DNA of 63,450 bases, filler included, from a candidate division NPL-UPA2 bacterium Unc8 (GTDB taxonomy: Bacteria > NPL-UPA2), in the NCBI GenBank assembly GCA_003574845.1. It is 4 parts of 4 records of this genome, joined end to end, with 100 filler letters (N's around TTAATTAATTAA, not from the genome) between each part and the next. Parts side by side here need not be neighbours in the genome. Positions count along the whole stretch, not along the records: positions 1 to 20,499 come from NDHY01000014.1; positions 20,600 to 38,485 come from NDHY01000015.1; positions 38,586 to 55,618 come from NDHY01000016.1; positions 55,719 to 63,450 come from NDHY01000020.1. One strand, written 5' to 3'. A program made the position numbers and the translations under genes. The notes under the pieces were generated by a model. It was not told where the DNA came from, ran no database searches, and saw only the letters and a program-made list of their open reading frames with translations. Numbering within the stretch: position 1 is the first letter of the stretch; every line of letters begins with the position of its first letter. Shown here in pieces: positions 1 to 63,450 of this stretch.

Positions 1-53
1 TAATAGGACATTTCTATTTTGTTAGAATAGGACATTATCATTTTGCTACAACA
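1..53. mobile_element. Probable terminal inverted repeat (one end) of an IS1202/ISNCY-like insertion sequence; the body would lie left of the window
   Basis: Reverse complement reads TGTTGTAGCAAAATGATAATGTCCTATT...AAATGTCCTATT: a TGT terminus plus two AATAGGACATT sub-repeats at 2-12 and 26-36. Confidence 0.5.
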
Positions 54-70
54 ATGCGAAATTATTATCA

Positions 71-98
71 TTGACTTATATAAGAATCCATATAAAAT
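71..98 (+). promoter_or_regulatory. Sigma70-type promoter for the HAD phosphatase gene
   Basis: TTGACT-16 bp-TAAAAT; AGGAG RBS upstream of the ATG at 153. Confidence 0.5.
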
Positions 99-152
99 GA
101 ATCATCTTCCAAAAAAGCAATCAATATCTATTTCAAAGAAGGAGAACTTTCA

Positions 153-974
153 ATGAAGCTAATTCTATTCACTGATTTAGACGGCACTTTGCTTAACTCA
201 TATACCTACTCCTATCAAGAATCTTTACAGGCAATAAATTTACTTAAAAGAAAGCAAATCCCAATCATATTTTGTTCTGCCAAGACCCAAGCCGAGCAAG
301 AAGTATACCGAAAAGCATTAGGAATAACCGATCCCTTTATAGTAGAAGAAGGAGGGGGCATCCTGATTCCGCAGGATTATTTTCCATTCGCCTTTGATTA
401 CTGCCAACGGACCAGGGATTACGACATAATCAAGTTAGGCTCCTCTTATGAGCAAGTTATCTCAGTGCTCAAGAAGGTAAAAGAAAAATCAGATTGCCGG
501 ATTAGGAGATTTGGCAATCTCACCATAAAAGAAATAGCTCAGGATAGCGGACTAAGCCCGAAGATGGCAGCTTTAGCCAGGCAGCGCAAATATACCGAGA
601 CCTTTAAGATTGAAGGAACAAAAAAAGAGGTGAAGAAGTTTCTGCTAAGAATAGAAGAAGAGGGTCTCAGCTGGTGTCGCGGAGAAAGGTATTATCGGAT
701 TAAAGGAAAAACCAATAAGGGGAAAGCAACAAGAATTCTTATTGAACTATTCAAAAAAGCATTCGGCAAAATAAAAAGCGTTGCCATAGGCAACGGCCCA
801 AATGACAGGTCGTTACTGGAAGCAGTAGAACTACCCCTGATAGTACAGAGACAGGATAGTAAATGGGAGGAAATGGAAATACATGGATTGCATCACATTG
901 AAGGAATTGGCCCAACTGGCTGGTCCTATGCAGCAAGAAAATTCGTCGCTTACGCTCCTTATTTCCTTCCCTAA
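153..974 (+). CDS. mpgP: HAD-IIB family mannosyl-3-phosphoglycerate phosphatase-like protein
   Basis: FTDLDGTLL motif I, CSAKT motif II, NKGKA and IGNGPND motifs III/IV typical of MpgP/YedP. Confidence 0.85.
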   Translation: MKLILFTDLDGTLLNSYTYSYQESLQAINLLKRKQIPIIFCSAKTQAEQEVYRKALGITDPFIVEEGGGILIPQDYFPFAFDYCQRTRDYDIIKLGSSYEQVISVLKKVKEKSDCRIRRFGNLTIKEIAQDSGLSPKMAALARQRKYTETFKIEGTKKEVKKFLLRIEEEGLSWCRGERYYRIKGKTNKGKATRILIELFKKAFGKIKSVAIGNGPNDRSLLEAVELPLIVQRQDSKWEEMEIHGLHHIEGIGPTGWSYAARKFVAYAPYFLP

Positions 975-994
975 GGGGCTCCGCCCCTCTCCAC

Positions 995-1831
995 TTACCC
1001 AAATCTTCCTGTGATATAGTCCTCAGTAACTTTTTCAGAGGGAGTTGTAAACATCTTATTGGTTTTGTTAAATTCAATTAGTTCTCCAAGCATTAGAAAA
1101 GCCGTATAATCTGATACCCGCGCTGCCTGCTGCATATTGTGGGTTACAATAACAATTGTATATTTATCTTTCAAGTTTTGAATTAATTCTTCAACCTTCG
1201 CAGTGGAAGTCGGGTCCAGAGCTGAACAGGGTTCATCAAACAGTATTACCTCCGGCTCAATAACTAATGCCCTGGCAATGCAAAGTCGCTGTTGTTGCCC
1301 TCCGGACAACTTAAAAGCTGATGCATTTAATCTGTCCTTGACCTCATCCCAGAGAACAGCATCTACTAATGCCCTCCTTACTCTTTCTCCGAGGTCACTA
1401 CTTTTTTTTATAAGACCACTAATCCTGAGTCCATAGGCAACGTTCTCAAAGATAGACTTGGGAAAGGGGTTGGACTTTTGGAATACCATCCCTACCCTTC
1501 TTCTAATTTCTACCGCACCTACATTACCGTCATAGATATTTTGGCTGTCTATCATTACTTTTCCCTCAACCCTTACCCCGGGAATAATATCATTCATCCG
1601 ATTAAGTATCCTGATGAAAGTAGACTTGCCACAGCCTGAGGGTCCAATGATAGCAGTAACTTTGTTTGCCTGAATGTCCAGGCTCACATCTTTAAGAGCC
1701 TGGATTTTCCCATAATAAAAACTCAAGTTACGCACCACTATTTTAAATTCTTTATCCGCACGCGACATTCGCTCCCCTCCAGTAGAAGCAGATATATCCG
1801 TTTCATTTAGAAGTGGAGTTTTAGTAAGCAT
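995..1831 (-). CDS. pstB: Phosphate ABC transporter ATP-binding protein (alternative start at 1768 with GGAGG RBS)
   Basis: [37 protein letters not shown]-terminal [10 protein letters not shown]. Confidence 0.97.
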
Positions 1832-1901
1832 TTTTCCTTCTGCGACTTTTTTTAATACTACACTTTGATGGAAATCAAGTCAAGCTTCTTTTCCCCATCT
1901 T

Positions 1902-2744
1902 TTATCTTAACGCTCTGGTATAGCGTCTCATAATTGTATGTACCGATAAATTAACAATAAGCACCATTAATACCAAGAGCGTTGCCGTACCAAAAGCTCT
2001 GGCGATGGCGCCAGGGTGAACTTCAGCGATAGCCAGGAGATACAGATGCAATGACATTGGCCTGACTGAACTAAAGAGTGAGGTAGGAAGCGCCATAAAT
2101 GACCCAACCGTCAACATAATGGCAGCGGTCTCGCCTGCTGCTCTCCCAATCCCAAGTATTATTCCTGTTAGTATACCTGGAGCGGCGCTTTTGAGCACCA
2201 CCCTGCTCACAGTTTGCCATTTCGTAGCGCCCAATGCATAACTGGCTTCTCTATATGACGCTGGCACTGCCTTTATAGACTCCTGAGTAGTTCTGATGGT
2301 CTCATTCAGGATCATACAAGCTAAAACCATTCCTCCTGATAGGATAGAGAAGCCCCATCCTAAAAACACCACAAAGAAAGCAAAGCCAAATAAGCCAAAT
2401 ATTATGGATGGAACTCCAGCCAACCATTCAGCTCCAAAAGTAATTATTTTTGATAGCGGATGCTCACCGGCATATTCAGTTAAATAAATCCCACCTCCAA
2501 TTCCTATGGGGGAGGCAACTGTTGTCGAGATTGCAATGAGACACAAAGTCCCAATTATCATCGACAATATCCCTCCTTCACGACCCCCTGCCCTTGGCAT
2601 GCTGAAAATAAATTCCAGATTAATTATTCCAATACTGCGCATCACCACAAAGCCAATAATAGCTAAAAGAATAGCCAATATTGTTAAACTGGAAATCCAT
2701 AGTACCAATTTGGCAATTTTTTCATTAATGTGTGCTGAAATCAC
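1902..2744 (-). CDS. pstA: Phosphate ABC transporter permease PstA
   Basis: LAGVPSIIFGLFG, EASYALGATKWQT, GRAAGETA; position in operon. Confidence 0.95.
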   Translation of the reverse strand: MISAHINEKIAKLVLWISSLTILAILLAIIGFVVMRSIGIINLEFIFSMPRAGGREGGILSMIIGTLCLIAISTTVASPIGIGGGIYLTEYAGEHPLSKIITFGAEWLAGVPSIIFGLFGFAFFVVFLGWGFSILSGGMVLACMILNETIRTTQESIKAVPASYREASYALGATKWQTVSRVVLKSAAPGILTGIILGIGRAAGETAAIMLTVGSFMALPTSLFSSVRPMSLHLYLLAIAEVHPGAIARAFGTATLLVLMVLIVNLSVHTIMRRYTRALR

Positions 2745-2746
2745 AG

Positions 2747-3589
2747 TTACTGCCCTCGCCTTAACCTATTTGAGATGACAACTAATATTGACACTACTAT
2801 AAACAAGACAACCCCGGTAGCAAAAAGAGCCTGACGATGCGGACCATGTGGAGCATAAGCCATCTCCATGGCAACATTGGCGGTAAGTGTACGGATAGGC
2901 CCTAATACGGAAGTTGGGATAACAGGAAGATTCCCAAGCACCATAATGGCGGCCATAGTCTCTCCTATAGCGCGCCCCGACCCCAATACCACTCCTGCCA
3001 GAATTCCCGAACGGGCAGCAGGTAGAATTATATTTTTGATGGTTTGCCAATGAGTAGCACCTACTGCAAATGAAGCCTCTTTATAACTTTTTGGTACTGC
3101 TTTAATTGCATCTTCAGATATAGTAATAATTGTAGGTAAGGCCATTATTGCCAGAACAATCGAGCCGGCTAATATACTAAATCCAGGTGGGCCTAAGTGA
3201 GTTCTTATAAAAGGCACAAGCACCATAAGCCCAACAAAACCATATACCACTGAAGGAATTCCCGCCAATAATTCAATGGCTGGCCTGAGTATATTTCTCA
3301 TTATTTCAGGAGCGACTTCAGCTAAAAATATTGCCGTCAATATTCCCAGGGGGACGCTGATCAACATTGAGAAAAGAGCCACTAAAAGAGTGCCAATTAT
3401 CATCGGGAAAATCCCAAATATTTCGCGTTCGGGGCGCCAATCCATGCCAAAGAGGAAATTGCCGACCCCTACCTCTGCAATTAAAGGCACCCCAGCCCTG
3501 AAGACAATCATTATGATAAAAGCAATGATGACAAACGAAACCATTGCCGCCACAATCAATGACTTCTCAATAATCCATTCTTTAAGCAT
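2747..3589 (-). CDS. pstC: Phosphate ABC transporter permease PstC
   Basis: ELLAGIPSVVYG, GRAIGETMA, ALFATGVVLF. Confidence 0.95.
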   Translation of the reverse strand: MLKEWIIEKSLIVAAMVSFVIIAFIIMIVFRAGVPLIAEVGVGNFLFGMDWRPEREIFGIFPMIIGTLLVALFSMLISVPLGILTAIFLAEVAPEIMRNILRPAIELLAGIPSVVYGFVGLMVLVPFIRTHLGPPGFSILAGSIVLAIMALPTIITISEDAIKAVPKSYKEASFAVGATHWQTIKNIILPAARSGILAGVVLGSGRAIGETMAAIMVLGNLPVIPTSVLGPIRTLTANVAMEMAYAPHGPHRQALFATGVVLFIVVSILVVISNRLRRGQ

Positions 3590-3609
3590 AAAATTTACTA
3601 CTCAGTGTA

Positions 3610-3724
3610 TTCAGGCTGTAAGCTATGTAGGCTGAAGGGGTCAGGGGTCAGAATTTCCCGATCCCCGATCCCTGATCCCCGTGAACAGTCTTTGTGCCTA
3701 ACAGAGCCTACAGCCTAACAGCCT
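3610..3724. repeat. Intergenic short-period repeat mosaic (GGGGTCA, GATCCCC, CAGCCTAA units)
   Basis: ggggtcaggggtcag, ccgatccccgatccctgatcccc, cctaacagagcctacagcctaacagcct. Confidence 0.75.
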
Positions 3725-4594
3725 TTAATCAACTCTTACCAGTCCTTCATCCGCTACCATTTGCTGTCCTTCCGAGCCAAGCACAAAGTCAATGAACCCC
3801 TGCTCTAATGGTGAAAGCTCACCCATGGTCAAAAATAGGAACGGCCTGGCAATTGCCCAGTCTCCCGCCACCACAGCTGCAGCATCAGGCTTAACTCCGT
3901 CTATTTCGAGAGCTCGCACCGTCGGGTCTACGGCAGGAGAAGCGACATAACTGATAGACGATGGATCACCAGCCACACCGGCTCTGACGCCACCGGTTCC
4001 CACCAGGATAAGTGTTGGCACAGGATCTATTCCCTCATGGACAATCTCTTCAAAGGCATCTCTTGTTCCTGAACCTGCTTCCCTGATTATTACCGTGATT
4101 GGTAAATTTTCGCCACCAACTTTGTTCCAATTTGTAATTTCACCAGTAAATATTTTCTTGAGCTGTTTCATAGTCAAGCCTCTTACTGGATTATTCGGAT
4201 GAACTATTGGAGCTATAGCGTCATGGCAAATTACAAACTCTCTCAAGCCCCATCCAGGCTCATCCCTTCTTAACCAGCGAGAAGCCATTCCTATGTGAAA
4301 GGTCCCTTCCCTGGCACCTACGATTCCAGCGGTTGAGCCTACTGAGTGGGTTTCTACCACTACACCAGGATGCTTATCCATAAATCGCTCTGCCAGGTGA
4401 ACAGCCACTACATATACCGATGAGGAACCCCCAACGACTATTCTTCCTGCTGGTAGTGGTGGCAGTGGCACCTGCGGCGTCACTGCTGGTAGTGGTGGCG
4501 GTGGCACCTGCGGCGCCACTGCCCGAATAATCACGCCAATGCCAATAGCTACCAATACCACTATACCTATTGGTATCCACATTCCCTTTTTCAT
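3725..4594 (-). CDS. pstS: Phosphate ABC transporter substrate-binding protein with an N-terminal membrane anchor and Pro-rich linker
   Basis: GGSSSV, GSTAGI, IGMASR, REAGSGTRDAF; 36-bp tandem duplication at 4447-4518 encodes the Pro-rich linker. Confidence 0.93.
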   Translation of the reverse strand: MKKGMWIPIGIVVLVAIGIGVIIRAVAPQVPPPPLPAVTPQVPLPPLPAGRIVVGGSSSVYVVAVHLAERFMDKHPGVVVETHSVGSTAGIVGAREGTFHIGMASRWLRRDEPGWGLREFVICHDAIAPIVHPNNPVRGLTMKQLKKIFTGEITNWNKVGGENLPITVIIREAGSGTRDAFEEIVHEGIDPVPTLILVGTGGVRAGVAGDPSSISYVASPAVDPTVRALEIDGVKPDAAAVVAGDWAIARPFLFLTMGELSPLEQGFIDFVLGSEGQQMVADEGLVRVD

Positions 4595-4749
4595 TCTTTA
4601 TCCTCCTATTGCTACTCTCTTACTCTTTAGAAAAACACCCCGCTTCCACCAAAAATCCTTAAATCATACCATCCTTTCTCACCTCCTTCTTTCGTACACC
4701 TGCTTTTTTAATCATACCGTCTAAAAAGAGATAATCTGAAGATGTTTTT

Positions 4750-5187
4750 TTATAACAGAGCTCCTATAAGTGCCTCTGCTGTGGCATGATTTGTTGCAAG
4801 TGGTATATCGTGAACATCGCATACCCTTAAAAGGGCAGAGATATCAGGGTCATGAGGCTGGGCAGTCAGAGGGTCCCTTAAAAAAATCACAATGTCTATC
4901 TCGCCACTCGCAATAAGTCCAGCAATCTGTAGGTCGCCACCATCAGGACCGCTGAGCATCTGTTTCACCTCAAGCCCCGTCTTTAACTCAATTGTTTTTC
5001 CCGTTGTCCCTGTCGCAATAAGCTCGCATTGAGCAAGTTTGTCTTTATGTTTATTAGCAAACATTACCATATCTACTTTCTTTGCATCATGGGCAATAAG
5101 GGCTATCCCTTTTACCTTTAGTTTCTTCTTAGTTCTCTTTACAACCCCAATCCTATGCCCCTTATTCACTATTCCTTCTGGTATCAT
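4750..5187 (-). CDS. mgsA: Methylglyoxal synthase
   Basis: [58 protein letters not shown]. Confidence 0.95.
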
Positions 5188-5224
5188 GGTTTATTTCCTC
5201 CTTTTACTAATCACTGCATTTTGC

Positions 5225-5337
5225 ATACTGAAATAAATTCAGCACAAGCTTTGCATTGTAATTTTGACTTTTGAGTTTGTTTCGAGTTTCGAGTTTCGAG
5301 TTTAAGCTTCTCTGTGCCTTTGTGCCTCTTTTTCACT
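5225..5337. repeat. Repeat mosaic: CTGAAATAAATTCAG palindrome, TTTCGAG array block and CTTTGTGC units
   Basis: Block near-identical to 28583-28665 and 46040-46120, and inverted to 43350-43423 and 47272-47327. Confidence 0.85.
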
Positions 5338-5341
5338 TTGT

Positions 5342-5398
5342 AGTATACTTTGTAAGTATTACAGCATTATTACAGCAATATTAAGATTTTGATTAAAA
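5342..5398 (-). promoter_or_regulatory. Pho box array plus -10 element driving mgsA-pstSCAB
   Basis: Minus strand TTTTAAT / TCTTAAT / CTGTAAT-N4-CTGTAAT at 11-12 bp period, ending 10 bp upstream of TATACT (5342-5347); matches PhoB box geometry. Confidence 0.8.
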
Positions 5399-5432
5399 TT
5401 TTTTTTCCTCTTTTCACTTAAACCCTAAGATT

Positions 5433-5450
5433 ATTACGGAAATATTACAG
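5433..5450 (-). promoter_or_regulatory. Second Pho-box-like pair overlapping the phoR stop codon
   Basis: Minus strand CTGTAAT-ATTT-CCGTAAT. Confidence 0.55.
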
Positions 5451-6809
5451 GAAGGTTGAAAAGAGTTGATTTTTAGGGAGAGTGAAGAAGAACTTTGAAC
5501 CTTTATCAATCTTGCTCTCAACACCCACTGTCCCACCGTGTGCCTGAATGATGTGTTTTACAATTGAAAGGCCTAATCCCGTACCGCCTAATTCTCTTGA
5601 GCGGGCTTTGTCCACGCGGTAGAAGCGTTCAAAAAGTCGCGGTAGATGTTTTTGGGGAATACCAATGCCTGTATCAGATATCTCAATCTGTATATCTTTT
5701 TCTTTATCCACTGTTCTGATACATATCCTCCCGTTTTTGGGAGTAAACTTGATTGCGTTATCAAGAAGATTATTAAATGCCCGTTCTATCTTTTCTGAGT
5801 CTATCTCTACTTGAGGAAAGTCAGCAAGGAAATCTATCTCTATTCTATGCCCTTTTTGCTCTATAGCTCCTTTAAAATGAGAGATTACGTCCTCTATTAG
5901 CTCTCTAATATTTGCCAGTTGAAACTCCATCTTAATCTCTTTGGACTCTATTTTGGAGAGTCCAAGTAAATCATTTATTAAATTATTAAGCCTTTCGGTA
6001 TGGGTCTCAATAATATTAAGGAACTTACGGCTATTCTTAGGGTCATCGATAGCGCCATCCTTTAAGGTCTCAATAAATCCTCTGATTGAGGTAAGAGGGG
6101 TACGCAGTTCATGGGATACATTAGCCACAAATTCAATTCGCATTCTCTCAAGTCTCTTAATTTCGGTGATATCATGTAACACTGCTACTACACCTGATAT
6201 ACCTTCTTCGCCCTTAATGGGTAAAGCATGAACTCTAAACATCTTCTCCTCAGAAAGGAAAAGAGTTAGCTCTTTGGTCTGGAGCTTTCCTTTATTCACC
6301 GCCTCTTTTAAGAGATTATTCAATTCATTGTGTCTGATTACCTCCCAGAAGAATTTTCCTATTACTTGAGCTTTACTGAGATTGAAGAGCTTCTCACAGG
6401 CAGAGTTAAAGAGTATCAGCTTCTCATCTCTATCAATGGCTACTACTCCTTCAATCATACTGCTAAGTATTGCTCGCATTTCATTTCTATCCTCTGTAAT
6501 AGTCTGGAGCTTCGTCTTTAGTTCCTCTGCCATCTGGTTGAAGGTGCCAGCTAGCTCATCTATCTCATCATTAGAACGAATCTTTATTCTCTTCGTAAAA
6601 TCTCCATTACCTATATGTTTAGCTAAGCTTTTTATATCTTCCAGTGGCTTGGTGATCATTCGGGCTGCCATAAAACTTACGGCTGAGGCAAAAAATAAAG
6701 TTAGCAATACTGCCCGGAAGTTTAAACTAAATATGCTTACAACCACCATACAGATAATTACAATCCCTACATGGGTCAAAAATAATTTCCAGGTAATCTT
6801 AATCTTCAT
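5445..6809 (-). CDS. phoR: Phosphate regulon sensor histidine kinase (HAMP-PAS-HisKA-HATPase)
   Basis: FVANVSHELRTPLTSI, NLLDNAIKF, RFYRVDKARSRELGGTGLGLSIVKH; adjacent to pst. Confidence 0.92.
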   Translation of the reverse strand: MKIKITWKLFLTHVGIVIICMVVVSIFSLNFRAVLLTLFFASAVSFMAARMITKPLEDIKSLAKHIGNGDFTKRIKIRSNDEIDELAGTFNQMAEELKTKLQTITEDRNEMRAILSSMIEGVVAIDRDEKLILFNSACEKLFNLSKAQVIGKFFWEVIRHNELNNLLKEAVNKGKLQTKELTLFLSEEKMFRVHALPIKGEEGISGVVAVLHDITEIKRLERMRIEFVANVSHELRTPLTSIRGFIETLKDGAIDDPKNSRKFLNIIETHTERLNNLINDLLGLSKIESKEIKMEFQLANIRELIEDVISHFKGAIEQKGHRIEIDFLADFPQVEIDSEKIERAFNNLLDNAIKFTPKNGRICIRTVDKEKDIQIEISDTGIGIPQKHLPRLFERFYRVDKARSRELGGTGLGLSIVKHIIQAHGGTVGVESKIDKGSKFFFTLPKNQLFSTFL

Positions 6810-7491
6810 TACTTTCAAATTTATATCCTACCCCTCTAATAGTAACTATTAATTTAGAAGCTGTCTTTAGTTTTTTACGTAGCCTTCTTATGTGAACATC
6901 TACTGCTCTATCTATTATAAAAGTTTCTTCTCCCCAGGCACTATCCAGAAGTTGGTCGCGAGTGAAGACTCGCCCTGGATTTGAGGCCAAACACTTAAAA
7001 AGATTAAATTCAATTTTGGTAAGTTCAATTGGTTTTCCTTTTGATGTTACTTTATGTCTTGGCGTGTCTATGGTTAAATCTTCTATTTGAATTACTTCCT
7101 TTGGTTTTAGTTTCTCTTCAAGTCTTCTTAAGACAGTTTTAACTCTTGCAATTAATACTTTGGGGCTGAAAGGCTTAGTAATATAATCATCTGCTCCCAG
7201 CTCCAACCCTACTATTATGTCAGACTCCTCTCCCTTAGCAGTCAGTATAATTATGGGAAGTGAGGCTGTCTTTGTATCCTTTTTTAATATTTTACATACC
7301 TCAAGCCCATCCAGGCCTGGCAACATTAAATCTAATATTATCAAGTCAGGGCTTTCTTTTTTGACCAGCTCTAAAGTCTCTTCCCCTGTCATAGCTTTAA
7401 GAACTTCATATCCTTCCTTCTCTAAATTATATTCGAGGAGTTCAAGGATATCCTTTTCATCATCCACCACTAAAATTTTCTTTTTCGCCAT
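6799..7491 (-). CDS. phoB: OmpR-family response regulator PhoB/PhoP
   Basis: Receiver LVVDDE...LDLMLP...KPF and winged helix DRAVDVHIRRLRKK...TIRGVGYK; overlaps phoR. Confidence 0.9.
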   Translation of the reverse strand: MAKKKILVVDDEKDILELLEYNLEKEGYEVLKAMTGEETLELVKKESPDLIILDLMLPGLDGLEVCKILKKDTKTASLPIIILTAKGEESDIIVGLELGADDYITKPFSPKVLIARVKTVLRRLEEKLKPKEVIQIEDLTIDTPRHKVTSKGKPIELTKIEFNLFKCLASNPGRVFTRDQLLDSAWGEETFIIDRAVDVHIRRLRKKLKTASKLIVTIRGVGYKFESNED

Positions 7492-7528
7492 ATCGCTTTC
7501 TCTTTGAAATACCTAATATATCTAAACT

Positions 7529-7690
7529 TCCCCTTGTGCTTCTGTGCCTCTCTAATAGCTTTCAGCTTTCAGCCTTTAGCCTTAAGGATTCAAGGGGTCA
7601 AGAGGTCAAGGGTTCAAGTGAATCTAAAAAGAAAACAAACACTCGAACCCTCGAATCCTTGAACCCTATTTTCTAATAGTCTTCAGCCTA
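7529..7690. repeat. Repeat mosaic: TGTGCC units, AGCTTTC heptamers and an inverted pair of 8-mer arrays (TTCAAGGG...CTTGAACC)
   Basis: ggattcaaggggtcaagaggtcaagggttcaagtg ... cactcgaaccctcgaatccttgaaccct. Confidence 0.75.
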
Positions 7691-7699
7691 TCCGCCTTA

Positions 7700-7972
7700 G
7701 GGGTCGTATCAGAATAATGTTAACCATTTGCCAGAGGTGATTTTGGAGCGAGACAAGGAACGAAGAGTGAAGCGTAGCCAAAGCGCTACGGAAGCGATGA
7801 GCGACGCAGTCGCAGCCCAAAAGCGACCTGGCCCTTCGGGGAGTCCCGTCTTTGGGCCATTGCGGCGTTGCTCCTCGGTTATGTGCCGCAGAGGGCACAC
7901 TACCCTTGTAGCTCCTTGCACTGACCTCAAATCCGGGACTCCAAATAGTCAAGATTATTCTGATACGACCCC
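7700..7972. mobile_element. 273-bp MITE with TTA target-site duplication (IS5/PIF-Harbinger-like signature)
   Basis: Perfect 19-bp TIR GGGGTCGTATCAGAATAAT, extending to 31 bp with 3 mismatches; TTA at 7697-7699 and 7973-7975; no credible transposase inside. Confidence 0.85.
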
Positions 7973-7975
7973 TTA

Positions 7976-8713
7976 CTACAATAAACTATTATCCCATTTT
8001 TCTACATAGGAGGGGCTTTTACCTTTTAGAATTTCCACCAGGGAAAGGAGGGTTTTGCGTGCCTCCCCCAGGGGGTAATAGAAACCGCTCCAATTCTCGC
8101 TATCTTCGCCGTCGTGGTTGGGGATAACATTTTTAAATTGGCAAGCCTCTTTTAGTTCTCCATAGGCGCTGCGAGCCCTTTTTTCAATGTTCTCCAGATC
8201 GGCAAGGGATAGGATGCCTTTCTGCTTTTCCGTTCTCCTTAAAAGCTTTCTTTTCATTACCTCGGTTACCAACTCGGGAAGCAGGAGTTTGTCTCCGAGA
8301 CTTTGGAAAAAGATAATCTCCTCCCGGGAAAGAGGAGAGATAAAGACGCTTATTTTTTTGATGTTTTTGAGGGATGGATGAAGCAGCAGGGTTTTGCCGA
8401 TAAAAGGATTACCTTCAAAGAGCATATCCGCTTTCTTTAAACTGTTTTTTAGCTCCTCAATATCTACTGCCTGGAGGTCTCCCCGCACATCCAGGACCAG
8501 GAATTTTTTTTTCTTTTGTAATCCTTTAATGAATAAACGAGAACGAAAGTAGTAGTCCTTGCCTTCTGTTTCCCGGGGACGGGGCGAACGGCTGTTATAG
8601 AGAATAAGTTTATTCATTCTGTCGGCTATCTCGGGATAGAATTTCTCCAGGGCCTGATGCAGGGGGCTTTTCCCTGCGCCGGAAGGGCCGCTAATGACTA
8701 TTAGTTTTCCCAT
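7976..8713 (-). CDS. Guanylate kinase-like P-loop kinase (divergent)
   Basis: LIVISGPSGAGKS, SRSPRPRETEGKDYYF; atypical C-terminus. Confidence 0.75.
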   Translation of the reverse strand: MGKLIVISGPSGAGKSPLHQALEKFYPEIADRMNKLILYNSRSPRPRETEGKDYYFRSRLFIKGLQKKKKFLVLDVRGDLQAVDIEELKNSLKKADMLFEGNPFIGKTLLLHPSLKNIKKISVFISPLSREEIIFFQSLGDKLLLPELVTEVMKRKLLRRTEKQKGILSLADLENIEKRARSAYGELKEACQFKNVIPNHDGEDSENWSGFYYPLGEARKTLLSLVEILKGKSPSYVEKWDNSLL

Positions 8714-9282
8714 ATCGCCTCCACGGAACAGTCAAATATCTCTTCAAGGAGGCCCTTTTTCTTATTGAAACCGTAAAGGTTGGTCTCGGATATTTCTCCT
8801 CCCTTAAGGATGAATCGCCAGGCTCCGCCTTTCTTCTTTATCTTTATATCTTTAATACTACTTGCATGATCGCGATCAAGACCGTCAGCGACCCTTATAA
8901 TTGCCGAAAGTTTGTTAACCATATCTTTCTCTTTATTTTTAAGGTTACCGAAGCCTTTATGTTTCCGGCCGGGATGAGCTTTGCGATGATAACGGGCAAT
9001 GAGGGCAATTAATGTTTTCTCGTGTTCATCAAGATAATGGAAACTAATCTCATTAATCATCTTTTGGGAAACTTTATGGTGTTTTGTCGGCGATGCCGTC
9101 AGGCCTAAATCGTGCAGAAGACAGGCCCCTCCCAGGAGAAAACGGGCATAATTATCCAATTGATGACATTCTTGTAACTGGTCAAATATAGAAAAGGATA
9201 GCTTCTTTACCTGAAGGCTGTGGGGGATATCAGGGGATAGCTCGTTCATCTTTTTCTCAAGCTCTTTATTTTTCTTTTCCAT
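8701..9282 (-). CDS. Stand-alone Ppx/GppA-type C-terminal HD domain protein
   Basis: HSLQV...LLHDLG...HHKVS...IARYHRK...IIRVADGLDRDH; no N-terminal ASKHA domain. Confidence 0.8.
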   Translation of the reverse strand: MEKKNKELEKKMNELSPDIPHSLQVKKLSFSIFDQLQECHQLDNYARFLLGGACLLHDLGLTASPTKHHKVSQKMINEISFHYLDEHEKTLIALIARYHRKAHPGRKHKGFGNLKNKEKDMVNKLSAIIRVADGLDRDHASSIKDIKIKKKGGAWRFILKGGEISETNLYGFNKKKGLLEEIFDCSVEAIWEN

Positions 9283-9299
9283 TCTTTATCTTCCTCCTA

Positions 9300-9425
9300 T
9301 AAATTCCTAAATTCAAATGTCAAATTTCAAATAAAATCCCAATGACAAAACCCAAATTATTTGTCATTAAGGAATTTGTCATTTATTTGTCATTTGAGAT
9401 TTGTCATTTGTCATTGAAATTTCTA
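9300..9425. repeat. Imperfect inverted arrangement of heptamer-based repeats (CAAAT/AATGACAAA versus TTTGTCA)
   Basis: aaattcaaatgtcaaatttcaaa...caatgacaaaa versus tttgtcatt x5. Confidence 0.75.
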
Positions 9426-9429
9426 GACC

Positions 9430-10851
9430 TTAAGGTAATACCAATCCTTTTTTAACCTCGGGGTCGGTTTCCTCCCATAACTTTTTGTATTCCCGATAAA
9501 AGAAATTCCAGCGGGAAGGATTTATATCTTTACAGACAGGAATAAACTCCTCAAATGTTGATTTCCAGCGAGCCTTTTGTTTCTTTTTGTTCTTTGAGTT
9601 AAGATGTCTGAGAGAATCAAGTCTATCGGCCAGTTTTATCATCTTTGTCGACTCACCACCACTTTTTATCTTTTGAAGATAAACATCCATACTCTTGATT
9701 TCCCTGTCCTCTTTGGTTAAATTCCAGACCAGCGAAGCCACCCTTTTGCCAAAATCCTTCTCTATCTTTTCCCGGGTAGCTACCGTCCCTTTTATCTCTA
9801 AGGTATCATGGAGTAGAGCGGCGGCAATAATGTCCGGCTCGCTGACCTTAAGTTCCCCTGCCAGAATAATCGCCGTTCTCAGCGGGTGAACAATATGAGT
9901 ATTCCTGGCATACAGGAGAGCATTTTTTATTTTACCCTCCTCTTTTTTTCTTTTAATCTCTTTCGGTAAAAGCAGAAAGGCGGCCTGGAGGGCCCTTCCA
10001 TCATCAATATCAGGAAAGGCGGCAAAGTCCTTTTCATAGGAGAAGATAACTTCCGATTGTTCTTTAAATTCTTTATTGAACAAAGATGCTCTCCTTTTGT
10101 GCAGCCGGTTGCTTGTTAGCGCTTGCAGGCGGGTTAAATTCCTGTCTTTAAGTTTCTGGCTGTTCATCTTCTGGATAAGTACATCCAGATCACGGATATC
10201 GCCCATTACCTGCTGCAGAGCATGCATATTATTTAACCTAACTTCGGTAATCCAGGGGAAGACGGGCTGGAGAATTTCGGATGTATAGCGGAGTTTTTTT
10301 AAAGAGATTCTCATGCGGTGGAAGGCATTAATGTTTCCACCCTCGGCGTCTTCTCCAGGGGAGAAGAAATTCTTAAAAAGAGTAGCCAGGACAATTTTTG
10401 TCTGATACTCCAGATCCGTATCGGCAAGGGGGATGAGGATTTTTTTAATATCCAGCCTTTTTAAAAAATCCAGCGAAAAAGACTCAACCGCACAGCGGAC
10501 ATCTCCCTCTCCCTGTTCAATGCCTTTATTTAATTTATTCAGGAATAACCTAACGAATTGGTTCTTCCTCCGGAAAATATTGTTTATGATCTCCACCTCT
10601 ACATGAATGTCTCGCAACTCTCCCATGGGGTTCATAATGGTCTTTGGTTTTTGGTAGAGCGATTTTTTTACCTTTGTCCGGGGAAGCAGGCGCAAGAGCG
10701 AGAATACCGCCCGGAGCCTTCTTATGGAAACTCTCAAGTCGTGAAGAGTATCGGCATTTATCTCCTTTTTTGCTCTCTCAAGTTCCTTCTTAAATCCGGC
10801 CTCCCTTTTCCAAAAGGATTCCTCTATAACCTTCAAGCTCCCATTTACCAT
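9430..10851 (-). CDS. CHAD domain fused to a RelA/SpoT-hydrolase-like (Mesh1-like) HD domain
   Basis: CHAD motifs LHDLRVSIRRLR, MGELRDIHV, FHRMRISLKKLRYTSE, LQQVMGDIRDLDV; HD part HPLRTA...AALLHDTLE...IKLADRLDSLR. Confidence 0.85.
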   Translation of the reverse strand: MVNGSLKVIEESFWKREAGFKKELERAKKEINADTLHDLRVSIRRLRAVFSLLRLLPRTKVKKSLYQKPKTIMNPMGELRDIHVEVEIINNIFRRKNQFVRLFLNKLNKGIEQGEGDVRCAVESFSLDFLKRLDIKKILIPLADTDLEYQTKIVLATLFKNFFSPGEDAEGGNINAFHRMRISLKKLRYTSEILQPVFPWITEVRLNNMHALQQVMGDIRDLDVLIQKMNSQKLKDRNLTRLQALTSNRLHKRRASLFNKEFKEQSEVIFSYEKDFAAFPDIDDGRALQAAFLLLPKEIKRKKEEGKIKNALLYARNTHIVHPLRTAIILAGELKVSEPDIIAAALLHDTLEIKGTVATREKIEKDFGKRVASLVWNLTKEDREIKSMDVYLQKIKSGGESTKMIKLADRLDSLRHLNSKNKKKQKARWKSTFEEFIPVCKDINPSRWNFFYREYKKLWEETDPEVKKGLVLP

Positions 10852-11171
10852 TTCTCCATTATCCTCCGGAGGTTAGATATAAGTGCCGTCATTTTTTTTA
10901 TATCCCTGAACCTTCCCTTCTCTGGTTGGACCTTAAGGCTCCTCAAGCTTCTTTGCATAATACGGATATCCTTAAGCCAGTCTTCCTCTTCGGCTGATTC
11001 GCGCTCTGAGATGGCCAGGACAATAGATTCAATCTGAGCCTGTCTCTTAATCAGATGGGCGGAGACCGTTTCTTCCATTAAAGAGCGCAGATATTTCAAT
11101 TCCGATTGGACGGAAGCGGCGACTTTAGGCAGCTCGCTTACCCGGGGTTTCTTATCCCTTGCCGTTGGCAA
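10845..11171 (-). CDS. Hypothetical basic alpha-helical protein in the putative polyphosphate cluster
   Basis: Overlaps both neighbouring genes (translational coupling); no motif recognised. Confidence 0.7.
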   Translation of the reverse strand: MPTARDKKPRVSELPKVAASVQSELKYLRSLMEETVSAHLIKRQAQIESIVLAISERESAEEEDWLKDIRIMQRSLRSLKVQPEKGRFRDIKKMTALISNLRRIMEKW

Positions 11172-11856
11172 TATAATCCTCTATATGCAGCTTCAGTTCA
11201 TCGGACACGCGGCGACTGGAGCGGTTGGCATTAATGGTGATAAAATTATATTTTGCTGCCATCTTGGAATACTCTTGCTGCATTAATCGTTGATATTTCC
11301 TAAAACTGGTAAATATTTCGGACGAGACCCTCATGTCCATTCCGGATTCCCACCAGTCAAAATAGGTTTGTTTTCGCAGGTTTCTTTCAGTTAAAATATT
11401 GAGGCTTACCCTGAGATGGAAGACGAGGTCGGGAACAAGAGCGACCTCACATATATTTTCTACCCATTCGGGGAGAAGACCGCGAACGGTACTGCGGGCG
11501 ATAAGAGTATAGATATATCTATCGGCAAGTATAACGCATCCGGCTTTCAAATTAGGGATAATAATATTTTCTAACTGGTCAAAGAAATCGGTAATATAAA
11601 AAAGGGTGGAGGTTCGTTCGTCAAGAGTATTCCCTTTCTTTGCCTGCTCTATTTCCCGACCGAGAAGAATGGAGCGTCTTAATCCTACATTTACGGTGGA
11701 ATATCCCTTTGCTTCCAGCCAATCGGTCAGGATTCTAATATAGGTGGAGCGTCCCGAACCATCCGGGCCCTCAATAACGAAAAGGTACCCTTTCAGGTCT
11801 TCTGTCTTCACTCCCGGGAGAGATTTCCCGAAAAATTCAAAAGGTTTTTTTCTCAT
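11152..11856 (-). CDS. Thymidylate kinase-like protein with altered P-loop (putative regulatory subunit of a heteromeric polyphosphate kinase)
   Basis: IEGPDGSGRST (K to R), ILADRYIYT, WESGMDM; ATGA overlap with its paralogue. Confidence 0.8.
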   Translation of the reverse strand: MRKKPFEFFGKSLPGVKTEDLKGYLFVIEGPDGSGRSTYIRILTDWLEAKGYSTVNVGLRRSILLGREIEQAKKGNTLDERTSTLFYITDFFDQLENIIIPNLKAGCVILADRYIYTLIARSTVRGLLPEWVENICEVALVPDLVFHLRVSLNILTERNLRKQTYFDWWESGMDMRVSSEIFTSFRKYQRLMQQEYSKMAAKYNFITINANRSSRRVSDELKLHIEDYIANGKG

Positions 11857-12533
11857 CTTTTACTTCTCTGGCGAAAAGAAGGAAGGTCAATTTTTTCTTT
11901 GACGACCTTTCTTGCCATTTCCTGTTGTTCATTTATGGGTAAAGAAGCATCAATTATTTCAAAGTCATTCTCTCCGACAATCCTCTCATATTCCTGAAAT
12001 ATCCTCTCCTGAAAAAGTCCAAAACTTTCCTCTATGTCATCGGATAGCCCCATATCCATCCCGGCTTCAAAATATTTCAGTTTTGTCCTTCCGCTCAGAA
12101 TTCTCCTGACTGCTGTTTTCAGAGGAATACGGCAGTAGAACGAAATATGAGGCTTAATAGCGAAAGAATAAAGATTTCTCACCCATTCCCGGTCACATCC
12201 TCTAACCACATCACGGGCAAAAGCAGTGTAGACATATCTATCACAGATGACTACGAAGCCGGCCTGCAGGAGCGGATAAATCTCCCGCACATATCGGGTA
12301 GTAAAATCTGCAGAGTGAACAAGACTGAAGGTGGTGGGAGTCAGAAGCCTTTTCTTCTTTCCTCTCCTGGTGGCACTTTTTACCATTGGAGATGAGTTCC
12401 ATTCACTTAAGAAAACCTTGATTTTTTGTGATTCCAGGAACCGCTTGAGTAAGAAGTTTTGGGTGGACTTGCCGGCTCCATCCAATCCCTCAAAGACAAT
12501 CAACCTTCCTTTTATACTTTTATTATCCTGCAT
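11853..12533 (-). CDS. Thymidylate kinase-like protein with intact P-loop (putative catalytic subunit)
   Basis: FEGLDGAGKSTQ, SEWNSS, VICDRYVYTAFARD, YFEAGMDMG. Confidence 0.85.
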   Translation of the reverse strand: MQDNKSIKGRLIVFEGLDGAGKSTQNFLLKRFLESQKIKVFLSEWNSSPMVKSATRRGKKKRLLTPTTFSLVHSADFTTRYVREIYPLLQAGFVVICDRYVYTAFARDVVRGCDREWVRNLYSFAIKPHISFYCRIPLKTAVRRILSGRTKLKYFEAGMDMGLSDDIEESFGLFQERIFQEYERIVGENDFEIIDASLPINEQQEMARKVVKEKIDLPSFRQRSKR

Positions 12534-12594
12534 CAAGATATCCTGCTAATGGCATGGGTTACTGAGCTTTTACTCTTATTATACCACACTAATG

Positions 12595-15500
12595 TTACGA
12601 TTTTATGACAATCACTTTAATGTTAAGCTCTCTGCCATCAGTAGTAAGGGTAACAGCTCCTGACTTAGCCGTTGAGTATGTTACTATACCCATTTTTGCA
12701 TATCTGGCAAGAGTGGCCTCTTTTGCGTTAACAGGAAAAAACTCCGCGCAGGGCGACCAGCCATACTGATTGATGGCAAAAGCAGGAGATATGGCAGTAA
12801 TAAATTCCTCTACCTGTTTTTCAGGATTGCCATGAACTGGAATAAGCATCACATCGCCTAAAAGTTTATCAGGATATTTTCCTGTCAATCTCTTTTGCGC
12901 GGCAACGCCTACCTGAGCAGGTAGAATAATAACTTTTTCTCCATAACTGATTCTTAAAACAAGAGAGAAGCTATCCAGACCTCTAACTGTGCTGGGAACA
13001 AGCGCCTCAATTTTCAATCCATCCTCTGCATAAAGAAGCCTGCTTTTTCTAATTGTCTTTATCTGAAGCGGGGCATCCTCAAGAAGCTCTATCAAAGCCA
13101 TATATTCAGTATAAATTTTCTGCGGATGAGGCATAAACGGATTGCTCAACAGCCGCCAGTCATCAAGGAGAATAAGGAATTCTTCATAAGAGAGCTCTGC
13201 CCTTAACATTTCTTCCTTTACCGGCAATACTACTCTTTTGACAGGAATATGCTCTACTACATAAGCAAGCCCACCGATGTTTCCCGGCCTTAAAGAAGTA
13301 ATAATAATATAATCTAATTGACTAATCCGGTAATGTGAGAGAGTTTCTCTTATCGTCTCGCCAAAACTCCACTCTTCTTTTCGTGGGCCGCCATCAATGA
13401 GAATACTTTTTCCTTCCGGAGTAGATACGAGCATCGCATTTCCAAAACCAGCATCAAAAAATACTATCTTTAATAGTGGTTTTCTCGCCATTAAGTAGGC
13501 TGCTGCTCCAACAGTTATAAAAAGAGAAATGACGACGAGCATCGCAAGCAGCTTCCTTCTCTGCCAAAACTTTCTTTTGACCTCCAGGATTTTCTGGAAA
13601 ATCTCTTTATGAAAAATAAAGGAGAAAATTAAGCCATACCAAAAGATAAGCTTTCCTGTCCCATAAGCGCCCACATAGGGAAAGGGAATAAAATCATGCC
13701 AGGTTCTGGCAAGCCCTAAAAAACCCTGACATAGAACAGTGTTAAACCCATTTATAGCCATAGCAAAACCATTGCCAATAAATCCCAATCCAATAACAGA
13801 AAATAAGATTTCTCCCAGCCCTGCCACCCAACCAAGCATTACAATCGCCCCAAGAAGCGGTATCGCTAAAATATTGGCATATAAGCCAGCGATGGGAAAC
13901 CGCAGGAAAAACACTGCTGAGAGCGGCCAGAGCATACCCAATTGAATAGCAAGCTGTGCAAAGCAAAAACGCAGTAAGTAGCGCCCCCGCTTGCGTGAGA
14001 AGAGCTCTATCATTAAATCTCTTCCTGTCCATCGCAGACAGATAAAAAAGGTAGCAATGCTCGCTGCTCCAAGAAGAAGGGTGGCTGTTAAAAACTGCGA
14101 CTGGTGGAGCCAGCTATGCCCGGGAAAATGAATCCAGGCTGGAAACCAATCAAGAAGAGGTGGAATTTTCTCCACTGCCGGCAAGATTCCTCTTACAACA
14201 CTCAGGTGTTGAACTATTCCGCTCAGTGAAAAAAGATTCATCCCTACCAATATTCCAATTAATGGAAAACCGATAAACCCGCGAATGCCAGTTCCCTTCA
14301 TCATAACTACTTTCTCAATCGGCGGAGTGATATAAGCCAGGGAGAGAACGGCGGCGAAGGAAAGAACAAAGGAGACATCGGTAAGCCATAATGGATTAGT
14401 AAAAAGAACGACAACCGCGGAAAGAAAAATAGTTATTCCCACTGAAGTCACAAGAGGCACTCTTAATATATCATAAAGCAGCATTCCTAAGGAAAACATC
14501 AGTGCTGCTCGCTGGGTAGCTGGCGAAGCGCCGGAGAGAAAGACAAAAATCAGTAACCCGAAGCTGACCAACAAAAATCTCATACTCCTCGGAAGATGCA
14601 AAAGACGAGCTGCTCCCATGAGAAGAAGAGCAATGAATCCGGTATGAAGCCCTGAAAGAGCAAGGACATGAGCTATACCAACGGCACGAAATCGTTCTCT
14701 TATTTCACCTGAGAGTCCTCCTCGCATTCCAAGGGTCACCGCCGCCAGGAAAGCGCTTTCCGGATAGGGAACAGTGCGCTCAATAGTTTCAAAGATGCGA
14801 TGGCGTAGCCTCAGGGATAATTTTATTAGTGAGTTCACATCACCTTCACCAAGAAAACACAACTGCTCCGGCTCTCTGATACGGCTGGTAACAGCATAAA
14901 CATTTCTTACTCTCAAGTAACGAGCAAAATCAAAGCCGGCAGGGTTCCTTCGCCCCCGGGGAGGATGCAGGAAGGAAATTACCTCCACACGGTCACCGAA
15001 GGACATTTTCTCATAATACTCTCCAATAGTGGGATAGACTCTTGCTTGAATATAGCCCGTTCTTCCTCTCAGGATTTTTTTCTTATCCTGATAACACTCA
15101 TAGCGAAGAATTTCCATATGCGGGCAAGGATAGTATCTTGCCAAACCTCTTTCTATAAGTTGTGAATTCAAGAGTCTTCCATCAAGCTCCACCACTGCCA
15201 GTATCCTTCCAAACTTATCCAGTGGACGGTTCTCCTCTACGTAGAGAGTAACTTTGCGATGAAGGACCATTGAGCGAGTAAAGCTGATAGCTTCTTTTGC
15301 TCCTTTCTCGCCTAAATCAGGTGCATCCACTCCTAATAATCTCACCACTTTTCCTTCATAAGTAAAGAGAGTATCCCCATCAAAAACACCGATTATCTTC
15401 TGGGTTATTACCTTATGAGGAACTTTTAAATCTAATTTTAAATAGGCATCCGGCTGCGGATGTGGAACAATTTTCTCCGGCTTTATGGTAAGAATACTGA

Positions 15501-15864
15501 ACTCTTCCCTTCTGTCGGGGTCGCGGACAACCGTTCCCAGAATAAGCACCTCTTCTCTATCATTAAGAAAATTAGTAATGTGATAAGGCGAAGAAGTATC
15601 AGTTGCCTGAGCGTGCCTCGCCATTCCCAGGAAAAGCAGGAATAAACAGAAAAATATCAGTGCCTGAGGATAAGGCTTCTCTGTGAGGATAGCTCTCACT
15701 CCGATGATAATAAACAGGATTGCCACTACCCGGAGAGCTACTGAGAAAGACGGGGGGAAGAGAATCCATCCCGAGAGGATAGTGGAGAGAGTAACTCCAG
15801 CAATAAAAGAAGCGCAAAGTGGAATGATGCCACTCTGCCTTGGTAGGAGGGGGGAGTCGGTCAC
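12595..15864 (-). CDS. comEC: ComEC/Rec2 competence protein with inserted thermonuclease domain and degenerate MBL domain
   Basis: RNPAGFDFARYL, GIAHVLALSGLH, SPATQRAALM, SFVLSFAAV, FFDAGFGNAMLV...LIDGG. Confidence 0.9.
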   Translation of the reverse strand: MTDSPLLPRQSGIIPLCASFIAGVTLSTILSGWILFPPSFSVALRVVAILFIIIGVRAILTEKPYPQALIFFCLFLLFLGMARHAQATDTSSPYHITNFLNDREEVLILGTVVRDPDRREEFSILTIKPEKIVPHPQPDAYLKLDLKVPHKVITQKIIGVFDGDTLFTYEGKVVRLLGVDAPDLGEKGAKEAISFTRSMVLHRKVTLYVEENRPLDKFGRILAVVELDGRLLNSQLIERGLARYYPCPHMEILRYECYQDKKKILRGRTGYIQARVYPTIGEYYEKMSFGDRVEVISFLHPPRGRRNPAGFDFARYLRVRNVYAVTSRIREPEQLCFLGEGDVNSLIKLSLRLRHRIFETIERTVPYPESAFLAAVTLGMRGGLSGEIRERFRAVGIAHVLALSGLHTGFIALLLMGAARLLHLPRSMRFLLVSFGLLIFVFLSGASPATQRAALMFSLGMLLYDILRVPLVTSVGITIFLSAVVVLFTNPLWLTDVSFVLSFAAVLSLAYITPPIEKVVMMKGTGIRGFIGFPLIGILVGMNLFSLSGIVQHLSVVRGILPAVEKIPPLLDWFPAWIHFPGHSWLHQSQFLTATLLLGAASIATFFICLRWTGRDLMIELFSRKRGRYLLRFCFAQLAIQLGMLWPLSAVFFLRFPIAGLYANILAIPLLGAIVMLGWVAGLGEILFSVIGLGFIGNGFAMAINGFNTVLCQGFLGLARTWHDFIPFPYVGAYGTGKLIFWYGLIFSFIFHKEIFQKILEVKRKFWQRRKLLAMLVVISLFITVGAAAYLMARKPLLKIVFFDAGFGNAMLVSTPEGKSILIDGGPRKEEWSFGETIRETLSHYRISQLDYIIITSLRPGNIGGLAYVVEHIPVKRVVLPVKEEMLRAELSYEEFLILLDDWRLLSNPFMPHPQKIYTEYMALIELLEDAPLQIKTIRKSRLLYAEDGLKIEALVPSTVRGLDSFSLVLRISYGEKVIILPAQVGVAAQKRLTGKYPDKLLGDVMLIPVHGNPEKQVEEFITAISPAFAINQYGWSPCAEFFPVNAKEATLARYAKMGIVTYSTAKSGAVTLTTDGRELNIKVIVIKS

Positions 15865-16469
15865 GGAATTAGTTTCCCTGATTCATAGTTTTCTATGAGC
15901 GCTTTCTCTATGCTCCGACGAAGTGTCCGGTCAAGGATTTCCACCTGCCGCTGCCATCCCCTTTCTCCTTCCTGTGGTGGGCGGGCAGGCCAGCTAATCC
16001 AGACTGTGCCATCAGCTCTTTCTACTATCCTGCCATTAATTCTCAGTGCATCATTGAAGGTTATGGAAAAATGGGCTCTTGTCCTGGAGTGCCCCGTAAA
16101 TTCAGCAAGCCTGGTTATCTCCCAGCGAAGCTTCCCGGGGCGTTTATCTGAAGACTCGCCACTTTCCACTGCTCTTATTATCTCCTTTTGTAACTCCTCT
16201 TTTAAAACCTCAAGGCAAGGGTAGTACGAGCCTCTGCGAGAGATGTAGGCGGGAAATTTTATTATTGTGCGGCCGGCAAACTCTCCTATTATCTCTATCT
16301 CTCTTACTTGGATCCGGTCATTGAGAATAATTTCAAGCATTTCTTTTCCATTAACTGTCTCTATGTTTAGCTCAGTAACAATGATTCTATCTATCTCCCT
16401 GGAAAAGACAGACAAAAAGCCCGTGATTACAAAGAGCAAAACAATTGTCAACAATCTCTTCTTAAACAT
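15861..16469 (-). CDS. Exported protein with two SpoVG-like domains
   Basis: Signal peptide MFKKRLLTIVLLFVITGFLSVFS; IILNDRIQVREIEI..IKFPAY and WEITRL..AHFSITFND..VWISWPAR..LRRSIEKALIENY both resemble SpoVG. Confidence 0.7.
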   Translation of the reverse strand: MFKKRLLTIVLLFVITGFLSVFSREIDRIIVTELNIETVNGKEMLEIILNDRIQVREIEIIGEFAGRTIIKFPAYISRRGSYYPCLEVLKEELQKEIIRAVESGESSDKRPGKLRWEITRLAEFTGHSRTRAHFSITFNDALRINGRIVERADGTVWISWPARPPQEGERGWQRQVEILDRTLRRSIEKALIENYESGKLIP

Positions 16470-16512
16470 TACTCCTCCTTTACTTTAGTGTAACCATTTA
16501 CTCTGTCAACTG

Positions 16513-16722
16513 CTACTTTTTCAACAGCTTATCTTGCAAGCCTTTTATCTCCTTACGAAGTCTTTTCTCACTCCTAATGTCCGGACTGAACTTTACAATT
16601 AAGTGCATCCCTTCATAAGCCTTGAATCCAAACTTTTCAACCGGCACTATTAATTTCCCCATCCCCTCAAACACCACTACCGCTAATTTATCATCCTCTA
16701 TCCTGTCAATTATAGCTTTCAT
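16513..16722 (-). CDS. DUF3006 family protein
   Basis: MKAIIDRIED..AVV..EG..; 69 aa; usual neighbour of ComEC-like MBL genes; GGAGG RBS. Confidence 0.8.
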   Translation of the reverse strand: MKAIIDRIEDDKLAVVVFEGMGKLIVPVEKFGFKAYEGMHLIVKFSPDIRSEKRLRKEIKGLQDKLLKK

Positions 16723-16769
16723 TCCTCCTCCCTAACAGCCTTCAGCCTAACTGAATAATTACAATATCT

Positions 16770-17657
16770 TCATCTCACGGTCTTTATTCTTATATTCTTT
16801 CCATCACTAACGATGGTAATATTTCCGCTCTGATGGGTATGGTAAACATCTGCTCCGCTTTCTTTCCATCTCTTCTCGGTCTCTGGGGTGGGATGACCAA
16901 ATGGCCATCCTCCAGAACCGCTGGTTATAGCATGAGAGGCTCTTACTAAGGTGATAAAATTCCGGCAGTTTGAAGTATTAGAGCCATGGTGAGGAACCTG
17001 AACGACATCGGCTCTTATCCGCGGGCCGTACTCATTGATGAGTCTATTAATGGCGTCTTTCTCAATATCCCCTGTAAAAAGAAACCTAATTTTGCCATAA
17101 ATTAACATTATGGTTATTGAATTCTCGTTGACGCACTTCCATAAGCTGTCTGGAGGAGGAGAGAGGACCTGAACAAAAACATCCGGACCCCAGTCGAGGA
17201 TATTTCCATCCCTCACAATTCGATAAGATATTTCCCGGGACTTAATTAATTCAAGAAAAGATTTATAAGTAGGAGTGGGATGAATCATGCCAGGGTCCAG
17301 CACTTCTCCTACTTCAAACTCGCTCTCGTTCAATATGCAAATGAAACCTCCTACTCCAGCATCATACAATATCACTTTTCCCGAAGGAATCTGAATAAGA
17401 TGAGCCAGGCCCTGACCAACATCAAAGTAAGTGATGGTCAACTCACGAGGCGGTTGACATGTGTCCTCTCTTACCCCTGTCGGAGTACAGGGAAAGACTT
17501 CCTCGAAGGAAGTATAAAGCGCCTGGCGCCACTGACCATTGAATACCAAGCTCCAGATAGAGGAAGCAAGTAAAAGCAAAACAATGGCTAAAGAGAAGAA
17601 TCTATTGGAACAATTAATATGAAAAAAGTCATTCGAAGTCGTCCAGAACATAATCAT
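16770..17657 (-). CDS. ComEC-type MBL-fold hydrolase lacking the HxHxDH segment (possibly pseudogenising; start uncertain)
   Basis: YFDVGQG, LYDAG, NENSI, FLFTGDIE, QVPHHGS, FGHP. Confidence 0.75.
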   Translation of the reverse strand: MIMFWTTSNDFFHINCSNRFFSLAIVLLLLASSIWSLVFNGQWRQALYTSFEEVFPCTPTGVREDTCQPPRELTITYFDVGQGLAHLIQIPSGKVILYDAGVGGFICILNESEFEVGEVLDPGMIHPTPTYKSFLELIKSREISYRIVRDGNILDWGPDVFVQVLSPPPDSLWKCVNENSITIMLIYGKIRFLFTGDIEKDAINRLINEYGPRIRADVVQVPHHGSNTSNCRNFITLVRASHAITSGSGGWPFGHPTPETEKRWKESGADVYHTHQSGNITIVSDGKNIRIKTVR

Positions 17658-18057
17658 CTAATCCCTTACCGGTTACAGTGATGCGGTCCTTTATCTTCTC
17701 AAAGGTCTTGGGTCCAATTCCATGGACCCTTGTAATATCTTCAATCCTGGCATAGGGTCGACTGGCGATAATTTTCTCGGCCCTCTTGGGTCCGATAAAG
17801 GGTAGCTTCTGCAGTTCCTCTGAAGAGGCGGTATTGATATTTATCTTCAGGGCCAGTCTGAGCCTCTCTCTCTCCTGGGCATCCAGTCTCTCAATGGGAA
17901 CCCTTGGAGTTGCCACTAATGGCCGGGATGGCTCTTCAATAACCGACTTCTTCATCTCCTGAAGGGCAAATAGAGGATACTCCTGTGATATCCGATAGCC
18001 CAGAACTGCACCTCCAGAGATAACAGTCAAGCACAGGAAAATAATTAAGAATTTCAT
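17629..18057 (-). CDS. comEA: ComEA-like helix-hairpin-helix DNA-binding protein with N-terminal anchor
   Basis: KININTASSEELQKLPFIGPKRAEKII...VHGIGPKTFEKIKDRIT. Confidence 0.88.
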   Translation of the reverse strand: MKFLIIFLCLTVISGGAVLGYRISQEYPLFALQEMKKSVIEEPSRPLVATPRVPIERLDAQERERLRLALKININTASSEELQKLPFIGPKRAEKIIASRPYARIEDITRVHGIGPKTFEKIKDRITVTGKGLDDYVLDDFE

Positions 18058-18091
18058 ATACTCACCTTCACCTGGTCTCCGAGCAGCCGTC

Positions 18092-19225
18092 TCACTCTGC
18101 TGGAAAGCGTTGCAGCGTCTCAAGGATGTCTTCTTTCCACTTAAATCTTAGCCGCTGACGCTTTTCCCACAGTTTTTTCTGTAGAACAAATCCAACGACC
18201 AGCGGCAGAGAAACCGTTGGCTCAACGAATGCCATTGCTTTAGTAGCCTGCTTACTTATTTTCCCCCATGAGGTTGCTTCATCAAAAGTGCTGCCGCTCA
18301 ATCCTCCCCAATGCGGAGAATCGGTAGTAAGCTGAAAAGCATAGCTGTGTCCGCCGGTGTTTTTTCCAAATATATAGCCCATCACCACAGAATCATTGAT
18401 AAAATTCTTGGGCACGCCACCGGCAACATAGATTGCTGCTGTTTTTCGTGACTTTAATATTATTTGTGTCAGCTCATAATTATCCCTGATTGCATCAAGA
18501 ACAATGTGAGGCTTGCCCTCTTTTTTTCTTAAATGATAGTGCCCTGTTAACCCAATGCCGATACTTGAGTCATTTAACGCTGGAGAAAAGACAGGTACTC
18601 CCAATTTAGCAGCAGTTCTCAGAATAGAATTCTCATCTTTTATCTCCTCGCCTAATAAGTGAAGAAACTCACGGCTGGAGTAACTCTTTTGTGGCAGCCG
18701 ATGGGCAAATCCCTCTATCCAGCTATCAACTTTGAGGAACTTTTCATCATCTACATATGTATCATAAATACGGTTAATAAAGAGCTCTCTTAAGTGGACA
18801 TCATTAGCAAGAGGAGAGCCAATATAATGCTTATGCCCCAATGCCTGGTAGATATCCTGATAGAAAATTGCTCCGGTGGAAACGATTGTATCCACAATGC
18901 CATAAGCAATCATATCCCTGATAACTTCTCTCAAACCCCCGGCAATAAGGGGTCCTGCTAATCCAAGCAGGACTGTAGGGCGTGCTTTATCCTGCAACAT
19001 ATTTTTATATACTGAGGCGCACTGACCAATTGCTCGCGCCTGAATAGACATAGACATATAAGAGGTAACCAGGTCATCTATTGTCCTGACTTCAATTAGG
19101 TCAACGGACTTAACCTGCTTTGAAAGCAATTTTCTCTTCTGGCTCCGCTGCGACTTGTTTAGCTTCTCCTCCATACAGATTTTTTCCAGCTCACTGCACC
19201 CTGGATAACTCTCTTTTTTCTTCAT
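18092..19225 (-). CDS. Deoxyhypusine synthase-like protein (possibly a homospermidine synthase)
   Basis: IVSTGA, RIYDT, PALNDSSIG, GGVPKNF, WGGLSGSTFDEATSWGK. Confidence 0.88.
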   Translation of the reverse strand: MKKKESYPGCSELEKICMEEKLNKSQRSQKRKLLSKQVKSVDLIEVRTIDDLVTSYMSMSIQARAIGQCASVYKNMLQDKARPTVLLGLAGPLIAGGLREVIRDMIAYGIVDTIVSTGAIFYQDIYQALGHKHYIGSPLANDVHLRELFINRIYDTYVDDEKFLKVDSWIEGFAHRLPQKSYSSREFLHLLGEEIKDENSILRTAAKLGVPVFSPALNDSSIGIGLTGHYHLRKKEGKPHIVLDAIRDNYELTQIILKSRKTAAIYVAGGVPKNFINDSVVMGYIFGKNTGGHSYAFQLTTDSPHWGGLSGSTFDEATSWGKISKQATKAMAFVEPTVSLPLVVGFVLQKKLWEKRQRLRFKWKEDILETLQRFPAE

Positions 19226-19358
19226 AATGGTTAACTCCTGAATGGAATGAATACCACAATGGAATGAATACCACCATCAGAGAGAATAAGCAAGAAAATA
19301 GTAGACCTGGCAGCAAAATTAGAAGACATGTAGTAGCTGAAACACTATTACTTTTTTC

Positions 19359-19413
19359 TTGACAAAAAAAATGGGTGTGGTACAATTTCATTGCAAATGA
19401 AACTTAACAGCAA
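19359..19413 (+). promoter_or_regulatory. Sigma70 promoter of the Fur-family gene plus an imperfect operator downstream
   Basis: TTGACA-16 bp-TACAAT with extended -10 TG; TTGCAAATGAAACTTAACAGCAA at 19391-19413 resembles the palindrome at 19871. Confidence 0.65.
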
Positions 19414-19428
19414 TTATAAGAGTCCTCA

Positions 19429-19854
19429 ATGAGAATAGAGAAAGATAAATTAAGAGACTATTTGAGAGTGAATGGCTTGAAGTTTACTCCGCAGAGACAG
19501 CTTATTTTAAAGGAAGCCTTTTCTACTCATCGCCATTTTGAAGTGGATGACCTTTTCATTCGTATACGTCGGCAGGATAAGCAAATTGCCCGTTCTACCA
19601 TTTACCGCACTCTGAGGCTTCTGCTGGAATGCGGCCTTCTGCGGGAGGTTTTCTTTGAGGAGAAACATAGTCATTATGAACACATCCTGGGGCATGAGCA
19701 TCATGACCATCTCCTCTGCCTGAAGTGTAAGCGGGTAATTGAGTTCAGCAATGGTTCCATAGAGAACCTTCAGGAGAAGGTGTGCCGGGAGCACGAGTTC
19801 CAGTTTAAGGGACACCGGCTTCAAATTATGGGTTATTGTAGCCGATGCCAGTAA
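19429..19854 (+). CDS. fur: Fur family transcriptional regulator
   Basis: TPQRQLIL, STIYRTL, HEHHDHLLCLKC, C-terminal GYCSRC. Confidence 0.92.
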   Translation: MRIEKDKLRDYLRVNGLKFTPQRQLILKEAFSTHRHFEVDDLFIRIRRQDKQIARSTIYRTLRLLLECGLLREVFFEEKHSHYEHILGHEHHDHLLCLKCKRVIEFSNGSIENLQEKVCREHEFQFKGHRLQIMGYCSRCQ

Positions 19855-19870
19855 AAATTTTAAGATATAA

Positions 19871-19893
19871 TTGCAATTGAGTGTCAATTGCAA
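19871..19893. promoter_or_regulatory. Perfect 10-3-10 palindromic operator upstream of the feo genes
   Basis: TTGCAATTGA-GTG-TCAATTGCAA immediately after TATAAT. Confidence 0.7.
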
Positions 19894-19916
19894 AAGGTTT
19901 AAAAGTAGGACCGGAA

Positions 19917-20399
19917 ATGACAAAAGATGCCAGGAAGATAGCCATTGTCGGCAGTCCCAATGTGGGTAAGAGCGTCCTGTTTAATAACCTCACCAAACGC
20001 TATGTAACCGTATCAAATTATCCCGGCACAACCGTTGAGGTTGCAAGAGGCAAGATTCAAATCGGAGAAATAGAATGCGAAATAATAGACACCCCGGGAA
20101 TGTATTCATTCTCCCCCATTACCGAAGAAGAGAGGGTGGCCAGAAGAATCTTAGTTAAGGAAAACCCTGACCTGGTTCTTCATGTAATAGATGCCAAAAA
20201 TTTAGAGAGAATGCTTCCTTTAACGCTTCAGTTGATTGAAGCGCATCTATCCCTGATATTGGTTCTTAATATTATGGATGAAGCTAAAACGACAGGCGTT
20301 GAAATAGACATTAAATTGCTGGAGAAAGAATTGGGGATACCGGTTGTGGGAACAGTCTCCACCACCGGCAAAGGAATGGATGTTTTGCAAAGGAGGTAG
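19917..20399 (+). CDS. FeoB N-terminal GTPase domain as a stand-alone ORF
   Basis: GSPNVGKS, VSNYPGTTVE, DTPGMYS, NIMD; TAG stop followed by the feoA RBS and ATG. Confidence 0.85.
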   Translation: MTKDARKIAIVGSPNVGKSVLFNNLTKRYVTVSNYPGTTVEVARGKIQIGEIECEIIDTPGMYSFSPITEEERVARRILVKENPDLVLHVIDAKNLERMLPLTLQLIEAHLSLILVLNIMDEAKTTGVEIDIKLLEKELGIPVVGTVSTTGKGMDVLQRR

Positions 20400-20402
20400 C
20401 AG

Positions 20403-20499
20403 ATGCCAGTAGTAAAGTTACTAAATGAGTTAAAGCCTGGTGAGGGGGCCAGAATTGTAAAGGTTGGTGGTGGGGGGGCTATCCGCCGACGGCTCCTGG
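20403..20499 (+). CDS. feoA: FeoA family protein, 5' part (cut by contig end)
   Basis: AGGAGG RBS; MPVVKLLNELKPGEGARIVKVGGGGAIRRRLL. Confidence 0.8.
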
Positions 20500-20599
20500 N
20501 NNNNNNNNNNNNNNNNNNNNNNNNNNNNNNNNNNNNNNNNNNNTTAATTAATTAANNNNNNNNNNNNNNNNNNNNNNNNNNNNNNNNNNNNNNNNNNNN
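20500..20599. other. Artificial contig linker
   Basis: N44-TTAATTAATTAA-N44 (six-frame stop spacer). Confidence 0.98.
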
Positions 20600-20637
20600 A
20601 TATTTCTCATCGCTGTTTTTCTTGCCCTGAGCGCATT

Positions 20638-20703
20638 CCCTAGAGAGTACCTTGAGTTCCCTAGAGAGTACCTTGAGTACCCTTAGAGAGTACCTTGAGT
20701 ACC
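20638..20703. repeat. About 21-bp tandem repeat x3
   Basis: ccctagagagtaccttgagt(t/a) three times. Confidence 0.85.
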
Positions 20704-20723
20704 TTTAAAAATTGAGGGAAGAA

Positions 20724-22559
20724 ATGATAAAAGATGGGGTAACCACCGAGGCGGTGATCGGGCTTTGGTTTTATGATAGGGCAGTAAAAGCTATTGACGA
20801 GAGAAATTATGATTATGCCATTAATCTTCTTCAGTTATCTCTATCTATTGACCCGGGGTCCTCGCGAGCAAGGTCTCTTCTTATAGTTGCCAGGAAGAAA
20901 AAATTTCAGACAAGTAATCCGCTGCGCCGCCAAATAAAGGGAATAGTCTTGATGCTCCAGGGATTTTTCTTTGAAAAATTAAAGAAGTGGGACAGAGTAA
21001 TTGAAAAATATGAGTATTTGTTTTCAATTGTTCCTCTTCAGGCTCCAATACTACCCCGCTTAGGAGATATCTACCTTAGAAAAGGGATGATAGATAAAGC
21101 AATAGGAGTTTATCAGATGACGTTGATACTTCAGCAGGACAATCTTTACACACTGCTGCGATTGACAAAACTACTGCACGAACAAGGAAAGACAAAAGAA
21201 GCAGTGCAACACTGCAAGAAATACTTGAAGGTAAAACCAAATGATTTTACTGTTGGGCAGGAGTTCAAAAATCTTGAGGCGCTGATAGTAATAGATAAAG
21301 GAAAGTGGGAAGATAAGTCATCCCTCGTTGAAGGAGCCATCAGGCGCCAGTCTGAGGAAGCGAAAGTTGCCAAGGAAACGGTTTCAAAAATTGATGTTGG
21401 CTCCTGCCTTCAGGCAGCAGAAACCTTCGTTGACCAGAATCGCTGGGACGATGCCATCAGTGAATATAAGAAGGTAACTGTAGCTGCTCCGGATAATATT
21501 GCGGCTCATCAGGCGCTTGGTGAGCTTTACATTCGCGGAAGGTGGTTTGAAGAGGCAATAGAAGAATATGAAAAGGTGGTTGCCCTTGACCCCAAAAAAA
21601 AGGCAGTGCTTAATACTCTGGCAGGCCTTTATGTCAGAAAGGGGGATATTACCTGTGCGATAGAAAAGTATGAAAAAATAATTTTACTGTTTTCTAAAGA
21701 AGTCCCAACCTACCGCCTGTTAGGCGACCTTTACCTTAAGAAGGGAAATATAAAGAAGGCAATTGAGAATTATCAGCAGGTGGCAGAACTTGACCCCCAA
21801 CATTCTGCTATTTACACAATCATTGGCGATCTTTACCTTAAACAAGAGGAATTACCAAAGGCAATTGGGGAATATAAAAAGCAGATGGCTCTTGAGCCGG
21901 CAAATCCGATACTAATTGAGCGGCTTGGCGATCTTTATCTGAAAAAAGGTGAGCTTGGACAGGCAAAAGAAAGCTACTCTAAAGCCGCGCAAATTGAGCC
22001 GGCAAACAAGTCTATTGCCGGAAAAATAAAGGAAGTAGAGCTTAGAAAGACTGATGCCATTCTCAAACACTATGAGTTGCTGCTAAAATCCAATCCGAAA
22101 AATGAGGAGCTAAAGAAAAAAATAGCCAGAGCCCATCAGGATAAACTTAAAATGAGAGTTGGCGTTTGCGTGGAAAAAATCAAAGAGAATCCTGGCGATA
22201 CCTCCCTCCACCTTGAATTGGGGAAGCTCTATCAGGAAGAGGGAATGCTTGACGAAGCGTTAGTTGAGTTTCAAGCCTGTGTCAACGAGTCATCCTTACG
22301 GCAAATGGCACTTTATTCCATTGGAGCCTGTTTTGAAAAGAAGGGAATGCTTGATATGGCTATTAATCGTTTAGAGGCAGCACTGGCAGCAGGCACGGGA
22401 TTAGTGGATGGGCAGACAAAGGATATTCTATATAAATTAGGTAATATATCTGAAGCTAATGGAGATAGAGAAAGGGCGCTTTCTTTCTATAAGAAAATCT
22501 ACGAAACCGATATCGCCTACAGGGACGTAGCTAAAAAAGTAGAATCAGGCTATCTATAA
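20724..22559 (+). CDS. Tetratricopeptide repeat protein
   Basis: Many LGDLYLKKG..AIE.Y TPR units; C-terminal IYETDIAYRDVAKKVE. Confidence 0.88.
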   Translation: MIKDGVTTEAVIGLWFYDRAVKAIDERNYDYAINLLQLSLSIDPGSSRARSLLIVARKKKFQTSNPLRRQIKGIVLMLQGFFFEKLKKWDRVIEKYEYLFSIVPLQAPILPRLGDIYLRKGMIDKAIGVYQMTLILQQDNLYTLLRLTKLLHEQGKTKEAVQHCKKYLKVKPNDFTVGQEFKNLEALIVIDKGKWEDKSSLVEGAIRRQSEEAKVAKETVSKIDVGSCLQAAETFVDQNRWDDAISEYKKVTVAAPDNIAAHQALGELYIRGRWFEEAIEEYEKVVALDPKKKAVLNTLAGLYVRKGDITCAIEKYEKIILLFSKEVPTYRLLGDLYLKKGNIKKAIENYQQVAELDPQHSAIYTIIGDLYLKQEELPKAIGEYKKQMALEPANPILIERLGDLYLKKGELGQAKESYSKAAQIEPANKSIAGKIKEVELRKTDAILKHYELLLKSNPKNEELKKKIARAHQDKLKMRVGVCVEKIKENPGDTSLHLELGKLYQEEGMLDEALVEFQACVNESSLRQMALYSIGACFEKKGMLDMAINRLEAALAAGTGLVDGQTKDILYKLGNISEANGDRERALSFYKKIYETDIAYRDVAKKVESGYL

Positions 22560-22612
22560 CAATTTCGGATGGAGACTCCCTTCTTAGCGGGGTTCAGCCG
22601 CTCGGGAGGAGC

Positions 22613-24340
22613 CTACTGCTCCACCGGGTCAACATCCACCTTAACCCCCGCCTTATTCCACCTTGAAGAAGAGAGTTCTCCTCTTATTACCCTCCGCATC
22701 CCCGCCAAGTTTTCCCCTTTGATAATTATCTGCTGTCCCCTCATCCCTGCTTTCGATGGAAGGATTTCCACTCCCTCATCGCGATTAGCTTCTAATATTG
22801 CGATAAGCCTCCTGAAAGCTTCCTCATCCTTTATCATTATATTAATCAGAGAGGTAAATGGAGGATAGTTTAACTGGCGACGGAACTCTACCTCCTCTCT
22901 GTAAAACTGCGGGTAATCACCAACGTTTAAAATACTATAGTGAGCGGGATTGTAGGTCTGGATAATTACTTTACCATTTTGCTTGCCCAAAAGAGAATTG
23001 CTCACCTGTGTGAGAAGCTGAAACATTTTCTCGGCAGCCCGAAAATTACCGATATTAAGAATAGTATCGGCGGAGATAATCCCGACAAGGGAGAGGCGCT
23101 CGCCACCCAATTCTTTGAGAACTGCCTGTGTCCCTATTAAAATATCTATCTTCCCGCGGCGAAATAAACTAATTGTTTCTTCATACTTTGTGCCTTTGTG
23201 CCTTTGTGCCCTTGTGCCTTCTTCATAGGCTGTGCCTGCTTTTCCCAAACGAGCGTTAGGGAAAAGCCTTCCTACCTCATCTATAAGCTTCTGCGTCCCT
23301 GCCCCGCGGCGGCTGATGAAGAGAACCGTCTGCTCGCCTCTTCTGAGGCAGGCTTCTATCTCCTGACGCAGCTCAAGAGAAAGCGCCCAGCGAACCCTGC
23401 GGCTGCTAAATTCACGGCGGAGGTCGGCAATCTCAATCTCAGGGAGCTCTTTTTTCTCCCCTGCAGGAGAAAGCACCATCAATTTATATTTTCCGCGCTC
23501 TGCCTGAAAATACGACTCAAGGGAAGGAGCCTGCGCCCCGAGAATGAGGGGAACTTTCCAGAGCCTGGCTCTCTCCAATGCCACTTCCCGCGCATGGTAG
23601 GCAGGGGTTCTTTTTTCTTTATAGAGAGGGTTACTTTCTTCATCAACGATAATCAGCCCGAGGTTCACAAGTGGAGCAAATACCGCCGACCTTGTGCCGA
23701 TAACAACTCTTGCCGCACCACTCCTCATTCTCAACCACTCGTGATACCTCTCCCAGGGTAGGAGGCGACCATGCAAAATAGCAATCTTTTCTCTAAATTG
23801 GAAGCGCAGTAAATTCAGGATATTTTGAAAGTGGGAAACCTCGGGAAAAAGGACCAGTGCCTGCCTGCCCTGCTTCAGGGCTTGCTTGATTGCCTGAAGG
23901 TAAAATTCTATTTTTCCACCTCCCCTATTTGCGTGATGAAGAAGTGTTACTGATGATGATAACGATTCAGCCGGTGGGGAAGAGAGCTCCTCCGGAGAGA
24001 AGCTCTTCTTTTTTTTCATTCTTACCCCGGGAGGAAAAGCCGCATGCAGCGCCTCTCCCCAGGGGCAGCAGTAGTAATCACTCACCCATCTGGTCAGCTT
24101 CAGCATCTCTCCATCAAAGATTGGGGATGAGTCAACTATTTCGGCTATCTCCCTCAGGCTGACATCCGGCTTCTCCCGGGAAAGACCCACCACATATCCT
24201 GTGAGCTTTCTCCCGGAGAAGGGGACAACTACCCGCACGCCGGGGATTACCTCGCCGGTCATTTCCTCGGGGAGCGCATAGTAAAATGCCTTCTCCACCG
24301 GAACCCCAACGACTACCTTTGCGTAGGAGCGCATTAGCAT
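22613..24340 (-). CDS. priA: Primosomal protein N' (reduced and degenerate)
   Basis: 3'-binding domain (PGVRVVVPF, WVSDYY), VVIGTRSAVFAP, GLIIVDEE, YHAREVA, DILIGTQ, IIQTYNP, YPPF. Confidence 0.85.
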   Translation of the reverse strand: MLMRSYAKVVVGVPVEKAFYYALPEEMTGEVIPGVRVVVPFSGRKLTGYVVGLSREKPDVSLREIAEIVDSSPIFDGEMLKLTRWVSDYYCCPWGEALHAAFPPGVRMKKKKSFSPEELSSPPAESLSSSVTLLHHANRGGGKIEFYLQAIKQALKQGRQALVLFPEVSHFQNILNLLRFQFREKIAILHGRLLPWERYHEWLRMRSGAARVVIGTRSAVFAPLVNLGLIIVDEESNPLYKEKRTPAYHAREVALERARLWKVPLILGAQAPSLESYFQAERGKYKLMVLSPAGEKKELPEIEIADLRREFSSRRVRWALSLELRQEIEACLRRGEQTVLFISRRGAGTQKLIDEVGRLFPNARLGKAGTAYEEGTRAQRHKGTKYEETISLFRRGKIDILIGTQAVLKELGGERLSLVGIISADTILNIGNFRAAEKMFQLLTQVSNSLLGKQNGKVIIQTYNPAHYSILNVGDYPQFYREEVEFRRQLNYPPFTSLINIMIKDEEAFRRLIAILEANRDEGVEILPSKAGMRGQQIIIKGENLAGMRRVIRGELSSSRWNKAGVKVDVDPVEQ

Positions 24341-24378
24341 AAAAAAAGCCCCCGCGGGAACTTCCCGCAGGGGCTTTT
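24341..24378 (-). terminator. Intrinsic terminator of the porin-like gene
   Basis: Minus strand AAAAGCCCCTGCGGGAA-G-TTCCCGCGGGGGC-T7. Confidence 0.85.
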
Positions 24379-24400
24379 CAAAAGTCTCTCTTCTCAATCC

Positions 24401-25765
24401 TTAGAAGCTAAGCTCAGCTCCAATTCTTGTCAGGTGAGCGGTTTTAGTTCCAAGAGCCGCAAGAGCGGCGCCTGGTGCGAATCTCCCCATTGTAAAGTCA
24501 AGCGTAACAACTTCAGTGAGGGCGTATCTCACACCAAAGTTTAGCTCGGTGCCAACATCATCACTGGCGCGGGGAGCAACCGCATCTCTGGTAAAATCAA
24601 TGTAGTTTAAGGAAACGCCGACACCCGGCATAGGTGATGCCTTAAAGCCAAGTCCCCAGAGATTGAGATTGGTATTTAGGGCTCCCACCCTCGCCGCGAG
24701 GAAGGCATCATCCTTTATCTCATTGACGACTACAGTGCCAAAATCTACATCTTTAAACATCGGCCTAAAAGCTTCATCTGTCCTTGGCGTTGCAGGGTCA
24801 TCTCCGCTTAAAGAAGCCCACCGAAGGCTCACTGCTCCCATATCCATAGCAGCTCCAATTTCAAAATAGAGAGCATCAGCATCAAGTCCCACAGGCGTTC
24901 CTCTTATAGTTACATCTCCTGTCTGAAAAATCATACCTCCACTAACTAAGAGACCAATGTCACCAATACCCAGGCCGCCAATGCCGGGAATGTCTCCAAC
25001 AAGCCCTAATAGATTACCGCTTCCGCTGATTGCCATTGACCTTATTCTGTCATCAACAGCAGGAGCAGTCTTTCTATCTATCAGCTCATAGTAACCCATG
25101 TTAACGGTGATGGCAGGCTCAGGATGCTCATAGACTACATGAAACCCCATGAGGTCATCATCCGGCACGAGGCGGCCCATGCGGGCATCCGCAATTTTTG
25201 CAAAGAACGCATCCACCACTACAGGCTCAAATGGAATGGAAAGCCTGACGGCATCAAAGTCGTCATCAATCTGCATAGAGTCGCCGAGCGCAATCGGCTG
25301 ACGGCCGATGATGAGGTCAATTGGTTGACCGGCTACGTTCGCCATAGTGATGTATGCCCAATCCAGGAGAACATCAAATTCACGAGCAACAGGGCCTCCC
25401 CACGCTCTTTCATTGGACAGCCGGGCAACGACGACTACATCATTAGCAAGGTCGGCTTCCATCAGGAGCCGGGTCCTCGTCTCCAGCCATGCCTCATTCT
25501 CTCTGCCAGTTCCTGTTCCTGTTGAAGCGCCAAAGAACATATCCGACCAATTGAGATGACGCACACGAACCGCGCCGCCAATCTTAATATCCACCTCATC
25601 TGCCACCTCTTCCACCGGCGGTACCCATACCTCTTTTGCCGGCGCTACCGGTACTCTTGCCGGCGCTACCGGTACTCTTGCCGGCGCTACCGGTACCTCT
25701 TTTGCCTCGGCAGTTGCTGCAAGACCAAGCCCGCACACCAAGGCAAAAATCATTAAATATTTCAC
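24401..25765 (-). CDS. Outer-membrane beta-barrel protein (alginate export/porin-like)
   Basis: Signal peptide ending AEA, alternating beta strands, SGDD loop, C-terminal Phe; 21-bp x3 repeat encoding VPVAPAR. Confidence 0.8.
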   Translation of the reverse strand: MKYLMIFALVCGLGLAATAEAKEVPVAPARVPVAPARVPVAPAKEVWVPPVEEVADEVDIKIGGAVRVRHLNWSDMFFGASTGTGTGRENEAWLETRTRLLMEADLANDVVVVARLSNERAWGGPVAREFDVLLDWAYITMANVAGQPIDLIIGRQPIALGDSMQIDDDFDAVRLSIPFEPVVVDAFFAKIADARMGRLVPDDDLMGFHVVYEHPEPAITVNMGYYELIDRKTAPAVDDRIRSMAISGSGNLLGLVGDIPGIGGLGIGDIGLLVSGGMIFQTGDVTIRGTPVGLDADALYFEIGAAMDMGAVSLRWASLSGDDPATPRTDEAFRPMFKDVDFGTVVVNEIKDDAFLAARVGALNTNLNLWGLGFKASPMPGVGVSLNYIDFTRDAVAPRASDDVGTELNFGVRYALTEVVTLDFTMGRFAPGAALAALGTKTAHLTRIGAELSF

Positions 25766-26067
25766 TACTTCCTCCTTTTTACTTCCACTTCATACATCAT
25801 CTGCTCCACCATGAAGCAGTCAACTATTTACTCACGACTACGTCACCCCAATTTTTTTATCATCACCTCCCTGACCTTTCTAATTGGGATTTGATGGCAC
25901 CAACAACAACTTTGGTCAAAGTTACCACACCGCTCAAATCTTGTCAAGCCTCTAATTATTTTTTTTCCTCTTCACTTTGTGTCTTTGTGCCTTTGTGCCT
26001 TCCTGTAGCGTCGTCAAAACTGCAAACCGCGGGAAGTAAAAAAAATCCCGCGGATAACCTGATTTTT

Positions 26068-26478
26068 CTATCGTTTTGAGAACTGGAACCTTGCTCTTGC
26101 TCCTTTTTGTCCGTATTTCTTTCTCTCCACTGTGCGAGGGTCTCGGGTTAGGAGTCCTGCTTTTTTTAAGGCGGGCCTTAGATTCTCATCAGCCTTGACC
26201 AGTGCCCTGGTAATGCCGTGCCTGAGCGCACCAGCCTGCCCCGAGCACCCTCCTCCTATTATTTTTGCACGCACATCAAATTTACCAGCCATTTCAGCCA
26301 CCTGAAATGGCTGATTAACAAGAGCTGTCCATGCCTCCCGCGGAAAGTATTGAGAGAGCTTTCTCCCGTTTACCATTACCTTTCCGCTGCCAGGGAAAAG
26401 TATCACTCTGGCAGATGCCTCTTTCCTTTTTCCTGTCGCCTGGAATTGCACTTTTGTCATTCTAATAGCTTTCGTCAT
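26068..26478 (-). CDS. rpsI: 30S ribosomal protein S9
   Basis: [38 protein letters not shown]...FQFSKR. Confidence 0.97.
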
Positions 26479-26645
26479 TCTAATAGCTTTCAGCTTTCAG
26501 GAACAATCGTCGGAAATCGCACCGCTCTAAACAGTCTACAGTCTACAGTCTACAGTTCACAGTTTACAGTTTACCTGTCTGCGTGCAACCGCACAGGCAG
26601 GCAGTTCTGACTTCTGACTTCCAATCACCAATCACCATTCACCAA
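26455..26645. repeat. Repeat mosaic between rplM and rpsI (AGCTTTC, ACAGTCT, TTCTGAC, AATCACC heptamers plus a CCTG..CAGG palindrome)
   Basis: Same module order as 50865-50984. Confidence 0.85.
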
Positions 26646-27053
26646 TTTTTGTGCCTGATGCGGATGTTCGGAGCTGGCATAAATCCTTACTTTTTTTAGC
26701 ATTGCCCGACCCAACTTATTGTGCGGGAGCATTCCTTTAATTGCTAACATTAATGTCTTCTCCGGCTTTTTCTCAAGCAGGGTTTTTAGCTTAACCTGCT
26801 TTAATCCGCCCGGGTACCCGGTATGACGATAATATATCTTTTTCTCTTGCTTGCGTCCTGTCCAGAGAACATCCTTAACATTGATTATTACCACATGGTC
26901 CCCGGTGTCAAGATGAGGAGAATAAATCGGCTTTTCCTTTCCGCGCAGGATGTGCGCCACCCGTGCCGCAAGCCTCCCTGCAACTCTACCACTGGCATCA
27001 ATAAGATACCATTTCCTCTCAATATCCCCGGCATGCGGGCTAAAAGTTTTCAT
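26625..27053 (-). CDS. rplM: 50S ribosomal protein L13
   Basis: [50 protein letters not shown]. Confidence 0.97.
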
Positions 27054-27146
27054 TTTAAGTTTTTCGGGCTTGAACAAGGAACAAGGTCTTTCCTTGACTC
27101 TTCACCTTGAACCCTGAACCTTGAATCTTTTTCTCAATGAAGTTAG

Positions 27147-27175
27147 CTTATACCATAGCAATACTTACTTGTCAA
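27147..27175 (-). promoter_or_regulatory. Sigma70 promoter of rplM-rpsI
   Basis: TTGACA-17 bp-TATAAG with extended -10 TG. Confidence 0.7.
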
Positions 27176-27189
27176 GCACCCAAATTGCA

Positions 27190-28440
27190 TCATAGATACT
27201 TCCTTGGGTCTGCTATATGTCCCTCAATAGCTGAGGCGGCTACAGTAGCCGGAGAGGCAAGAAAAATCAAGCTTTGAGGATTTCCCATACGTCCTTTGAA
27301 ATTACGATTGGCGGTGGAAATGACCGTTTCTCCATCGGCGGGCACACCGTTATGCGTACCACAGCAGGGACCGCATCCGGGGGTAACAAATGCCGCTCCG
27401 GATTCTACCAATGACTCAACTATTCCCTCCTTTAGAATGTTTAAGAAAACCTTGCGGGAAGCGGGAGCGATAATTAGCCTTACTCCTGTAGCAACTTTTC
27501 TGCCTTTTAGTATTTCTGCGGCAATATGAAAATCTTCCTCGCGTCCATTGGTACAGGTTCCGATTACCGCTTCATCAATAGCAATTCCTTCCACTTCATT
27601 AACCGGAACTGCGTTGTCCACACTGTGTGGCCTGGTAACCTGCGGAAAGAGGAGAGAGGCATCATACTCTTTTACGTCAGTATAAAGGGCATCATTATCG
27701 GCAGCAACCGGGGTAAAGTCCTTCACCCCATGCTCACCCAGCCACCGACGGCATTTCTCATCCACCAGCATCAATCCTGCCTGAGCCCCCATTTCCCGCA
27801 CCATATTGGCAATTGTGAAACGTCCGGCGATGCTCATTTCCGAGATGGTATCTCCATAAAACTCAACTGATATTTCAGAGGCTCCGCTGGCAGTTAATTC
27901 TCCTATTATGTAAAGAATTACATCCTTGGCATATACTCCCCGCGGCAGCTTGCCATTTATAATGATTTTTATACTCTTCGGCACCTCCAGCCAGATATTC
28001 CCGCTTGCCATTGCTACTGCCATATCAGTTGCTCCAACTCCGATTGAAAACACACCCAAGGCACCATAAGTGCAAGTGTGAGAATCAGCGCCAATTACTA
28101 AATCCCCGGGTTTCACATATCCCTCTTCAGGAACTACCTGATGGCATATGCCATCTCCAACATCGTGCAGATGAATCTTTTGCCGGGCGGCAAAAGTGCG
28201 CATAGTCTGATGCTTACGGGATACCGCAAGAGAAGGACTGGGGGCGCTGTGGTCAATCACCATTGCGATTTTTTCCGGGCAAAAAACCTGCCTGAGCCCC
28301 AGGGTTTCAAATACCTCAATGGCACGGGGAGAGGTGCCATCCTGCCCTAAGATAAAATCAGGAGCGGCAACGATAACCTCGCCCGATGACACCGCTTTCT
28401 TACCACTGTGAGCGCTTAATATCTTTTCTGCAATAGTCAT
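27190..28440 (-). CDS. leuC: 3-isopropylmalate dehydratase/homoaconitase large subunit
   Basis: MTIAEKIL, DHSAP, GICHQ, GADSHTCTYG, IGTCTNGR, GCGPCCG, NRNFKGRMG. Confidence 0.93.
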   Translation of the reverse strand: MTIAEKILSAHSGKKAVSSGEVIVAAPDFILGQDGTSPRAIEVFETLGLRQVFCPEKIAMVIDHSAPSPSLAVSRKHQTMRTFAARQKIHLHDVGDGICHQVVPEEGYVKPGDLVIGADSHTCTYGALGVFSIGVGATDMAVAMASGNIWLEVPKSIKIIINGKLPRGVYAKDVILYIIGELTASGASEISVEFYGDTISEMSIAGRFTIANMVREMGAQAGLMLVDEKCRRWLGEHGVKDFTPVAADNDALYTDVKEYDASLLFPQVTRPHSVDNAVPVNEVEGIAIDEAVIGTCTNGREEDFHIAAEILKGRKVATGVRLIIAPASRKVFLNILKEGIVESLVESGAAFVTPGCGPCCGTHNGVPADGETVISTANRNFKGRMGNPQSLIFLASPATVAASAIEGHIADPRKYL

Positions 28441-28450
28441 CTTTCCAGAG

Positions 28451-28665
28451 CACCAGTTACCAATTACAAACCCCCTGCCTGCGGCAGGCAGGTAAATCCT
28501 ACCCTGAACTTGATTCAGGGCTAAATAAATTCAAATGTTCCAAATCCAAATAACCAAAACTACGTCTTGAATTTCGGTCATTTGACTTTTGATTTTGTTT
28601 CGAGTTTCGAGTTTCGTATTTAGAGTTTAGGCTTCTTTGTGCCTCTGTGCCTTTGTGCCTTTTTC
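28451..28665. repeat. Repeat mosaic with nested palindromes (CCTGCCTGCGGCAGGCAGG; CCCTGAACTTGATTCAGGG) and the TTTCGAG/TGTGCC block
   Basis: Read directly; block shared with 5260-5330 and 46053-46120. Confidence 0.85.
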
Positions 28666-28724
28666 TACTTACTACTTATTTGATAATTTGTCAATCGTGG
28701 AGGTGATGTGATAAGATAGAAAGA

Positions 28725-30257
28725 ATGTTAGCTAAAGCGCATTCAATTGCTATTTTCGGAATGGAGGCTCATTCTGTTGAGGTAGAAGTGGATGTTGCTC
28801 ACGGGCTCCCGGCAGCAATTATAGTGGGACTGCCTGACCTTGCAGTAAAGGAAAGCAAAGACAGAATCAAGTCTGCGATTAAGAACAGCCGCTTTGAATA
28901 CCCGCCAAAAAGAGTTACTATAAATCTTGCTCCTGCAGATGTGAAGAAGGAAGGACCTTCTTTTGATTTGCCTATTTCTCTTGGTTTCCTGGCAGCCACC
29001 AAACAGCTCTCCCCTGAAAAACTAAACGACTATATTATCCTTGGTGAGCTGGCTCTTGATGGCAGTGTGCGCCCGGTCAAGGGAGCGCTTTTAGTCGCTC
29101 TCAGCATCAGAAGTAAAGACAAAAAGAAATTAATTCTCCCGCAGGAAAACGCTGCCGAGGCAGCAATTATCAAGGAGATTGAGGTCTATGGAATCAGAAG
29201 CCTTGTAGAGGCGGTCAAGCTCATTGAGGGGGAAATTCAGCCTGCTCCATTCCGGGTGAACCTCGCAGACGTTCTTAAAGATTTATCCAGTTATGAGGTT
29301 GACTTTTCAGATGTAAAGGGTCAATTTTCCGCCAAAAGGGCGATTGAGATAGCGGCCGCCGGCTCCCACAATGTTTTAATGATTGGGCCTCCCGGTGCCG
29401 GCAAGACAATGCTCGCCAGAAGGATGTCGACAATAATTCCAGATATGAGTTTAAAGGAAGCACTTGAGACCACTCAAATTCACAGTGTTGCCGGCTTTCT
29501 CTCTTCAGGGCAAGCTCTGGTCACAAATAGACCATTCCGTACCCCTCACCACACATCCTCAAGCGCTGCTCTCGTCGGAGGAAGTTCCGTCCCCCAGCCA
29601 GGGGAAGTGAGTCTTGCTCATAACGGGGTTTTGTTCCTGGACGAACTGCCTGAGTTCCACCGCGACGTCCTTGAGGCACTTCGGCAACCACTTGAAGACA
29701 ACCTGATTACCATCTCCCGCATCAGTCGGACGACAACTTTCCCGGCGCGGGTTTTACTTATCGCCACCATGAATCCCTGCCCTTGCGGGTATTTCTCTGA
29801 CCCTGTCAGGGAGTGCCACTGCACGCCACACCAGATTCAGAAGTATCGCTCTCGCGCCTCCGGGCCTCTTCTGGACCGGATAGACATTCACATTGAGGTT
29901 CCTTCCCTTAAGTATAAAGACTTTACCGGCGATGAGTCCGGTGAGCCTTCAAATCAGATCAAAGAAAGGGTGAACAAAGCAAGACAAATACAGCAAAAAA
30001 GGTTCCGGGAGGAAAACATCCATTGTAATGCCACTATGGGTCAAAAGCAGATAAAGCTGTATTGCAAATTAGATAAAGAAGGGAAAGAGCTGTTGAAAGT
30101 TGCCGTCAATGAATTAGGTATATCTGCCCGCGCCTATGATAGGATATTAAAAGTAGCGCGGACAATTGCTGACCTGTCCGAAGAAGATGCAATTTTAGCC
30201 GAGCACATTTCTGAAGCAATTCAATATAAAAGTCTCGACAAAAGTATATTTGCTTAA
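28725..30257 (+). CDS. comM: YifB/ComM family Mg-chelatase-like AAA+ ATPase
   Basis: IVGLPD..VKES, INLAPAD, GPPGAGKT, PGEVSLAHNGVLFLDE, NPCPCGY, LLDRID. Confidence 0.93.
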   Translation: MLAKAHSIAIFGMEAHSVEVEVDVAHGLPAAIIVGLPDLAVKESKDRIKSAIKNSRFEYPPKRVTINLAPADVKKEGPSFDLPISLGFLAATKQLSPEKLNDYIILGELALDGSVRPVKGALLVALSIRSKDKKKLILPQENAAEAAIIKEIEVYGIRSLVEAVKLIEGEIQPAPFRVNLADVLKDLSSYEVDFSDVKGQFSAKRAIEIAAAGSHNVLMIGPPGAGKTMLARRMSTIIPDMSLKEALETTQIHSVAGFLSSGQALVTNRPFRTPHHTSSSAALVGGSSVPQPGEVSLAHNGVLFLDELPEFHRDVLEALRQPLEDNLITISRISRTTTFPARVLLIATMNPCPCGYFSDPVRECHCTPHQIQKYRSRASGPLLDRIDIHIEVPSLKYKDFTGDESGEPSNQIKERVNKARQIQQKRFREENIHCNATMGQKQIKLYCKLDKEGKELLKVAVNELGISARAYDRILKVARTIADLSEEDAILAEHISEAIQYKSLDKSIFA

Positions 30258-30356
30258 ATAGGTTCGGGGTTCGGGGTTCAAGGATTGAAATTAGAAATTA
30301 GAAATTGGTAACTGGTAACTTGGTGCTCTGATGCACCGGAATGGGTTAGGTTATCT

Positions 30357-31190
30357 ATGATGCGAATAGGTTATTTTGGAGACGAGGGTAGTTTTACCTA
30401 CCTATCTGCAGTAGGAAGGTTTGGGGAAAACAATCAGTTTCTACCGGCACCTACCATTGCCGGGGTCTTTGACAAGGTCAGGAGAGATGAAGTGGACTGG
30501 GGTGTCATCCCATTTGAAAACTCAACTCGCGGTATGATTTATGACACGGTTGACGAGCTGGTGAGCGAGGATTTTTCCTCCAGTGGAATCCTAATATACG
30601 AAGAACTGGCAACGAAGATAACCCTCTCCCTTTTGAGTCGGGTTTCTCTTCCGCAGATAAGAAAGGTTTATTCCCACCATTCTCCATTGATGAACTGCCG
30701 TCAGTGGCTGAGGAAGAACTTGCCTCGCGCAGAAGCTATTCCCGTGGAAAACACCTCAGAGGCGGCAAGACGCGCTGCAACAGAAGAGTCCTCCTCAGCC
30801 ATTGCCAGCGGTGAGGTAGCAAAGATTCATAATTTAAGAGTAGTTATCCCAAACATTAATAGCGGCACGGAGAATATTACCACATTCTTTGTCATTGGCA
30901 AAAAACCGCATCCACCAACGGGGAGGGATAAGACCTCAATTGCCTTCTCTCTTGAGCATAAGTCAGGGGCGCTTTACCGGGCGCTTGGTGTTTTTGCACG
31001 GGCAGGAGCAAATTTAACGCGGATTATGTCGCGTCCCTTAGAGAAAAAACGGGGAGAATACATATTCTTTGTTGAGCTGGAAGGACATCAATTTGAGGAG
31101 AAGACAGGAAAGCTCCTTCAGCGCTTGCGAAAATATGTTACTTCAATGAACATCATTAGTTCCTATCCAATAGCGAAAGAGGGTTCGTGA
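30357..31190 (+). CDS. pheA: Prephenate dehydratase with ACT domain (no chorismate mutase domain)
   Basis: PFENSTRG, VYSH...CRQWL, N.TTFFVIG, NLTRIMSRP. Confidence 0.88.
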   Translation: MMRIGYFGDEGSFTYLSAVGRFGENNQFLPAPTIAGVFDKVRRDEVDWGVIPFENSTRGMIYDTVDELVSEDFSSSGILIYEELATKITLSLLSRVSLPQIRKVYSHHSPLMNCRQWLRKNLPRAEAIPVENTSEAARRAATEESSSAIASGEVAKIHNLRVVIPNINSGTENITTFFVIGKKPHPPTGRDKTSIAFSLEHKSGALYRALGVFARAGANLTRIMSRPLEKKRGEYIFFVELEGHQFEEKTGKLLQRLRKYVTSMNIISSYPIAKEGS

Positions 31191-31197
31191 ACCCACA

Positions 31198-32583
31198 ATG
31201 CTTAAGGTTTACAATACAATGACAGGCAGGAAAGAAGAATTTCTGCCACTGAAGCGCGGCAAGGTAGGAATGTATGTCTGTGGAGTAACTGTATATGATG
31301 AGTGTCATCTGGGACATGCCAGGACATACGTTGCTTTTGATGCGATAAGGCGCTATCTTGAATACAAGGGATTAGAAGTAAATTATGTCCAGAACTTCAC
31401 CGACGTGGATGATAAGATAATAAACAAAGCGCGGGAAGAAAGTAGGAAAGGAGGGGCTGATTTACCAATCCTGATTAAAGGCATTGTCAAAAAATACACC
31501 GGCGAATACTTTGCCTGTATGGATAAGTTAAATGTCAAGAAAGCTACCTGTTATCCAAAAGCGACTGAGTGCATTCCGGAGATGATTGAGATTATAAAGC
31601 GGCTTATTGAAAAAGGATATGGATACGAGGTTGACGGGAATGTTCATTTTTCCGTGAAGAGTTTTAATGAATACGGGAAGCTATCCAGGCGCAATCTTGA
31701 TGAATGCTCCCATAAAACGCGCGTTGCCCTTGAGGAACAAAAGAGAAATCCTATGGACTTTGCTCTCTGGAAAAAGAGGAAAGAGGAGCCATTATGGGAT
31801 AGCCCCTGGGGAAAGGGCCGCCCAGGCTGGCACATTGAATGCTCAGCAATGAGTATGAAATATTTGGGGGAGAGCTTTGACATCCATGCCGGCGGAGAAG
31901 ACCTTATTTTTCCTCATCATGAGAACGAGATTGCTCAGTCTGAGGGGTATAGCAACAAGAATCTGGCAAGATACTGGCTTCACACCGGATTCGTTACGCT
32001 TCGCCAGGAAAAGATGTCTAAATCATCAGGAAACTTTTTTACGGTGCGGGAGGTGCTGGATAAGTATCCACCGGTAGCGGTGCGGTTTTTTCTCCTCTCA
32101 ACTCATTATCGCAAGTTAATTGAGGTTAGTGAGGAGCACCTTGAGGCAGCAAAAAGAGCAACTGAGAGAATAGCTGCCTGCCTCTCTAATGTGAAAAAGA
32201 AGGGAATGGGCCTTTCACGGAGCATGCAGCCCACCTCAAATAGGATTGCCATAGAAAGCGCAATGGATGACGATTTTAACATCCCGGTAGCGATGGGGAT
32301 AATTTTTAAATTGGTTTCAAATGTGAATGTTCTTACCAAGAATGAGGATTTTGTCAGAGCAGCAGTACTTGCCGCAGATATTGAGAGCTTCTGCAATGTT
32401 TTAGGACTAAAATTTAGAGCTGATGAGGAGATTGAGGAAGAGCTTCTCTCGCTGATTCGGGAGAGGGAGCAATTCCGACAGCGCAAGCTGTGGGAGGAGG
32501 CTGATGTGCTGAGGCAAACGCTTCTGAGTAAAGGAATCACTCTTGAAGATACTCCTCGCGGAACACAATGGCGAAGACTTTAG
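31198..32583 (+). CDS. cysS: Cysteine--tRNA ligase
   Basis: MYVCGVTVY, HLGHAR, GRPGWHIECS, FPHHENE, KMSKS. Confidence 0.97.
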   Translation: MLKVYNTMTGRKEEFLPLKRGKVGMYVCGVTVYDECHLGHARTYVAFDAIRRYLEYKGLEVNYVQNFTDVDDKIINKAREESRKGGADLPILIKGIVKKYTGEYFACMDKLNVKKATCYPKATECIPEMIEIIKRLIEKGYGYEVDGNVHFSVKSFNEYGKLSRRNLDECSHKTRVALEEQKRNPMDFALWKKRKEEPLWDSPWGKGRPGWHIECSAMSMKYLGESFDIHAGGEDLIFPHHENEIAQSEGYSNKNLARYWLHTGFVTLRQEKMSKSSGNFFTVREVLDKYPPVAVRFFLLSTHYRKLIEVSEEHLEAAKRATERIAACLSNVKKKGMGLSRSMQPTSNRIAIESAMDDDFNIPVAMGIIFKLVSNVNVLTKNEDFVRAAVLAADIESFCNVLGLKFRADEEIEEELLSLIREREQFRQRKLWEEADVLRQTLLSKGITLEDTPRGTQWRRL

Positions 32584-32603
32584 GGATTGCGAAAGCGACC
32601 CCT
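32583..32603. terminator. Hairpin between convergent cysS and rpoD
   Basis: GGGATTGC-GAAA-GCGACCCC. Confidence 0.4.
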
Positions 32604-34315
32604 TAGCTCATCTCCGCATCCGGGGCTGAACCGAGAAACCCCTTTAACTTATCACTTCGCTTTGGATGACGCAGTTTCTTAAATGCTTTTGCCTCTATCT
32701 GGCGCACTCTTTCCCGGGTCAGGTTGAAATGCCTTCCAACTTCTTCCAGCGTGCGCGGGTATTTATCATCAATACCAAATCTGAGCCGCAACACTTTCTG
32801 TTCTCTTTCCGTCAATGTCTTCAAAACCACTTCTAACTGCTCCCGCAACATAGAGAGCACTGTGGCATCTGCAGGGCATTCAGCCTCTTTATCTTCTATA
32901 AAATCCCCGAAGTGGCTCTCGCCCTCATCTCCAACCGGAGCCTCGAGAGAGATTGGCTCCTGAACAATCTTCAATATTCCCATTACCTTTTCCACCGACA
33001 CATTCATCGCTTCTGCAAGAGTTAGAGCATCAGGCTCCATACCTAACTCCTGAACCAGTTGCCGCGTAACGCGATTAAGCTTGTTTATCGTCTCAATCAT
33101 ATGTACCGGGATACGGATTGTTCTTGCCTGGTCAGCAATGGCTCTGGCAATCGCCTGTCTTATCCACCAGGTGGCGTAAGTGGAGAATTTATATCCGCGC
33201 TGGTATTCAAACTTGTCAGCCGCTCTCATCAGCCCGATATTTCCTTCCTGAACCAGGTCAAAAAAGGAAAGCCCCCTGCCGGTATATCTTTTGGTAATGC
33301 TTACGACAAGCCTTAAATTTGCCTTAACGAGGGCCCTTTTTGCCTCATCCATTCTTCCCCATTTCTCCTCTGCGGAGCTCACCGTACGACAGATGTTGGC
33401 GGCGCAATCCCCACCTTTCCTTTCCGCTTCTTTGATGTAGCGCCGATGGTGGCGCAGTTGAGAGTAATAACTCCTGACCTCAAGCTCACTGAGACCTGTC
33501 TTGACTTCCCCTACATTTCCCTTCCTCATTCTTCTCGCCAATGACATAATTTTCTTTGCTTCAAGACCACTCTTCTGTTCAATCTTTCTTATATTGCGCT
33601 CACTTTCCTCAATCTTGCCAAGAATCTCCCCGAGATCGGAAATGATTTTCCTTAAGACTTCATTGGTAGGGTTAAATTCGTTTATTGCCCGGGCAGCTTT
33701 TTCTCTCTCTACAGTTAATTCCCGATTAATCTCTTCACTTTTACTTAAGGGGGTCTTCCCGGTCAGTTCGCTTTCCATCTCTGTTATTCTCTCTACGCTT
33801 TTTTCAATGGTTTCAATAAGAAGAGGGAGTTTTTCTAAGAACTTCCGTCCTTCAGCAGCGCCTCCTTTACTCCCAGCTCTATTCAACCTGAGGCTGCCAT
33901 CCAGCATTTTCCTGCCGAGGATGGCAATCTCCCTCATGGCAAATGGAATCGCAAACACCATTTCCCTTATAGAAGCTTTGGCTGTCTCAATCTCCATAGC
34001 CAGAGCTACTTCCTCTTCGCGGCTCAGAAGGTCAATCTGCCCCATCTCTCTCATATAAGTTCTGACCGGGCCCGTCGCACGACCAGCCATCCTCGGGGCT
34101 AATTTCATTGTTGGGTTCTTTACTGTCTCCTCACCGGGGACAATCTGAATCTCCATTTTGCCCAATGCCGTTAGAATGTTATCTATTTCTGAAGAAGTGG
34201 TCTCCCGTGGGAAAAGCTCACTTATTTCTTCATATGTCAGGCATCTATTTTTCTTTCCTTTCTCAATCAATTTCTTTACTTTACTGCTGCTGATTTTAGT
34301 CTTCACTTTTGCCAA
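32603..34315 (-). CDS. rpoD: RNA polymerase primary sigma factor
   Basis: Region 1.1/1.2, [29 protein letters not shown]...TRERVRQIE; downstream of dnaG. Confidence 0.96.
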
Positions 34316-36080
34316 GTTTACCCCCCCTCCGATAGCTAACCATCTCTTGCGTTATCTGCTGGCATTCTGCCTGCAATCTTTTTACAAGCTCTTCTTCTCC
34401 TTCCTCATCAGCATCTTCAATTCTTTTTTCCAGCGCCTCTATTTTTCTTTTTCTCTCATTATTCCTCATTGCTCTTAAGGCATCGGCAACTGCTAATTCT
34501 ATGTCCTCAAAAGGAGCTGCCTCCACCGCCAGTCGGGAGACCAGAGCTTCTATCTTATCATCGCCCAGGATGTTCACTATTCTCCCGGCACCGGAAGCCC
34601 TGCCATCCTGATGCAGCTCAAATATGACTTCAGCAATCTTTCTGTAATCAGAGCACTGGAACTCTCCGGCCTCAGCCTTTATCCTATCTACCATATTACT
34701 ATGTTGAAGCATAATCTGAATAAGGCTCCTCTCCGCCGGGTAGGGGTCTATGTTAATGGGAGACGGTTGCATTGCGCGAGTTTCCTTGCTCTCCAATTTA
34801 TGCAGTTCAGTTAATATGTATTCCTCCCCCAAAGAGGCTCTTCCGCCTAAAGACAGCTCTTCCGCCAGCCGTTTGATATATCCACTTTTCTCTATTGCAT
34901 TTGCAACCTTCTCCAGCGTAGGCAGCATCTCTCTAACGATTGAAGCTTTTCCGCCAACAGTGGTTGAATCATAGCGATTTCTTAGAAATCCTAACTTGTA
35001 CTCCAGGAGGTCGGCGGCGCAGGAGACTCTTTCCTGAAATGTCTCACTGCCATGGCGTCCAATAAAGCTGTCGGGGTCCTCTCCCTCGGGAAGAGAAGTA
35101 AGGCGCACACTGAAGCCCTCAGCGAGAGAGGAGTCCAAACCTCGGAGAGTTGCTTCAATTCCCGCCTTATCGCCATCATAGACCATCACGACTTCCTGCG
35201 CATAGCGCCTGATGAGCCGCAACTGCCGCCGGGTGAGCGAGGTGCCCAGAGAGCCAACGACATTCCTGATTCCAGCTTGAAAGACGGCAATGACATCCAT
35301 GTAGCCTTCCACTATTAAAGCTTTTCCGCATTCAGCGATGGCCTTTCGGGAAAGATGCAGTCCATAAAGGCTATCGCTCTTGTGGTAAAGAGCAGTTTCC
35401 GGAGAATTCATATATAAGGGCATCTCATCGCCCAGCGCCCTTCCTCCGAAGCCCACTACTTTTTCGGCAAGGTTAAAGATGGGAAAAATAATCCGATTGC
35501 GAAATCGGTCATAATATCCTTCTTTATCCCGACGCTGGATGAGGAGTCCCCCTTCTATCAGGATGCGCTCAGAGAACCCTTCCTCCTCAGCTTTCCTCAG
35601 GAGAGCATCCCGGTCAGGGGGAGCATATCCCAGACAAAACTTCTCAATTACCTCAGGCGAGAGCCCGCGCTTCTTTAGAAGATAATCCCTTGCCTTAGAG
35701 GTTTCCCCAAGACACTTAATAAAAAAATCTTTTGCAAATCCATTAAGTTCAAATAGGGCGCTGGATGCTTCTTTCTCCCCTCCTAATCCTGACAGCGTAA
35801 CTCCGGCCTTTTCTGCCAGAAGCCGGAGCGCCTCCATGAAGCTCAGATGCTCGTGCTTCATCAGAAACGAGAATACGTTTCCCCCGGTCCCGCAACCGAA
35901 GCAATTAAAGAGCTGTTTTTCCGGGCTGACAATGAAGGAAGGGGTTTTCTCCTGGTGAAAAGGGCAGAGCGCCCTGAAATTGCGCCCTGCCGGCTGGAGG
36001 TGAAGATACCCGGAGATAATCTCAACGATGTCACAGCGGGCATAGACCTCGTCAATCACTGATTGAGGAACAGGTGACAT
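34296..36080 (-). CDS. dnaG: DNA primase
   Basis: [11 protein letters not shown]...[39 protein letters not shown]. Confidence 0.97.
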
Positions 36081-36119
36081 ATTGTTAGCTCTCAGCTCTC
36101 AGCTTTCAGCGTTCAGCTA

Positions 36120-37718
36120 CTAAATAGTTACGATTTCCACATACTTTTTTAGAAAAACTTTGTCCATAGCTAAAAAGAGGACTGCATACATAATAAGAAG
36201 CGCTGCAATCTGGAAAATAAACGGCGGAATTACCCATATCTCCGGCATTTCCTGAAGAGGAAAAAATCTCTGCGTTATAACCGAAGCGAGGAGAGCGCAC
36301 CCGGCCGGCACAATAATAAAGAGTGGTACTATCTTTAACTTTAGAGGATGCAGGAAATAAGCGGTAATGAGAAAAGTTAACATTGAGGCTCCAAGGAAAA
36401 ATCTGCCTACTATGATAATATCCCCGTAGATACGGATTGCGGCAGTAATCGCAATCGCCTGCAACACCACCCCGGCTATCATTGCCATTGCCGAGTAGTT
36501 TACTTTTTTTAAGCCGATATAGCTATTAAAAAGAACAAAATTAAGTCCCGTAAAAGTAATGCCGAGAGCCGCCAGCACAACCATCGGGTGGAGAAGCTCC
36601 GCCGGAAATTCCTCACCTGCGAGAAACTCAACCATCTTTCCTCCGGCAAAGAAATAAAATATAAGCACTCCTCCTAAAATAGCAAAAGATGCCCATAGTA
36701 TTTTATCTAAATAGTGCTGAACCAAATCTTTCCTTCCCTGAGCTTCAGCTTCACTCATCGCAGATATAATTGGAAATGTCATCCCCATTAACGCCAGAGC
36801 TCCGCTGCCATATAAAAAAGCGGCTGAGAAGTGCCCTGAGACAATGAGATTTTCTTCATGGGTAAGCGCAAATACCCCTCTTGCGGCAAAAAGACCTACC
36901 AGTACCATTGGAATTGTATTAAGAAGGGTATAGCCTATGTGAGCAAGGTTTGTCATTGCGCCAAACTTTACGATTTTTTTATAAAGCCCGGCTCTCTTCT
37001 TAAAGCCGTAAAGGCTCTTAAACATTTCAATATCAGCTTTTCTTAAAAGATGGCGCGCCAGCGCCCAGGCAAGAACTCCGCCCACGGCAAGCCCTAAGAT
37101 TCCACCTGCAATATCCATTTGCGACTCCGCTCCCCAGCGCCACTGAGCCAGTATGACAAAAAGAGTTGAGGATAGGAGGGCAGTAAATGGAAATGAAAAA
37201 TGCCCGACTGAAAAGTAATCGGTTCTCTGCATTCCCAGGAGTATCTGAGTTACACTCCAGAACTGGGCGGTCGTAAAAATAGCCAGTGTAAGTGAAGCGC
37301 CTATTGCGGCAATAATTCCAGGGATAATTCCAATAAAAAAAAGACCTCCCAGGAGCACAGAAGAGGAAACGAGCAAACAAATCCCAATAATAAATACCAA
37401 TTTGTTGCCGTCACTGCCGAAATCTCTTGCCCTGTCTCTTTCCTTCTCCCAGTGATGGGCAACATAGGTGGTAACAGCCATATGAATTCCGGCTATGGCA
37501 ATCAAGGTGAGCACCCAGTATGATTGAAAAATTGGACCTAAAATTCCGAAGTCGGCAGGCCCCAGGAGGCGGGTCATCACTACTGTCCAGCCAGCGAGGA
37601 AAAGCCCTCCAAGACTCATCCCCGCTAAAGAAAGCAGAGCTCCAAGTGAGAACCTTTTGCTTTTCGCCTCATCCGTTGGTGCCTCCGCAAATACGGATAT
37701 CTTTGAACGAATACTCAC
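36120..37718 (-). CDS. MOP/MATE-superfamily oligosaccharide flippase-like membrane protein
   Basis: About 13-14 hydrophobic segments; TRLLGPADFG motif. Confidence 0.75.
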   Translation of the reverse strand: MSIRSKISVFAEAPTDEAKSKRFSLGALLSLAGMSLGGLFLAGWTVVMTRLLGPADFGILGPIFQSYWVLTLIAIAGIHMAVTTYVAHHWEKERDRARDFGSDGNKLVFIIGICLLVSSSVLLGGLFFIGIIPGIIAAIGASLTLAIFTTAQFWSVTQILLGMQRTDYFSVGHFSFPFTALLSSTLFVILAQWRWGAESQMDIAGGILGLAVGGVLAWALARHLLRKADIEMFKSLYGFKKRAGLYKKIVKFGAMTNLAHIGYTLLNTIPMVLVGLFAARGVFALTHEENLIVSGHFSAAFLYGSGALALMGMTFPIISAMSEAEAQGRKDLVQHYLDKILWASFAILGGVLIFYFFAGGKMVEFLAGEEFPAELLHPMVVLAALGITFTGLNFVLFNSYIGLKKVNYSAMAMIAGVVLQAIAITAAIRIYGDIIIVGRFFLGASMLTFLITAYFLHPLKLKIVPLFIIVPAGCALLASVITQRFFPLQEMPEIWVIPPFIFQIAALLIMYAVLFLAMDKVFLKKYVEIVTI

Positions 37719-38170
37719 TACTTTTTATTGCTCTGACGTTTTTTTAGTTCTCTTAGATACTTAAGGTCCTCTAAGTCTTGCGGCCTTTTCGCTGATTCTT
37801 TCATTTTGATAAGGTCATCCAAACTCGCAAAAAAAGCAGATACATCTCCATAAAAATCTTGAACCTTATTCTTCCATACCTCTCTAAAGGTCGTCCCGGT
37901 CACAAACGGATGGATGTCGGTTTCCACTGCATACTGCCGGATAAGCAACTTTTTTGTTAATAAATCCTCAATAGTAATATCGGTTACATCATAGCCAAAC
38001 TCCTTAAGAGCTCTTAGTGTGCGCTCGGCATTATCTTGTTCGGGTCTGATAAATATATCAATATCAAGCGTTGCTCTTGAATAACCATGCACCGGAAAGG
38101 CTGATGCCCCAATTATGACAAAGTCAACCACATTCTCTTTTAATAATTTCAATAGGTCTTCGATATCCAT
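37718..38170 (-). CDS. Nucleotidyltransferase-fold protein (DUF6036/MNT-like)
   Basis: IIGASAF..HG..RATLDIDIFI and LIKMKESAKRPQDLEDL. Confidence 0.8.
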   Translation of the reverse strand: MDIEDLLKLLKENVVDFVIIGASAFPVHGYSRATLDIDIFIRPEQDNAERTLRALKEFGYDVTDITIEDLLTKKLLIRQYAVETDIHPFVTGTTFREVWKNKVQDFYGDVSAFFASLDDLIKMKESAKRPQDLEDLKYLRELKKRQSNKK

Positions 38171-38315
38171 TGCGAATAAGAGTCCTTTTTATCTCATCAG
38201 ATTTTTGAATCATCATCTGGAAACGCTCTTTCGTTGTCAACGAAAGAAGGTATTCTAACTCAAAAGCACGCTCGCGCTTCTCATCATGATTACTTAATTT
38301 TAAAATTGGGCTCAT
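38124..38315 (-). CDS. Small protein overlapping the nucleotidyltransferase gene (putative partner or antitoxin)
   Basis: ELEYLLSLTTKERFQMM; about 47-nt overlap with the downstream gene. Confidence 0.6.
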   Translation of the reverse strand: MSPILKLSNHDEKRERAFELEYLLSLTTKERFQMMIQKSDEIKRTLIRNGYRRPIEIIKRECG

Positions 38316-38336
38316 TATTTTTTCCTTCCTTTTCTT

Positions 38337-38437
38337 GTAATTGCTCAATATTGAGTGGAATATAATAGTTTGGTAGCCGCAGGCTTTAGCCTGCGCACCC
38401 TAAAGGGTGCGGCTACCACAGGATATTGAGCAGTTAC
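38337..38437. mobile_element. 101-bp MITE with GTAA ends and 8-bp TSD (IS66-like), carrying a REP-like doublet
   Basis: TIR GTAA(T/C)TGCTCAATAT; CTTTTCTT at 38329-38336 and 38438-38445; core GGTAGCCGCAGGCTTTAGCCTGCGCACCCTAAAGGGTGCGGCTACC. Confidence 0.8.
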
Positions 38438-38485
38438 CTTTTCTTATCTCTTTCATTTTGTAATGAATAATCATAGCACATTTAA

Positions 38486-38585
38486 NNNNNNNNNNNNNNN
38501 NNNNNNNNNNNNNNNNNNNNNNNNNNNNNTTAATTAATTAANNNNNNNNNNNNNNNNNNNNNNNNNNNNNNNNNNNNNNNNNNNN
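38486..38585. other. Artificial contig linker
   Basis: N44-TTAATTAATTAA-N44. Confidence 0.98.
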
Positions 38586-38586
38586 A

Positions 38587-41103
38587 AAACAGAGGCAAAA
38601 AGGCAAAAAGGCACAGAGGCACAGAGGCACAGAGGCACAGAGGCACAGAGGCACAGAGTTTAGGAAAAACGAGAAGGGAGTAGCGCTGATTGCGGCAGTG
38701 ATGGTTACGGCAATCCTTGCCGGAGTTGGCATCTCTTTTGCCTTTAATATGAGGTTGGAAGAAAAGGCTGCCGCCAATTATCTCTGGAAGACCCAGGCGG
38801 ATGCCATTGCCCGGGGCGGAATAGAGCGAACCATCCGGCACATAACTGCTCGGAGAGACGAGCAGTTTACACATCTTGGAAATTACTCAATTGCTGTTAT
38901 TAATGAGCCTCTCGGCGGGGGGCTCACCGCCCGCAGCGAGGTTACAGTCCGCGATGAGGCAGGAAAGGTGAACTTAAACACCTCGGGTCATGGTCGCGTG
39001 GCTACTGCCTTTTCAAATCACCTTGCGAACCCGGGCATAAGCCGGGGATGGAGCACTGCTGAGGTCACACTTCCACCCATTGGCATCACCTCTACCACCT
39101 GGAGTAGGAAGTTTGGCAGAGATGGCCAGCCGGGAGTCGCTGGTCCGGGAGCCCTTGGTGATGACAACAGATTCCTACCCGGTGGTATTACCATTAATCC
39201 TTTTGGCGCCAACTCAGTCCTTGCTCATGATAGAATTGACAATGACGGTGACGGGGTTGTTGATGAGCCAAATGAAGGAGTAAATGAGCCCAGTGAGTTT
39301 GCCTTTGAGAGAGGAGGAAGGGTAACTCTGGATTTTGCTCATGTGGCGGATGACCGACCATTCATCACCGTAGGAGAGACTGGGACACCGGGAGTGGATC
39401 TATCTATCTTCACAACTCTTCACTCCCGCGACCGTCGCACCGACAAGGATGAATGGTGGAGGCCTGGAGGGACTGGAGGGGTAGGGATAGGAGGAACTAA
39501 AACAAATATCAATACAGCCTCCGCGGCAGGACTGCGGGATACTTTAATGGCTACTCTCGGACTTAGTACGGCGGATGCAGCCCGAATTGCTGTTAACATC
39601 ATAGATTTTCGTGACGCTGACAGCATCCCGACTACACTGGATGGAAAAAGAGGCATTGAGAGAACCCTCTTTATCAATGAAATAAAAATGAATAGATACT
39701 GGAGCCTCTGGCGGTTGCAGTACATGCATGAGGTGCGTGACTTTGAGCTTCATAACCCCTGGCCTGTAGCAATCACCGGACACTATCGTGTATACTGGAT
39801 AGACATAAGCGGTGATAGGAGAAGGCTTTTAAATGAAACTATTACCATCCCAGCCAGGGGTTTTAAGAAATTCCATCATGATCCCCCCTCTAATGCAAAC
39901 CCGGGAGGCCATATGGAGCTCTGGTTCCGGGACGCTGGATGGCACCAGATTGAGATAGTGGGCCTTTCGCCTACTAATTTTGACCGTCATTGGAGTGCTA
40001 AAAACGACCCGCGCGTGCCTGTGTTTACCTATACAGGCCCTAATCACTCATTGGGTAGAGTAAATGATTCACCGCCACTTCAGGACTTCAGGCCAACATT
40101 ATCCGGAGAGGTCACGATTCCAACCTATTGGGCAGGGCATTTTAACCACTTTAACAGAGGTTTTCACAATATCGGCGAGTTAGGCTACATTCACACCGGG
40201 GGGCAGTGGAGCACTCTTCGGATGCGGAATGTAACGCCTCCTGGCGCTACTACTGCACTCGCCCATCAGGGAGCGATACTCAGCCGGGTTACGATCGGTC
40301 ATCCCTACAACCGCATGGGTAGAATAAATATCAACACCGCAGAACGTAGTATTCTAACCTCTCTTCCTCAGATGGAGATTCAAGGTGTCCAGGCTGAAGG
40401 CATTCTTCAGAACAGACCATTTGGGACAATCGGGGATGCAGTTCCTCACCTTACTGCTGTGGTGGCAGGAGCTGCGATTGATGTCCGTATTACCCAGTTG
40501 ATGCAGTGGATCCAGGATGTTGTTAACTGGGCAATCCACTGGCCAAGAACCTGGGGCTGGCCACTCCGGGGCGTCGGGAGAAGCCTCCACAACTGGATGC
40601 TTGATGAGCTTATACGTTCCCCTATTGATAATCCCCCTATCAATGTCGTTATCAACCGTAATCCGGCCGATGGAAGAACATATGTTAATTTCTTTGCGAG
40701 TCCGCTTTCCACCTCAATTGTAAGAGGAATTAGCCTTAATGTCGTCAATGTTACCCAGAGTGTCATTACCTGGGCGCGAAACAATGTTCCTGGCTGGTTT
40801 GGCTGGAGGGAGAGTCTTATAAATAGATATCTCAATCCCATTACAAGAGCAGCAGGCACTGCTTATCAATTCACCCTTGCAGGTGATGACTTAGATGGAG
40901 ATGGCTTTCGTGGAGAGGATGATGAGCTTGAGACAATTGTTCGCTCGGTCTCCAATCTCATCACCACCCGCTCCGACCGCTTTGAGATTGTCTCCACCGG
41001 TTCTGTCTGGCGCGGGGGAGAGAAACTGGCCGAGAGCGGGATGCGTGTGATTGTCTGTAGAATCTCTCAGCCTGCAACAATTCTTCACTTTGAGAGAAGG
41101 TGA
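38587..41103 (+). CDS. GspK/PilX-like large minor pseudopilin (5' end cut by contig edge)
   Basis: NEKG|VALIAAV prepilin-like site, DEAGKVNLNT, repeated ININTA HhH motifs, DNDGDG Ca-binding loops, C-terminal NLITTRSDRFEIVSTG. Confidence 0.8.
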   Translation, partial: KQRQKGKKAQRHRGTEAQRHRGTEFRKNEKGVALIAAVMVTAILAGVGISFAFNMRLEEKAAANYLWKTQADAIARGGIERTIRHITARRDEQFTHLGNYSIAVINEPLGGGLTARSEVTVRDEAGKVNLNTSGHGRVATAFSNHLANPGISRGWSTAEVTLPPIGITSTTWSRKFGRDGQPGVAGPGALGDDNRFLPGGITINPFGANSVLAHDRIDNDGDGVVDEPNEGVNEPSEFAFERGGRVTLDFAHVADDRPFITVGETGTPGVDLSIFTTLHSRDRRTDKDEWWRPGGTGGVGIGGTKTNINTASAAGLRDTLMATLGLSTADAARIAVNIIDFRDADSIPTTLDGKRGIERTLFINEIKMNRYWSLWRLQYMHEVRDFELHNPWPVAITGHYRVYWIDISGDRRRLLNETITIPARGFKKFHHDPPSNANPGGHMELWFRDAGWHQIEIVGLSPTNFDRHWSAKNDPRVPVFTYTGPNHSLGRVNDSPPLQDFRPTLSGEVTIPTYWAGHFNHFNRGFHNIGELGYIHTGGQWSTLRMRNVTPPGATTALAHQGAILSRVTIGHPYNRMGRININTAERSILTSLPQMEIQGVQAEGILQNRPFGTIGDAVPHLTAVVAGAAIDVRITQLMQWIQDVVNWAIHWPRTWGWPLRGVGRSLHNWMLDELIRSPIDNPPINVVINRNPADGRTYVNFFASPLSTSIVRGISLNVVNVTQSVITWARNNVPGWFGWRESLINRYLNPITRAAGTAYQFTLAGDDLDGDGFRGEDDELETIVRSVSNLITTRSDRFEIVSTGSVWRGGEKLAESGMRVIVCRISQPATILHFERR

Positions 41104-41150
41104 AAGTCGGGTGAAGACTGAAGGCTGTTAGGGATGTAGAAGGAGATGTT

Positions 41151-41843
41151 GTGAAAAAAATACTCTGTGGGCTATTATTTTTTGTCTTTTTGACAGGGGT
41201 TTGTGAGGCATCGGGTGTAGAGGGTATTCTTAAGAGGGCAAGGGAAAGATATCTTAAGTTTCGGGAAGTAGCCACAGATATAACTATTCTGCGAACTATT
41301 ACTGCAGAAGGCAGAACAATGAAAGAAAAAATATATAAAAAGGGTGAGATGTTTAGAATAGAAGGGGAGGAGGATGGGGTCACCCGTATCCGTATCTATG
41401 ATGGAGAAAGCTTCTGGACGGTTATTCCAGAGAGAGGAATAAGGCAAAAACTGCCGTTGGAGGCAAAAGGAGATGCTCTTCTTGATAAGTGGTTTGATAC
41501 CTTTGGTAGAGAGGAGTTGAAGATTGATAGGGTGAAGAGAGACTTCTATGTGCTTGCCGGTAGAGATAATCTCTTCTTATGGATAGACAGGGAAACCCTT
41601 GCCCTCCTCAAGCTTGAGGCTGGAGATGAGGAGGAGAGGATTGCGGTTGCCTTTTCTAACTTTAGAACCATAGAAGGCTGGGGAATTCCTCTGACTGCAA
41701 GGATGTTGAGAGATGGCAGAGTCATTGGTTCTTTCTCATCTAAATTAGACCTGAGAACAGTGCTTTGTGATTCCCTCTTCTGCGCCGAAAGCATAGAGAT
41801 AGAGGACCCGCTACCTCTGGAGCCTCCACCACCACCGGATTAG
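41151..41843 (+). CDS. Exported LolA-like (outer-membrane lipoprotein-sorting fold) protein
   Basis: Signal peptide; KIYKKGEMFRIE..IYDGESFW..LWIDRET. Confidence 0.65.
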   Translation: MKKILCGLLFFVFLTGVCEASGVEGILKRARERYLKFREVATDITILRTITAEGRTMKEKIYKKGEMFRIEGEEDGVTRIRIYDGESFWTVIPERGIRQKLPLEAKGDALLDKWFDTFGREELKIDRVKRDFYVLAGRDNLFLWIDRETLALLKLEAGDEEERIAVAFSNFRTIEGWGIPLTARMLRDGRVIGSFSSKLDLRTVLCDSLFCAESIEIEDPLPLEPPPPPD

Positions 41844-41844
41844 A

Positions 41845-42047
41845 GATGCTGAAATAAATTCAGCATGACAAAGAATAAATTCAGTATGACAAAGAATAAA
41901 TGTAAATATTCAGTAAAGACGTGGTATAAAAGCAGGTTTGAAGGTAGCCGCAACCTTTAGGTTGCGTTACTTCGGCGCAGGCTGAAGCCTGCGGCTACCA
42001 GGAATAACGTGTTCACTGAATACTTACGAATAAATTCAGCATGACAA
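41845..42047. repeat. REP-like palindrome GATGCTGAAATAAATTCAGCATGACAAA with 21-bp tandem partial copies, interrupted by a MITE
   Basis: aataaattcag(c/t)atgacaaag x3. Confidence 0.8.
41902..42027. mobile_element. 126-bp MITE with GTAA ends and 8-bp TSD (IS66-like), carrying a REP-like doublet
   Basis: TIR GTAAATATTCAGTAAAGACGT / GTAAGTATTCAGTGAACACGT (18 of 21); GAATAAAT at 41894-41901 and 42028-42035. Confidence 0.85.
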
Positions 42048-42098
42048 AGCCAGGATTGTCACAGGGTTTGCCCTCAAGAGTAGGGTTAAGGAGAGGAA

Positions 42099-42818
42099 AT
42101 GAGAAAGGGATTTATTGTTGCATTAGTAGTTGTTACTGTTGCTTTCATTTTTTTTATTATGATTGCTCGCAGAGCAGAGGAGGGCCTCGTGGTTTCTCCT
42201 CCATTGCTGGATGAGGAGCAGATAGAAGAGATTAAGGCTGAGGCAGTCAAAGAAGTTGCCAGAGAGATTGAAGTCTTTCCTCCTGTGGAGGAAATTCAAT
42301 ATGAGAGAAGAGGGTTTTCGGAGTGGAAGCATACTCTTGAACATTCTCCTTCCTCTTTGGAACGAATGGAGGCAATAAGAGCGCTTCATGCATTTGGTCC
42401 GGCGGCTGTGCCGGTACTCATTGAGAAAGTAGAAAGGGGAGAAGATCGCTGGACTCGCAAATGGGCTATCTCCTCTCTTGGTGAGATTGGTCCGATGGCA
42501 AAAGATGCGGTCCCGGTCCTTATGAAAGTATTAAGGGAAGAGGAGTCGGTTCTCTTGAGGGAAGAGGAGTTGGTTCTCTTGCGGGAGACTGCTGCAACTT
42601 CTCTTGGTAAGATTGGTCCGATGGCTGCAGATGCTGTGCCTCTTCTCATTGAGACTCTCAAGGAGGATGAATGGCGAATGCGGCTGGCGGCGGCAGGCGC
42701 TCTCGGTGGAATTGGGCCATTAGCACAGGATGCCATACCGGCCCTGAGAGAGCTGCGGAATGATGAGAACGAGCTTGTGAGATTTCATTCCAGAGGGTCT
42801 CTTGAACGGATAAGATAG
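42099..42818 (+). CDS. Membrane-anchored HEAT/PBS-lyase repeat protein
   Basis: N-terminal TM; repeated LG.IGP.A.DAVP.L units; 24-bp duplication at 42534-42581. Confidence 0.85.
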   Translation: MRKGFIVALVVVTVAFIFFIMIARRAEEGLVVSPPLLDEEQIEEIKAEAVKEVAREIEVFPPVEEIQYERRGFSEWKHTLEHSPSSLERMEAIRALHAFGPAAVPVLIEKVERGEDRWTRKWAISSLGEIGPMAKDAVPVLMKVLREEESVLLREEELVLLRETAATSLGKIGPMAADAVPLLIETLKEDEWRMRLAAAGALGGIGPLAQDAIPALRELRNDENELVRFHSRGSLERIR

Positions 42819-42916
42819 GGTCAGGTCTCCACACTCCACACAAAATGATAGCCTAGAGCTAATTTTCAATTTCTAATTTTCAATCTCTAAGCCTTTGGAT
42901 ATTAGTACAAAATTCC

Positions 42917-42946
42917 CTGGATTCCGGCTTTCGCCGGAATGACAAA
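42917..42946. repeat. REP-like palindrome (GTCATTCCGGCGAAAGCCGGAATCCA type)
   Basis: ctggattccggctttcgccggaatgacaaa. Confidence 0.75.
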
Positions 42947-43022
42947 GGGGGAACCCTTCAACCTCTTTACCTTCCACCTTCCCAGAGCATGAGCCTGCCA
43001 TTTTTATTTTATGCATATTGAT

Positions 43023-43139
43023 TTAACTCCGCAACATGGTAGTCGCAGACTTCAGTCTGCGTTCCACCGACGATAATTCTACGCAACCTAAAGGTTGCGG
43101 CTACCAAAAATGTAACAATAATCATATTTGCGGAGCTAA
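43023..43139. mobile_element. Small element with TTA(A/G)CTCCGCAA inverted ends around a REP-like doublet
   Basis: ttaactccgcaa ... ttgcggagctaa; core GGTAGTCGCAGACTTCAGTCTGCG...CGCAACCTAAAGGTTGCGGCTACC. Confidence 0.6.
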
Positions 43140-43224
43140 CCAACCAATAACCATATTTTATTTTGCGGGTTTGGGGGAAGTATGGTATGATAGAACTGAT
43201 TAAAATTAAAAAAAGGTGAGTTTA

Positions 43225-43371
43225 ATGATGGGAAAGCGTTTTCTGATTTTTATTTTTCTTCTGACTTTCTTCTTCCCCGTTCGGGCGGGGATAGTGGAAA
43301 GGATCGTGGCGATAGCAGGCAATAATAGAGGGGTCAGGTCTCCACACTCCACAGAGAAGCTTAAACTCTAA
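43225..43371 (+). pseudogene. Truncated exported-protein gene (SurA-like N-terminus) ending inside a repeat block
   Basis: AGGTGA RBS; MMGKRFLIFIFLLTFFFPVRAGIVERIVAIAGN, then repeat-derived residues and a stop. Confidence 0.5.
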
Positions 43372-43536
43372 ATACGAAACTCGAAACTCGAAACAAACTC
43401 AAAACTCAAAATTACAATGCAAAATTAGAAATTGAAAACCAATTGAAAATTAGAAATTGAAAATTAATTGAAAATTGAAAATTGAAAATTAGAAATTGGT
43501 AATTGGTGTTCTGGTGTTCTGGTGCACTGGTGCACT
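43324..43536. repeat. Repeat mosaic (GGGGTCAGGTCTCCACACTCCAC, CTCGAAA block, AAATTG(A) heptamers, TGGTGTTC octamers)
   Basis: 43324-43407 nearly identical to 47242-47327. Confidence 0.88.
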
Positions 43537-43543
43537 ATTTAAA

Positions 43544-43825
43544 ATGGTAAGGACTACGAAGGTAAGGATTTTCGGGATGGAGTACTCTCTTAAAGGGGTG
43601 GAGAGTCCGGAGTATGTAGAGAGGCTTGCTTCTTATCTTGACAGTAAAATGAGGGAGATTTCCGAGAATTCTTCTCTTGTTTCCACGGTAAAAATTGCGG
43701 TGCTTGCTGCTCTACGTATTGCCGATGAACTTCACCAGGAGAGAAAAGCGCAGGGGCTGCCCCCTCTTTCTCCGGAGGAGAGAATCAAGGGGCTGATTGA
43801 GATAATTGATAAAGAAGTAGACTAA
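43544..43825 (+). CDS. zapA: Cell division protein ZapA
   Basis: VRIFGMEYSLKG..EYVERLASYLDSKMREI...KIAVLAALRIADEL. Confidence 0.9.
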   Translation: MVRTTKVRIFGMEYSLKGVESPEYVERLASYLDSKMREISENSSLVSTVKIAVLAALRIADELHQERKAQGLPPLSPEERIKGLIEIIDKEVD

Positions 43826-43897
43826 AAAAGGCACAGAGGCACAAAGGCACAAAGTTTATTTTATTGTTCTGGGTTTTCACAGTTGCCATTTTGTGCC

Positions 43898-45967
43898 TTA
43901 CTTTAAATATTGTTCGAGCTCTTCTTTGAGCTCTCCTATCCATGGCTCAATTTTCACGGCGCGCTCGTAATCAAGTCTTAACGCTTCCTTGTATTCGGCT
44001 AAGGCATCAGACTTTCTTTCCATTCTCTTATATATCATAGCGAGGATAAGGCGGTATCTCACCGAGGCCGGGAAATAATCGCGGGCTCTCTCAAAAGATG
44101 CCACTGCCTGATTCATAAGTGCCTCATCTTTTTCTCCGGACTTAGTCCAGAGAGCCTTTCCCAGGCTGTAATGGTAATGAGAGATAAATGGATTGAGCTG
44201 AATAGCTTCCTCAAAAGATGCAACTGCCTGATTTAAGATGCCCCCTCTTTGATAAATCATGCCTAATTGATGGTGGAAAACAGGGTTTAAGGGGTCTAAT
44301 TTAATTGCCCCTCTTACCTCAGATGCTGCTCTCTTTAGGTTTCCTCTCACTAAGTAAGAGTGCGCCTCCATTGAGTGCCTGTCAGCCAGCATTGGTCTTC
44401 TCACCATTACAATTGATGAACATAGGAGGAAAAACACAACAATCAGCGCTACTACTCTGAGCAGGTTACTTTTTAACCTGTAACTTAGCGGCAGTTTATC
44501 ATTATGCCTCTGTCTCTCTGTGCCTCTGCTACTTTGTGCCTTTGTGCCTTTTCTCGTTGCCATCACTACTCCGGCAAAAATCCAGACATAGGTGGCAATG
44601 CCTGGAATGTAGAGGTCAAAATATCCAAAACTGTTGATAAGAAAAGTGATAATACCTGCATAACAACCGAGGAGGAGAGCCTTCTCGGTTTTTTTAGAGC
44701 TTTCTCTGAACTTTCTCCATCCTGCTTTTAAGAAAGCCACCCCCAGCCACAGGAAAGACGCTATTCCCAGGATTCCCATCTCTGAGAAGACCTGAAGATA
44801 ATTATTGTGCGCCATACGCGTTTCTTCAGCGAAAGGAATCTTATGCTGAGCATAGAGTGAGGCAAACGTTCCCGGTCCAGAGCCAAAGACAGGATAGTCT
44901 TTAATCATCTCCCAGGTAGCTCTCCAGTAGTCAAGGCGAACCTCAAGAGAGGCAGACATAGACCTGCCCATCCGCTCAACCCCCGGGATGAATTCCCTGG
45001 TATAGGGAAGGAGAAGGAGGAAAGCCGCAATCACGGCAAAAGACAGGATATGAACTCTATATTTCCGGAGAGAAACGAGGAGAACGAGAAAAATTGCAAA
45101 AAGTGAGCTTGCCCAGCCCCCGTAGGAGAATGTAAGGTAGAGGCAAAAGACTCCACTGATAAAGAGAATTGCAGGAAATATCCTCTTCCAACCAGAGAGA
45201 TAAATAAAGAAAGAGAGGGCAAGGGGAAGAATCATCCCCAGGTAAGCGGCAAGAGCGGGGGCAAAGAGAAACGTTGAAAAAGCCTCACGTCCATAAAGAG
45301 CACGTCTCAGGAAGTCAGGATGAAATTCACTAATATCGTAATGAGCTATTAAGAATTCCCTCATTCGCTCCAATCCAAAGTAATACTGATAGATTCCATA
45401 GGCAATTACTAAAATGGCGGCAAGGAAAATTGCTGCAATGATAAAGGGTGAATGGTGACTGCCGACTGCCGACTGCCGACTGCCGACTGCTGACTGGTGA
45501 CTGGTGACTGGTGAACCGAGGACATTGACGATGAGGAGGTAAAGAAGCGGGTAGCTCAGGAACTGGTAAAGCTGCCTTACGCTAATGCCCCTGGAAACAG
45601 AGTAGATTGTAGAGATTATAAGAGCAATAGAGAACAGGAGAATTGGCAACGGGATTCTATGAATGGAGAGCTCCCATTTAAGTAGCATTCCAATTACCCA
45701 GAGCCCAAGGAGGACAATGATGAGGATTTGCGCATATGTATTTGACCACTCAAAGGTAACTCCACAGATGAGGGGACGAAAAAATAGGAGGAGAACGACT
45801 CCAATGAAAACTCCCGGAGAAAAGACTGAACGCTGAAGGCTGGTGAATGGTGAATGGTGAATGGTGAATGGTGAATGGGTGAGTGGGTGAGAAACCCATC
45901 TACCCATCAACTTATTTACCCATTTACCCATTTTGTGCCTTTGTTTCTCTTTAATAGCTTTCAGCAT
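43898..45967 (-). CDS. O-antigen ligase-like (Wzy_C) membrane protein with C-terminal TPRs
   Basis: LYLTFSYGGW, RLDYW..IKDYPVFGSGPGTF, AHNNYLQVFSEMGILG; TPR tail; start uncertain. Confidence 0.85.
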   Translation of the reverse strand: MLKAIKEKQRHKMGKWVNKLMGRWVSHPLTHSPFTIHHSPFTSLQRSVFSPGVFIGVVLLLFFRPLICGVTFEWSNTYAQILIIVLLGLWVIGMLLKWELSIHRIPLPILLFSIALIISTIYSVSRGISVRQLYQFLSYPLLYLLIVNVLGSPVTSHQSAVGSRQSAVGSHHSPFIIAAIFLAAILVIAYGIYQYYFGLERMREFLIAHYDISEFHPDFLRRALYGREAFSTFLFAPALAAYLGMILPLALSFFIYLSGWKRIFPAILFISGVFCLYLTFSYGGWASSLFAIFLVLLVSLRKYRVHILSFAVIAAFLLLLPYTREFIPGVERMGRSMSASLEVRLDYWRATWEMIKDYPVFGSGPGTFASLYAQHKIPFAEETRMAHNNYLQVFSEMGILGIASFLWLGVAFLKAGWRKFRESSKKTEKALLLGCYAGIITFLINSFGYFDLYIPGIATYVWIFAGVVMATRKGTKAQSSRGTERQRHNDKLPLSYRLKSNLLRVVALIVVFFLLCSSIVMVRRPMLADRHSMEAHSYLVRGNLKRAASEVRGAIKLDPLNPVFHHQLGMIYQRGGILNQAVASFEEAIQLNPFISHYHYSLGKALWTKSGEKDEALMNQAVASFERARDYFPASVRYRLILAMIYKRMERKSDALAEYKEALRLDYERAVKIEPWIGELKEELEQYLK

Positions 45968-46150
45968 TCCTGGTAGCCGCAGGCTTCAGCCTGCGCCGAA
46001 GTAACGCAACCTAAAGGTTGCGACTCTCAATTTTCAATTTTGCATTGTAATTTTGAGTTTTGAGTTTGTTTCGAGTTTCGAGTTTCGTATTTAGAGTTTA
46101 GGCTTCTCTGTGCCTCTGTGTAAAGTCACATCGCAAGACCTGACACCTAA
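45966..46150. repeat. Partial REP doublet, TTTCGAG block and GCAAGACCTGACACC module
   Basis: Reverse complement of the 41942-42005 core joined to the block seen at 5250 and 28583. Confidence 0.85.
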
Positions 46151-46152
46151 TT

Positions 46153-47232
46153 CTAGTTTCTTGCTTTAGAGACCTCAAGAAGAACAATAAGCCCGAAGAC
46201 CGTCAGCATCTGAAGCAGGATAATGAATGCACCTCCCCATCCAACATCTCGCAGTAGTAAGGCACTTATCCCGACGCAAAAGGTCAGTAGATAGATAAAA
46301 AGTACTGCTTGAGACTGAGTCATGCCAAGATTGAGGAGACGGTGCGAGAGATGCCTTTTGTCCGCCTTAAAAATTGGCAGCTTCTTCTTTAGTCTGATGA
46401 GAATGACCGAGGCAGTGTCAAAGAGGGGAACTCCTAAAATGAGAAGCGGCATCACTATTGGCAGGTGAGTGGGTGCTCCTTCAGTATAGAAGGTGCTCAG
46501 GATAACGAGAGATGCCAATAAAAACCCGATGAACATACTCCCGGCATCTCCCATAAAGATGGCTGCCGGGTGAAAGTTGTACCGAAGAAATCCAAGAATA
46601 GTCCCGATAAAGGCAATCAGGATGACGCTCACCAAAAACTGTCCTCCTGTAAGGGCGACAACAAGAAAAATCAATGAAGCAATGAGCGCCACCCCACTGG
46701 AAAGCCCATCCATATTATCAAGCAGGTTGAAGGCATTGGTAATCCCCACTACCCAGAGAATAGTAACGAGTACTGCCGGATAAGTTGGCAGGAACAGAGT
46801 AAGTCGGACCCCAAACAGGACAAGAAGAAAGGCGGCAAAGAACTGTCCTGAAAGCTTAATTTTAGGAGAAAGCTTCCTGACATCATCTATTAACCCCAGA
46901 ACCATGATAGAGGTTGCCCCAAGCAAAATTCCGATGAGTCTTCCATAAGTGACCTCTACTGTAGCGACTCTTTCCGCAATTACCTCGGGCAGAGAAGTTA
47001 GTAACTCAGGATTAATTTTCAGGAAAGACAGGATGCCGAGATTGATAATGACCGTCAGGACAAAGCCCGTATAAATGGCAATTCCACCTAAGAGTGGAAC
47101 CGGTTTGGATTTCCTCACTTCTGAGGGGTCAAGGATTGAAAATCTTATGGCTATCTTTCTAACTATGGGAACAAGAAGAGCTGAAAGGAGAACGGCAAAA
47201 GAAAATATGTAAATGTATACTAATATCCACAT
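46153..47232 (-). CDS. Undecaprenyl-phosphate alpha-N-acetylglucosaminyl 1-phosphate transferase (GT4/WecA-like)
   Basis: PLLGGIAI, GLIDD, NAFNLLDNMDGL, IFMGDAGS, HLSHRL. Confidence 0.9.
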   Translation of the reverse strand: MWILVYIYIFSFAVLLSALLVPIVRKIAIRFSILDPSEVRKSKPVPLLGGIAIYTGFVLTVIINLGILSFLKINPELLTSLPEVIAERVATVEVTYGRLIGILLGATSIMVLGLIDDVRKLSPKIKLSGQFFAAFLLVLFGVRLTLFLPTYPAVLVTILWVVGITNAFNLLDNMDGLSSGVALIASLIFLVVALTGGQFLVSVILIAFIGTILGFLRYNFHPAAIFMGDAGSMFIGFLLASLVILSTFYTEGAPTHLPIVMPLLILGVPLFDTASVILIRLKKKLPIFKADKRHLSHRLLNLGMTQSQAVLFIYLLTFCVGISALLLRDVGWGGAFIILLQMLTVFGLIVLLEVSKARN

Positions 47233-47241
47233 TTTAAAGAC

Positions 47242-47456
47242 AATAGAGGGGTCAGGTCTCCACACTCCACACAGAGAAGCTTAAACTCTAAATACGAAAC
47301 TCGAAACTCGAAACAAACTCAAAACTCTAAATGACAACTCAAGGCTAATTTTCAATTAATTCTCAATTTTCAATTTTCATTGAATGTTTCAATTTTCAAA
47401 TCTTGATTGTTTTATTCTGAATTCTGACTCCTAACTTCTGGCTCCTGACTTTGTGC
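47242..47456. repeat. Repeat mosaic sharing blocks with 43324-43407 and 57152-57260
   Basis: caattttcaaatcttgattgttttattctgaattctg occurs both here and near 57186-57222. Confidence 0.85.
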
Positions 47457-49466
47457 CTATTTTTCTTCAGCAATTATCTTCTCACTGATGTGTGAAGGCA
47501 CCTTTTCATAATGCGAAAATTTCATATGATATGAGCCGGTTCCTTTCGTCATAGAACGTAAGTTAGTGGAGTAGTGGTCCATATCCGCCAGCGGAACGAC
47601 AGCATTAATTAGTGTAAGGCTCCCTCGCGGCTCCGTGCCTATTACCTGTCCTCGTCTCCCGTTGAGGTCTCCGGTAACGTTACCAAGGTACACATCGGGA
47701 ATGGCTACTTCAACGCTTATAATTGGCTCCAAAAGCACCGGAGCTGCCTCCAAAAGTGCCTTCTTTATGGCAAGAGAACCGGCAACCTGAAATGCCATAT
47801 CGGATGAATCTACCTTATGAAATGTTCCGTCGTCAAGGGTAGCCCGGAAATCAACAGTCGGGTAATTTGCCAAAACACCTTTTTGTATTGCCTCTTTTAC
47901 TCCCTTTTCAACAGCAGGGATATATTTTGCCGGAATTGCACCGCCTACAATCCCATTTACAAATTCAAATCCTTCTCCGCGTTGCAGTGGTTCAACTCTG
48001 AGCCAGACATCGCCATATTGACCGCGTCCTCCTGACTGACGTTTAAACTTACCCTGAACACGAGCCTTTCCAGTAATTGTCTCGCGGTAGGCTACCTTTG
48101 CTTTTTCTATCTCAACTTCAACGCCGAACTTATTGCGTAGCTCATCAATGATAATCTCAAGGTGAAGTTCTCCAAGCCCGGAGATTATTGTCTGACCGAG
48201 TTCATGGTCTATCCGCGTCGCAAACGTCCTGTCCTCTTCCTTGACTTTTGCTATTGCTGTCATCAGTTTTTCCTGGTCCTTTTTAGCCTTTGGTTTGATA
48301 GCAATAGAAATTGTCGGCTCCGGAAACTCTATTGCCGGCAGGATAATCGGAGCTTTCCTGTCGCATAATGTATCTCCTGTGGAGGTTTCCTTTAGTTTTG
48401 CCACCGCTGCCAGATCTCCAGGGGCAACTTTTCCGACTTCTTCTTTCCCCTTTCCCTGCAGCATAAGAATCTGCCCTATTTTCTCTTCAACTCCCTTTGT
48501 TGCATTAAAGACTGATGTTCCTGAACTGAGAGAACCCGAATATACTCTAAAGAGGCTCAGGGAACCAAGATGCGGCTCAAAAAGTGTCTTAAAAACAAGG
48601 GCGCTAAACGGCTCATCTTCTCCTCTCCGCCTCAAAACCTCTTTTTCGCCTCCTCCTTTCCCGGTGAGAGGTGCTCTATCGCTGGGAGATGGAAGAAACC
48701 CCACTATAGCATCAAGCAACTCAGTAATGCTAATTGCCCGAAGTGCAGAGCCAACTAAAACGGGAATAATTTTCCCTTTAAGCGTTCCCGCCCGTAGACC
48801 TCCTTTAAGCTCATCTATTGAGAGGCTTTCTTCTTCAATGTATTTTTCTAAAAGCTCATCGTCAAGTTCTGCAATGTGTTCAATTAGCTCTTTTCGGTGC
48901 TTCTCTGCCATGCCTGCCATCTCCGCCGGGATTTCTCCTTCTTTCATACTAAGAAGGTCAATAACTCCACAAAATCCATTTCCTTCATCAATAGGCAACT
49001 GGAGAAGCACAACTCCATTTCCCCATGTCTTCTTTGCCGCTTCCAAAAGCGGTAGAAATGAGACATCTTCTCCATCCATCTTGTTCACAAAGATTATTCG
49101 CGGGAGACTTTCCTCATCTGCATATTTCCATACTTTCTCCGTGCCTGTCTCAATGCCGGATTGGGCAGAAACAATGATAACTGCTCCGTCCACAACTCGC
49201 AGGCTTTCTTTAACCTCGCCAGCAAAGTCGGCATAACCCGGAGTATCAATAAAATTAATGGTGTGCTCTTTCCACTGGCAATGAGTAAGTGAAGACCTGA
49301 TACTGACTTTTCTTTTTACCTCATCCTCGGCATAATCACTTATTGTTGTTCCGTCTTCAACTTTTCCCTGCCTTTTGGTTGCTCCTGCCTTGTAAAGAAT
49401 AGATTCAATGAGCGATGTCTTTCCCGCTCCTCCGTGAGCTATGAGAGCAACTGTTCTTTTTTTCAT
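47457..49466 (-). CDS. fusA: Elongation factor G (EF-G2-like paralogue)
   Basis: AHGGAGKTS, DTPGYADF, NKMD, GLGELHLE, QSGGRGQYG, VDSSDMAF. Confidence 0.9.
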   Translation of the reverse strand: MKKRTVALIAHGGAGKTSLIESILYKAGATKRQGKVEDGTTISDYAEDEVKRKVSIRSSLTHCQWKEHTINFIDTPGYADFAGEVKESLRVVDGAVIIVSAQSGIETGTEKVWKYADEESLPRIIFVNKMDGEDVSFLPLLEAAKKTWGNGVVLLQLPIDEGNGFCGVIDLLSMKEGEIPAEMAGMAEKHRKELIEHIAELDDELLEKYIEEESLSIDELKGGLRAGTLKGKIIPVLVGSALRAISITELLDAIVGFLPSPSDRAPLTGKGGGEKEVLRRRGEDEPFSALVFKTLFEPHLGSLSLFRVYSGSLSSGTSVFNATKGVEEKIGQILMLQGKGKEEVGKVAPGDLAAVAKLKETSTGDTLCDRKAPIILPAIEFPEPTISIAIKPKAKKDQEKLMTAIAKVKEEDRTFATRIDHELGQTIISGLGELHLEIIIDELRNKFGVEVEIEKAKVAYRETITGKARVQGKFKRQSGGRGQYGDVWLRVEPLQRGEGFEFVNGIVGGAIPAKYIPAVEKGVKEAIQKGVLANYPTVDFRATLDDGTFHKVDSSDMAFQVAGSLAIKKALLEAAPVLLEPIISVEVAIPDVYLGNVTGDLNGRRGQVIGTEPRGSLTLINAVVPLADMDHYSTNLRSMTKGTGSYHMKFSHYEKVPSHISEKIIAEEK

Positions 49467-49477
49467 CTCTTCTCCTT

Positions 49478-50857
49478 CTATTTTCCAATGCAAAACCGGG
49501 AAAAAATCTCATTCAGGATATCGTCCGTTGTAACCTCTCCGGTTACTTCTCCTATACTTCGCAGTCCGTCCCTTAGCTCAAAGGCAATAAGTTCAAGAGG
49601 AATTTCTCCTGCTGTGGTAGTCAATAGACTATGAGCATTTTCAAGACATCTCAATGCTTTCTCCAGCATGGTTTGATGTCTGAGGTTAGCAAGGAATGCT
49701 GGCTCTGGAGAAGGAACTCCCCTGAATAGAGAAACAATTGCTCTCTTCAGGTCAGAGATGCCGCTTCCCTCCTTTGCCGAGACACTGACAATGTCCTCAG
49801 AGGAAAAAAAAATCCTCACTTTGTTTATTCTCATTGGCAGGTCTATCTTGTTAATCACCACAAGTGTCTTTTTTTTACTCACCTCTTCGGCAATTTCGGT
49901 ATCCGCACCGGAGAGGGGAGTAGAACCATCAAGGACAAATAGAATAAGGTCTGCCTCACGAAGAGCCAGGCGAGTTCTTCTAATACTCTCTCTATCTATC
50001 AAGTTCTTTGCTTTTCTAATTCCTGCCGTATCAATCAGTCGCGCCGGCAGTCCGTCTATGTCCAGAAATTCTTCAATTGTATCTCTTGTTGTGCCAGGCA
50101 GGGGAGTAACAATTGCCCGCTCTCTCTCAAGAAGGCTATTTAAGAGCGTTGATTTGCCTACGTTTGGCCTCCCCGCGAGGGAAATTGTAATTCCTTCTCT
50201 GAGAAGTCTACTTTGTTTAGCAGTAGCGAGAAGTTCTTCTAAGACAGAGGTGATTTTAGCTATGCTCTCAGCCATTTTATCTGCGCTGAAAGTACCGATA
50301 TCCTCTTCCGGAAAATCAATAGATGCCTCTACCTGAGCAAGTAGTTCAGTTAATTTCTCAGAAACTTGTTTTAGTCTTTTTGAAAATTCACCCCACAACT
50401 GAGAAAGCGCACTCCTGAGTCCTGACTCTGTTTTAGCCCTGATGATCTCTACGACGGCTTCTGCCTGAGTGAGGTCAATTCTTCCATTCAAGAATGCTCT
50501 TTTGGTAAATTCTCCGGGTTGAGCGAGGCGAGCTCCTTCTCTTAAGGTTAATTCCATAACTTTCTTTAAGAGAATAATTCCTCCATGACAGTTTATCTCC
50601 ACCACATCCTCGCGGGTATATGTCCGGGGAGCTCTCATTACGGTGAGCAGGACCTCGTCCAGCACTTCTCCGTTAGAGGCTATGCAGCCATAGTGAAGAG
50701 TGTGGGTAGATGCCTTAGATGGTTTTAAGCCATTTTTGCCTTTAAATATCCGATCAGCAATAGTCAGAGAGCGTGAGCCGCTTAAACGAACTATTCCGAT
50801 GCCACCTTCTCCTGGCGAGGTGGATATGGCAACTATTGTTTCTCTTTCCTCATTCAT
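49478..50857 (-). CDS. mnmE: tRNA modification GTPase MnmE
   Basis: TIVAIST..GIGIVRLSG, GRPNVGKS, GTTRD, DTAG, C-terminal FCIGK. Confidence 0.97.
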   Translation of the reverse strand: MNEERETIVAISTSPGEGGIGIVRLSGSRSLTIADRIFKGKNGLKPSKASTHTLHYGCIASNGEVLDEVLLTVMRAPRTYTREDVVEINCHGGIILLKKVMELTLREGARLAQPGEFTKRAFLNGRIDLTQAEAVVEIIRAKTESGLRSALSQLWGEFSKRLKQVSEKLTELLAQVEASIDFPEEDIGTFSADKMAESIAKITSVLEELLATAKQSRLLREGITISLAGRPNVGKSTLLNSLLERERAIVTPLPGTTRDTIEEFLDIDGLPARLIDTAGIRKAKNLIDRESIRRTRLALREADLILFVLDGSTPLSGADTEIAEEVSKKKTLVVINKIDLPMRINKVRIFFSSEDIVSVSAKEGSGISDLKRAIVSLFRGVPSPEPAFLANLRHQTMLEKALRCLENAHSLLTTTAGEIPLELIAFELRDGLRSIGEVTGEVTTDDILNEIFSRFCIGK

Positions 50858-50864
50858 AATCGTA

Positions 50865-50984
50865 GCAGTCTACAGTTCACAGTTTGCAGTTTACAGTCCA
50901 CAGTTTGCAGGTAAGTATTCTGAGTCCTGAATTCTGGCTTCTGACTCCTGACTTCTGACTTCCAATCACCAATCACCAATCACC
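50865..50984. repeat. Heptamer mosaic (ACAGTTT, TTCTGAC, AATCACC)
   Basis: Same module order as 26531-26645. Confidence 0.85.
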
Positions 50985-50987
50985 TTT

Positions 50988-52958
50988 CTACTGCTTTTGG
51001 GCAAGGCGATGAGTAATCAATCGCGGGATACTGGTAAAAACATTAAAGCATAGCCAGTAAAGAACCATTCCTGCCGGAAATCCCAGGAAAAGAAGCGTGA
51101 GCACCGCCGGCATCATATAGGTCATCATTTTTGCCTGTCCTGGTTGAGCGGCGGTAACTCCCATTCCGGTCAACTTAGTCTGAAATATTTGCGCTACTCC
51201 CATCAGGATAGGAATGACAAAATATGGGTCTGGAGCTGACAGGTCTCTTATCCAGAGAATAAAGGGTGCCTGCCTTAATGCAATTGAGTTATTGAGCACT
51301 GCAAAGAGGGCAACAAAGACTGGCATCTGGAAAAGCAGAGGGAGACATCCACCTTTACACCCGGCGAGTGGATTAACTCCACGACGTTTGTAAAGCTCCA
51401 TTGTCTCTTTCTGCACCTTTTGAGGATTGTTTTTATACTTCTGCTGAATTACCTTCATCTCCGGCTGAAGCTTCTGCATATCCTCAGACATCTTGCGCAT
51501 TGCATCAAAACTTTTGCGCGTAAAGGGGTAAAGAATGAGGTTAACGAGGAGTGAAAGGAGAACAATAGACCAGCCATAATTTCCTACCCAGCGATACAAC
51601 ATCCTGAGAGCAGGGTAAATTGGCACTACCGATGCCCAGAAGCCAAAATCAACTACTTTCTCCAGCCCAGCCCCGACGTCTCTTAACACGTCAATACTCT
51701 TGGGGCCAAGATAAAGCTGGAGTTTGCCTACTCCATTAAATCCTAAGGCAATAATGTATTTTTCTTCTTTTCTTTCAATCCTTGCTGCGACTTCTTCTTT
51801 TTCAGGAATTAAAGCGGCAACAAAGTATTTGCTCTGTATTGCTACCCAGAGGAATTTTTCTCTATACATTCTGACAACTTCACCTTGTTCAAATGCCTCT
51901 CTGTTAGGGCTGTTCTCATCAGGAAGGAGAATCAGTGGACCCACATACATTGCTCTTCCGGCGTCAACTATCCCTGGTGTGCCAACCCCCGGACCGAACT
52001 CAAGGGAGAAGGCATTCCCATCAGCACCTTCTATCAAAGTTTTAACCCCAATGCTATATTCATCTCCAGAGATAATAAATTGCTGCTCTATTCTCAACTC
52101 GCCAGCCTCGTAAATAAAAGTGATTGTTTCTTCCTCTCCGGGAGGAATTACAATTGTCCCCTCTTTATCAGCACTGAACAGGCTTGTAATCATTTCACCA
52201 TCATCAAGCCTCATTCCGGCGCCATAATATCCTTTGTGGCGAGCGCGGAAAGAGATGAGGTCTATATTTCTCCTTTCCGCTATTTCCCACCGAAGCTTCT
52301 GCGCTTCATTCCGAGTATTCATTTCCATAGCCGACTGCAGACGCCATTCTAATTCTTTTATTTGCACCAGATTTTCCATTGCATAAGCGGCAAACTCTCT
52401 TAATTTCCCTGCGCCAATACCAATCGCTTCGCGCCTGAGGCTTCCTGCTCCCCTCATTTTTTCCAGTGCTATTTCCTCCAGGCCTTTCTCTAACGCCCGG
52501 ATGTCTCCTTCGCGCCTGACCAGCCTGAGAAAAAGATATTTATCCTTAGCTGCACTATAGATGAGACTTTCTGCATCTTCTTTCCCGAGAGCGGAAGCTA
52601 CCTCAGCATCAAGAGTATTGTTAATAAGTCTAAGGGTAAGGGGCGGTGGCCGATTCCAGAAAATATCTCTAACCCCTCGCCGCAGTGGAAGTAAGGACTC
52701 CTCATATTCTTTCAAGATAAAACTTTTAATGCGAGCGCCACTCGTTGTCAAAACCAGACGGTACAAATTTGTATAAACTATGATATCTTCAGCATCAGCT
52801 TCTACCCCGGGAGCCACTAATGGCTCCTCTACCGCTATCTTGAGCTTTTCAGGAAGCTGCTCCGCCGGAGTGGTAATCGGTTGCGGCGGGAAAAGAAAAA
52901 CATATAAAAGCATGAGAAGCATTGAAACAGCAAGAGCCAGAGCAAATCTTTTTTCCAT
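50988..52958 (-). CDS. yidC: Membrane protein insertase YidC with an enlarged periplasmic domain
   Basis: LYLGPK, GNYGWSI, GCLPLLFQMP, WIRDLSAPDP, GMVLYW. Confidence 0.93.
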   Translation of the reverse strand: MEKRFALALAVSMLLMLLYVFLFPPQPITTPAEQLPEKLKIAVEEPLVAPGVEADAEDIIVYTNLYRLVLTTSGARIKSFILKEYEESLLPLRRGVRDIFWNRPPPLTLRLINNTLDAEVASALGKEDAESLIYSAAKDKYLFLRLVRREGDIRALEKGLEEIALEKMRGAGSLRREAIGIGAGKLREFAAYAMENLVQIKELEWRLQSAMEMNTRNEAQKLRWEIAERRNIDLISFRARHKGYYGAGMRLDDGEMITSLFSADKEGTIVIPPGEEETITFIYEAGELRIEQQFIISGDEYSIGVKTLIEGADGNAFSLEFGPGVGTPGIVDAGRAMYVGPLILLPDENSPNREAFEQGEVVRMYREKFLWVAIQSKYFVAALIPEKEEVAARIERKEEKYIIALGFNGVGKLQLYLGPKSIDVLRDVGAGLEKVVDFGFWASVVPIYPALRMLYRWVGNYGWSIVLLSLLVNLILYPFTRKSFDAMRKMSEDMQKLQPEMKVIQQKYKNNPQKVQKETMELYKRRGVNPLAGCKGGCLPLLFQMPVFVALFAVLNNSIALRQAPFILWIRDLSAPDPYFVIPILMGVAQIFQTKLTGMGVTAAQPGQAKMMTYMMPAVLTLLFLGFPAGMVLYWLCFNVFTSIPRLITHRLAQKQ

Positions 52959-52959
52959 T

Positions 52960-53214
52960 TTATTTTTCCTTTACAGGGTCATACCCGCCCGTGTTGATTG
53001 GATGGCAGCGGAGAAGTCTTTTTATTGCCATGTGGCAGCCTTTTTTTAACCCATATTTCTCAACTGCCTCGCGCGCATACTCCGAGCAGGACGGCTCAAA
53101 GCGGCACACCTTCGGCAGAAAAGGAGAGATAACCTTCTGATAGATAACGATTAAGTTAATCCCGCCCTCTTGCAGAAGGCGGGATAACTTCCATAAAAAT
53201 ATTGCTATTTTCAT
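52960..53214 (-). CDS. yidD: Membrane protein insertion efficiency factor
   Basis: [31 protein letters not shown]. Confidence 0.95.
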
Positions 53215-53226
53215 CTCTGCCCGCTC

Positions 53227-55332
53227 TCAATGTCGGTGGTAAAGCCAATGGTACATATTGTAATTTCTCAGGACTCTTTTTACGAATGTTCTTGTCTCAT
53301 CGCGAGGAATCATCTCAATGAATTCGTCCATGTCAGAAAAGCCTCCTCTCCCGGTCCATCTTCGGACATTACCCTGTCCTCCATTATAAGCAGCAATAGC
53401 AAAAGCAACATTCCCATCAAAGACTTCAAGGAGGTGATTAATATACCATGCTCCCATTCTTATGTTTGCTGCCGGGTTAAAAGGAGAAAATTCTATGTTA
53501 AGTTTTTCAGCTATCCAGCGCCCGGTTGATGGAATAAACTGCATCAGTCCTCTTGCATCTGAAATGGATACCGCCTGCGGGTTAAATCGGGACTCCGCGT
53601 GAATAATTGCCCATATAAGAAATGGGTCTACTTCAAACTCCTGTGCGTAACGTTTCACGTATTCGTGAAAATGCCGTGGGAAGAGGTAAAAGAGAAGCTC
53701 TTTATAGAGAGAAGCCCATCTTTTGGATGCAATCTCTATCTGCATTATTGACCTGCGGTAGTCTCCCAACTCTGTGTAGAGAGCGGCTAAATTAAAGAAA
53801 AATTCCTGGTCTCTATTGATGGGACTAAGACGAATCTCCCCAATAGCATCCTCATACATCTCTGCTCTTATCAGGGCAACCCCTTTGCGAAAATTGACAT
53901 TGACATCATCACGAAGAGTCATCTGTGAGAACATTTTCATCTCCCCGCTTACCGGAAATAAAATATAGTTATCAATAGTTATTTTCCCTAAAAGCTCATC
54001 ATTTAATCGGTCAATCCGCTGCACTGCCTGAAAGCGGTAAAAATGAATGGGAAAAGAACTTATTAACGCCTGATAAGTCTCAATTGCTTTTAGATAATCT
54101 CCCATCTTTTCCTGAGACCTTCCAAGCCAGTACATTGCTTCTGGAGCAAGAGGGCTATCCGGATGATGGTGAAAGATAAAAGCAAAAAAATTAGCGGCCT
54201 CAGAAAAATCCTCTTTTTCCATAAAATAACGGGCAATCCGACGGGAGATTTTGTCTCCTAACTCTCCATCAGGGTATCTGGTCAAGATACGCTTATATTT
54301 GCTTATCGCTTCAGATAGCTTTCCTTTTTCTTCTAATAACTCCCCCTGTCTTTTCAAAGAATCCTCAGCAAGAGAGTGAGAGGGATAGGTAGCAATTAGT
54401 TGTTCATAATTCTTAAATGCCATCTCTAAATCACGGAGGGCATGAAACTCGCCGGCAATCATATAAATAGCACGTGGGCGGAGGTCGCTATGTGGAAAAT
54501 GGGAGGAGAGTTTTTTGTATGCCTCTATTGCCAGATTATGTTCCCCTATGTTAGAATAAATGTCTCCAATAAGCATCTGAACATCGGCAGCAAGTTTTGA
54601 GGTAATTTCTTCCTGGGAAATTTCTATTAGTATAGCAAGCGCCAGCTCATATTGACGATGATGCTTAAGAACCCTGGCGTCTTCATATCTCTCTGTGACC
54701 GTTAATTGCGTGGTAAGTTCAGTTTTTATCTCTTTGCTTTTCCTGAGAGACGCAAGTGCCCGATCGCTTCGTGGAAAGTCAGAAATTACCTTCCGATAAA
54801 AGAAGAGCGCCTCAGCCCACTTCCTTAGAGACAGGTACTCTGTAGCAAGGAGAAAGTAGAGTCTATCCTGTGTAAAAAAAGAAGGGTCTTCAATAAGCCT
54901 GTGATAGGCAGTTATTGCCTCAGCATGTTGGGAGCCTTTAGAACGAAGTCCGGCTACCCGAAATAACGCTACTGATGTTAGGCGGTGCTGAGGATGTAGA
55001 GTCAGGAATCGTGAATAGGTTTTCAGAGCGCTTTCATCTTCACCAAGACGCTGATAAGATACTGCCAAGTAAAAAAGCGCATAGCAAGATAGAAGAGGAT
55101 GATTTCTTGCTGCCTCTTTGAAATAGGAGGAAGCATCGGCATACCTCTTTTCCTGAAAGAGCGCATACCCCTGCCGCAGACTCTCCTCTCTTGCAGCAAC
55201 TCCGGATGTACCCAGAGCGATGAGGATAATGAGCAGGAAAAAAATACCTCTTTTGACTTTTCTAACGGGTTGTAGTAGGGTAACCGAAGAGGAGGAATTA
55301 TGGACCAGGTTTATATGTTTGTTTTTCATCAT
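53227..55332 (-). CDS. TPR-containing soluble lytic transglycosylase (Slt-like); start uncertain
   Basis: AIIHAESRF, ARGLMQF, AAYNGG, ETRTFV; signal-like segment RGIFFLLIILIALG. Confidence 0.88.
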   Translation of the reverse strand: MMKNKHINLVHNSSSSVTLLQPVRKVKRGIFFLLIILIALGTSGVAAREESLRQGYALFQEKRYADASSYFKEAARNHPLLSCYALFYLAVSYQRLGEDESALKTYSRFLTLHPQHRLTSVALFRVAGLRSKGSQHAEAITAYHRLIEDPSFFTQDRLYFLLATEYLSLRKWAEALFFYRKVISDFPRSDRALASLRKSKEIKTELTTQLTVTERYEDARVLKHHRQYELALAILIEISQEEITSKLAADVQMLIGDIYSNIGEHNLAIEAYKKLSSHFPHSDLRPRAIYMIAGEFHALRDLEMAFKNYEQLIATYPSHSLAEDSLKRQGELLEEKGKLSEAISKYKRILTRYPDGELGDKISRRIARYFMEKEDFSEAANFFAFIFHHHPDSPLAPEAMYWLGRSQEKMGDYLKAIETYQALISSFPIHFYRFQAVQRIDRLNDELLGKITIDNYILFPVSGEMKMFSQMTLRDDVNVNFRKGVALIRAEMYEDAIGEIRLSPINRDQEFFFNLAALYTELGDYRRSIMQIEIASKRWASLYKELLFYLFPRHFHEYVKRYAQEFEVDPFLIWAIIHAESRFNPQAVSISDARGLMQFIPSTGRWIAEKLNIEFSPFNPAANIRMGAWYINHLLEVFDGNVAFAIAAYNGGQGNVRRWTGRGGFSDMDEFIEMIPRDETRTFVKRVLRNYNMYHWLYHRH

Positions 55333-55509
55333 ATGAGGTTGATTTTTATTGGAATAGGTATTGCCATGTTTATTGAAGGGATTATCTGGTTCTTCTTTCC
55401 GGAAAAAGTCACCAGATATCTTGCCGGTCAAGTGCTCAAATTGCGCATTGCCGGCGTCATCCTTCTTCTCATTTCTCTCACTCTTATTTACGCCACTATC
55501 TATCATTAA
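55333..55509 (+). CDS. DUF2065 (YjeT-like) small membrane protein; alternative start at 55300
   Basis: IGIAMFIEGIIWFFFPE..LRIAGVILL pattern. Confidence 0.6.
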   Translation: MRLIFIGIGIAMFIEGIIWFFFPEKVTRYLAGQVLKLRIAGVILLLISLTLIYATIYH

Positions 55510-55527
55510 AATTAGGCTGAAGACCAC

Positions 55528-55618
55528 TTACTTCTTTTTGTACTCCGGACACTTCAGAGCATTCGGTCTTTCGCGACGGAGGCAAACATTTCCCCAGTCA
55601 TATTTGCAGGTATCGCAC
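55528..55618 (-). CDS. 3' end of a small Cys-rich protein (cut by contig edge)
   Basis: Minus frame CDTCKYDWGNVCLRRERPNALKCPEYKKK*. Confidence 0.45.
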
Positions 55619-55718
55619 NNNNNNNNNNNNNNNNNNNNNNNNNNNNNNNNNNNNNNNNNNNNTTAATTAATTAANNNNNNNNNNNNNNNNNNNNNNNNNN
55701 NNNNNNNNNNNNNNNNNN
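55619..55718. other. Artificial contig linker
   Basis: N44-TTAATTAATTAA-N44. Confidence 0.98.
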
Positions 55719-55721
55719 ACA

Positions 55722-55801
55722 CTGAACACGTTATTCTTGGTAGCCGCAGGCTTCAGCCTGCGCCGAAGTAACGCAACCTAAAGGTTGCGGCTACCTTCAA
55801 A
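55722..55801. repeat. Internal part of the 126-bp MITE (REP doublet), inverted
   Basis: tgaacacgttattcttggtagccgcaggcttcagcctgcg...gcggctaccttcaaa matches the reverse complement of 41937-42016. Confidence 0.85.
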
Positions 55802-55807
55802 TACGAC

Positions 55808-56980
55808 TTACTCTACACTGTCCAGTCCAAGCGCCTTGCGAATAACTTTATTGATAAATGTGTTGTCAATTGTTCCACTTATTAACTCAGAATATTTCCC
55901 ATAAGCCCGGGTGATTGTGCCGCTGCCATAGTCTCTTATAACTCCGGCCCAGATGATAGAAAACTCCATTCCATCCGGAGTTGTGAATTTTTCCCGTCCG
56001 CGCTTACTTTTTGCAATCTGTGGACCGCCGGCAATACTGTCCGATGCTGTAATAAGCAATGTGTCAGGATTATCTTTTGCAAACTCCAGTGCCACCCCAA
56101 TCGCATCATCTGCCCGTTTTGCCGCTGCAATTGCCATTCTTTCGTGATTCATATTGGAGAAGTCATCTGTTCCTTCTTCTTCTACTACTAAGAGAAAACC
56201 TCTTCGGACACCCCCTCCTCCGCCAGAGAGAATCTCCAGCGCAACCTCTACCATTTGCGCCAGTGATGGTGCATTCTCCTTGTATGCTCTTGGGGGAAAG
56301 ATGCTGTATATGTTCCCATCGGCAAATAGTCCCAGTAACTTTTCCGTCCCGGCAGGAAGTGCCAGAAGCTCTTTGGCATCGTAGACAATTGTATATCCTA
56401 ATATCCTGGCCTCTTCAATCAGGTTGCGACCGTCTCTGCGCCTGCCTTTTCCATGACGACCCTCAACTCCTTTCGGAAGAAACCATTCCTCACCCCCACC
56501 CAGGATTACCTCAACCCCTGCATGCAATATCTGGCTGGCAATTTCTTCTCGGTCCCGGCGGGACTCCACGCTGGCAACAAAGACGCCGGTGCCCGGTTCG
56601 GTAATGCAGCCGGTATTGATTAAGCCAACGGCCCGACCGGCATCTCTTGCATCCTCCATTACGGTACGAAGCGGCTTTCTATTCACACACAATCCATAGT
56701 AGCCGCGGTTGGTTTTTACTCCTGCCGCATGCGCCACTGCTCCCGAGACCGAATCAGGAGATAATCTATTGGCAATATGGTTCTTTGTTACCGCTACATT
56801 TGGCAGTCTGTCCCAATTGAGTATTCCGTCAGGACCATAAAACAATAATCTGACAGCAGTAAAATGCCCCTGCGATGTCCCGTCCGGATGGATGAAAATA
56901 ACGTTTTCAGCTCCTGCATCAGTTGGTATCGCCATTGCCATCAACAAAGAAACTACTGCTATTAAACCCTTACCTATCAT
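55808..56980 (-). CDS. phoA: Alkaline phosphatase (PhoA family), exported
   Basis: Signal peptide; NVIFIHPDG, PDSVSGA (catalytic Ser), VEEEGTDD, TIDNT. Confidence 0.85.
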   Translation of the reverse strand: MIGKGLIAVVSLLMAMAIPTDAGAENVIFIHPDGTSQGHFTAVRLLFYGPDGILNWDRLPNVAVTKNHIANRLSPDSVSGAVAHAAGVKTNRGYYGLCVNRKPLRTVMEDARDAGRAVGLINTGCITEPGTGVFVASVESRRDREEIASQILHAGVEVILGGGEEWFLPKGVEGRHGKGRRRDGRNLIEEARILGYTIVYDAKELLALPAGTEKLLGLFADGNIYSIFPPRAYKENAPSLAQMVEVALEILSGGGGGVRRGFLLVVEEEGTDDFSNMNHERMAIAAAKRADDAIGVALEFAKDNPDTLLITASDSIAGGPQIAKSKRGREKFTTPDGMEFSIIWAGVIRDYGSGTITRAYGKYSELISGTIDNTFINKVIRKALGLDSVE

Positions 56981-56989
56981 TTTCCCTTC

Positions 56990-57260
56990 TCCTATGTCTT
57001 AGGTTTTAGGCATTAGGTCTTAGTTTTTTAATCTCTCTCTAACACCTGACACCCAACGTATCATATCCCCAAAATCCCATCAAGAAAAATTGGTGAATGG
57101 TCATTGGTCAATAGTCAATGGTGAATGGTCAATAGTCAATGGTCACTACTTACTAATTTCTAATTTTCAATTAATTTTCAATTCTCAATTTTCAAATCTT
57201 GATTGTTTTATTCTGAATTCTGGCTTCTAACTTCTGGCTTCTGAATTCTAACTTCTGGCT
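56990..57260. repeat. Heptamer mosaic (TAGGTCT, GGTCAAT, TTTTCAA, TTCTGGC) overlapping the leuD 3' end
   Basis: Read directly; shares a block with 47345-47450. Confidence 0.8.
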
Positions 57261-57765
57261 TTGTCAAGATGTACTTCATCAGCCCACCAGCAGCAATTAT
57301 CTTCTGCATAAACTCAGGAAAAGGAGCAACTACCCACCTAACTTTCTCGTCACTATCGGTGCCACCCCTATGGTGAGCAGGAGACTTACTTATTGTCCCG
57401 GCAGAAATATCAACTTCAAGGATGTCGCCTTCATCTATTTCCTGAACTGCCTCAGGGCACTCCAGGATCGGTAATCCAATGTTAATAGAATTACGGTAGA
57501 AAATGCGGGCAAAACTTCTCGCAATAATGCAGGAAATTCCTGCTCCCTTAATCGCCAGTGGAGCATGCTCGCGTGATGAGCCGCAGCCAAAGTTTCTTCC
57601 TGCTACAATTATATTACCCGGCTCTATTCTGGCAGGAAGATTTTTGTCTAACCCCTCCAGACAGTGCTGAGCAAGAAAAGACGGCTCGCTGGTATTCAAG
57701 TAGACAGCGGGGATTATCTCATCAGTATTGATGTTATCACCTAATTTTAGAACTTTTCCTTTCAT
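57208..57765 (-). CDS. leuD: 3-isopropylmalate dehydratase small subunit
   Basis: [31 protein letters not shown]. Confidence 0.93.
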
Positions 57766-57810
57766 TGTATTTTATAGTCTAACACAGTCAGCATGATAAA
57801 TCAAAAAAAC

Positions 57811-57838
57811 TTGGAATTTTGTCAAGGTATGATATAAT
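57811..57838 (+). promoter_or_regulatory. Sigma70 promoter of lysA-dapF-dapA-dapB
   Basis: TTGGAA-16 bp-TATAAT with extended -10 TG. Confidence 0.55.
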
Positions 57839-57902
57839 TAGAGTAGTAAAGTTCCAAGTTTGATAGTTGCCCTGTAGGGGTTTGATTTATTGAGAAATAA
57901 AA

Positions 57903-59156
57903 ATGAATGGTTTTAAGTATATTGGTGGTGAGCTTTACAGCGAAGATGTGAAAGTAGCAGAAATTGCTAAGGAAGTCGGCACTCCTTTCTATCTCTACAG
58001 CTCCGGAGCATTGTTCAATAATTATCATGAGTTTGAGGGCGCTTTTTCCGAATTGAACCCTCTGGTTTGTTATGCATACAAGGCAAATTCCAACCTTGCC
58101 CTTTGCAAGGTTTTAGCTGGGGCAGGTTGTGGAGCTGATGTCGTTTCCGAAGGTGAATTGCGTAAAGCTTTACAGGTTGGTGTTCCTCCGGAAAAGATAG
58201 TTTTTAATGGTAACGGGAAAACCTTAAGAGAGCTAAATCTTGCCCTTGAGCATGATATTTTGATGTTCAATGTGGACTCCGATGAGGAGATGGTGTCGCT
58301 TAATTCCACTGCCGCAGAACTGAGAAAGAAAGCCAGGATTTCTCTGCGAGTGAACCCCGACATTGACCCAAAAACCCATTCTCACATTGCTACGGGGCTA
58401 AAGGAAAGTAAATTCGGGTTTGAGATATCCTCAGCAATTGAGAGCTATCATATAGCAAATGAGCTTGGAAACTTAGAGGTTGCCGGCATTCACATTCACA
58501 TTGGCTCTCAGATAACATCTCTTGAGCCATTTATGGATGCGCTGGAGAAGATAGCGCCTTTACTCACTAAATTAGAGGAGACGGGAATAGAGCTGAAATA
58601 TCTAAACGTAGGAGGAGGATTAGGCATTACCTATCGTGAGGAGCCCCCTCTTCTATTATCCGATTACAGGCAGGCAATCGCCTCTTTAGTCAAAGCGACC
58701 GGACTTAAAATTATCTTTGAGCCAGGAAGAAGATTAGTGGGGAATGCAGGAATTCTAATTACGCAGGTCCTGTCTCTTAAGGAGACGCCTCACAAAAAAT
58801 TTGTCGTTGTTGATGTTGGGATGAACGACCTCATCCGACCGGCATTTTATGATGCTTATCATGAGATAAAGACGGTTAAAGATGAAGCGGCTGCAGATGG
58901 AATAGTTGCTGATGTCGTTGGCCCTCTGTGCGAGTGCGGTGATTTTCTTGCTAAGGATAGAGAAATTCCCCGCGTGAGGGGAGGAGACCTTTTAGCAATA
59001 TTTAGCGCTGGAGCTTATGGGTTTTCTATGTCTTCTAATTACAACTCCCGTTGCCGCGCGGCCGAAGTGTTAGTAAAAGGAGATATATTCCAGGTAGTGC
59101 GCGAGAGAGAAACCTACGAAGACCTTATAAGGGGGGAGAGATTCTTTGAAAATTGA
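57903..59156 (+). CDS. lysA: Diaminopimelate decarboxylase
   Basis: YAYKAN, HIHIGSQ, EPGR, GPLCECGD, GAYGFSMSSNYN. Confidence 0.96.
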   Translation: MNGFKYIGGELYSEDVKVAEIAKEVGTPFYLYSSGALFNNYHEFEGAFSELNPLVCYAYKANSNLALCKVLAGAGCGADVVSEGELRKALQVGVPPEKIVFNGNGKTLRELNLALEHDILMFNVDSDEEMVSLNSTAAELRKKARISLRVNPDIDPKTHSHIATGLKESKFGFEISSAIESYHIANELGNLEVAGIHIHIGSQITSLEPFMDALEKIAPLLTKLEETGIELKYLNVGGGLGITYREEPPLLLSDYRQAIASLVKATGLKIIFEPGRRLVGNAGILITQVLSLKETPHKKFVVVDVGMNDLIRPAFYDAYHEIKTVKDEAAADGIVADVVGPLCECGDFLAKDREIPRVRGGDLLAIFSAGAYGFSMSSNYNSRCRAAEVLVKGDIFQVVRERETYEDLIRGERFFEN

Positions 59157-59973
59157 ATTTACCAAGATGTCGGCTGGTGGTAATGATTTTATTGTCATTG
59201 ACCGTCGTGAGGGTAATACCGTAGAAGTTACACCAGCATTCCTCCGGGAAGCCTGCCGCCGCAAGTTTTCTATCGGCGCCGACGGAGTGCTCCTGTTAGA
59301 GAACTCTACATCGGAAGATGTCAGATTGCGCATCTTTAATCCCGATGGAAGCGAGGCTGAAATGTGCGGTAATGGAGCCTGCTGCACCGCCTTATACATA
59401 ACTCTTAACCCCATCCATCCCATTGAAAGACAATGTATTACTATTAATACAAAAGCTGGAACGTTGGAAGCAGAAGTTAGGGATGAAAACAGGGTAAAGC
59501 TTAAAATGACTACTCCGAAAGATATAAAGTTTGACTTAAAAGCTGAGCTCGGTGGCACCGAATACGCACTTTATTTCCTCAATACCGGCGTTCCTCATAC
59601 GATTATTTTTGTAGAAGATTTGAGGAATACACCAGTAGATGAGTGGGGAAGAAAGATTCGCTACCTCAGAGATTTTTCTCCTGATGGAACAAATGTAGAC
59701 TTCGTAAAAGTAAAGAGTGATGAAGCCCTTGACTTGCGCGTTTATGAAAGAGGAGTTGAGAAAGAGACATTCTCCTGTGGAACGGGAGCGGTAGCGGCTG
59801 CGATTGTTGCCGCCAAAACAGGGAAGGTTAAAAAATCTCCGGTGAGTGTCTATCCTCACGGTGGTCTTCCACTCAGAGTGCACTTCCGCCTGCTTCGGGG
59901 GGAAATCACCGATACCTACCTGGAGAGCGAGGTGCGGGTTAGTTACAGAGGAGAAACAGAATGGCAGGATTAA
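59146..59973 (+). CDS. dapF: Diaminopimelate epimerase
   Basis: FTKM..GNDF, AEMCGNG, TGVPH, RVYERGVE.ET.SCGTG. Confidence 0.95.
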   Translation: MKIEFTKMSAGGNDFIVIDRREGNTVEVTPAFLREACRRKFSIGADGVLLLENSTSEDVRLRIFNPDGSEAEMCGNGACCTALYITLNPIHPIERQCITINTKAGTLEAEVRDENRVKLKMTTPKDIKFDLKAELGGTEYALYFLNTGVPHTIIFVEDLRNTPVDEWGRKIRYLRDFSPDGTNVDFVKVKSDEALDLRVYERGVEKETFSCGTGAVAAAIVAAKTGKVKKSPVSVYPHGGLPLRVHFRLLRGEITDTYLESEVRVSYRGETEWQD

Positions 59974-61016
59974 AAGGTTTTAGTGGAGTCTGGACAGCAA
60001 TAATTACCCCATTTGATACAGAGGGGAGAGTTGATTGGCAGGGGCTGGAGCGGAATATTAATTTCCAGATTGCCTCCGGTGTTAGCGGTATCTTAGCGGT
60101 GGGGACCACTGGCGAGTCTCCTACTCTTGCCTGGAGTGAGCACACCAAGATTATTACCTTTATGGCCTCACTCGTTAGGGATAGATGCGGCATTATGGCC
60201 GGGACAGGCAGTAACTCCACTACCGAGGCAACAGCAGCAACAAAGATAGCCCAAAAGAGAGGAATAAGGACGGTGCTTCTGGTTGACTGTTACTACAATT
60301 GCCCATCGTCATTAGAGCTAAGAAAGGAATATTATGGTTATATTGCCAATGCATTTCCTGAAATGGATATTATTCCTTATATTATTCCAGGACGGACAGT
60401 AACGGCTCTCTCCCCGGAGGACCTGGCAATACTAACAGCTGAGTATCCAAACATCAGAGCAGTGAAGGAAGCCAGCGGGGACCTGGAGCGAATGATTAAA
60501 ACAAGGCAGCTGGTGGGCAGTGAGTTTGATATTCTCTCAGGAGATGATGATCTTACTTATGAGATGATTGCCCGTCCTGGTATAGCTGCCTCAGGGGCAA
60601 TTTCGGTGATGGCAAATGTTGTACCTGGAGCTATCATTGAGATGGTTCAAAAAATGCTCGCCGGCAATATTAAGCGTGGAGAGGAACTCTATAAAATTCT
60701 GGCACCGTTGTTTGAGATTGTAACTGTCAGGGTAGAGGGAAAGAGAAATATATCTGGAAAGACTTTTGTTGTGGTAGATAAATTCAGAAACCCGGTGCCA
60801 GTAAAGACATTGATGAATGGATTGGGAATGAGCGCTGGTTCAACTCGCAGACCATTAGGGAAAATGAATGCGGCAGCAGTAGAAGTAGTGCGGCAGCGGG
60901 CAAGAGCCATCTGGGAGAAAAACCCTGAGATCCTCAGGCCCATTGAGGCTGCCTATGGCGTTGATATAAATGAAAGGTTGAAGAGGAATGATTGTTGGGA
61001 AACCCAGGCTTACTAA
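59961..61016 (+). CDS. dapA: 4-hydroxy-tetrahydrodipicolinate synthase
   Basis: TAIITPF, GTTGESPTL, AGTGSNST, VKEASG, SGDD. Confidence 0.92.
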   Translation: MAGLKGFSGVWTAIITPFDTEGRVDWQGLERNINFQIASGVSGILAVGTTGESPTLAWSEHTKIITFMASLVRDRCGIMAGTGSNSTTEATAATKIAQKRGIRTVLLVDCYYNCPSSLELRKEYYGYIANAFPEMDIIPYIIPGRTVTALSPEDLAILTAEYPNIRAVKEASGDLERMIKTRQLVGSEFDILSGDDDLTYEMIARPGIAASGAISVMANVVPGAIIEMVQKMLAGNIKRGEELYKILAPLFEIVTVRVEGKRNISGKTFVVVDKFRNPVPVKTLMNGLGMSAGSTRRPLGKMNAAAVEVVRQRARAIWEKNPEILRPIEAAYGVDINERLKRNDCWETQAY

Positions 61017-61028
61017 TTACAAAGAAAA

Positions 61029-61817
61029 ATGATTAAAGTAATTGTAACCGGCATTTGCGGGAGAATGGGAAGGAGAATTGCGACTCTCCTTGGAGATGGG
61101 ATTGAACTCATCGGAGCAACGGAGAGCAAAGGACACCCGTCAATAGGGGAGGATGCGGGAGAAGTTCTGGGTCTCTCAAAAAAAGGAATTATCATTGAGG
61201 AAAGCTTAGAGAAAATCATTGCTCAGGGCGATGTCATAATTGATTTTACTATGCCTCAGGCAACATTAACTCATTTAAGGTTCGCAGTAAAGGAGACAAA
61301 AGGCATGGTTATTGGCACCACAGGATTTAATAATGAAGAATTATCCGAGATTGAGAGATTAGCGAATAGCATTCCCTGTCTTCTTTCTCCAAATATGAGC
61401 GTTGGAGTGAATTTATTGTTCAGGCTTGCTGATGAGGCTGCCAGGGCATTGGGAGATAAATATAACATTGAAATTGTTGAATCTCATCATCGCCATAAGA
61501 AAGATGCCCCCAGCGGAACGGCAAAAAAAATAGCTGAAATCCTTGCTCAGGCAAGAGGAATAGAATCAAAAAAGGTAGCAATTCACTCTCTACGAGCAGG
61601 TGATATTATAGGTGAGCACACAATTATCTTTGCGGGAGAGGAAGAAAGAATAGAACTGGTGCACCGCGCCGAGAGCAGAGATACTTTTGCCCGCGGAGCC
61701 ATCCGCGCCGCCAAATTTATTGCTCAGGCTTCTCCCGGACTTTACGGTATGAAAGACGTCTTATGCCGAGGGCCGGAATCGAACCGGCATGGAGGGAATG
61801 CCTCCAACGGATTTTAA
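61029..61817 (+). CDS. dapB: 4-hydroxy-tetrahydrodipicolinate reductase; 3' end runs into the antisense tRNA
   Basis: GICGRMG, IDFT, IGTTG, ESHHRHKKDAPSGTA. Confidence 0.95.
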   Translation: MIKVIVTGICGRMGRRIATLLGDGIELIGATESKGHPSIGEDAGEVLGLSKKGIIIEESLEKIIAQGDVIIDFTMPQATLTHLRFAVKETKGMVIGTTGFNNEELSEIERLANSIPCLLSPNMSVGVNLLFRLADEAARALGDKYNIEIVESHHRHKKDAPSGTAKKIAEILAQARGIESKKVAIHSLRAGDIIGEHTIIFAGEEERIELVHRAESRDTFARGAIRAAKFIAQASPGLYGMKDVLCRGPESNRHGGNASNGF

Positions 61818-61850
61818 GTCCGTCGCGTCTTCCTGTTCCGCCACCCCGGC
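61764..61850 (-). tRNA. tRNA-Leu(TAA), 87 nt, long variable arm, CCA not encoded
   Basis: GCCGGGG acceptor stem, ACGGA-CT-TAA-AA-TCCGT anticodon arm, GGTTCGATTCC T-arm. Confidence 0.95.
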
Positions 61851-61977
61851 AAAACAGAGCACCAGTATGATGGGCTGAAGGCTGTTAGGAAAGTAGAAAT
61901 TGGAAACTGGAAATTGGGAAGAACAGCACAAAAGCATAAAGGGCAAATTTCTAATTTCACCGTTCCTTGAACCGTAC

Positions 61978-63267
61978 TTACTCATTTTGTTGAGATTTGA
62001 CCTCGTCTCCAGAAATTTTGGCTATTCTTACCTTGATTATCTGACGCTGGTCAGCCTCAATAATACTAATTTTTAAGTTTTTGTAAAATATGTCCTCTCC
62101 TTTCTGAGGAATGTAACCTAAGTAATCAGTAATTGCTCCAGCTATCGTTTCCACTCCTTCCTTTTCCGGGAAGCTGATGTCAAATCTTTCGTTAATTTCG
62201 CCAATATCTGCCCTGCCACTGACCACTGCCAGCTCATCAGCAAGGATTATAATCTCCTCTTTTTTTGTGTAGCCATATTCATCTTCTATCTCTCCAACAA
62301 TTTCTTCTATTAGGTCTTCAATGGTAACCAACCCCACTGTTCCTCCATATTCATCAACGACAACGGCTATGTGAATTCTCCTATTCTTAAACTCACGCAG
62401 TAACTCATCCACTTTCTTCGCCTCCGGGACAAAATACGGGATTTGCATAAGCTTGGATAGCGGTTTTATCTCCCCTTTTGGCCAGAGGCCGAGCAGGTCC
62501 TTAACATAAAGAACTCCCACAACATCATCAATTTTTTCCTTAAAGACAAGTATGCGGGAGTGACCTGTAGATACTGCCAGCTTAAAGGCCTCCTCTAAAT
62601 CTGATTCTATCTCAATTGCGACTATATCCGGGCGCGGGACCATTACCTCACGCACCTTTTTCTCTCCAAACTCAAAGACTCCTTCAATCATCTCTTTTTT
62701 TTCTTTCTCAAGAACTCCTTCTTCCTCGCCAAGGTTGATCAGCCCTTTAATCTCATCTTCAGTCATAAATGGCTCAAACCCTCCTCTCCTCCCGCCACAA
62801 AGCCTGATCAACTGACCAGCGACGAAGAGAAAAAACTTAACCAATGGAGAAAAAAGGTAAGAGAAAAAAATCAACAGTTTCATTGCTCTGAGGGCTACTT
62901 TCTCAGCATTTACTCGGGCATAGGTTTTGGGAGCTATTTCTCCGAAAATGAGTATCAGGAAAGTCATCACTCCTGTAGAAACAGCTCCTATCTTGCCCGC
63001 GGTGGTTTCCCCGAAGAGACGCAGAAGAATAAATGTAAGGAGCACTGAAGCAGATATGTTAGCGATATTGTTTCCAACTAATATGGTGGCAAGCAAGTTG
63101 TCCGGGTTGTTTAGCCAGGCAAAAAGGATTTTTCTCTTTTCAATCAGGCTTTTTGTTTTTAACTTCCCCAGGGAAGTAAGCGCCGTCTCCGAGCCTGAAA
63201 AAAAAGCCGATAGCGCAAGTAAGAAAGTTAGGGCAAGAAACTGCCATATTATTGGAGATTTTTCCAT
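61978..63267 (-). CDS. Hemolysin/CNNM (DUF21-CBS-CorC) family transporter
   Basis: [53 protein letters not shown]. Confidence 0.92.
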
Positions 63268-63356
63268 TTATTTTGTAATAGTAAACAATTTTTTTGCCAA
63301 TGTCAAAGAATTTGACATCTTAAGGCAACTTCGGTAATATTAACAGGGCGGTAGTA

Positions 63357-63450
63357 AAGGCACAAAGGCACAGAGAATTAAGTTGTAAGTGGTAAGTGGT
63401 AAGTAGAGAGAGAGTAAAGACGTGGTATAAAAGCAGGTTTGAAGGTAGCC
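63357..63450. repeat. GGCACAAA and TGGTAAG repeats followed by the start of another copy of the 126-bp MITE interior
   Basis: agtaaagacgtggtataaaagcaggtttgaaggtagcc is identical to 41912-41949. Confidence 0.8.

Follow-up and report, generated by a model that had tools for sequence, protein, structure and literature searches.

Tandem arrays of heptanucleotide units, known as STRRs or long simple-sequence repeats, are already known from cyanobacteria, Xanthomonas, Beggiatoaceae and Geobacter. Strand slippage has been proposed for heptanucleotides, as summarised in PMC4679880, which also describes TAACTGA repeats directly upstream of start codons and considers S1, Csp and Csr as candidate binders. 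In Geobacter metallireducens, inverted pairs of five MTYCTGA repeats were proposed to be global-regulator sites (PMC2700814), and heptamers near start codons in Nostoc had small effects on reporters (preprint 10.1101/2022.06.06.494920). Here we show that arrays of this kind fill much of the non-coding DNA in a bacterial lineage that is uncultured and does not appear to be cyanobacterial. The analysed stretch (the window, 63,450 nt) consists of four contigs rather than one chromosomal stretch, with artificial linkers (N44-TTAATTAATTAA-N44) at 20500-20599, 38486-38585 and 55619-55718.

Base autocorrelation in 32 intergenic regions (6488 nt, delimited by a crude longest-ORF gene model) exceeded that of 200 dinucleotide-preserving shuffles at lags 7 (z=15.1), 8 (z=7.9), 14 (z=9.6) and 21 (z=8.4), with a weaker signal at lag 6 (z=5.0); the comparison with mononucleotide shuffles gave z=16.9 and 8.9. 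ORF DNA exhibited the 3-base coding period only. Altogether, TRF (score at least 30, best non-overlapping rows kept) found 27 arrays of period 7, 8 of period 14, 14 of period 8 and one of period 16, compared to block-shuffle means (n=30) of 1.43, 0.13, 1.47 and 0, respectively. The first-pass annotation had described arrays of 7-nt and 8-nt units in about 20 intergenic regions; the periodicity is borne out, arrays occur in 19 of the 32 regions (each at least 30 nt), and all heptamers and octamers that it listed are present at their places. Its description of the arrays as intergenic fits a coverage of 1114 of 6188 intergenic nt (18%) versus 402 of 56962 ORF nt (0.7%), but at least three arrays lie in frame within coding sequence.

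The fixed register in which units were said to morph into each other did not hold, since units of periods 7 and 8 interconvert by a single base (TTCAAGG versus TCAAGGGG; TGGTGAA versus GGTGAGTG) and several arrays have higher-order periods of 14 or 21 nt. Neighbouring units are identical in runs. Adjacent units were not significantly more alike than non-adjacent ones, the signature of simple slippage: the summed adjacent-unit distance over 20 arrays was 115 versus a permuted mean of 122.8, and a value as low was reached in 566 of 5000 permutations.

Table 1. Repeat-array loci of the window (x, copy number).
Coordinates	Strand	Feature	Evidence
3636..3724	-	pstS-pstC spacer: AGGGGTC x2.3, CCCGATC x3.6, AGCCTAAC x2.6; arrays are paired inverted arms	TRF, RNA fold
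5232..5330	-	block A copy (AAACTCG-type degenerate heptamers), then GGCACARA octamers; upstream of mgsA	block comparison
7534..7667	.	GGCACAGA octamers, AGCTTTC heptamers, then inverted pair TCAAGGGG x3.6 / AACCCTCG x3.8	TRF, fold z=-6.0
9300..9425	-	TTTGTCA-type inverted arrays, long hairpin	fold z=-5.0 (9295-9429)
23186..23220	-	GCACAAAG x4.4 octamer array, in frame within priA; peptide ...EGTRAQRHKGTK...; flanked by 9-nt direct repeat TATGAAGAA	
25975..26001	-	octamer array CTTTGTGC x3.4; sense strand GGCACAAA	TRF
26485..26646	-	rplM-rpsI spacer, sense order: GGTGATT array, GTCAGAA x2.4, hairpin, AGACTGT/AAACTGT x6.3, GAAAGCT x2.3	
27104..27129	-	ACCTTGA x3.7, upstream of rplM	TRF
28581..28662	-	block A copy and CTTTGTGC x3.5; between divergent leuC and yifB	block comparison, TRF
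30261..30320	+	yifB-pheA spacer, filled by GGTTCGG x2.7, GAAATTA x2.9, TGGTAAC x2.1	TRF
36087..36118	-	AGCTCTC x4.6, nearly the entire 39-nt spacer before dnaG	TRF
38589..38658	+	ACAGAGGC x8.8, longest octamer array; begins 3 nt past artificial contig linker	
42811..42890	+	GGGTCAGGTCTCCACACTCCACA module and CTAATTTTCAAT x2.3 (antisense TTGAAAA family)	TRF, block comparison
43324..43532	+	block A copy, AATTGAA x8.7, TGGTGTTC x3.6; runs into predicted zapA start	
43827..43854	+	AAAGGCAC x3.5 octamers, beginning 1 nt past zapA stop; 79% with L001 7085-7154	
44505..44552	-	six octamers in frame, linker of O-antigen-ligase/TPR protein; peptide RKGTKAQSSRGTERQRH	
45449..45514	-	TGACTGC/CGACTGC/TGACTGG heptamers in frame, O-antigen-ligase/TPR protein; relatives have ~60 other residues there	
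45841..45933	-	TGGTGAA x5.4 (100% matches), GGTGAGTG x2.8, ACCCATTT x5; doubtful 5' end of O-antigen-ligase/TPR ORF	
46027..46120	-	block A copy, 97% inverse of 43350-43435	block comparison
47242..47451	.	block A copy (sole antisense one), TTTTCAA-type array, TTCTGAC-type array ending 5 nt before fusA stop	
50866..50984	-	yidC-mnmE spacer, sense order: TGATTGG x3.3, GTCAGAA-type x6.4, AAACTGT-type x6	
56996..57261	-	GTCTTAG x4, TGGTCAA x7.9 (21-nt higher order), TTTCAAT-type, TTCTGAC-type x7.3 overlapping leuD 3' end	
61888..61917	+	GGAAATT x4.3	TRF
63356..63404	+	AAAGGCAC x2.1 and TAAGTGG x3.7; upstream TTGACA-N17-TAATAT promoter-like site, read by eye	

The only close relative found, L001, is a related species whose independent assembly carries the same arrays, with intergenic autocorrelation at lag 7 (z=13.3) and lag 8 (z=7.7). 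Among seven unrelated Gemmatimonadota loci used as controls, six showed nothing at either lag and one (L006) had z=4.6 at lag 7. Both genomes continue after the yidC stop with AGTCAGA AGTCAGG AG[T/C]CAGA, and the window has an additional TGATTGG x3 upstream of these common units and further units downstream. This difference would reflect resizing and turnover at an orthologous array site. The earlier formula of a conserved period without conserved sequence is thus half right, as sequence is partly kept at this single orthologous site. The same comparison bears on a possible artefact, in which short-read metagenome assembly, binning or contig concatenation would have produced the arrays. Two of the three joins do lie next to repeats, an octamer array (38589) in one case and a palindromic element (55720) in the other; however, most arrays measure less than 100 nt and are contig-internal with unique sequence on either side, L001 shares units at the same yidC spacer, and array-encoded inserts leave the reading frames of conserved proteins open. 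In addition, a database cluster (six member sequences, two contigs, several sources) contains PriA with the same insert at 100% identity. We regard an artefact as very unlikely.

Beyond single arrays, near-identical blocks of 70-124 nt occur at distant sites in both orientations, as the first-pass annotation had described for composite blocks of 40-90 bp. For instance, 43324-43422 and 47242-47342 match at 91-97%, the group at 5256, 28581 and 46052 shares 75-96% identity, 46027-46112 is a 97% inverse of 43350-43435, and 57185-57247 matches 47389-47451 at 94%; 50946-50995 and 26605-26654 match at 78% with the same module order. Block A, an ordered series of degenerate units of ~75 nt, has five copies in the window with different flanking sequence at each. 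In L001, a ~105-nt composite (7365-7468) is a copy of ~13290-13400, and the orthologous stop-to-start spacer of the window is without it. Whole composite blocks are present or absent at orthologous spacers, a point new to this analysis; insertion and deletion cannot be polarised here because the DNA comparison covers one relative (22 kb, 4.6 kb syntenic).

Arrays have also entered genes, to judge from alignments with relatives. Octamers GGCACAAA encode a surplus of 12 residues in PriA that is missing from all four aligned close homologues (P0003-P0006, 61-75% identity), and a native GGCACAGCC at the start of this site is a near-match to the octamer. In P0006, the VQGSGVQGS that its PriA has elsewhere corresponds exactly to GTTCAGG/GTTCAGGG units in translation. 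The linker of the O-antigen-ligase/TPR protein, octamer-coded as RKGTKAQSSRGTERQRH in the window, reads ANCKLQIANCKL in P0123 (80%), which corresponds to (CAAATTG)n, and is empty in P0124 (70%); such insertions in relatives' proteins are read from peptide periodicity alone. The N-terminus of the same ORF is not conserved in the alignment. Family-typical arrays thus lie in frame within PriA and a membrane protein, where relatives have nothing or other sequence at the site, which likewise extends the earlier description.

Five block A copies, the presence or absence of the L001 block and the coding sites agree with the earlier proposal that modules spread by some copying process, with the exception of its fixed register. 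One possibility is that composite blocks and arrays belong with MITEs, REPINs or small dispersed repeats, as non-autonomous elements whose mobility would depend on an enzyme encoded elsewhere in the genome, be it a Y1 transposase (RAYT), a reverse transcriptase or a nuclease-primed copying system. Near-identical blocks in both orientations and their presence or absence at an orthologous site would fit such elements, and the 9-nt direct repeat on both sides of the priA insert could have arisen as a target-site duplication when a true mobile element inserted, or could be left over from a local duplication of 18 nt. Nostoc small dispersed repeats reportedly sit within heptamer arrays (Elhai et al. 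2008, mentioned in PMC3116915). However, block edges are not constant, since the arrays into which they grade differ from site to site, and the inspected edges showed neither terminal inverted repeats nor consistent target duplications. No flanking duplication was evident at the three other inspected insertions. As annotated before, no responsible enzyme is visible: transposase, RAYT and reverse transcriptase domains were absent from 52 window ORFs of at least 90 aa and from 13 L001 ORFs scanned (85 kb in total). The suggested RAYT link fits instead a separate family of GTAG-tagged palindromic doublets in the same spacers, which hints that the genome may encode a RAYT; the arrays, unlike RAYT substrates, are not palindromic. 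Overall, mobile elements are a doubtful explanation, less probable than the functional one considered below.

Some array families hold a fixed orientation relative to transcription, a further new point. The sense strand is purine-rich in 35 of 49 arrays between co-directional genes, with one further array at exactly 0.5 (binomial p=0.004). Within 3 kb (43.4-46.1 kb) the orientation of arrays reverses together with that of the genes and therefore follows transcription, not replication. GGCACARA was found in sense orientation at seven sites and antisense at one (determinable sites), and GTCAGAA-type arrays at five and one, respectively; these counts are small, and sites that share a copied block do not count independently. 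In L001, orientation is mixed in the GGTGATT/TGGTGAA and TTGAAAA families. Selection of the arrays as RNA-binding sites would likewise be expected to give purine-rich sense strands. The arrays might exist mainly for function, as binding platforms for one protein per 7-8 nt whose spread recruits genes into a regulon; the binder could be a single-strand-binding OB-fold protein (cold-shock/S1 type) setting translation or stability on mRNA, or an IHF/HU-type DNA bender. All five GTCAGAA-type sense copies begin within 30 nt after a stop codon, block A is directed toward the downstream gene in four of five copies and the L001 block in three of three, and exact tandem MTYCTGA dimers occur at three window loci and one L001 locus. 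Arrays also adjoin start codons lacking a GGAG/GAGG/AGGA motif within 18 nt (e.g. pstC, rpsI, dnaG, mnmE, pheA and leuC), and the published proposals cited above are of like kind. On the other hand, a single binder cannot read all of the unit sequences, which are unrelated and number more than 20, members of the same families are found in either orientation and also in frame within proteins, a composite of one genome is missing in its sister before the same conserved gene, and the window yielded no candidate for the binding protein. A primarily functional origin is thus possible yet improbable.

We consider it somewhat probable that these arrays are STRR-type long simple-sequence repeats produced by slippage and ectopic templated copying and filtered by selection in transcribed spacers, their transcribed status being taken from gene order. 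Strand slippage may create head-to-tail arrays of 7-nt units, from which 8-nt units would derive, and change their length by one unit or by two to three units at a time. A unit that has changed at one position or gained one base may be re-amplified into a new unit type. Segments of 70-105 nt that hold several arrays in a set order would be copied to new places, even into genes, and so would short family-typical runs. This copying would be ectopic and templated and would take place during repair or replication, by template switching or gene conversion that starts from short homology with an array already present, rather than by classical transposition. Landed arrays would persist mainly in transcribed spacers, some families keeping the one orientation that gives a purine-rich sense strand, and hydrophilic in-frame versions may be tolerated in protein loops and linkers. 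The GGTGATT array of the rplM-rpsI spacer supplies the rplM stop codon.

Inverted arrays are, as a further addition to the earlier description, predicted to form strong hairpins. The pstS-pstC spacer (3590-3724) folds at -53.2 kcal/mol (z=-4.0), and for this region as for 7585-7670 (z=-6.0) and 9295-9429 (z=-5.0) none of 200 shuffles was as stable; 28515-28612 folds weakly (z=-1.8, 10 of 200 shuffles as stable). Two of three previously noted imperfect inverted pairs, 7585-7667 and 9300-9425, are thereby supported, and the pair at 28520-28600 is weak. The inverted-array regions (n=3) range from z=-4.0 to -6.0, compared to -1.4 to +1.1 for regions with direct arrays only (n=9). Under slippage and templated copying, such stable intercistronic hairpins would probably protect or terminate mRNA. 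The STRR precedent named in the first-pass annotation is apt in this respect: in PMC2670836, STRR hairpins are described in the hupS-hupL intercistronic region, and the arrays of the window are built like the 7-bp STRRs of cyanobacteria, also in having hairpin-forming intercistronic arrays. In contrast to the hosts of those STRRs, the lineage of the window is not cyanobacterial-looking.

Intergenic DNA of the window is rich in tandem arrays of 7-nt units and, according to Tandem Repeats Finder, about half as many arrays of 8-nt units. When base autocorrelation was referred to 200 dinucleotide-preserving shuffles, intergenic self-match was highest at lag 7 (z = 15.1), followed by lags 14 (z = 9.6), 21 (z = 8.4) and 8 (z = 7.9); the enrichment at lags 7 and 8 had been predicted by the first-pass annotation and was borne out. 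In ORF DNA of the window, the 3-base period alone was seen. Altogether, 27 arrays of period 7, eight of period 14 and 14 of period 8 were found in the window, as compared to 1.43, 0.13 and 1.47 expected from block-shuffled sequence. Arrays make up 18% of intergenic and 0.7% of ORF bases, and they are present in 19 of the 32 intergenic regions. Every repeat unit listed in the annotation was recovered. The signal is also present in L001 (lag 7 z = 13.3, lag 8 z = 7.7), a 22-kb piece of a metagenome-assembled sister genome that is the only close relative within the species-representative genome collection. The controls were seven unrelated loci of Gemmatimonadota that the scan yielding L001 had happened to return: six were flat at both lags, and the remaining one (L006) reached z = 4.6 at lag 7. 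The arrays are real, abundant, modular and different between the sister genomes. That they are an artefact we regard as hardly credible; repeats adjoin two of the joins between the four concatenated draft contigs.

Because the joins carry three artificial linkers, gene order and synteny across them are not real. A crude gene model (longest ORFs of at least 90 aa, overlaps of at most 60 nt) yielded 52 ORFs and 32 intergenic regions of at least 30 nt. Since gene starts are crude in this model, arrays called as lying within ORFs near 5' ends, such as the two tabulated, are probably upstream of the true starts. By NCBIfam, the majority of the ORFs are ordinary housekeeping genes. The genes assigned include pstSCAB, phoBR, comEA, comEC, priA, dnaG followed by rpoD (569 residues), rplM-rpsI, fusA, archaeal-type leuC and leuD, cysS, pheA, mnmE, yidC (655 residues), lysA, dapF, dapA, dapB and a lytic transglycosylase gene with YbgF/BamD-like repeats. 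Two ORFs are related to ComEC, one of 1089 residues and a separate metallo-beta-lactamase-domain piece of 295 residues; they are separated by a SpoVG-domain ORF, with comEA downstream.

The host does not appear to be cyanobacterial, as nothing in its gene content or nearest proteins points to a cyanobacterium. RpoD look-alikes retrieved from the ESM Atlas with a language model belong to Thermodesulfobacteriota, Acidobacteriota, Aminicenantota and Spirochaetota. A database entry 100% identical to the window PriA carries the depositor's label 'Firmicutes/Bacillota bacterium', and the four closest aligned homologues (61-75% identity) are followed, among named ones, by proteins of 'candidate division NPL-UPA2' and 'Nitrospirae' at 40-42%. 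The homologues of the O-antigen-ligase/TPR protein follow the same pattern. YidC is 83% identical between the window and L001.

Coordinates of arrays, composites and other features in the window and in the sister-genome locus L001
Feature	Sequence	Position	Strand	Remarks
Artificial linkers	window	20500-20599, 38486-38585, 55619-55718		identical: 44 N, TTAATTAATTAA, 44 N
Block A copies	window	5232, 28581, 43350, 46027, 47270		n = 5
Array calls in ORFs near 5' ends	window	45841-45933, 43504-43532		
ACCTTGA and TCAAGGGG	window	27104 and 7590		period 7 and period 8
TGGTGAA and GGTGAGTG	window	45841 and 45870		period 7 and period 8
Arrays with higher-order periods	window	57091, 57211		14 or 21 nt
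GGGGATC/AGGGATC array	window	3657-3681		
Inverted pair of weak fold	window	28520-28600		z = -1.8
Fold with palindromic element	window	45975-46120		z = -4.1
priA	window	22613-24325	-	
Octamers in priA	window	23186-23220		in frame
O-antigen-ligase/TPR gene (protein P0001)	window	43898-45967	-	
Octamers in its linker	window	44505-44552		six octamers
Second array in the same gene	window	45449-45514		heptamers
rpsI start duplication	window	26451-26491	-	18 nt, x2.3
TTCCCTAGAGAGTACCTTGAG repeat	window	20636-20707		x3, unit 21-22 nt
ComEC-related ORFs	window	12595-15864, 16770-17657	-	
His_leader match	window	24340-24437		weak
Segment aligned with L001	window	50995-55511		87% DNA identity
Small Cys-rich ORF, end	window	55528-55618	-	truncated by contig end
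Small Cys-rich ORF, end	L001	7274-7364		90% nucleotide identity to window
105-nt composite, tandem duplicate	L001	15352-15554		
105-nt composite, inverted	L001	20628-20751		94-96% identity
HNH endonuclease gene	L001	4641-5237	-	
Octamer array beside HNH gene	L001	4579-4612		
HEPN/nucleotidyltransferase pair	L001	5828-6618		
Palindromic family	window	38371-38418, 41944-42005, 43040-43111, 45971-46025, 55740-55795, 63440-63450		last copy cut by window end
Palindromic family, longer flanks	window	41912-41949 and 63413-63450		100% identical
Palindromic family, longer flanks	window	41937-42018 and 55720-55801		inverse, 98%
GCTGAAATAAATTCAGC/ATGACAAAG motif	window	5212-5244, 41846-41901, 42030-42047		
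Tandem form of this motif	window	41853-41901		21 nt, x2.3

The window holds more than 20 unit families, and units of period 8 are frequently a period-7 unit plus one base. Certain arrays are runs of identical units with the few variants grouped in blocks, for example TGACTGC, CGACTGC x4 and TGACTGG x3 in the second array of the O-antigen-ligase/TPR gene; others show higher-order periods. Stop-to-start spacers are often wholly filled by arrays. For instance, the 39-nt spacer upstream of dnaG consists almost entirely of AGCTCTC-type units, and the rplM frame closes at a TGA within a GGTGATT array. Longer tandem repeats were noted as well. The duplicated 18-nt unit spanning the rpsI start contains a GAAAGCT module and results in two in-frame ATGs, ATGACGAAAGCTATTAGA and then ATGACAAAAG..., of which the second matches the usual S9 N-terminus, and the TTCCCTAGAGAGTACCTTGAG repeat lies directly 5' of a TPR protein gene and just past a contig join.

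Two architectures can be told apart by predicted RNA folding. Nine regions with direct arrays only are at the level of shuffled sequence (fold z from -1.4 to +1.1). Strong hairpins come from inverted arrays: the three regions in which an array stands opposite its own complement, the pstS-pstC spacer included, form long hairpins with z from -4.0 to -6.0. Two of the three inverted pairs proposed in the first-pass annotation fold far beyond shuffles (z = -6.0 and -5.0), but the third is weak. One more region folds well because of a separate palindromic element, not because of arrays. No Rfam family covers the arrays or blocks; the sole match at the gathering threshold was a tRNA, and E<=0.5 adds only the His_leader match, which lies outside arrays. 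Nor do the arrays resemble CRISPR loci, with their 24-48-nt repeats and unique spacers of similar length, since the units are 7-8 nt long and contiguous.

Certain families are oriented relative to transcription. In the window and L001 together, 50 arrays lie between genes of the same direction; one was exactly half purine and was excluded, and the sense strand is purine-rich in 35 of the other 49 (binomial p = 0.004). All orientation counts are low, and sites within copies of the same block do not count as independent. By family, GGCACARA is in sense at seven of eight determinable sites, the GTCAGAA type at five of six, AAACTCG at three of four and TTGAAAA at four of five window intergenic sites, being mixed in L001, and GGTGATT/TGGTGAA has mixed orientation. 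Each of the five sense copies of the GTCAGAA type begins no more than 30 nt past a stop codon: four do so in the window, after rplM, fusA, yidC and leuD, and one in L001, after yidC. At 43.4-46.1 kb, orientation flips with the gene strand and thus follows transcription, not the direction of replication. Scans of 41-58 kb found 34 promoter-like sites (23.6 +/- 5.4 expected) and 24 terminator-like sites (17.1 +/- 4.6 expected); as both numbers are near background, such scans do not place the arrays relative to transcripts. That the GTCAGAA and GGCACARA families are regular in position accords with arrays acting mainly as protein-binding platforms on RNA or DNA, and so do several array-preceded genes without Shine-Dalgarno motifs. 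Binding platforms have been proposed for the TAACTGA repeats (PMC4679880), the Geobacter elements (PMC2700814) and the Nostoc heptamers (preprint 10.1101/2022.06.06.494920). However, the many unrelated units, their occurrence within proteins and their turnover do not fit, and we consider this main rival unlikely.

Blocks and family-typical runs turn up at new sites, coding DNA included, and the shared composite blocks reported in the annotation were confirmed. Block A is a series of about 75 nt made of degenerate AAACTCG-type heptamers in the order AAGCTTAAACTCT AAATACG AAACTCG AAACTCG AAAC AAACTCA AAACTCA AAATTAC AATGCAAA. The same order of variants at five sites cannot be independent, so this segment was copied. 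To its left are octamers (GGCACAGA) or CTCCACA units; its right side is site-specific, with AATTGAA arrays, their complement, a palindromic element or unique DNA. In four of the five copies, block A points to the next gene start. A second composite of TTTTCAA-type and TTCTGAC-type arrays is located 3' of the fusA and leuD stop codons, with 94% identity between copies.

Mobility of the arrays or blocks as elements in their own right is one reading of such copies, yet it seems to us quite unlikely. Unlike MITEs or transposons, the five block A copies have ends that grade into different arrays; terminal inverted repeats and flanking duplications were looked for at these edges and none was seen, and block edges generally gave nothing consistent. 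A 9-nt flanking repeat accompanies one of the four insertions inspected. In agreement with the earlier statement that no responsible enzyme is visible in the window, profile scans detected no transposase, RAYT or RT, either with NCBIfam in the 52 window ORFs of at least 90 aa or with Pfam in 12 poorly annotated window ORFs and 13 L001 ORFs. In L001, an HNH endonuclease gene adjoins an octamer array, with a HEPN/nucleotidyltransferase gene pair nearby.

Syntenic DNA shared by the window and L001 amounts to 4.6 kb only and includes two informative spacers. In the first one, 3' of the yidC stop, both genomes have AGTCAGA AGTCAGG AG[T/C]CAGA. The window has an extra TGATTGG x3 before these conserved units and additional units after them; L001 proceeds with AGGGCAT units, and the genes past the spacer differ from those of the window. 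The second spacer, which separates a small Cys-rich ORF from the transglycosylase gene, measures about 21 nt in the window and is about 105 nt longer in L001. The L001 insert consists of GGTTCAGA-type octamers, CAGAACC and AACTTGTA octamers, and it duplicates a composite 6 kb away in L001 that is likewise directly 5' of a gene start. Copy number and content therefore vary between these close relatives, with one spacer different and the other filled or near-empty, which means that whole composites come and go at orthologous sites. The Cys-rich ORF (ending ...CDTCKYDWGNVC...CPEYKKK and stop) is found 5' of the transglycosylase gene in both genomes. L001 also has a 105-nt composite of GGTAATT and CAATTTG arrays, duplicated in tandem and recurring in inverted orientation 5.1 kb off. 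Its copies flank a type II secretion pseudopilin operon (gspG/H/I/J/K-like), and this inverted pair could serve as an inversion substrate.

Contingency-locus SSRs, the basis of phase variation, are polymorphic within populations and turn a gene on or off when their copy number alters the frame or the promoter spacing. As to this class, arrays within window ORFs keep the reading frame. The in-frame octamers of priA encode ...EGTRAQRHKGTK..., and the 12 octamer-coded residues are missing from the four closest homologues, from two distant ones and from the solved Klebsiella PriA. The site reads GGCACAGCC TATGAAGAA, four octamers and TATGAAGAA; it begins with a native octamer near-match, and the insert has a 9-nt direct repeat on either side. 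At another place, the homologue P0006 contains EVQGSGVQGS..., in which VQGSGVQGS corresponds exactly to GTTCAGG/GTTCAGGG units translated in alternation; this unit family occurs both in the window and in L001. A similar situation was observed in the linker of the O-antigen-ligase/TPR protein. It reads RKGTKAQSSRGTERQRH in the window and ANCKLQIANCKL, exactly the translation of (CAAATTG)n, a family seen in L001, in one relative (P0123, 80% identity), and it is empty in another (P0124, 70% identity). The second array of this gene stands where P0124 and more distant homologues have about 60 other residues; P0123 lacks that segment too, and a heptamer-encoded peptide occupies the gap in the window protein. 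Such different array peptides and empty sites indicate that conserved proteins of different relatives have received, at permissive points and in independent events, different members of the same repeat library, judging in the relatives by peptide periodicity only. The window PriA is also without the Cys-rich zinc-binding region (about 45 residues, from RRG to GxGT) and a DRD-type segment. The Cys-rich region is absent from the four closest homologues (P0003-P0006) and present in those at 40-42% identity.

Taken together, the arrays are probably the product of slippage, of template switching or gene conversion primed by homology, and of retention in transcripts that tolerate or use them. Slippage would resize arrays in steps of one or several units, and new families may emerge when a unit with a point change, or longer by one base, is re-amplified. 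Dispersal would proceed by template switching or gene conversion that starts from a short stretch homologous to an array already present, and the GGCACAGCC seed at priA points this way. Where arrays are kept, their hairpins might act as mRNA protectors or terminators. The first-pass annotation had inferred spread by copying or slippage; the copying stands with block A at its five sites. Similarity of adjacent units in 20 arrays did not differ significantly from shuffled order (566 of 5000 permutations as low), for which reason slippage is put forward conditionally, and the 9-nt repeat at priA, which could be a target duplication, also counts against the proposed mechanism as a whole. As a bolder and improbable proposal, a dedicated copy-and-paste process would seed runs of 7-8-nt units from a genomic 'library' at new sites, loops of essential proteins included, by priming on very short homology. 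It might be carried out by a specialised repair polymerase or primase, by a reverse-transcribing system, or through altered replication restart by PriA without the Cys-rich region; a tie between this altered helicase and the repeat load is pure speculation. If true, this process or its horizontal transfer would explain heptamer arrays across distant phyla, from cyanobacteria, Beggiatoaceae, Xanthomonas and Geobacter to this lineage, with a unit sometimes shared (MTYCTGA).

The window contains further dispersed repeats. A separate palindromic family, GGTAGCCGCA-NNN-TTNA-NNN-TGCG ... CGCA-NNN-TNAA-NNN-TGCGGCTACC, has six copies, located in the spacers that also hold arrays. The element is made of two inverted hairpins tagged on the outside with GTAG/CTAC, its inner stems show compensatory changes, and it is similar to a REPIN doublet. 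Tagged palindromes in inverted doublets, which define REP/REPIN elements, are thus seen in this family and not in the arrays; because of the family, a RAYT might be encoded in another part of the genome. A further motif of dispersed occurrence, consisting of the palindrome GCTGAAATAAATTCAGC followed by ATGACAAAG, occurs in tandem at one site and as single copies elsewhere.

Heptameric STRR repeats were first described in 1990, and the classical STRR1-3 units of heterocystous cyanobacteria are CCCCAGT, TTGGTCA and CAACAGT. In the window, no exact tandem dimer of these three units was found, and TTGGTCA occurs at one locus within one mismatch. The window arrays resemble STRRs in their tandem 7-nt units, many dispersed intergenic loci, multiple families per genome and intercistronic hairpins, and differ in the non-cyanobacterial host and in octamer arrays about half as common as heptamers. 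The STRR precedent cited in the annotation consequently holds for the general class of heptanucleotide arrays, as the window has head-to-tail 7-nt units, a non-coding preference and many dispersed loci, but not for STRR1-3 in the strict sense of host and units. Cyanobacterial 7-bp STRRs make a hairpin between hupS and hupL, proposed to act as mRNA protector or terminator (PMC2670836), and STRRs serve in fingerprinting (PMC5088731).

TAACTGA direct repeats are known from marine Beggiatoaceae and some Cyanobacteria and Bacteroidetes (MacGregor 2015, PMC4679880). As described there, they share with the present arrays intergenic heptamers in 2-6 or more copies that mostly lie near start codons with a single orientation, copies that occasionally fall within an ORF and give 7-residue repeats, and the lack of a known mechanism. 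That account has one dominant unit with related heptamers rarely repeated, in contrast to the more than 20 families here, and tandem TAACTGA was found at no locus in the window or L001 with one mismatch allowed. The GGGNATC and GGGGAYT heptamers of Xanthomonas and Nostoc (Rehm et al. 2015, PMC4692102) are reported as genome-wide, enriched in non-coding DNA, variable in copy number, sometimes inverted and unconserved in position between close species, all as here. They form G-quadruplexes (PMC4692102), whereas the sole window array of this type, GGGGATC/AGGGATC, is a dimer only within one mismatch of GGGNATC. Geobacter metallireducens has five tandem MTYCTGA in inverted pairs between genes such as proB/proA; its second family, GGACCGG x4, is found both in genes and between them, and the authors interpreted these elements as regulator (IHF/HU) sites (PMC2700814). 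TTCTGAC of the window is MTYCTGA rotated, with exact tandem dimers at three window loci and one L001 locus and dimers within one mismatch at eight window loci. It lacks the inverted pairing of the Geobacter class-3 elements, being in one orientation 3' of stop codons without an inverted partner. Geobacter has few families, and block mobility and octamers are not among the features described (PMC2700814). Further near matches, each within one mismatch, are GGGNATC, TTGGTCA and GACYAAT at one locus apiece and TTTTGAA at two L001 loci. Exact tandem dimers were obtained with MTYCTGA alone; given the many units, one-mismatch resemblances are near chance, so shared descent with published heptamers is not claimed.

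The small dispersed repeats (SDR) of Nostoc punctiforme, from Elhai et al. 2008, are reportedly single units of 21-27 nt. They are said to be likewise very small units at new sites, without recognisable transposase ends, in a heptamer-rich genome; the copied units here are instead array composites of 70-124 nt or runs of 7-8-nt units. SDRs are also mentioned in PMC3116915. REP/REPIN elements are mobilised by RAYT transposases (PMC3116915), and REPs may carry GTAG tags (PMC3733652). The arrays are similarly short, abundant, intergenic and hairpin-forming, but their units are direct, non-palindromic and without a GTAG/CGTC tag, and no RAYT was found in the ORFs scanned.

Among long SSRs, heptanucleotides reportedly ranked first in many bacteria in a survey of 2007 (via PMC4679880, PMC4692102), which proposed polymerase slippage as the cause (via PMC4679880), and the 2009-2022 literature cited still calls the function of heptamer arrays unknown. 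Their origin and purpose have long been open, and this lineage is an unusually rich case: there are many families of 7- and 8-nt units, sisters at 87% nucleotide identity in genes reveal filled and empty sites, and conserved proteins with array-encoded inserts allow events to be dated and show copying from a library beyond expansion in place. With these three features combined, the mechanism becomes testable via junction analysis across relatives. In annotation, the effects of arrays are inflated ORFs, stop codons supplied by repeat units, false N-termini and broken assemblies. Relative to the known systems, the class itself is known; the additions are the lineage, octamers beside heptamers, gain or loss of blocks, and independent in-frame landings in conserved proteins.

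What the first reader, a model, noticed from the sequence alone, without database searches (positions are those of the whole stretch)
7976..12533. Candidate non-canonical bacterial polyphosphate system: paired dTMP-kinase-like genes, CHAD-HD, Ppx-HD and a GMP-kinase-like gene, beside phoBR-pst
Seen: six co-oriented, mostly overlapping genes. One TMK-like paralogue has an intact P-loop (GLDGAGKST); the other has K changed to R (GPDGSGRST); both share an E[AS]GMDM motif. Known: CHAD domains bind polyphosphate, and Ppx carries this type of C-terminal HD domain. From memory (verify), a heteromeric family-3 polyphosphate kinase made of two thymidylate-kinase-like subunits, one catalytic and one regulatory, was described in Sulfolobus. 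Inference: this is a bacterial PPK3-type module with extra uncharacterised parts (a 108-aa helical protein and a divergent guanylate kinase) that may link polyP to guanine nucleotide or alarmone pools under Pho control.
Basis: partly seen in the sequence, partly recalled or inferred. Interest (0 to 1): 0.8.

Follow-up and report, generated by a model that had tools for sequence, protein, structure and literature searches.

The report
Bacterial PPK3 polyphosphate kinase operon variant
The two "thymidylate kinase" genes are the catalytic and helper subunits of PPK3, a polyphosphate kinase described in 2026, here in an uncultured bacterium with four unusual partner genes whose roles are still open.

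Summary
Six co-oriented minus-strand genes (7976-12536) lie directly upstream of phoB-phoR-mgsA-pstSCAB.

The two Tmk-like genes are a cPPK3/rPPK3 pair. TMKa matches the S. tokodaii cPPK3 homologue (PDB 2plr/5h70) at E 7e-58. In a tree, both proteins fall in sister clades set far apart from canonical Tmk. The a-then-b gene order recurs in 79 of 80 related loci.

Hofmann et al. (JBC 2026, PMC12995831) defined PPK3 and already predicted bacterial PPK3 operons with CHAD, PPX and Pst neighbours. The core is therefore a new member of a known kind.

Four partner genes are unusual:
- A 108-aa protein of an unnamed family (KPEKGRRKD motif) sits right after rPPK3 in 5 of 80 loci.
- A CHAD + Mesh1/SpoT-type HD fusion is rare, with 12 clusters found.
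- A Ppx is reduced to its HD domain III.
- A member of a conserved, uncharacterised guanylate-kinase-fold family is not PPK3-linked in other lineages.

The helper subunit keeps DRY and has Walker-A Lys->Arg, whereas Sulfolobaceae-type rPPK3 has DGY.

The proposed guanine-nucleotide or alarmone link is not supported. The window's whole genome is not held, so a separate tmk/gmk and the absence of ppk1/ppk2 could not be tested.

The parts
11853..12536 (-). cPPK3-like catalytic subunit (TMKa, 227 aa). It has an intact Walker A (GLDGAGKST), DRY and an EAGMD lid.
   Evidence: It matches PDB 2plr/5h70 (the S. tokodaii cPPK3 homologue) at E 7.2e-58, against 2e-16 or weaker for true Tmks. It sits in the a-clade of the tree. 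Family conservation is shown.
11152..11856 (-). rPPK3-like helper subunit (TMKb, 234 aa). Walker A is GPDGSGRST (Lys->Arg); DRY is retained.
   Evidence: It sits in the b-clade (SH-aLRT 98). R36 is invariant in 18 of 18 aligned orthologues. The Sulfolobaceae-type second subunits are closer to TMKb than to TMKa. It overlaps TMKa by 4 bp.
10845..11171 (-). 108-aa helical protein of an unnamed family with a near-invariant KPEKGR(R)KD motif. It is a recurrent gene immediately downstream of rPPK3.
   Evidence: 65 cluster representatives at E<=1e-3. Alignment A2 has G86 invariant and K85, R87, D90 at 90% or more. No Pfam family. A profile finds it directly after the rPPK3 gene in L004, L005, L026, L038 and L065.
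9430..10851 (-). CHAD (polyphosphate-binding) domain fused to a Mesh1/SpoT-type HD phosphohydrolase domain (473 aa).
   Evidence: CHAD 95.5 bits and HD_4 46.8 bits. Best solved relatives are CHAD 6qv7 and Mesh1 3nqw/5vxa, at about E 1e-13. H322, H348, D349, E352 and D409 are invariant. Only 12 clusters share the architecture.
9283..9429 (.). 147-bp spacer that splits the cluster into two overlapping gene groups. It carries an array of ATGACAAAT repeats.
   Evidence: Five exact copies on the minus strand and two one-mismatch copies on the plus strand lie within 9317-9414. There are no other exact copies in the window.
8701..9282 (-). Stand-alone Ppx/GppA domain III (HD-type) protein of 193 aa. 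It lacks the ASKHA catalytic domains I and II.
   Evidence: PF21447 68.6 bits and HD 32.9 bits. It aligns with the C-terminal part of full-length Ppx from other PPK3 loci and shares the H..HD..HHK..RYHRK..D pattern. Stand-alone forms occur in 3 of 38 loci with a domain-III hit.
7976..8713 (-). Member of a conserved, uncharacterised guanylate-kinase-fold family (245 aa).
   Evidence: The family is 245-251 aa with about 58% identity over its full length. AF2 model pLDDT is 86.8. The top Foldseek hits are all GMP kinases at 18-24% identity. TIGR03263 scores 57.4 bits against a cut-off of 160.45.
6799..7491 (-). phoB response regulator, downstream on the same strand.
   Evidence: TIGR02154 PhoB 277.6 bits.
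5445..6818 (-). phoR/pnpS sensor kinase.
   Evidence: NF046044 PnpS 452 bits and TIGR02966 PhoR 337 bits, both above their cut-offs.
995..4594 (-). pstS-pstC-pstA-pstB phosphate ABC transporter.
   Evidence: PstS family 188.9 bits (under its cut-off of 206.6), PstC 292, PstA 257 and PstB 395 bits. ORFs are listed.

Best explanation
This is a bacterial PPK3 polyphosphate (polyP) operon placed with the Pho regulon genes.

Inferred by homology to the characterised Sulfolobus enzyme:
- TMKa is the catalytic subunit. It moves phosphate reversibly between polyP and ADP/ATP.
- TMKb is a non-catalytic or weakly catalytic partner that activates TMKa by forming a hetero-oligomer.
- In this lineage, in the other bacteria and in Nitrososphaerales, the helper carries a Walker-A Lys->Arg change and keeps DRY. 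Sulfolobaceae-type helpers have lost the DRX arginine.

Shown or inferred for the accessory genes:
- The CHAD domain of the next large protein binds polyP. This is established for CHAD domains in general and inferred here.
- The fused Mesh1/SpoT-like HD domain keeps its metal ligands, so it is most likely a metal-dependent phosphohydrolase held on the polymer.
- The 108-aa protein is a recurrent PPK3-linked accessory of unknown role.
- The second gene group (HD-only Ppx remnant plus GK-fold kinase) is a lineage-specific addition at a position where related operons carry a PPK2.

Expression under phosphate control is inferred from position only.
For: - TMKa matches the S. tokodaii cPPK3 homologue 2plr/5h70 at E 7.2e-58. 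TMKb matches it at 8e-35. Canonical Tmks score 2e-16 or weaker. The paper names 5h70 as the cPPK3 homologue.
- A tree of 155 rows gives an a-clade of 76 (support 90) and a b-clade of 74 (98). Together they are split from 5 canonical Tmks by a branch of length 3.06 (98). Eleven rows were dropped for length.
- Nitrososphaerales rows, a group the paper names as PPK3 carriers, lie inside both clades.
- a-then-b adjacency holds in 79 of 80 loci.
- In 14 Sulfolobaceae-like loci the second, overlapping subunit is closer to TMKb than to TMKa. One a-type subunit there matches 2plr at E 2.7e-104.
- R36 of Walker A is invariant in 18 of 18 b-type sequences.
- Neighbours of the kind listed in the paper are present: CHAD, a Ppx domain, pstSCAB and phoBR.
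- Five of 5 relatives' genomes have a further Tmk-family gene beside the pair.
- The 108-aa family follows the rPPK3 gene in 5 of 80 loci from several phyla.
Against: - No biochemical data exist for any bacterial PPK3. The activity is transferred from one archaeal enzyme.
- The helper keeps the DRY arginine, whose loss the paper uses to explain why rPPK3 is inactive. It could therefore retain some activity.
- The operon lacks SixA and the ASKHA part of Ppx found in the archetype.
- The window's genome is not held. A separate tmk, and the absence of ppk1 and ppk2, are untested. The 63-kb window holds none of them, which says little.
- Among relatives, PPK1 is present in 2 of 5 and PPK2 in 4 of 5. 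PPK3 therefore need not be the only polyP kinase.
- Promoter and terminator scans were not above shuffled expectation, and no shared Pho-box-like motif was found. Pho control is only positional.
Confidence: 0.82

Rival explanations
1. The core is PPK3, but the GK-fold kinase and possibly the HD-only protein are unrelated neighbours. The GK-like gene would be a housekeeping-type nucleotide or other kinase that happens to sit here in this lineage.
For: - The GK-like family is widespread and highly conserved.
- In one other phylum, 13 of 35 genomes have it. All 7 loci examined there lack PPK3, CHAD or Ppx neighbours.
- It is absent from all 80 PPK3 loci of other species.
- A 147-bp spacer separates its gene group from the PPK3 genes.
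Against: - It overlaps the Ppx-type HD gene by 13 bp. That HD gene is a polyP-system part in other loci.
- The closest relative's operon has a PPK2, another P-loop phosphotransferase, at the same position.
- Homologues at about 60-80% identity of TMKa, CHAD-HD and the GK-like protein are listed with equal longest-contig lengths (6249 and 66748). This hints that they share contigs. It is an inference, because the contigs could not be fetched.
Confidence: 0.3
2. The module couples polyP to guanine nucleotide or alarmone pools: the CHAD-HD protein hydrolyses (p)ppGpp on polyP granules, and the GK-like protein phosphorylates GMP.
For: - The HD domain's nearest families are RelA/SpoT and Mesh1 hydrolases.
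- Metal-ligand residues are invariant.
- The GK-like protein has the GMP-kinase fold and keeps the SR..R..E..DY.F phosphate-clamp segment.
- From recall, not from a call: ppGpp is known to inhibit Ppx in E. coli.
Against: - No RelA_SpoT synthetase domain was found in the two relatives with the clearest CHAD-HD fusion, one of them an archaeon (incomplete MAGs).
- The hydrolase ED pair is E plus a variable residue. The position aligned with the Asn of Mesh1's DKLDNL segment is Ser in 90% or more of the 12 sequences.
- The GK-like family has V/L and LQA where GMP kinases have FxE and YGT. The roles of those residues in guanine binding are recalled, not tested.
- It scores 57.4 bits against the 160.45-bit cut-off of TIGR03263.
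Confidence: 0.1
3. The two Tmk-like proteins are ordinary or specialised (d)NMP kinases and have nothing to do with polyP.
For: - Both pass the Pfam Thymidylate_kin threshold.
- TMKa just passes TIGR00041 (84.5 against a cut-off of 83.25 bits).
- According to the preprint, the S. tokodaii homologue was first reported as an unusual thymidylate kinase.
Against: - A long, well-supported branch separates them from canonical Tmks.
- Relatives carry a separate, much higher-scoring Tmk at about 150 bits, against 65-85 bits for the pair.
- The pair is constantly linked with Ppx, CHAD and PPK2 genes.
- The paper found no dTMP kinase activity for the Sulfolobus pair.
Confidence: 0.04

Closest known systems
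SaPPK3 of Sulfolobus acidocaldarius (Saci_2019 cPPK3 + Saci_2020 rPPK3; operon sixA-ppx-cPPK3-rPPK3-CHAD), Hofmann et al., J Biol Chem 2026, PMC12995831
   Same: - Two adjacent, overlapping Tmk-fold paralogues in the order catalytic then helper.
- They belong to the same clades as the archaeal subunits.
- A CHAD protein is encoded next to them, with phosphate-uptake genes nearby.
   Different: - The helper subunit keeps DRY and has Walker-A Lys->Arg. The Sulfolobaceae-type helpers examined here have DGY.
- There is no SixA, and Ppx is reduced to domain III.
- CHAD is fused to an HD hydrolase.
- There is an extra 108-aa gene and a GK-fold gene.
- The host is an uncultured bacterium.
Predicted bacterial PPK3 operons (same paper, section 'Origin and evolution of PPK3'; the 80 loci fetched here)
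   Same: The c/r pair sits with polyP-related neighbours.
   Different: Counts for the 80 loci:
- 47 have an ASKHA Ppx, 14 a PPK2, 13 a ROK-family kinase and 0 a PPK1.
- 3 have a CHAD+HD_4 fusion and 0 a full-length GK-like gene.
- 5 have the 108-aa family.
The window combines the rare features.
Mesh1 / small alarmone hydrolases and the hydrolase domain of Rel/SpoT (PDB 3nqw, 5vxa, 7qpr, 1vj7)
   Same: The HD_4 family match is above threshold. The HPL..., LLHD and KLADRLD segments align, and the His, His-Asp and Asp positions are invariant.
   Different: - It is fused to CHAD.
- The second acid of the ED pair is not conserved, and the Asn of Mesh1's DKLDNL segment aligns with a near-invariant Ser.
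- It occurs in genomes where no alarmone synthetase was found.
Ppx/GppA exopolyphosphatase (E. coli PPX domains I-IV)
   Same: The 193-aa protein is homologous to domain III and aligns with that part of the full-length Ppx genes of other PPK3 loci.
   Different: It lacks the ASKHA domains I and II. A review (PMC12248826, one passage read) says these form the active site.
Guanylate kinase (Gmk; PDB 2j41, 2an9, 1gky)
   Same: It has the same fold, P-loop and N-terminal phosphate-clamp segment.
   Different: - It has only 18-24% identity to solved GMP kinases.
- Other residues occupy the FxE and YGT positions.
- It has an enlarged basic lid (RRKLLRRT.KQKG) and a conserved C-terminal NHDGEDSENW..FYYP motif.
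- It scores well below the NCBIfam cut-off.

Membership tests
PPK3 (family-3 polyphosphate kinase) | Two adjacent Tmk-fold paralogues encoded together (catalytic and regulatory) | tested here: met
   Both genes hit PF02223 and overlap by 4 bp. The same order holds in 79 of 80 related loci.
PPK3 (family-3 polyphosphate kinase) | Placement in the PPK3 clade, apart from canonical dTMP kinases | tested here: met
   The tree shows this with five canonical Tmks as outgroup. The best solved relative is the cPPK3 homologue 2plr/5h70. Saci_2019 and Saci_2020 themselves were not in the tree. Sulfolobaceae-like pairs were compared by BLAST and alignment only.
PPK3 (family-3 polyphosphate kinase) | Catalytic subunit with intact P-loop, DRX arginine and lid | tested here: met
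   TMKa has GLDGAGKST, CDRY and EAGMD, conserved across 81 a-type sequences.
PPK3 (family-3 polyphosphate kinase) | Regulatory subunit lacks the DRX arginine (as stated in the paper) | tested here: not met
   TMKb and all 18 aligned b-type orthologues keep D112, R113 and Y114. Their Walker-A lysine is arginine instead. The 12 Sulfolobaceae-like helpers aligned do show DGY.
PPK3 (family-3 polyphosphate kinase) | Operon neighbours from polyP and phosphate metabolism (PPX, CHAD, SixA, Pst) | tested here: met
   CHAD, Ppx domain III, phoBR and pstSCAB are present. SixA and the ASKHA part of Ppx are absent from the window.
PPK3 (family-3 polyphosphate kinase) | Separate canonical tmk elsewhere; PPK1 and PPK2 mostly absent | not testable with these tools
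   No genome is held for the window. In 5 relatives' genomes a further Tmk is present in 5 of 5, PPK1 in 2 of 5 and PPK2 in 4 of 5.
PPK3 (family-3 polyphosphate kinase) | Reversible polyP:ADP phosphotransfer; helper enhances activity | not testable with these tools
   This needs enzyme assays.
CHAD domain proteins (phosins) | CHAD profile match above threshold | tested here: met
   PF05235 95.5 bits against a cut-off of 25.6, residues 25-227. It matches solved CHAD 6qv7/3e0s at E 1.7e-13.
RelA/SpoT-type hydrolase (HD_4; Mesh1, small alarmone hydrolases) | HD_4 match with metal-binding His, His-Asp and Asp | tested here: met
   PF13328 46.8 bits against 27.2. H322, H348, D349 and D409 are invariant in 12 of 12 sequences.
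RelA/SpoT-type hydrolase (HD_4; Mesh1, small alarmone hydrolases) | Conserved Glu-Asp pair after the HD motif (its role is recalled, not from a call) | tested here: not met
   The motif is LLHDT.E followed by a variable residue and an invariant K-G. Mesh1 has HDvvED at the aligned place.
Ppx/GppA exopolyphosphatase | ASKHA domains I and II (PF02541) that form the active site | tested here: not met
   Only PF21447 (domain III) and HD match, and the protein is 193 aa. A tblastn of full-length Ppx against the window finds only the domain III part.
Guanylate kinase (Gmk) | Equivalog-level profile score | tested here: not met
   TIGR03263 57.4 bits against a cut-off of 160.45.
Guanylate kinase (Gmk) | Guanylate-kinase fold and P-loop | tested here: met
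   AF2 model pLDDT 86.8. The 32 best listed Foldseek matches are GMP kinases.
Guanylate kinase (Gmk) | Guanine-recognising residues (FxE Glu, YGT; roles recalled) | tested here: not met
   The profile alignment to S. aureus Gmk 2j41 puts 'fvv' opposite 'FiE' and 'dlqal' opposite 'yYGTp'.

The most novel reading that the evidence does not exclude
In this lineage the classical Ppx has been replaced. The CHAD-anchored Mesh1-like HD domain, perhaps together with the HD-only remnant of Ppx, would be the polyP-degrading or polyP-end-processing enzyme, held on the polymer by CHAD. The GK-fold kinase would be a second polyP-linked phosphotransferase occupying the slot that PPK2 fills in the closest relative's operon. 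The 108-aa KPEKGRRKD protein would be a so far unrecognised PPK3 or polyP-granule partner.

Points in favour:
- No ASKHA Ppx was found in the two relatives that carry the clearest CHAD-HD fusion (incomplete MAGs).
- The HD metal ligands are invariant.
- The 108-aa gene keeps its position after rPPK3 in several phyla.
Probability: 0.2. Interest if true: 0.65.

Novelty: new variant of a known kind. Interest (0 to 1): 0.4.

Why it matters
PPK3 was characterised only in one archaeon. Databases still label its thousands of bacterial homologues 'dTMP kinase'.

This locus adds three things:
- The bacterial and Nitrososphaerales helper subunit is altered in a different way from the Sulfolobaceae-type one. 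Walker-A Lys->Arg with DRY kept raises the question of whether it is truly inactive.
- It gives a short list of recurrent but unstudied partners: the 108-aa family, the CHAD-HD fusion, the HD-only Ppx and the GK-fold family.
- It gives a candidate for polyP breakdown in organisms where no classical Ppx was found.

If the partners act on polyP, they would widen the known polyP enzyme set. If they do not, the locus is one more PPK3 operon.

Tried and rejected
- **Whole-genome checks for tmk, ppk1 and ppk2**. No genome is held for the window, so relatives' genomes were used instead.
- **Complex prediction of TMKa + TMKb + the 108-aa protein as partner**. No verdict: score 0.00, and controls were not run. 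It counts neither for nor against binding.
- **Context of the 108-aa family in metagenome contigs**. There were only 4 loci. Two are the same organism as the window. Two are distant relatives in another context, beside a sigma-54-type activator and a STAS-like gene.
- **Pfam and Atlas searches of the 108-aa family**. Only chance-level coiled-coil hits and generic helical-bundle look-alikes appeared.
- **Function of the GK-like family from its neighbours**. In one phylum the conserved neighbours are a secreted protein, a dockerin-like protein, a heptosyltransferase and an ECF sigma factor, which is not informative. The family was not found in 65, 401 and 5 further genomes.
- **Promoter and terminator scan**. 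Counts were near shuffled expectation and were not used.
- **Pho-box search.** The ATGACAAAT array of the spacer does not recur upstream of pstS, phoB or TMKa, so it was not called a Pho box.
- **Rfam on the 273-bp element**. Only a chance-level hit.
- **Our-findings look-ups by place and by sequence** returned nothing.
- **Print searches for the CHAD-HD fusion** ('CHAD' with 'alarmone hydrolase', and 'CHAD domain' with 'HD domain' and 'polyphosphate'). They returned one paper, PMC6416229. The passages read treat CHAD and small alarmone hydrolases separately.
- **Supplements of PMC12995831** (Fig. S16, S19, Tables S2-S3, Data S1) are closed. They may list this lineage, the helper-subunit motifs or these neighbour families.

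Full report
**Observation**

One search lists six minus-strand ORFs between 7976 and 12536.
- TMKa: 11853-12536, 227 aa.
- TMKb: 11152-11856, 234 aa.
- A 108-aa ORF: 10845-11171.
- A 473-aa ORF: 9430-10851.
- A 193-aa ORF: 8701-9282.
- A 245-aa ORF: 7976-8713.

The first four overlap by 4, 20 and 7 bp. A 147-bp spacer follows. The last two overlap by 13 bp.

Pfam and NCBIfam give these matches:
- Thymidylate_kin for both kinases.
- CHAD plus HD_4 (the RelA/SpoT hydrolase type) for the 473-aa protein.
- Ppx/GppA domain III plus HD for the 193-aa protein.
- A partial Guanylate_kin match for the 245-aa protein.
- Nothing for the 108-aa protein.

Downstream on the same strand lie phoB, phoR/pnpS, methylglyoxal synthase and pstSCAB. 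Upstream is a ComEC-family gene.

**What the kinase pair is**

I read the abstract and sections 7, 8 and 9, and passages of the preprint.
- It shows that Saci_2019 (cPPK3) and Saci_2020 (rPPK3) form a heteromeric, reversible polyphosphate kinase.
- It names PDB 5h70 (S. tokodaii STK_15430) as a cPPK3 homologue.
- It states that the PPK3 clade consists mainly of bacterial dTMPK paralogues, whose neighbours include PPX, SixA, CHAD and PstC/PstS.

TMKa matches 2plr/5h70 at E 7.2e-58 and TMKb at 8e-35. True thymidylate kinases reach only 2e-16 and 1e-12.

The best 80 loci were kept. In 79 of those 80, an a-type gene is followed at once by a b-type gene. The exception ends at its contig end.

A maximum-likelihood tree of 155 rows was built after dropping 11 rows for length.
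- It gives an a-clade of 76 (SH-aLRT 90) and a b-clade of 74 (98).
- Together they are separated from five canonical Tmks by a branch of 3.06 (98).
- The window's proteins pair with those of an uncultured bacterium (L001).
- Nitrososphaerales rows sit inside both clades.

A sample of 401 genomes from the phylum of a Nitrososphaerales carrier gave 29 with a match. Fourteen of these form a more distant group. One a-type subunit of that group matches 2plr at E 2.7e-104, so the group is Sulfolobaceae-like. Its overlapping second subunit is always closer to TMKb than to TMKa. TMKb is therefore the counterpart of rPPK3.

**A difference in the helper subunit**

The paper explains the inactivity of rPPK3 by loss of the DRX arginine. 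The 12 Sulfolobaceae-like helpers aligned here do have DGY. TMKb, the bacterial helpers and the Nitrososphaerales helpers keep DRY and have an arginine in place of the Walker-A lysine. R36, D112, R113 and Y114 are invariant in 18 of 18 sequences. Whether this form is silent is open.

**The accessory genes**

*The 108-aa protein.* It belongs to a real but unnamed family.
- There are 65 cluster representatives at E<=1e-3.
- The alignment shows a near-invariant KPEKGR(R)KD motif.
- There is no Pfam family.
- The Atlas model is a generic helical bundle.
- A profile of the family finds a member directly after the rPPK3 gene in five of the 80 loci: L004, L005, L026, L038 and L065, from several phyla.
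- Two distant members lie in another context.

*The CHAD + HD_4 protein.* This architecture is rare.
- Only 12 clusters among the listed hits share it. The next hits are long RelA/SpoT enzymes that cover the HD part alone.
- Among the 80 loci it is clear in L001 and in a Methanoliparum MAG (L002). It is weaker in L020.
- The HD part is nearest to Mesh1 and SpoT/Rel hydrolase domains.
- His, His-Asp and Asp positions are invariant. The Glu-Asp pair is reduced to Glu.
- No RelA_SpoT synthetase domain was found in the genomes of L001 and L002.
- No ASKHA Ppx was found there either.
- Both genomes are incomplete MAGs, so these are absences of detection only.

*The 193-aa protein.* It is the HD-type domain III of Ppx as a separate gene.
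- It aligns with the C-terminal part of the full-length Ppx genes of other PPK3 loci and shares their H..HD..HHK..RYHRK..D pattern.
- Stand-alone forms occur in 3 of 38 loci with a domain III hit.
- According to a review passage, the Ppx active site lies between domains I and II.

*The 245-aa protein.* It belongs to a conserved family of 245-251 aa, with about 58% identity over the full length across many lineages.
- Its model (pLDDT 86.8) matches only GMP kinases, at 18-24% identity.
- The P-loop and the SR..R..E..DY.F segment are kept.
- The FxE and YGT positions are occupied by other residues.
- The lid is enlarged and basic, and a C-terminal NHDGEDSENW..FYYP motif is conserved.
- It is absent from all 80 PPK3 loci.
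- It was found in 13 of 35 genomes of one other phylum, where 7 of 7 loci examined have no polyP-related neighbour.
- It was not found in 65, 5 and 401 further genomes.
- In the closest relative's operon the same position holds a PPK2.
- Across the 80 loci, 14 have a PPK2, 13 a ROK-family kinase directly after rPPK3, 47 an ASKHA Ppx and none a PPK1.

**Conservation of the six-gene set**

Two metagenome contigs (L087, L088) carry the same six genes at 98-100% protein identity. They are the same organism. Homologues at 60-80% identity of TMKa, CHAD-HD and the GK-like protein are listed with equal longest-contig lengths. This suggests, but does not show, that they share contigs. Those contigs could not be fetched.

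**Verdict**

It is already in print as a family, including its bacterial spread. Earlier reports of this scan reached the same reading for other genomes.

What remains new is the combination of rare partners and the different helper-subunit signature. The guanine-nucleotide or alarmone link has no support. The 63-kb window holds no further tmk, gmk, ppk1, ppk2, full Ppx or RelA/SpoT gene, which says little.

The supplements of PMC12995831 were closed. They may bear on the helper motifs and on which neighbours were already catalogued.

Noticed in passing
window 7700-7972: A 273-bp GC-richer element with perfect 19-bp terminal inverted repeats lies between the GK-like gene and phoB. It is present in the window and in L087 but cleanly absent from the otherwise near-identical L088. 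It folds far better than shuffles (z -7.6). There is no Rfam family. It looks like a MITE-type insertion or a mobile structured RNA.
   Followed up: partly
window 9317-9414: An array of ATGACAAAT units lies in the 147-bp spacer before the Ppx-HD gene: five exact copies on the minus strand and two one-mismatch copies on the plus strand. There are no other exact copies in the window. L087 and L088 differ by 26 bp in this spacer. It is a possible regulator-binding array.
   Followed up: partly
window 7560-7690: Upstream of phoB there is an imperfect long inverted repeat (GGATTCGAGGGTTCGAG ... CTTGAACCC..CTTGAATCC). It is flanked by GGCTGAA(A)G(C/A)T..ATTAGA direct repeats.
   Followed up: no
L003, L004, L005, L015, L036, L040, L047, L050, L051, L053, L055, L058, L064 (about 1.4-1.9 kb after the cPPK3 start): Thirteen of 80 PPK3 loci carry a ROK-family (ASKHA) kinase directly after rPPK3. 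In L003 and L004 a stand-alone Ppx-type HD protein follows it. This is a second recurrent PPK3 operon type.
   Followed up: partly
L057:13839-15128 (minus strand): One 429-aa ORF carries hits to both the CHAD domain and a Ppx-domain-III-type HD. This would be another way of tethering an HD domain to CHAD.
   Followed up: no
L139 and L140 (Sulfolobaceae-like cPPK3 matches): The cPPK3 matches are reported with one in-frame TGA each.
   Followed up: no
window 12595-15864: The ComEC-family protein (1089 aa) also matches thermonuclease-type profiles near residues 156-247 and metallo-beta-lactamase-type profiles at its C-terminus. It ends 58 bp before the cPPK3 gene.
   Followed up: no
L089:7917-8123 and L090:7722-8291: Distant members of the 108-aa family lie beside a STAS-like gene. 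In L090 one follows a sigma-54-type activator. Both lie away from any PPK3 genes.
   Followed up: no

Follow-up and report, generated by a model that had tools for sequence, protein, structure and literature searches.

The sole ComEC of the candidate division NPL-UPA2 bacterium Unc8 contains a staphylococcal-nuclease (SNase, thermonuclease) domain built into its OB fold, which appears to be a rare rearrangement of DNA cutting during import. On balance we favour the reading that this domain is an extracytoplasmic accessory entry nuclease of the ComEC channel, partly redundant with an MBL nuclease encoded in trans. The window, that is, the whole stretch of DNA analysed, has 63,450 nucleotides, filler included, and its host is a tiny groundwater bacterium. 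The features concerned are as follows.

12595..15864, minus strand: ComEC/Rec2 gene, 1089 aa (ORF and Pfam)
15604..15837, minus strand: three N-terminal helices, aa 10-87 (10-31, 38-60, 65-87; predicted model)
15433..15579, minus strand: OB fold, first part, aa 96-144 (strands 101-112 and 123-135; Pfam, alignment, model)
15073..15444, minus strand: inserted SNase (thermonuclease) domain, aa ~141-264 (Pfam, PDB match, model)
14830..15072, minus strand: OB fold, second part, aa 265-345 (Pfam, alignment, model)
13489..14829, minus strand: Competence (channel) transmembrane domain, aa 346-792 (Pfam, model, 30bt_A alignment)
12598..13482, minus strand: C-terminal MBL-fold domain, a pseudo-nuclease with all metal-binding motifs lost (alignment, structure match)
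13270..13299, minus strand: TSLRPGNIGG, aa 856-865, instead of T-H-x-D-x-D-H-I-G-G (motif 2; alignment)
15861..16469, minus strand: SpoVG-like protein with a hydrophobic N-terminus (Pfam)
16770..17657, minus strand: stand-alone, N-terminally anchored ComEC-type MBL gene, 295-aa allele
17629..18123, minus strand: ComEA, helix-hairpin-helix DNA receptor, overlapping the start of the stand-alone MBL gene (Pfam)

The SNase domain in the OB fold of ComEC

The genome has no Competence-domain gene other than the ORF at 12595..15864. Pfam matched the Competence channel domain at aa 377-531 (E 1.2e-33, 117.1 bits against a cut-off of 23), DUF4131 in two stretches split by the insert (E 2.2e-13, 50.7 bits against 31.6) and Lactamase_B at aa 805-897 (E 9.3e-6, 26.1 bits against 22.7). 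The NCBIfam equivalog model ComEC_Rec2 (TIGR00361) gave 143.3 bits, under its cut-off of 190.05, and the solved full-length ComEC 30bt_A matched the protein by sequence with E 1.7e-41. The AlphaFold2 model of the full-length protein has a mean pLDDT of 88.8 and a pTM of 0.81, and begins with three helices followed by the beta strands of the OB fold. Compared with canonical ComEC/Rec2 (30bt, full length, from Neomoorella carbonis; 9ic4, nuclease domain, from M. glycerini), the helices, the periplasmic OB fold, the channel and the C-terminal MBL fold are the same. The window protein differs by the ~125-aa SNase in an OB loop and by the loss of HxDxDH, GQGDA, xDxE and HHGS altogether, and a separate gene of the clade supplies the intact MBL domain.

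The sequence-only reading had proposed an SNase domain in the OB fold, and Pfam, a PDB match and a confident model all bear this out. The strings VFDGDT, VRLLGVDAPD, DKFGRILA and LNSQLIERGLA do lie at aa 152-250 (nt 15115-15411), and PF00565 (SNase) matched aa 174-246 with E 7.7e-10 and 39.6 bits against a cut-off of 21. This match covers profile positions 2-78 of 107, so the C-terminal part of the insert is divergent. Searching the PDB with phmmer, we aligned chain residues 14-128 of S. aureus thermonuclease to aa ~157-262 (E 5e-14). The modelled insert (pLDDT ~87-95) fits SNase crystal structures with an rmsd of 1.6-2.0 A over 100-106 columns and a target-normalised TM of ~0.7. Its ~125 aa lie, in the model, in the loop between the second and third OB strands (123-135 and 271-276); the boundaries used here, aa ~141-264, are those of the stretch missing in P0005, a relative which is 78% identical and cleanly without the insert.

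That the fusion is false, made by an assembly chimera or a mis-join, is practically excluded. It is already refuted by single Logan contigs that span both insert junctions with 0-1 gaps, in 4 runs of 2 studies (8899, 2086, 9062 and 1708 nt). Besides, the same architecture recurs at the same place in at least 14 independent sequences, whose insert regions are ~31-40% to 99% identical, the reading frame is unbroken and the predicted fold is confident.

In SNase, Asp21 and Asp40 are what we take to be the Ca2+ ligands, and with Asp in place of Glu43 the S. aureus enzyme has a kcat that is orders of magnitude lower. The available part of PMC8436206 gives Arg35 and Arg87 as catalytic and Glu43 as the general base. 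The catalytic Asp/Arg positions had been read as kept, and for D21, R35, D40 and R87 the alignment to SNase agrees, but Glu43 is Asp in the window, as in P0001 and P0002/G001. Alignment A1 contains 13 sequences with the insert. D21, R35 and R87 are present in all 13; at position 40, 5 have D and 8 have N, and at position 43, 11 have E and 2 (the window and P0002) have D. In free SNase domains, N at position 40 is common (40 of 160) and Asp at position 43 is rare (5 of 160). Between the window and its same-genus relative G001, dN/dS is 0.18 for the insert and 0.26 for the whole gene, indicating purifying selection, and the insert diverges at the rate of the other ComEC domains. Judged by its residues, the insert would be an active Ca2+-dependent nuclease.

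It seems quite improbable to us that the insert is instead a catalytically silent SNase-fold module, like the eukaryotic Tudor-SN repeats, which would merely add OB surface for DNA binding. D21, R35 and R87 persist in all 13 sequences across ~31-40% identity, and positions 40 and 43 vary only between D and N and between E and D; free SNases, which are presumably active, show the same pattern, and binding alone would not call for it. A silent module would nevertheless agree with the OB-type fold of SNase itself, with Asp at position 43 and with the partial Pfam match, and the accessible part of PMC12455585 presents the ComEC OB fold as a DNA-binding handle.

As for the side of the membrane, solved ComEC has three N-terminal helices before the OB fold, according to the available part of PMC13539106. 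Since three such helices precede the OB fold in the window protein too, the OB fold and the insert would lie outside the cytoplasm. The OB fold of solved ComEC is described, in the accessible parts of PMC12455585 and PMC13539106, as periplasmic, as binding DNA and as helping to position the nuclease site where DNA enters the channel.

MBL domains in cis and in trans

The claim of a degenerate MBL site in ComEC was correct, and the loss extends to all metal-binding motifs. TSLRPGNIGG aligns with THPDADHIGG of 30bt_A, with H, D, D and H turned into S, R, G and N; the other motifs changed from GQGDA to GFGNA, from SADIE to PAQVG and from PHHGS to PVHGN. Thus neither H-x-D/H-x-D-H nor the other metal ligands of a ComEC nuclease are found, within a fold that is still present: in structure comparison the C-terminal domain model matches 9ic4 with E 1.1e-16 and a TM of 0.84 on the target. 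Foldseek matches of this domain to Integrator chains reflect the shared fold only. Its motifs mark the cis MBL as a catalytically dead domain. The same motifs are lost in 34 of the 34 clade members with data, about 20 of which never show the insert, so the death of the cis MBL is not coupled to the SNase. CPSF73/CPSF100 and IntS11/IntS9 are active/inactive MBL pairs in which a dead MBL-fold paralogue is likewise kept beside a live one; a comparable pair would here be the dead domain of ComEC and the stand-alone MBL.

An intact ComEC-type MBL gene adjoins ComEC in 6 related loci (L004, L005, L006, L009, L013 and L014), in G001 and in P0175, which indicates that the MBL nuclease moved in trans and was not replaced. 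In the window assembly this gene carries a 132-nt in-frame deletion at 17353|17354 (44 aa), by which SHPHSDHI (HxHxDH) is removed, so that this allele does not have the full set of HxHxDH, D and HH metal-binding motifs. An intact 339-aa allele (P0175) coexists with it in the population. P0175 matches the crystal structure of the ComEC nuclease, 9ic4, over its full length with E 2.8e-38 (8.4e-16 for the C-terminal domain of ComEC itself), and both P0175 and the stand-alone MBL of G001 keep all metal-binding motifs. A second in-frame deletion of 147 nt runs from 16838 to 16986. In runs X1 and X2, the unitigs that bridge the HxHxDH deletion reach roughly half of the local depth, and the undeleted allele is present in all 4 runs, as loose ends encoding IIASHPHSDH. 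Two metagenome contigs, L084 and L085, share the loss of HxHxDH by in-frame deletion, and in L084 the HHGS/GHP region is gone as well. In cells with such alleles the SNase is the only intact nuclease of the locus.

These observations bear on the nuclease swap that the sequence-only reading had put forward, in which the SNase took over the MBL's job of degrading the non-transported strand, with Ca2+/SNase chemistry and not Mn2+/MBL chemistry. The real SNase and the dead cis MBL stood, and the missing HxHxDH of the trans MBL in the window assembly, L084 and L085 (in L084 together with HHGS/GHP), the half-depth bridging unitigs in X1 and X2 and the status of the SNase as sole intact nuclease in deletion-allele cells all speak for a swap. 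We nevertheless hold a true swap to be unlikely: the MBL is dead in some 20 clade members that have no insert, the insert-bearing L004, L005 and G001 retain an intact trans MBL, every run holds an undeleted allele, P0005 has no insert at all, and Glu43 is Asp in the window lineage.

Distribution and neighbourhood

The architecture of SNase plus Competence turned out to be rare but real, in at least 3 of 251 Elusimicrobiota genomes. This count is a lower bound, since the first-pass search can miss the domain; in the organism's own genome the Pfam SNase search did not return the ComEC insert, and 55 weaker matches stand outside the 3 of 251. The sole match of that own-genome search was a weak one (20 bits), to a methylase-like ORF on contig C24. 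The SNase-ComEC architecture was seen in about 7 clusters of a set of 1.84 billion representatives, and a metagenome-contig scan gave only three near-identical contigs (L084-L086). No large cluster of this kind was found in the ESM Atlas, where the best score, 0.77, was to plain DUF4131 clusters and serves as a lead only, and no description of an SNase in the ComEC OB fold was found in the literature searched.

On the ComEC tree, at least 6 changes of state are required to account for where the insert is present. A tree with the insert-bearing host ComECs constrained to one clade was rejected (p 6e-6), and the same constraint on all 14 inserts was not (p-AU 0.705). A single origin of the insert with repeated losses is thus not rejected on the sequences. 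The insert would then have been lost at least 5 times, P0005 with its 78% identity included, and is in this sense dispensable. The ComEC clade is centred on Elusimicrobiota, and the window's genus probably acquired it laterally.

As for the neighbourhood, the stop of the SpoVG-like gene overlaps the ComEC start by 4 nt, a synteny restricted to close relatives; DNA context among P0002-P0005-like relatives comes from G001 only. A promoter and terminator scan gave consensus matches only, 19 against 13.5 expected, from which no operon boundaries were drawn. The competence toolkit of the genome includes DprA, ComEA and PilB/PilT-like ATPases.

The sequence-only reading had also suggested phosphate scavenging. 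The genes pstSCAB, phoR and phoB do lie at 995-7491 on the same strand, 5-11 kb downstream of ComEC, and two dTMP-kinase paralogues follow ComEC directly; in L005, the only locus with an alkaline phosphatase nearby, that gene comes after the stand-alone MBL. A nutritional role, in which DNA is degraded and imported mainly as a source of phosphate or nucleotides in connection with the Pho regulon and these kinases, could draw on all three, yet we rate it as rather improbable. The arrangement is not conserved: no pst or pho genes were found in 13 related loci, G001 has other genes downstream of ComEC, and in L004 and L005 tmk lies 5-6 kb away, as part of an ordinary tmk-holB pair. Moreover, DprA points to recombination of the imported DNA, and with NrdD, PurH and PyrF in its genome the organism is not an evident nucleotide auxotroph. 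The suggested link is accordingly weak. Two candidate ideas were rejected: a conserved Pho linkage, as the neighbourhood is absent in the G001 contig and in the Elusimicrobiota loci, and nucleotide auxotrophy as a motive for DNA uptake, given the three biosynthesis genes. A class I/II ribonucleotide reductase was not found in the genome (94.7% complete).

The nuclease step of DNA import

To our knowledge, transforming DNA universally enters the cell through ComEC. For the canonical MBL domain, it has become clear only recently how the non-imported strand is cut and by which nuclease. Other competent bacteria have separate entry nucleases, such as EndA of S. pneumoniae and NucA of B. subtilis, which are membrane-associated, extracytoplasmic and placed to cut incoming DNA for ComEC, as we predict for the domain described here; they are separate proteins of other folds, whereas the window nuclease belongs to the SNase family and is covalently within the ComEC OB fold.

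In the favoured reading of an accessory entry nuclease, the C-terminal MBL-fold domain of the clade's ComECs would be a dead structural remnant, and the working ComEC-type MBL nuclease would be a separate membrane-anchored protein encoded beside ComEC. By a single insertion event, the loop that joins OB strands II and III outside the membrane would have gained a small SNase of the staphylococcal/micrococcal type, which a minority of clade members carry. With the DNA-binding OB fold keeping it in place, presumably at the channel entrance, this SNase may cut incoming DNA by analogy with EndA and NucA, and it would act alongside the trans MBL in a partly redundant division of labour. Glu43 to Asp, the partial Pfam match and the repeated loss of the insert were counted against this explanation.

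Surface-anchored SNases are also tied to DNA uptake or to the use of extracellular DNA in archaea. For instance, the available part of PMC10133366 reports that the membrane-anchored thermonuclease MMJJ_16440 of Methanococcus maripaludis is needed for transformation, and in the accessible parts of PMC10133366 and PMC3929857 some haloarchaeal homologues (the Hvo_1477 group) join an SNase to a ComEC-like MBL domain. These archaeal proteins lack both a Competence channel domain and an insertion into an OB fold, while the window SNase is fused to the bacterial channel itself.

A further reading, to which we give a minor share of belief, is a nuclease hand-over in progress, in which the OB-fold SNase alone supplies the nuclease step of import and the population is discarding its trans MBL; the two in-frame MBL deletions, which remove motif 2 and motif 5 and are each at about half depth, would be part of it. 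If this were true, deletion-allele cells would import DNA by Ca2+-dependent SNase chemistry, with 3'-phosphate and 5'-OH products, whereas all ComECs studied use MBL chemistry, by which 5'-phosphate and 3'-OH are left. SNase chemistry might suit Ca-rich, high-pH water.

The clade thus offers three natural variants within one family, namely a dead cis MBL that is kept, a live MBL in a separate gene and, in few lineages, a grafted nuclease of the Ca2+ type. Near-isogenic natural controls come with them: P0005 without the insert, and the alleles of the window population with and without the active site of the trans MBL. Together, the variants and controls could test which nuclease import needs, what role the end chemistry has and what structural part the MBL fold plays at the channel mouth.

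A nuclease domain within the OB fold of ComEC

ComEC is the only Competence-domain match in this 996-kb, 94.7%-complete genome, and its gene and domains are as follows.

12595-15864, minus strand: ComEC ORF, 1089 aa
ComEC, two separated stretches: Pfam DUF4131
ComEC aa 174-246: Pfam SNase, E 7.7e-10, 39.6 bits against a cut-off of 21
ComEC aa 377-531: Pfam Competence, E 1.2e-33
ComEC aa 805-897: Pfam Lactamase_B, weak, 26.1 bits against 22.7

The sequence-only reading had placed a staphylococcal-nuclease (SNase) domain in the OB fold, and it turned out that its strings and coordinates were right, as Pfam, the alignment to PDB, the structure model and Foldseek all agreed. In the search against PDB, ComEC aa ~157-262 aligned with S. 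aureus thermonuclease (E 5e-14). The full-length model, folded from an alignment of 37 sequences (mean pLDDT 88.8, pTM 0.81), runs from three N-terminal helices through beta strands 101-112 and 123-135 into an inserted alpha/beta unit, after which come strands 271-276 and 291-300 and the remaining OB fold. By Foldseek, the inserted unit of this predicted model matched SNase crystal structures with an rmsd of 1.6-2.0 A over 100-106 columns (33-34% identity), and the C-terminal domain matched the ComEC nuclease domain 9ic4 (E 1.1e-16, TM 0.84 on the target). Coverage of the insert was checked in Logan contigs from four groundwater-metagenome runs of 2 studies, compared with 12500-18200, and single contigs (four contig records) cross the whole comEC gene and both insert junctions. 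Besides, one base of the window at ~12625 is absent from all four runs; without it ComEC ends in ...GRELTLK (1083 aa, like its relative P0001) and not in ...GRELNIKVIVIKS, and the last 6-9 residues are probably an indel error or variant.

SNase favours high pH and Ca2+. We numbered the insert by the S. aureus enzyme, whose residues D21, R35, D40, T41, E43 and R87 we take to correspond to the insert positions. In the alignment to S. aureus thermonuclease, D21, R35, D40 and R87 are kept and T41 is changed to Ala; the catalytic Asp and Arg positions are thus present as claimed, the general base E43 however being Asp. Among the 13 insert-bearing sequences of ComEC alignment A1, D21, R35 and R87 are invariant (13 of 13 each), position 40 is occupied by D (5) or N (8), and position 43 by E (11) or, in the window and its relative P0002, by D; the Elusimicrobiota loci L004 and L005 have N at position 40 and E at position 43. 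The representative search supplied 134 proteins with 160 free SNase domains for comparison; 110 of these domains have D and 40 have N at position 40, and 142 have E and 5 have D at position 43, so N40 is an ordinary state and the D43 of the window lineage an unusual one. The roles of Ca2+, Arg35, Arg87 and Glu43, and the 3'-phosphate and 5'-OH products, are described in the consulted part of PMC8436206.

In three comparisons the insert shows 85, 65 and 38% identity, and the other ComEC domains 80-96, 69-76 and 31-49%, so it diverges at the pace of the remaining protein. Between the window and the same-genus genome G001, dN/dS (Nei-Gojobori) of the whole gene is 0.26, that of the insert 0.18 and that of the MBL-like domain 0.23. 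Both measures follow the pattern of a functional domain.

The cis MBL domain and the separate MBL gene

The nuclease site of the C-terminal (cis) MBL-like domain was indeed found degenerate: in the alignment to the solved full-length ComEC 30bt_A, THPDADH, GQGDA, SADIE and PHHGS are replaced by TSLRPGN, GFGNA, PAQVG and PVHGN respectively. According to the portion of PMC12455585 consulted, the catalytic motif is H598-x-D600-x-D602-H603, and alanine changes there inactivate the enzyme. We aligned 42 ComEC sequences (three rows without data), and motif 2 is absent in all clade members with data (34 of 34); the canonical outgroup ComECs carry H-x-[HD]-x-D-H (4 of 5) or H-x-Q-x-D-H (1 of 5). Judged by these motifs, the cis domain is dead throughout the clade. 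Since some 20 of these 34 members lack the SNase insert, losing the MBL site does not go hand in hand with gaining the SNase.

A second, stand-alone (trans) MBL gene lies two genes upstream of ComEC.

15861-16469, minus strand: protein of 202 aa, N-terminus hydrophobic, SpoVG-like in two stretches
16470-16769: 300-nt gap with low G+C (0.36-0.39) and GC skew down to -0.59
16770-17657, minus strand: stand-alone MBL, hydrophobic N-terminus

The stop of the SpoVG-like gene overlaps the ComEC start by 4 nt. This protein has only 8 homologues (64-100% identity), several of them sharing contigs with the ComEC relatives P0003, P0004 and P0005, and it may assist ComEC as an exported DNA-binding protein.

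The trans MBL ORF matches only the second half of the ComEC C-terminal domain. Relative to P0175, an intact stand-alone MBL protein (339 aa), it has 98% identity and lacks in frame 44 residues including SHPHSDHI. P0175 aligns end to end with 9ic4 (E 2.8e-38), against 8.4e-16 for ComEC's own C-terminal domain. The gene is intact in G001, which shares with the window the order DHS, ComEA, MBL, SpoVG-like, ComEC. An intact, N-terminally anchored ComEC-type MBL ORF stands beside ComEC in 6 of 13 related loci, beside an insert-bearing ComEC in L004 and L005 and an insert-less one in L006, L009, L013 and L014, with the motifs GQGDA, HPHSDHFGG and similar, TGDIE, HHGS and GHP; of the remaining 7, some are short or truncated loci, and L008 and L012 have none in the available flank. 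Some clade members have extra MBL copies (P0011, L012, L006, L009): P0011 (1319 aa) holds two degenerate MBL-like domains in a single protein, and an intact MBL ORF follows ComEC immediately at L006:10907-12319 and L009:2825-3799.

At 17353/17354, contig ends in all four runs run on into sequence that the window lacks; its minus-strand reading, IIASHPHSDH, identifies it as the undeleted trans MBL allele. In runs X1 and X2 a 60-nt unitig bridges the deletion at a depth of ~13 against 20-28 nearby, and a further 147 nt are skipped in frame (from 16838 to 16986, at a depth of 14-16), which deletes the HHGS-to-GHP region; these depths, from Logan contigs, are rough. The 132-nt deletion is also present in the assembled contigs L084 and L085, of which L084 carries both deletions. 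Both allele types occur in the runs: loss-of-function alleles of the trans MBL are thus a polymorphism of this population.

Spread and history of the insert

A word-indexed search returned 26 proteins, 8 of which combine PF00565, PF13567 and PF03772; the insert is cleanly absent from P0005 (970 aa, 78% identity over the aligned half) and P0010. An exhaustive search of aa 90-345 against 1.84 billion representatives gave 6756 matches at E <= 0.001, and 26 long proteins chosen from the 150 listed were scanned with Pfam. The SNase lies inside DUF4131 in 6 of them (P0027, P0028, P0029, P0030, P0034 and P0037, three fragments among them), the others being insert-less ComECs of the same clade (8) and unrelated SNase proteins (12). 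The insert-less P0005 represents the window's own 50% cluster.

The closest loci in genome_contigs are Elusimicrobiota MAGs, with the insert in 2 of 13 examined (L004 and L005). Some SNase match occurs in 127 of 251 sampled Elusimicrobiota species genomes (G041-G291), and, among the 150 of 205 matches listed, at least 3 of the 251 (G041, G042, G134) have it within an open frame >1000 aa. Many of the matches are 150-190-aa ORFs that cover profile positions 2-78, a span truncated just as in the ComEC insert, and they are a candidate source family. The sole other SNase-like match in the window's genome (20 bits, below the cut-off) lies in the C-terminal half of a 233-aa ORF without the D-x-P-E motif, at L003:1441-2142 on contig C24, whose start looks by eye like the end of a DNA methyltransferase.

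On the ComEC tree (insert columns removed; 40 rows, 966 columns) the insert state changes at least 6 times, P0005 falls within the window's subclade (SH-aLRT 99), and a single clade of the 14 insert-bearers is rejected (delta lnL 833, p-AU 6e-6); it is possible that the insert moved between comEC genes by recombination. On the poorly resolved SNase-domain tree (14 inserts and 90 free domains, 92 columns), holding all inserts together gave a likelihood above that of the free search (not rejected, p-AU 0.705). The simplest history is a single insertion with several clean losses after it.

Within the window's own lineage (41 genomes, many incomplete), a similar ComEC is found only in G001 (86% identity), and genomes of the same order and phylum give weak matches to the OB part only, the open frames concerned being 503-565 aa long. 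In the ComEC tree the window subclade falls among sequences labelled Elusimicrobiota, and the ComEC of this genus was probably acquired laterally.

Gene neighbourhood and proposed role

Downstream of ComEC lie pstSCAB-phoRB and two dTMP-kinase paralogues, and a link to phosphate scavenging had been suggested; the Pho genes do adjoin, yet the link is weak, as the arrangement is absent in G001 and in the Elusimicrobiota loci compared. The interval between ComEC and the Pho genes is an unusual gene cluster with hints of nucleotide/polyphosphate metabolism.

7976-12536, minus strand: two tandem dTMP-kinase paralogues, a 108-aa ORF of no family, CHAD-HD (SpoT-like hydrolase), a Ppx/GppA C-terminal-like ORF and a guanylate-kinase-like ORF

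The genome also contains NrdD, PurH and PyrF. In the Elusimicrobiota loci the order is aroE, ComEC, a PD-(D/E)XK nuclease (L004:11148-12974, L005:12140-13051) and MBL, with aconitase, tmk and holB farther on. Among the loci compared, only L005 has an alkaline phosphatase near ComEC, in two ORFs after the stand-alone MBL (14477-15777). L004, from an Endomicrobia MAG, carries at 3287-6070 a UDP-glucose dehydrogenase gene split by an intein with a LAGLIDADG domain.

The consulted parts of PMC12455585 and PMC13539106 describe the OB fold as periplasmic, a tight DNA binder that boosts MBL-domain activity and, in the cryo-EM structure, helps to position the active site at the channel entrance; a nuclease grafted onto an OB loop would therefore occupy the place at which DNA is bound before it enters. 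We lean slightly towards the insert being an active Ca2+-type entry nuclease that cuts incoming DNA, beside a partly redundant trans MBL. The SNase, built into the channel, would make the cut, the trans MBL would work alongside it, and the dead cis MBL would be retained for its structural place at the channel mouth. Such redundancy would explain why either module can go missing, as the insert has in P0005 and the MBL site has in half of this population. Of the nuclease swap first proposed, the SNase in the OB fold and the dead cis MBL stand, but MBL death is uncoupled from the insert and relatives have a live trans MBL. Import of DNA for recombination is plausible, since the genome encodes DprA and ComEA together with PilB-like ATPases (three) and PilT-like ones (two).

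No description of this architecture was found in the retrieved portion of the full-text literature linking ComEC with staphylococcal or micrococcal nuclease, thermonuclease or Elusimicrobia. As far as the excerpts go, some haloarchaeal SNase lipoproteins are fused to a ComEC-like MBL (PMC3929857), a fusion without a channel, whereas the partner here is the channel protein itself; archaeal transformation requires a membrane thermonuclease (PMC10133366); Endomicrobium comEC is discussed without the word nuclease (PMC8809381); and a ComEC architecture survey lists five extra domains, SNase not among them, its 2016 RefSeq set predating these MAGs (PMC6299819). Pipelines have already tagged the Pfam domains, under protein names that say only "ComEC/Rec2 family".

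In conclusion, this ComEC is a rare, undescribed variant with a grafted, probably active SNase, and what truly sets its clade apart, as read from the sequences, is the pairing of a dead MBL in cis with a live one in trans.
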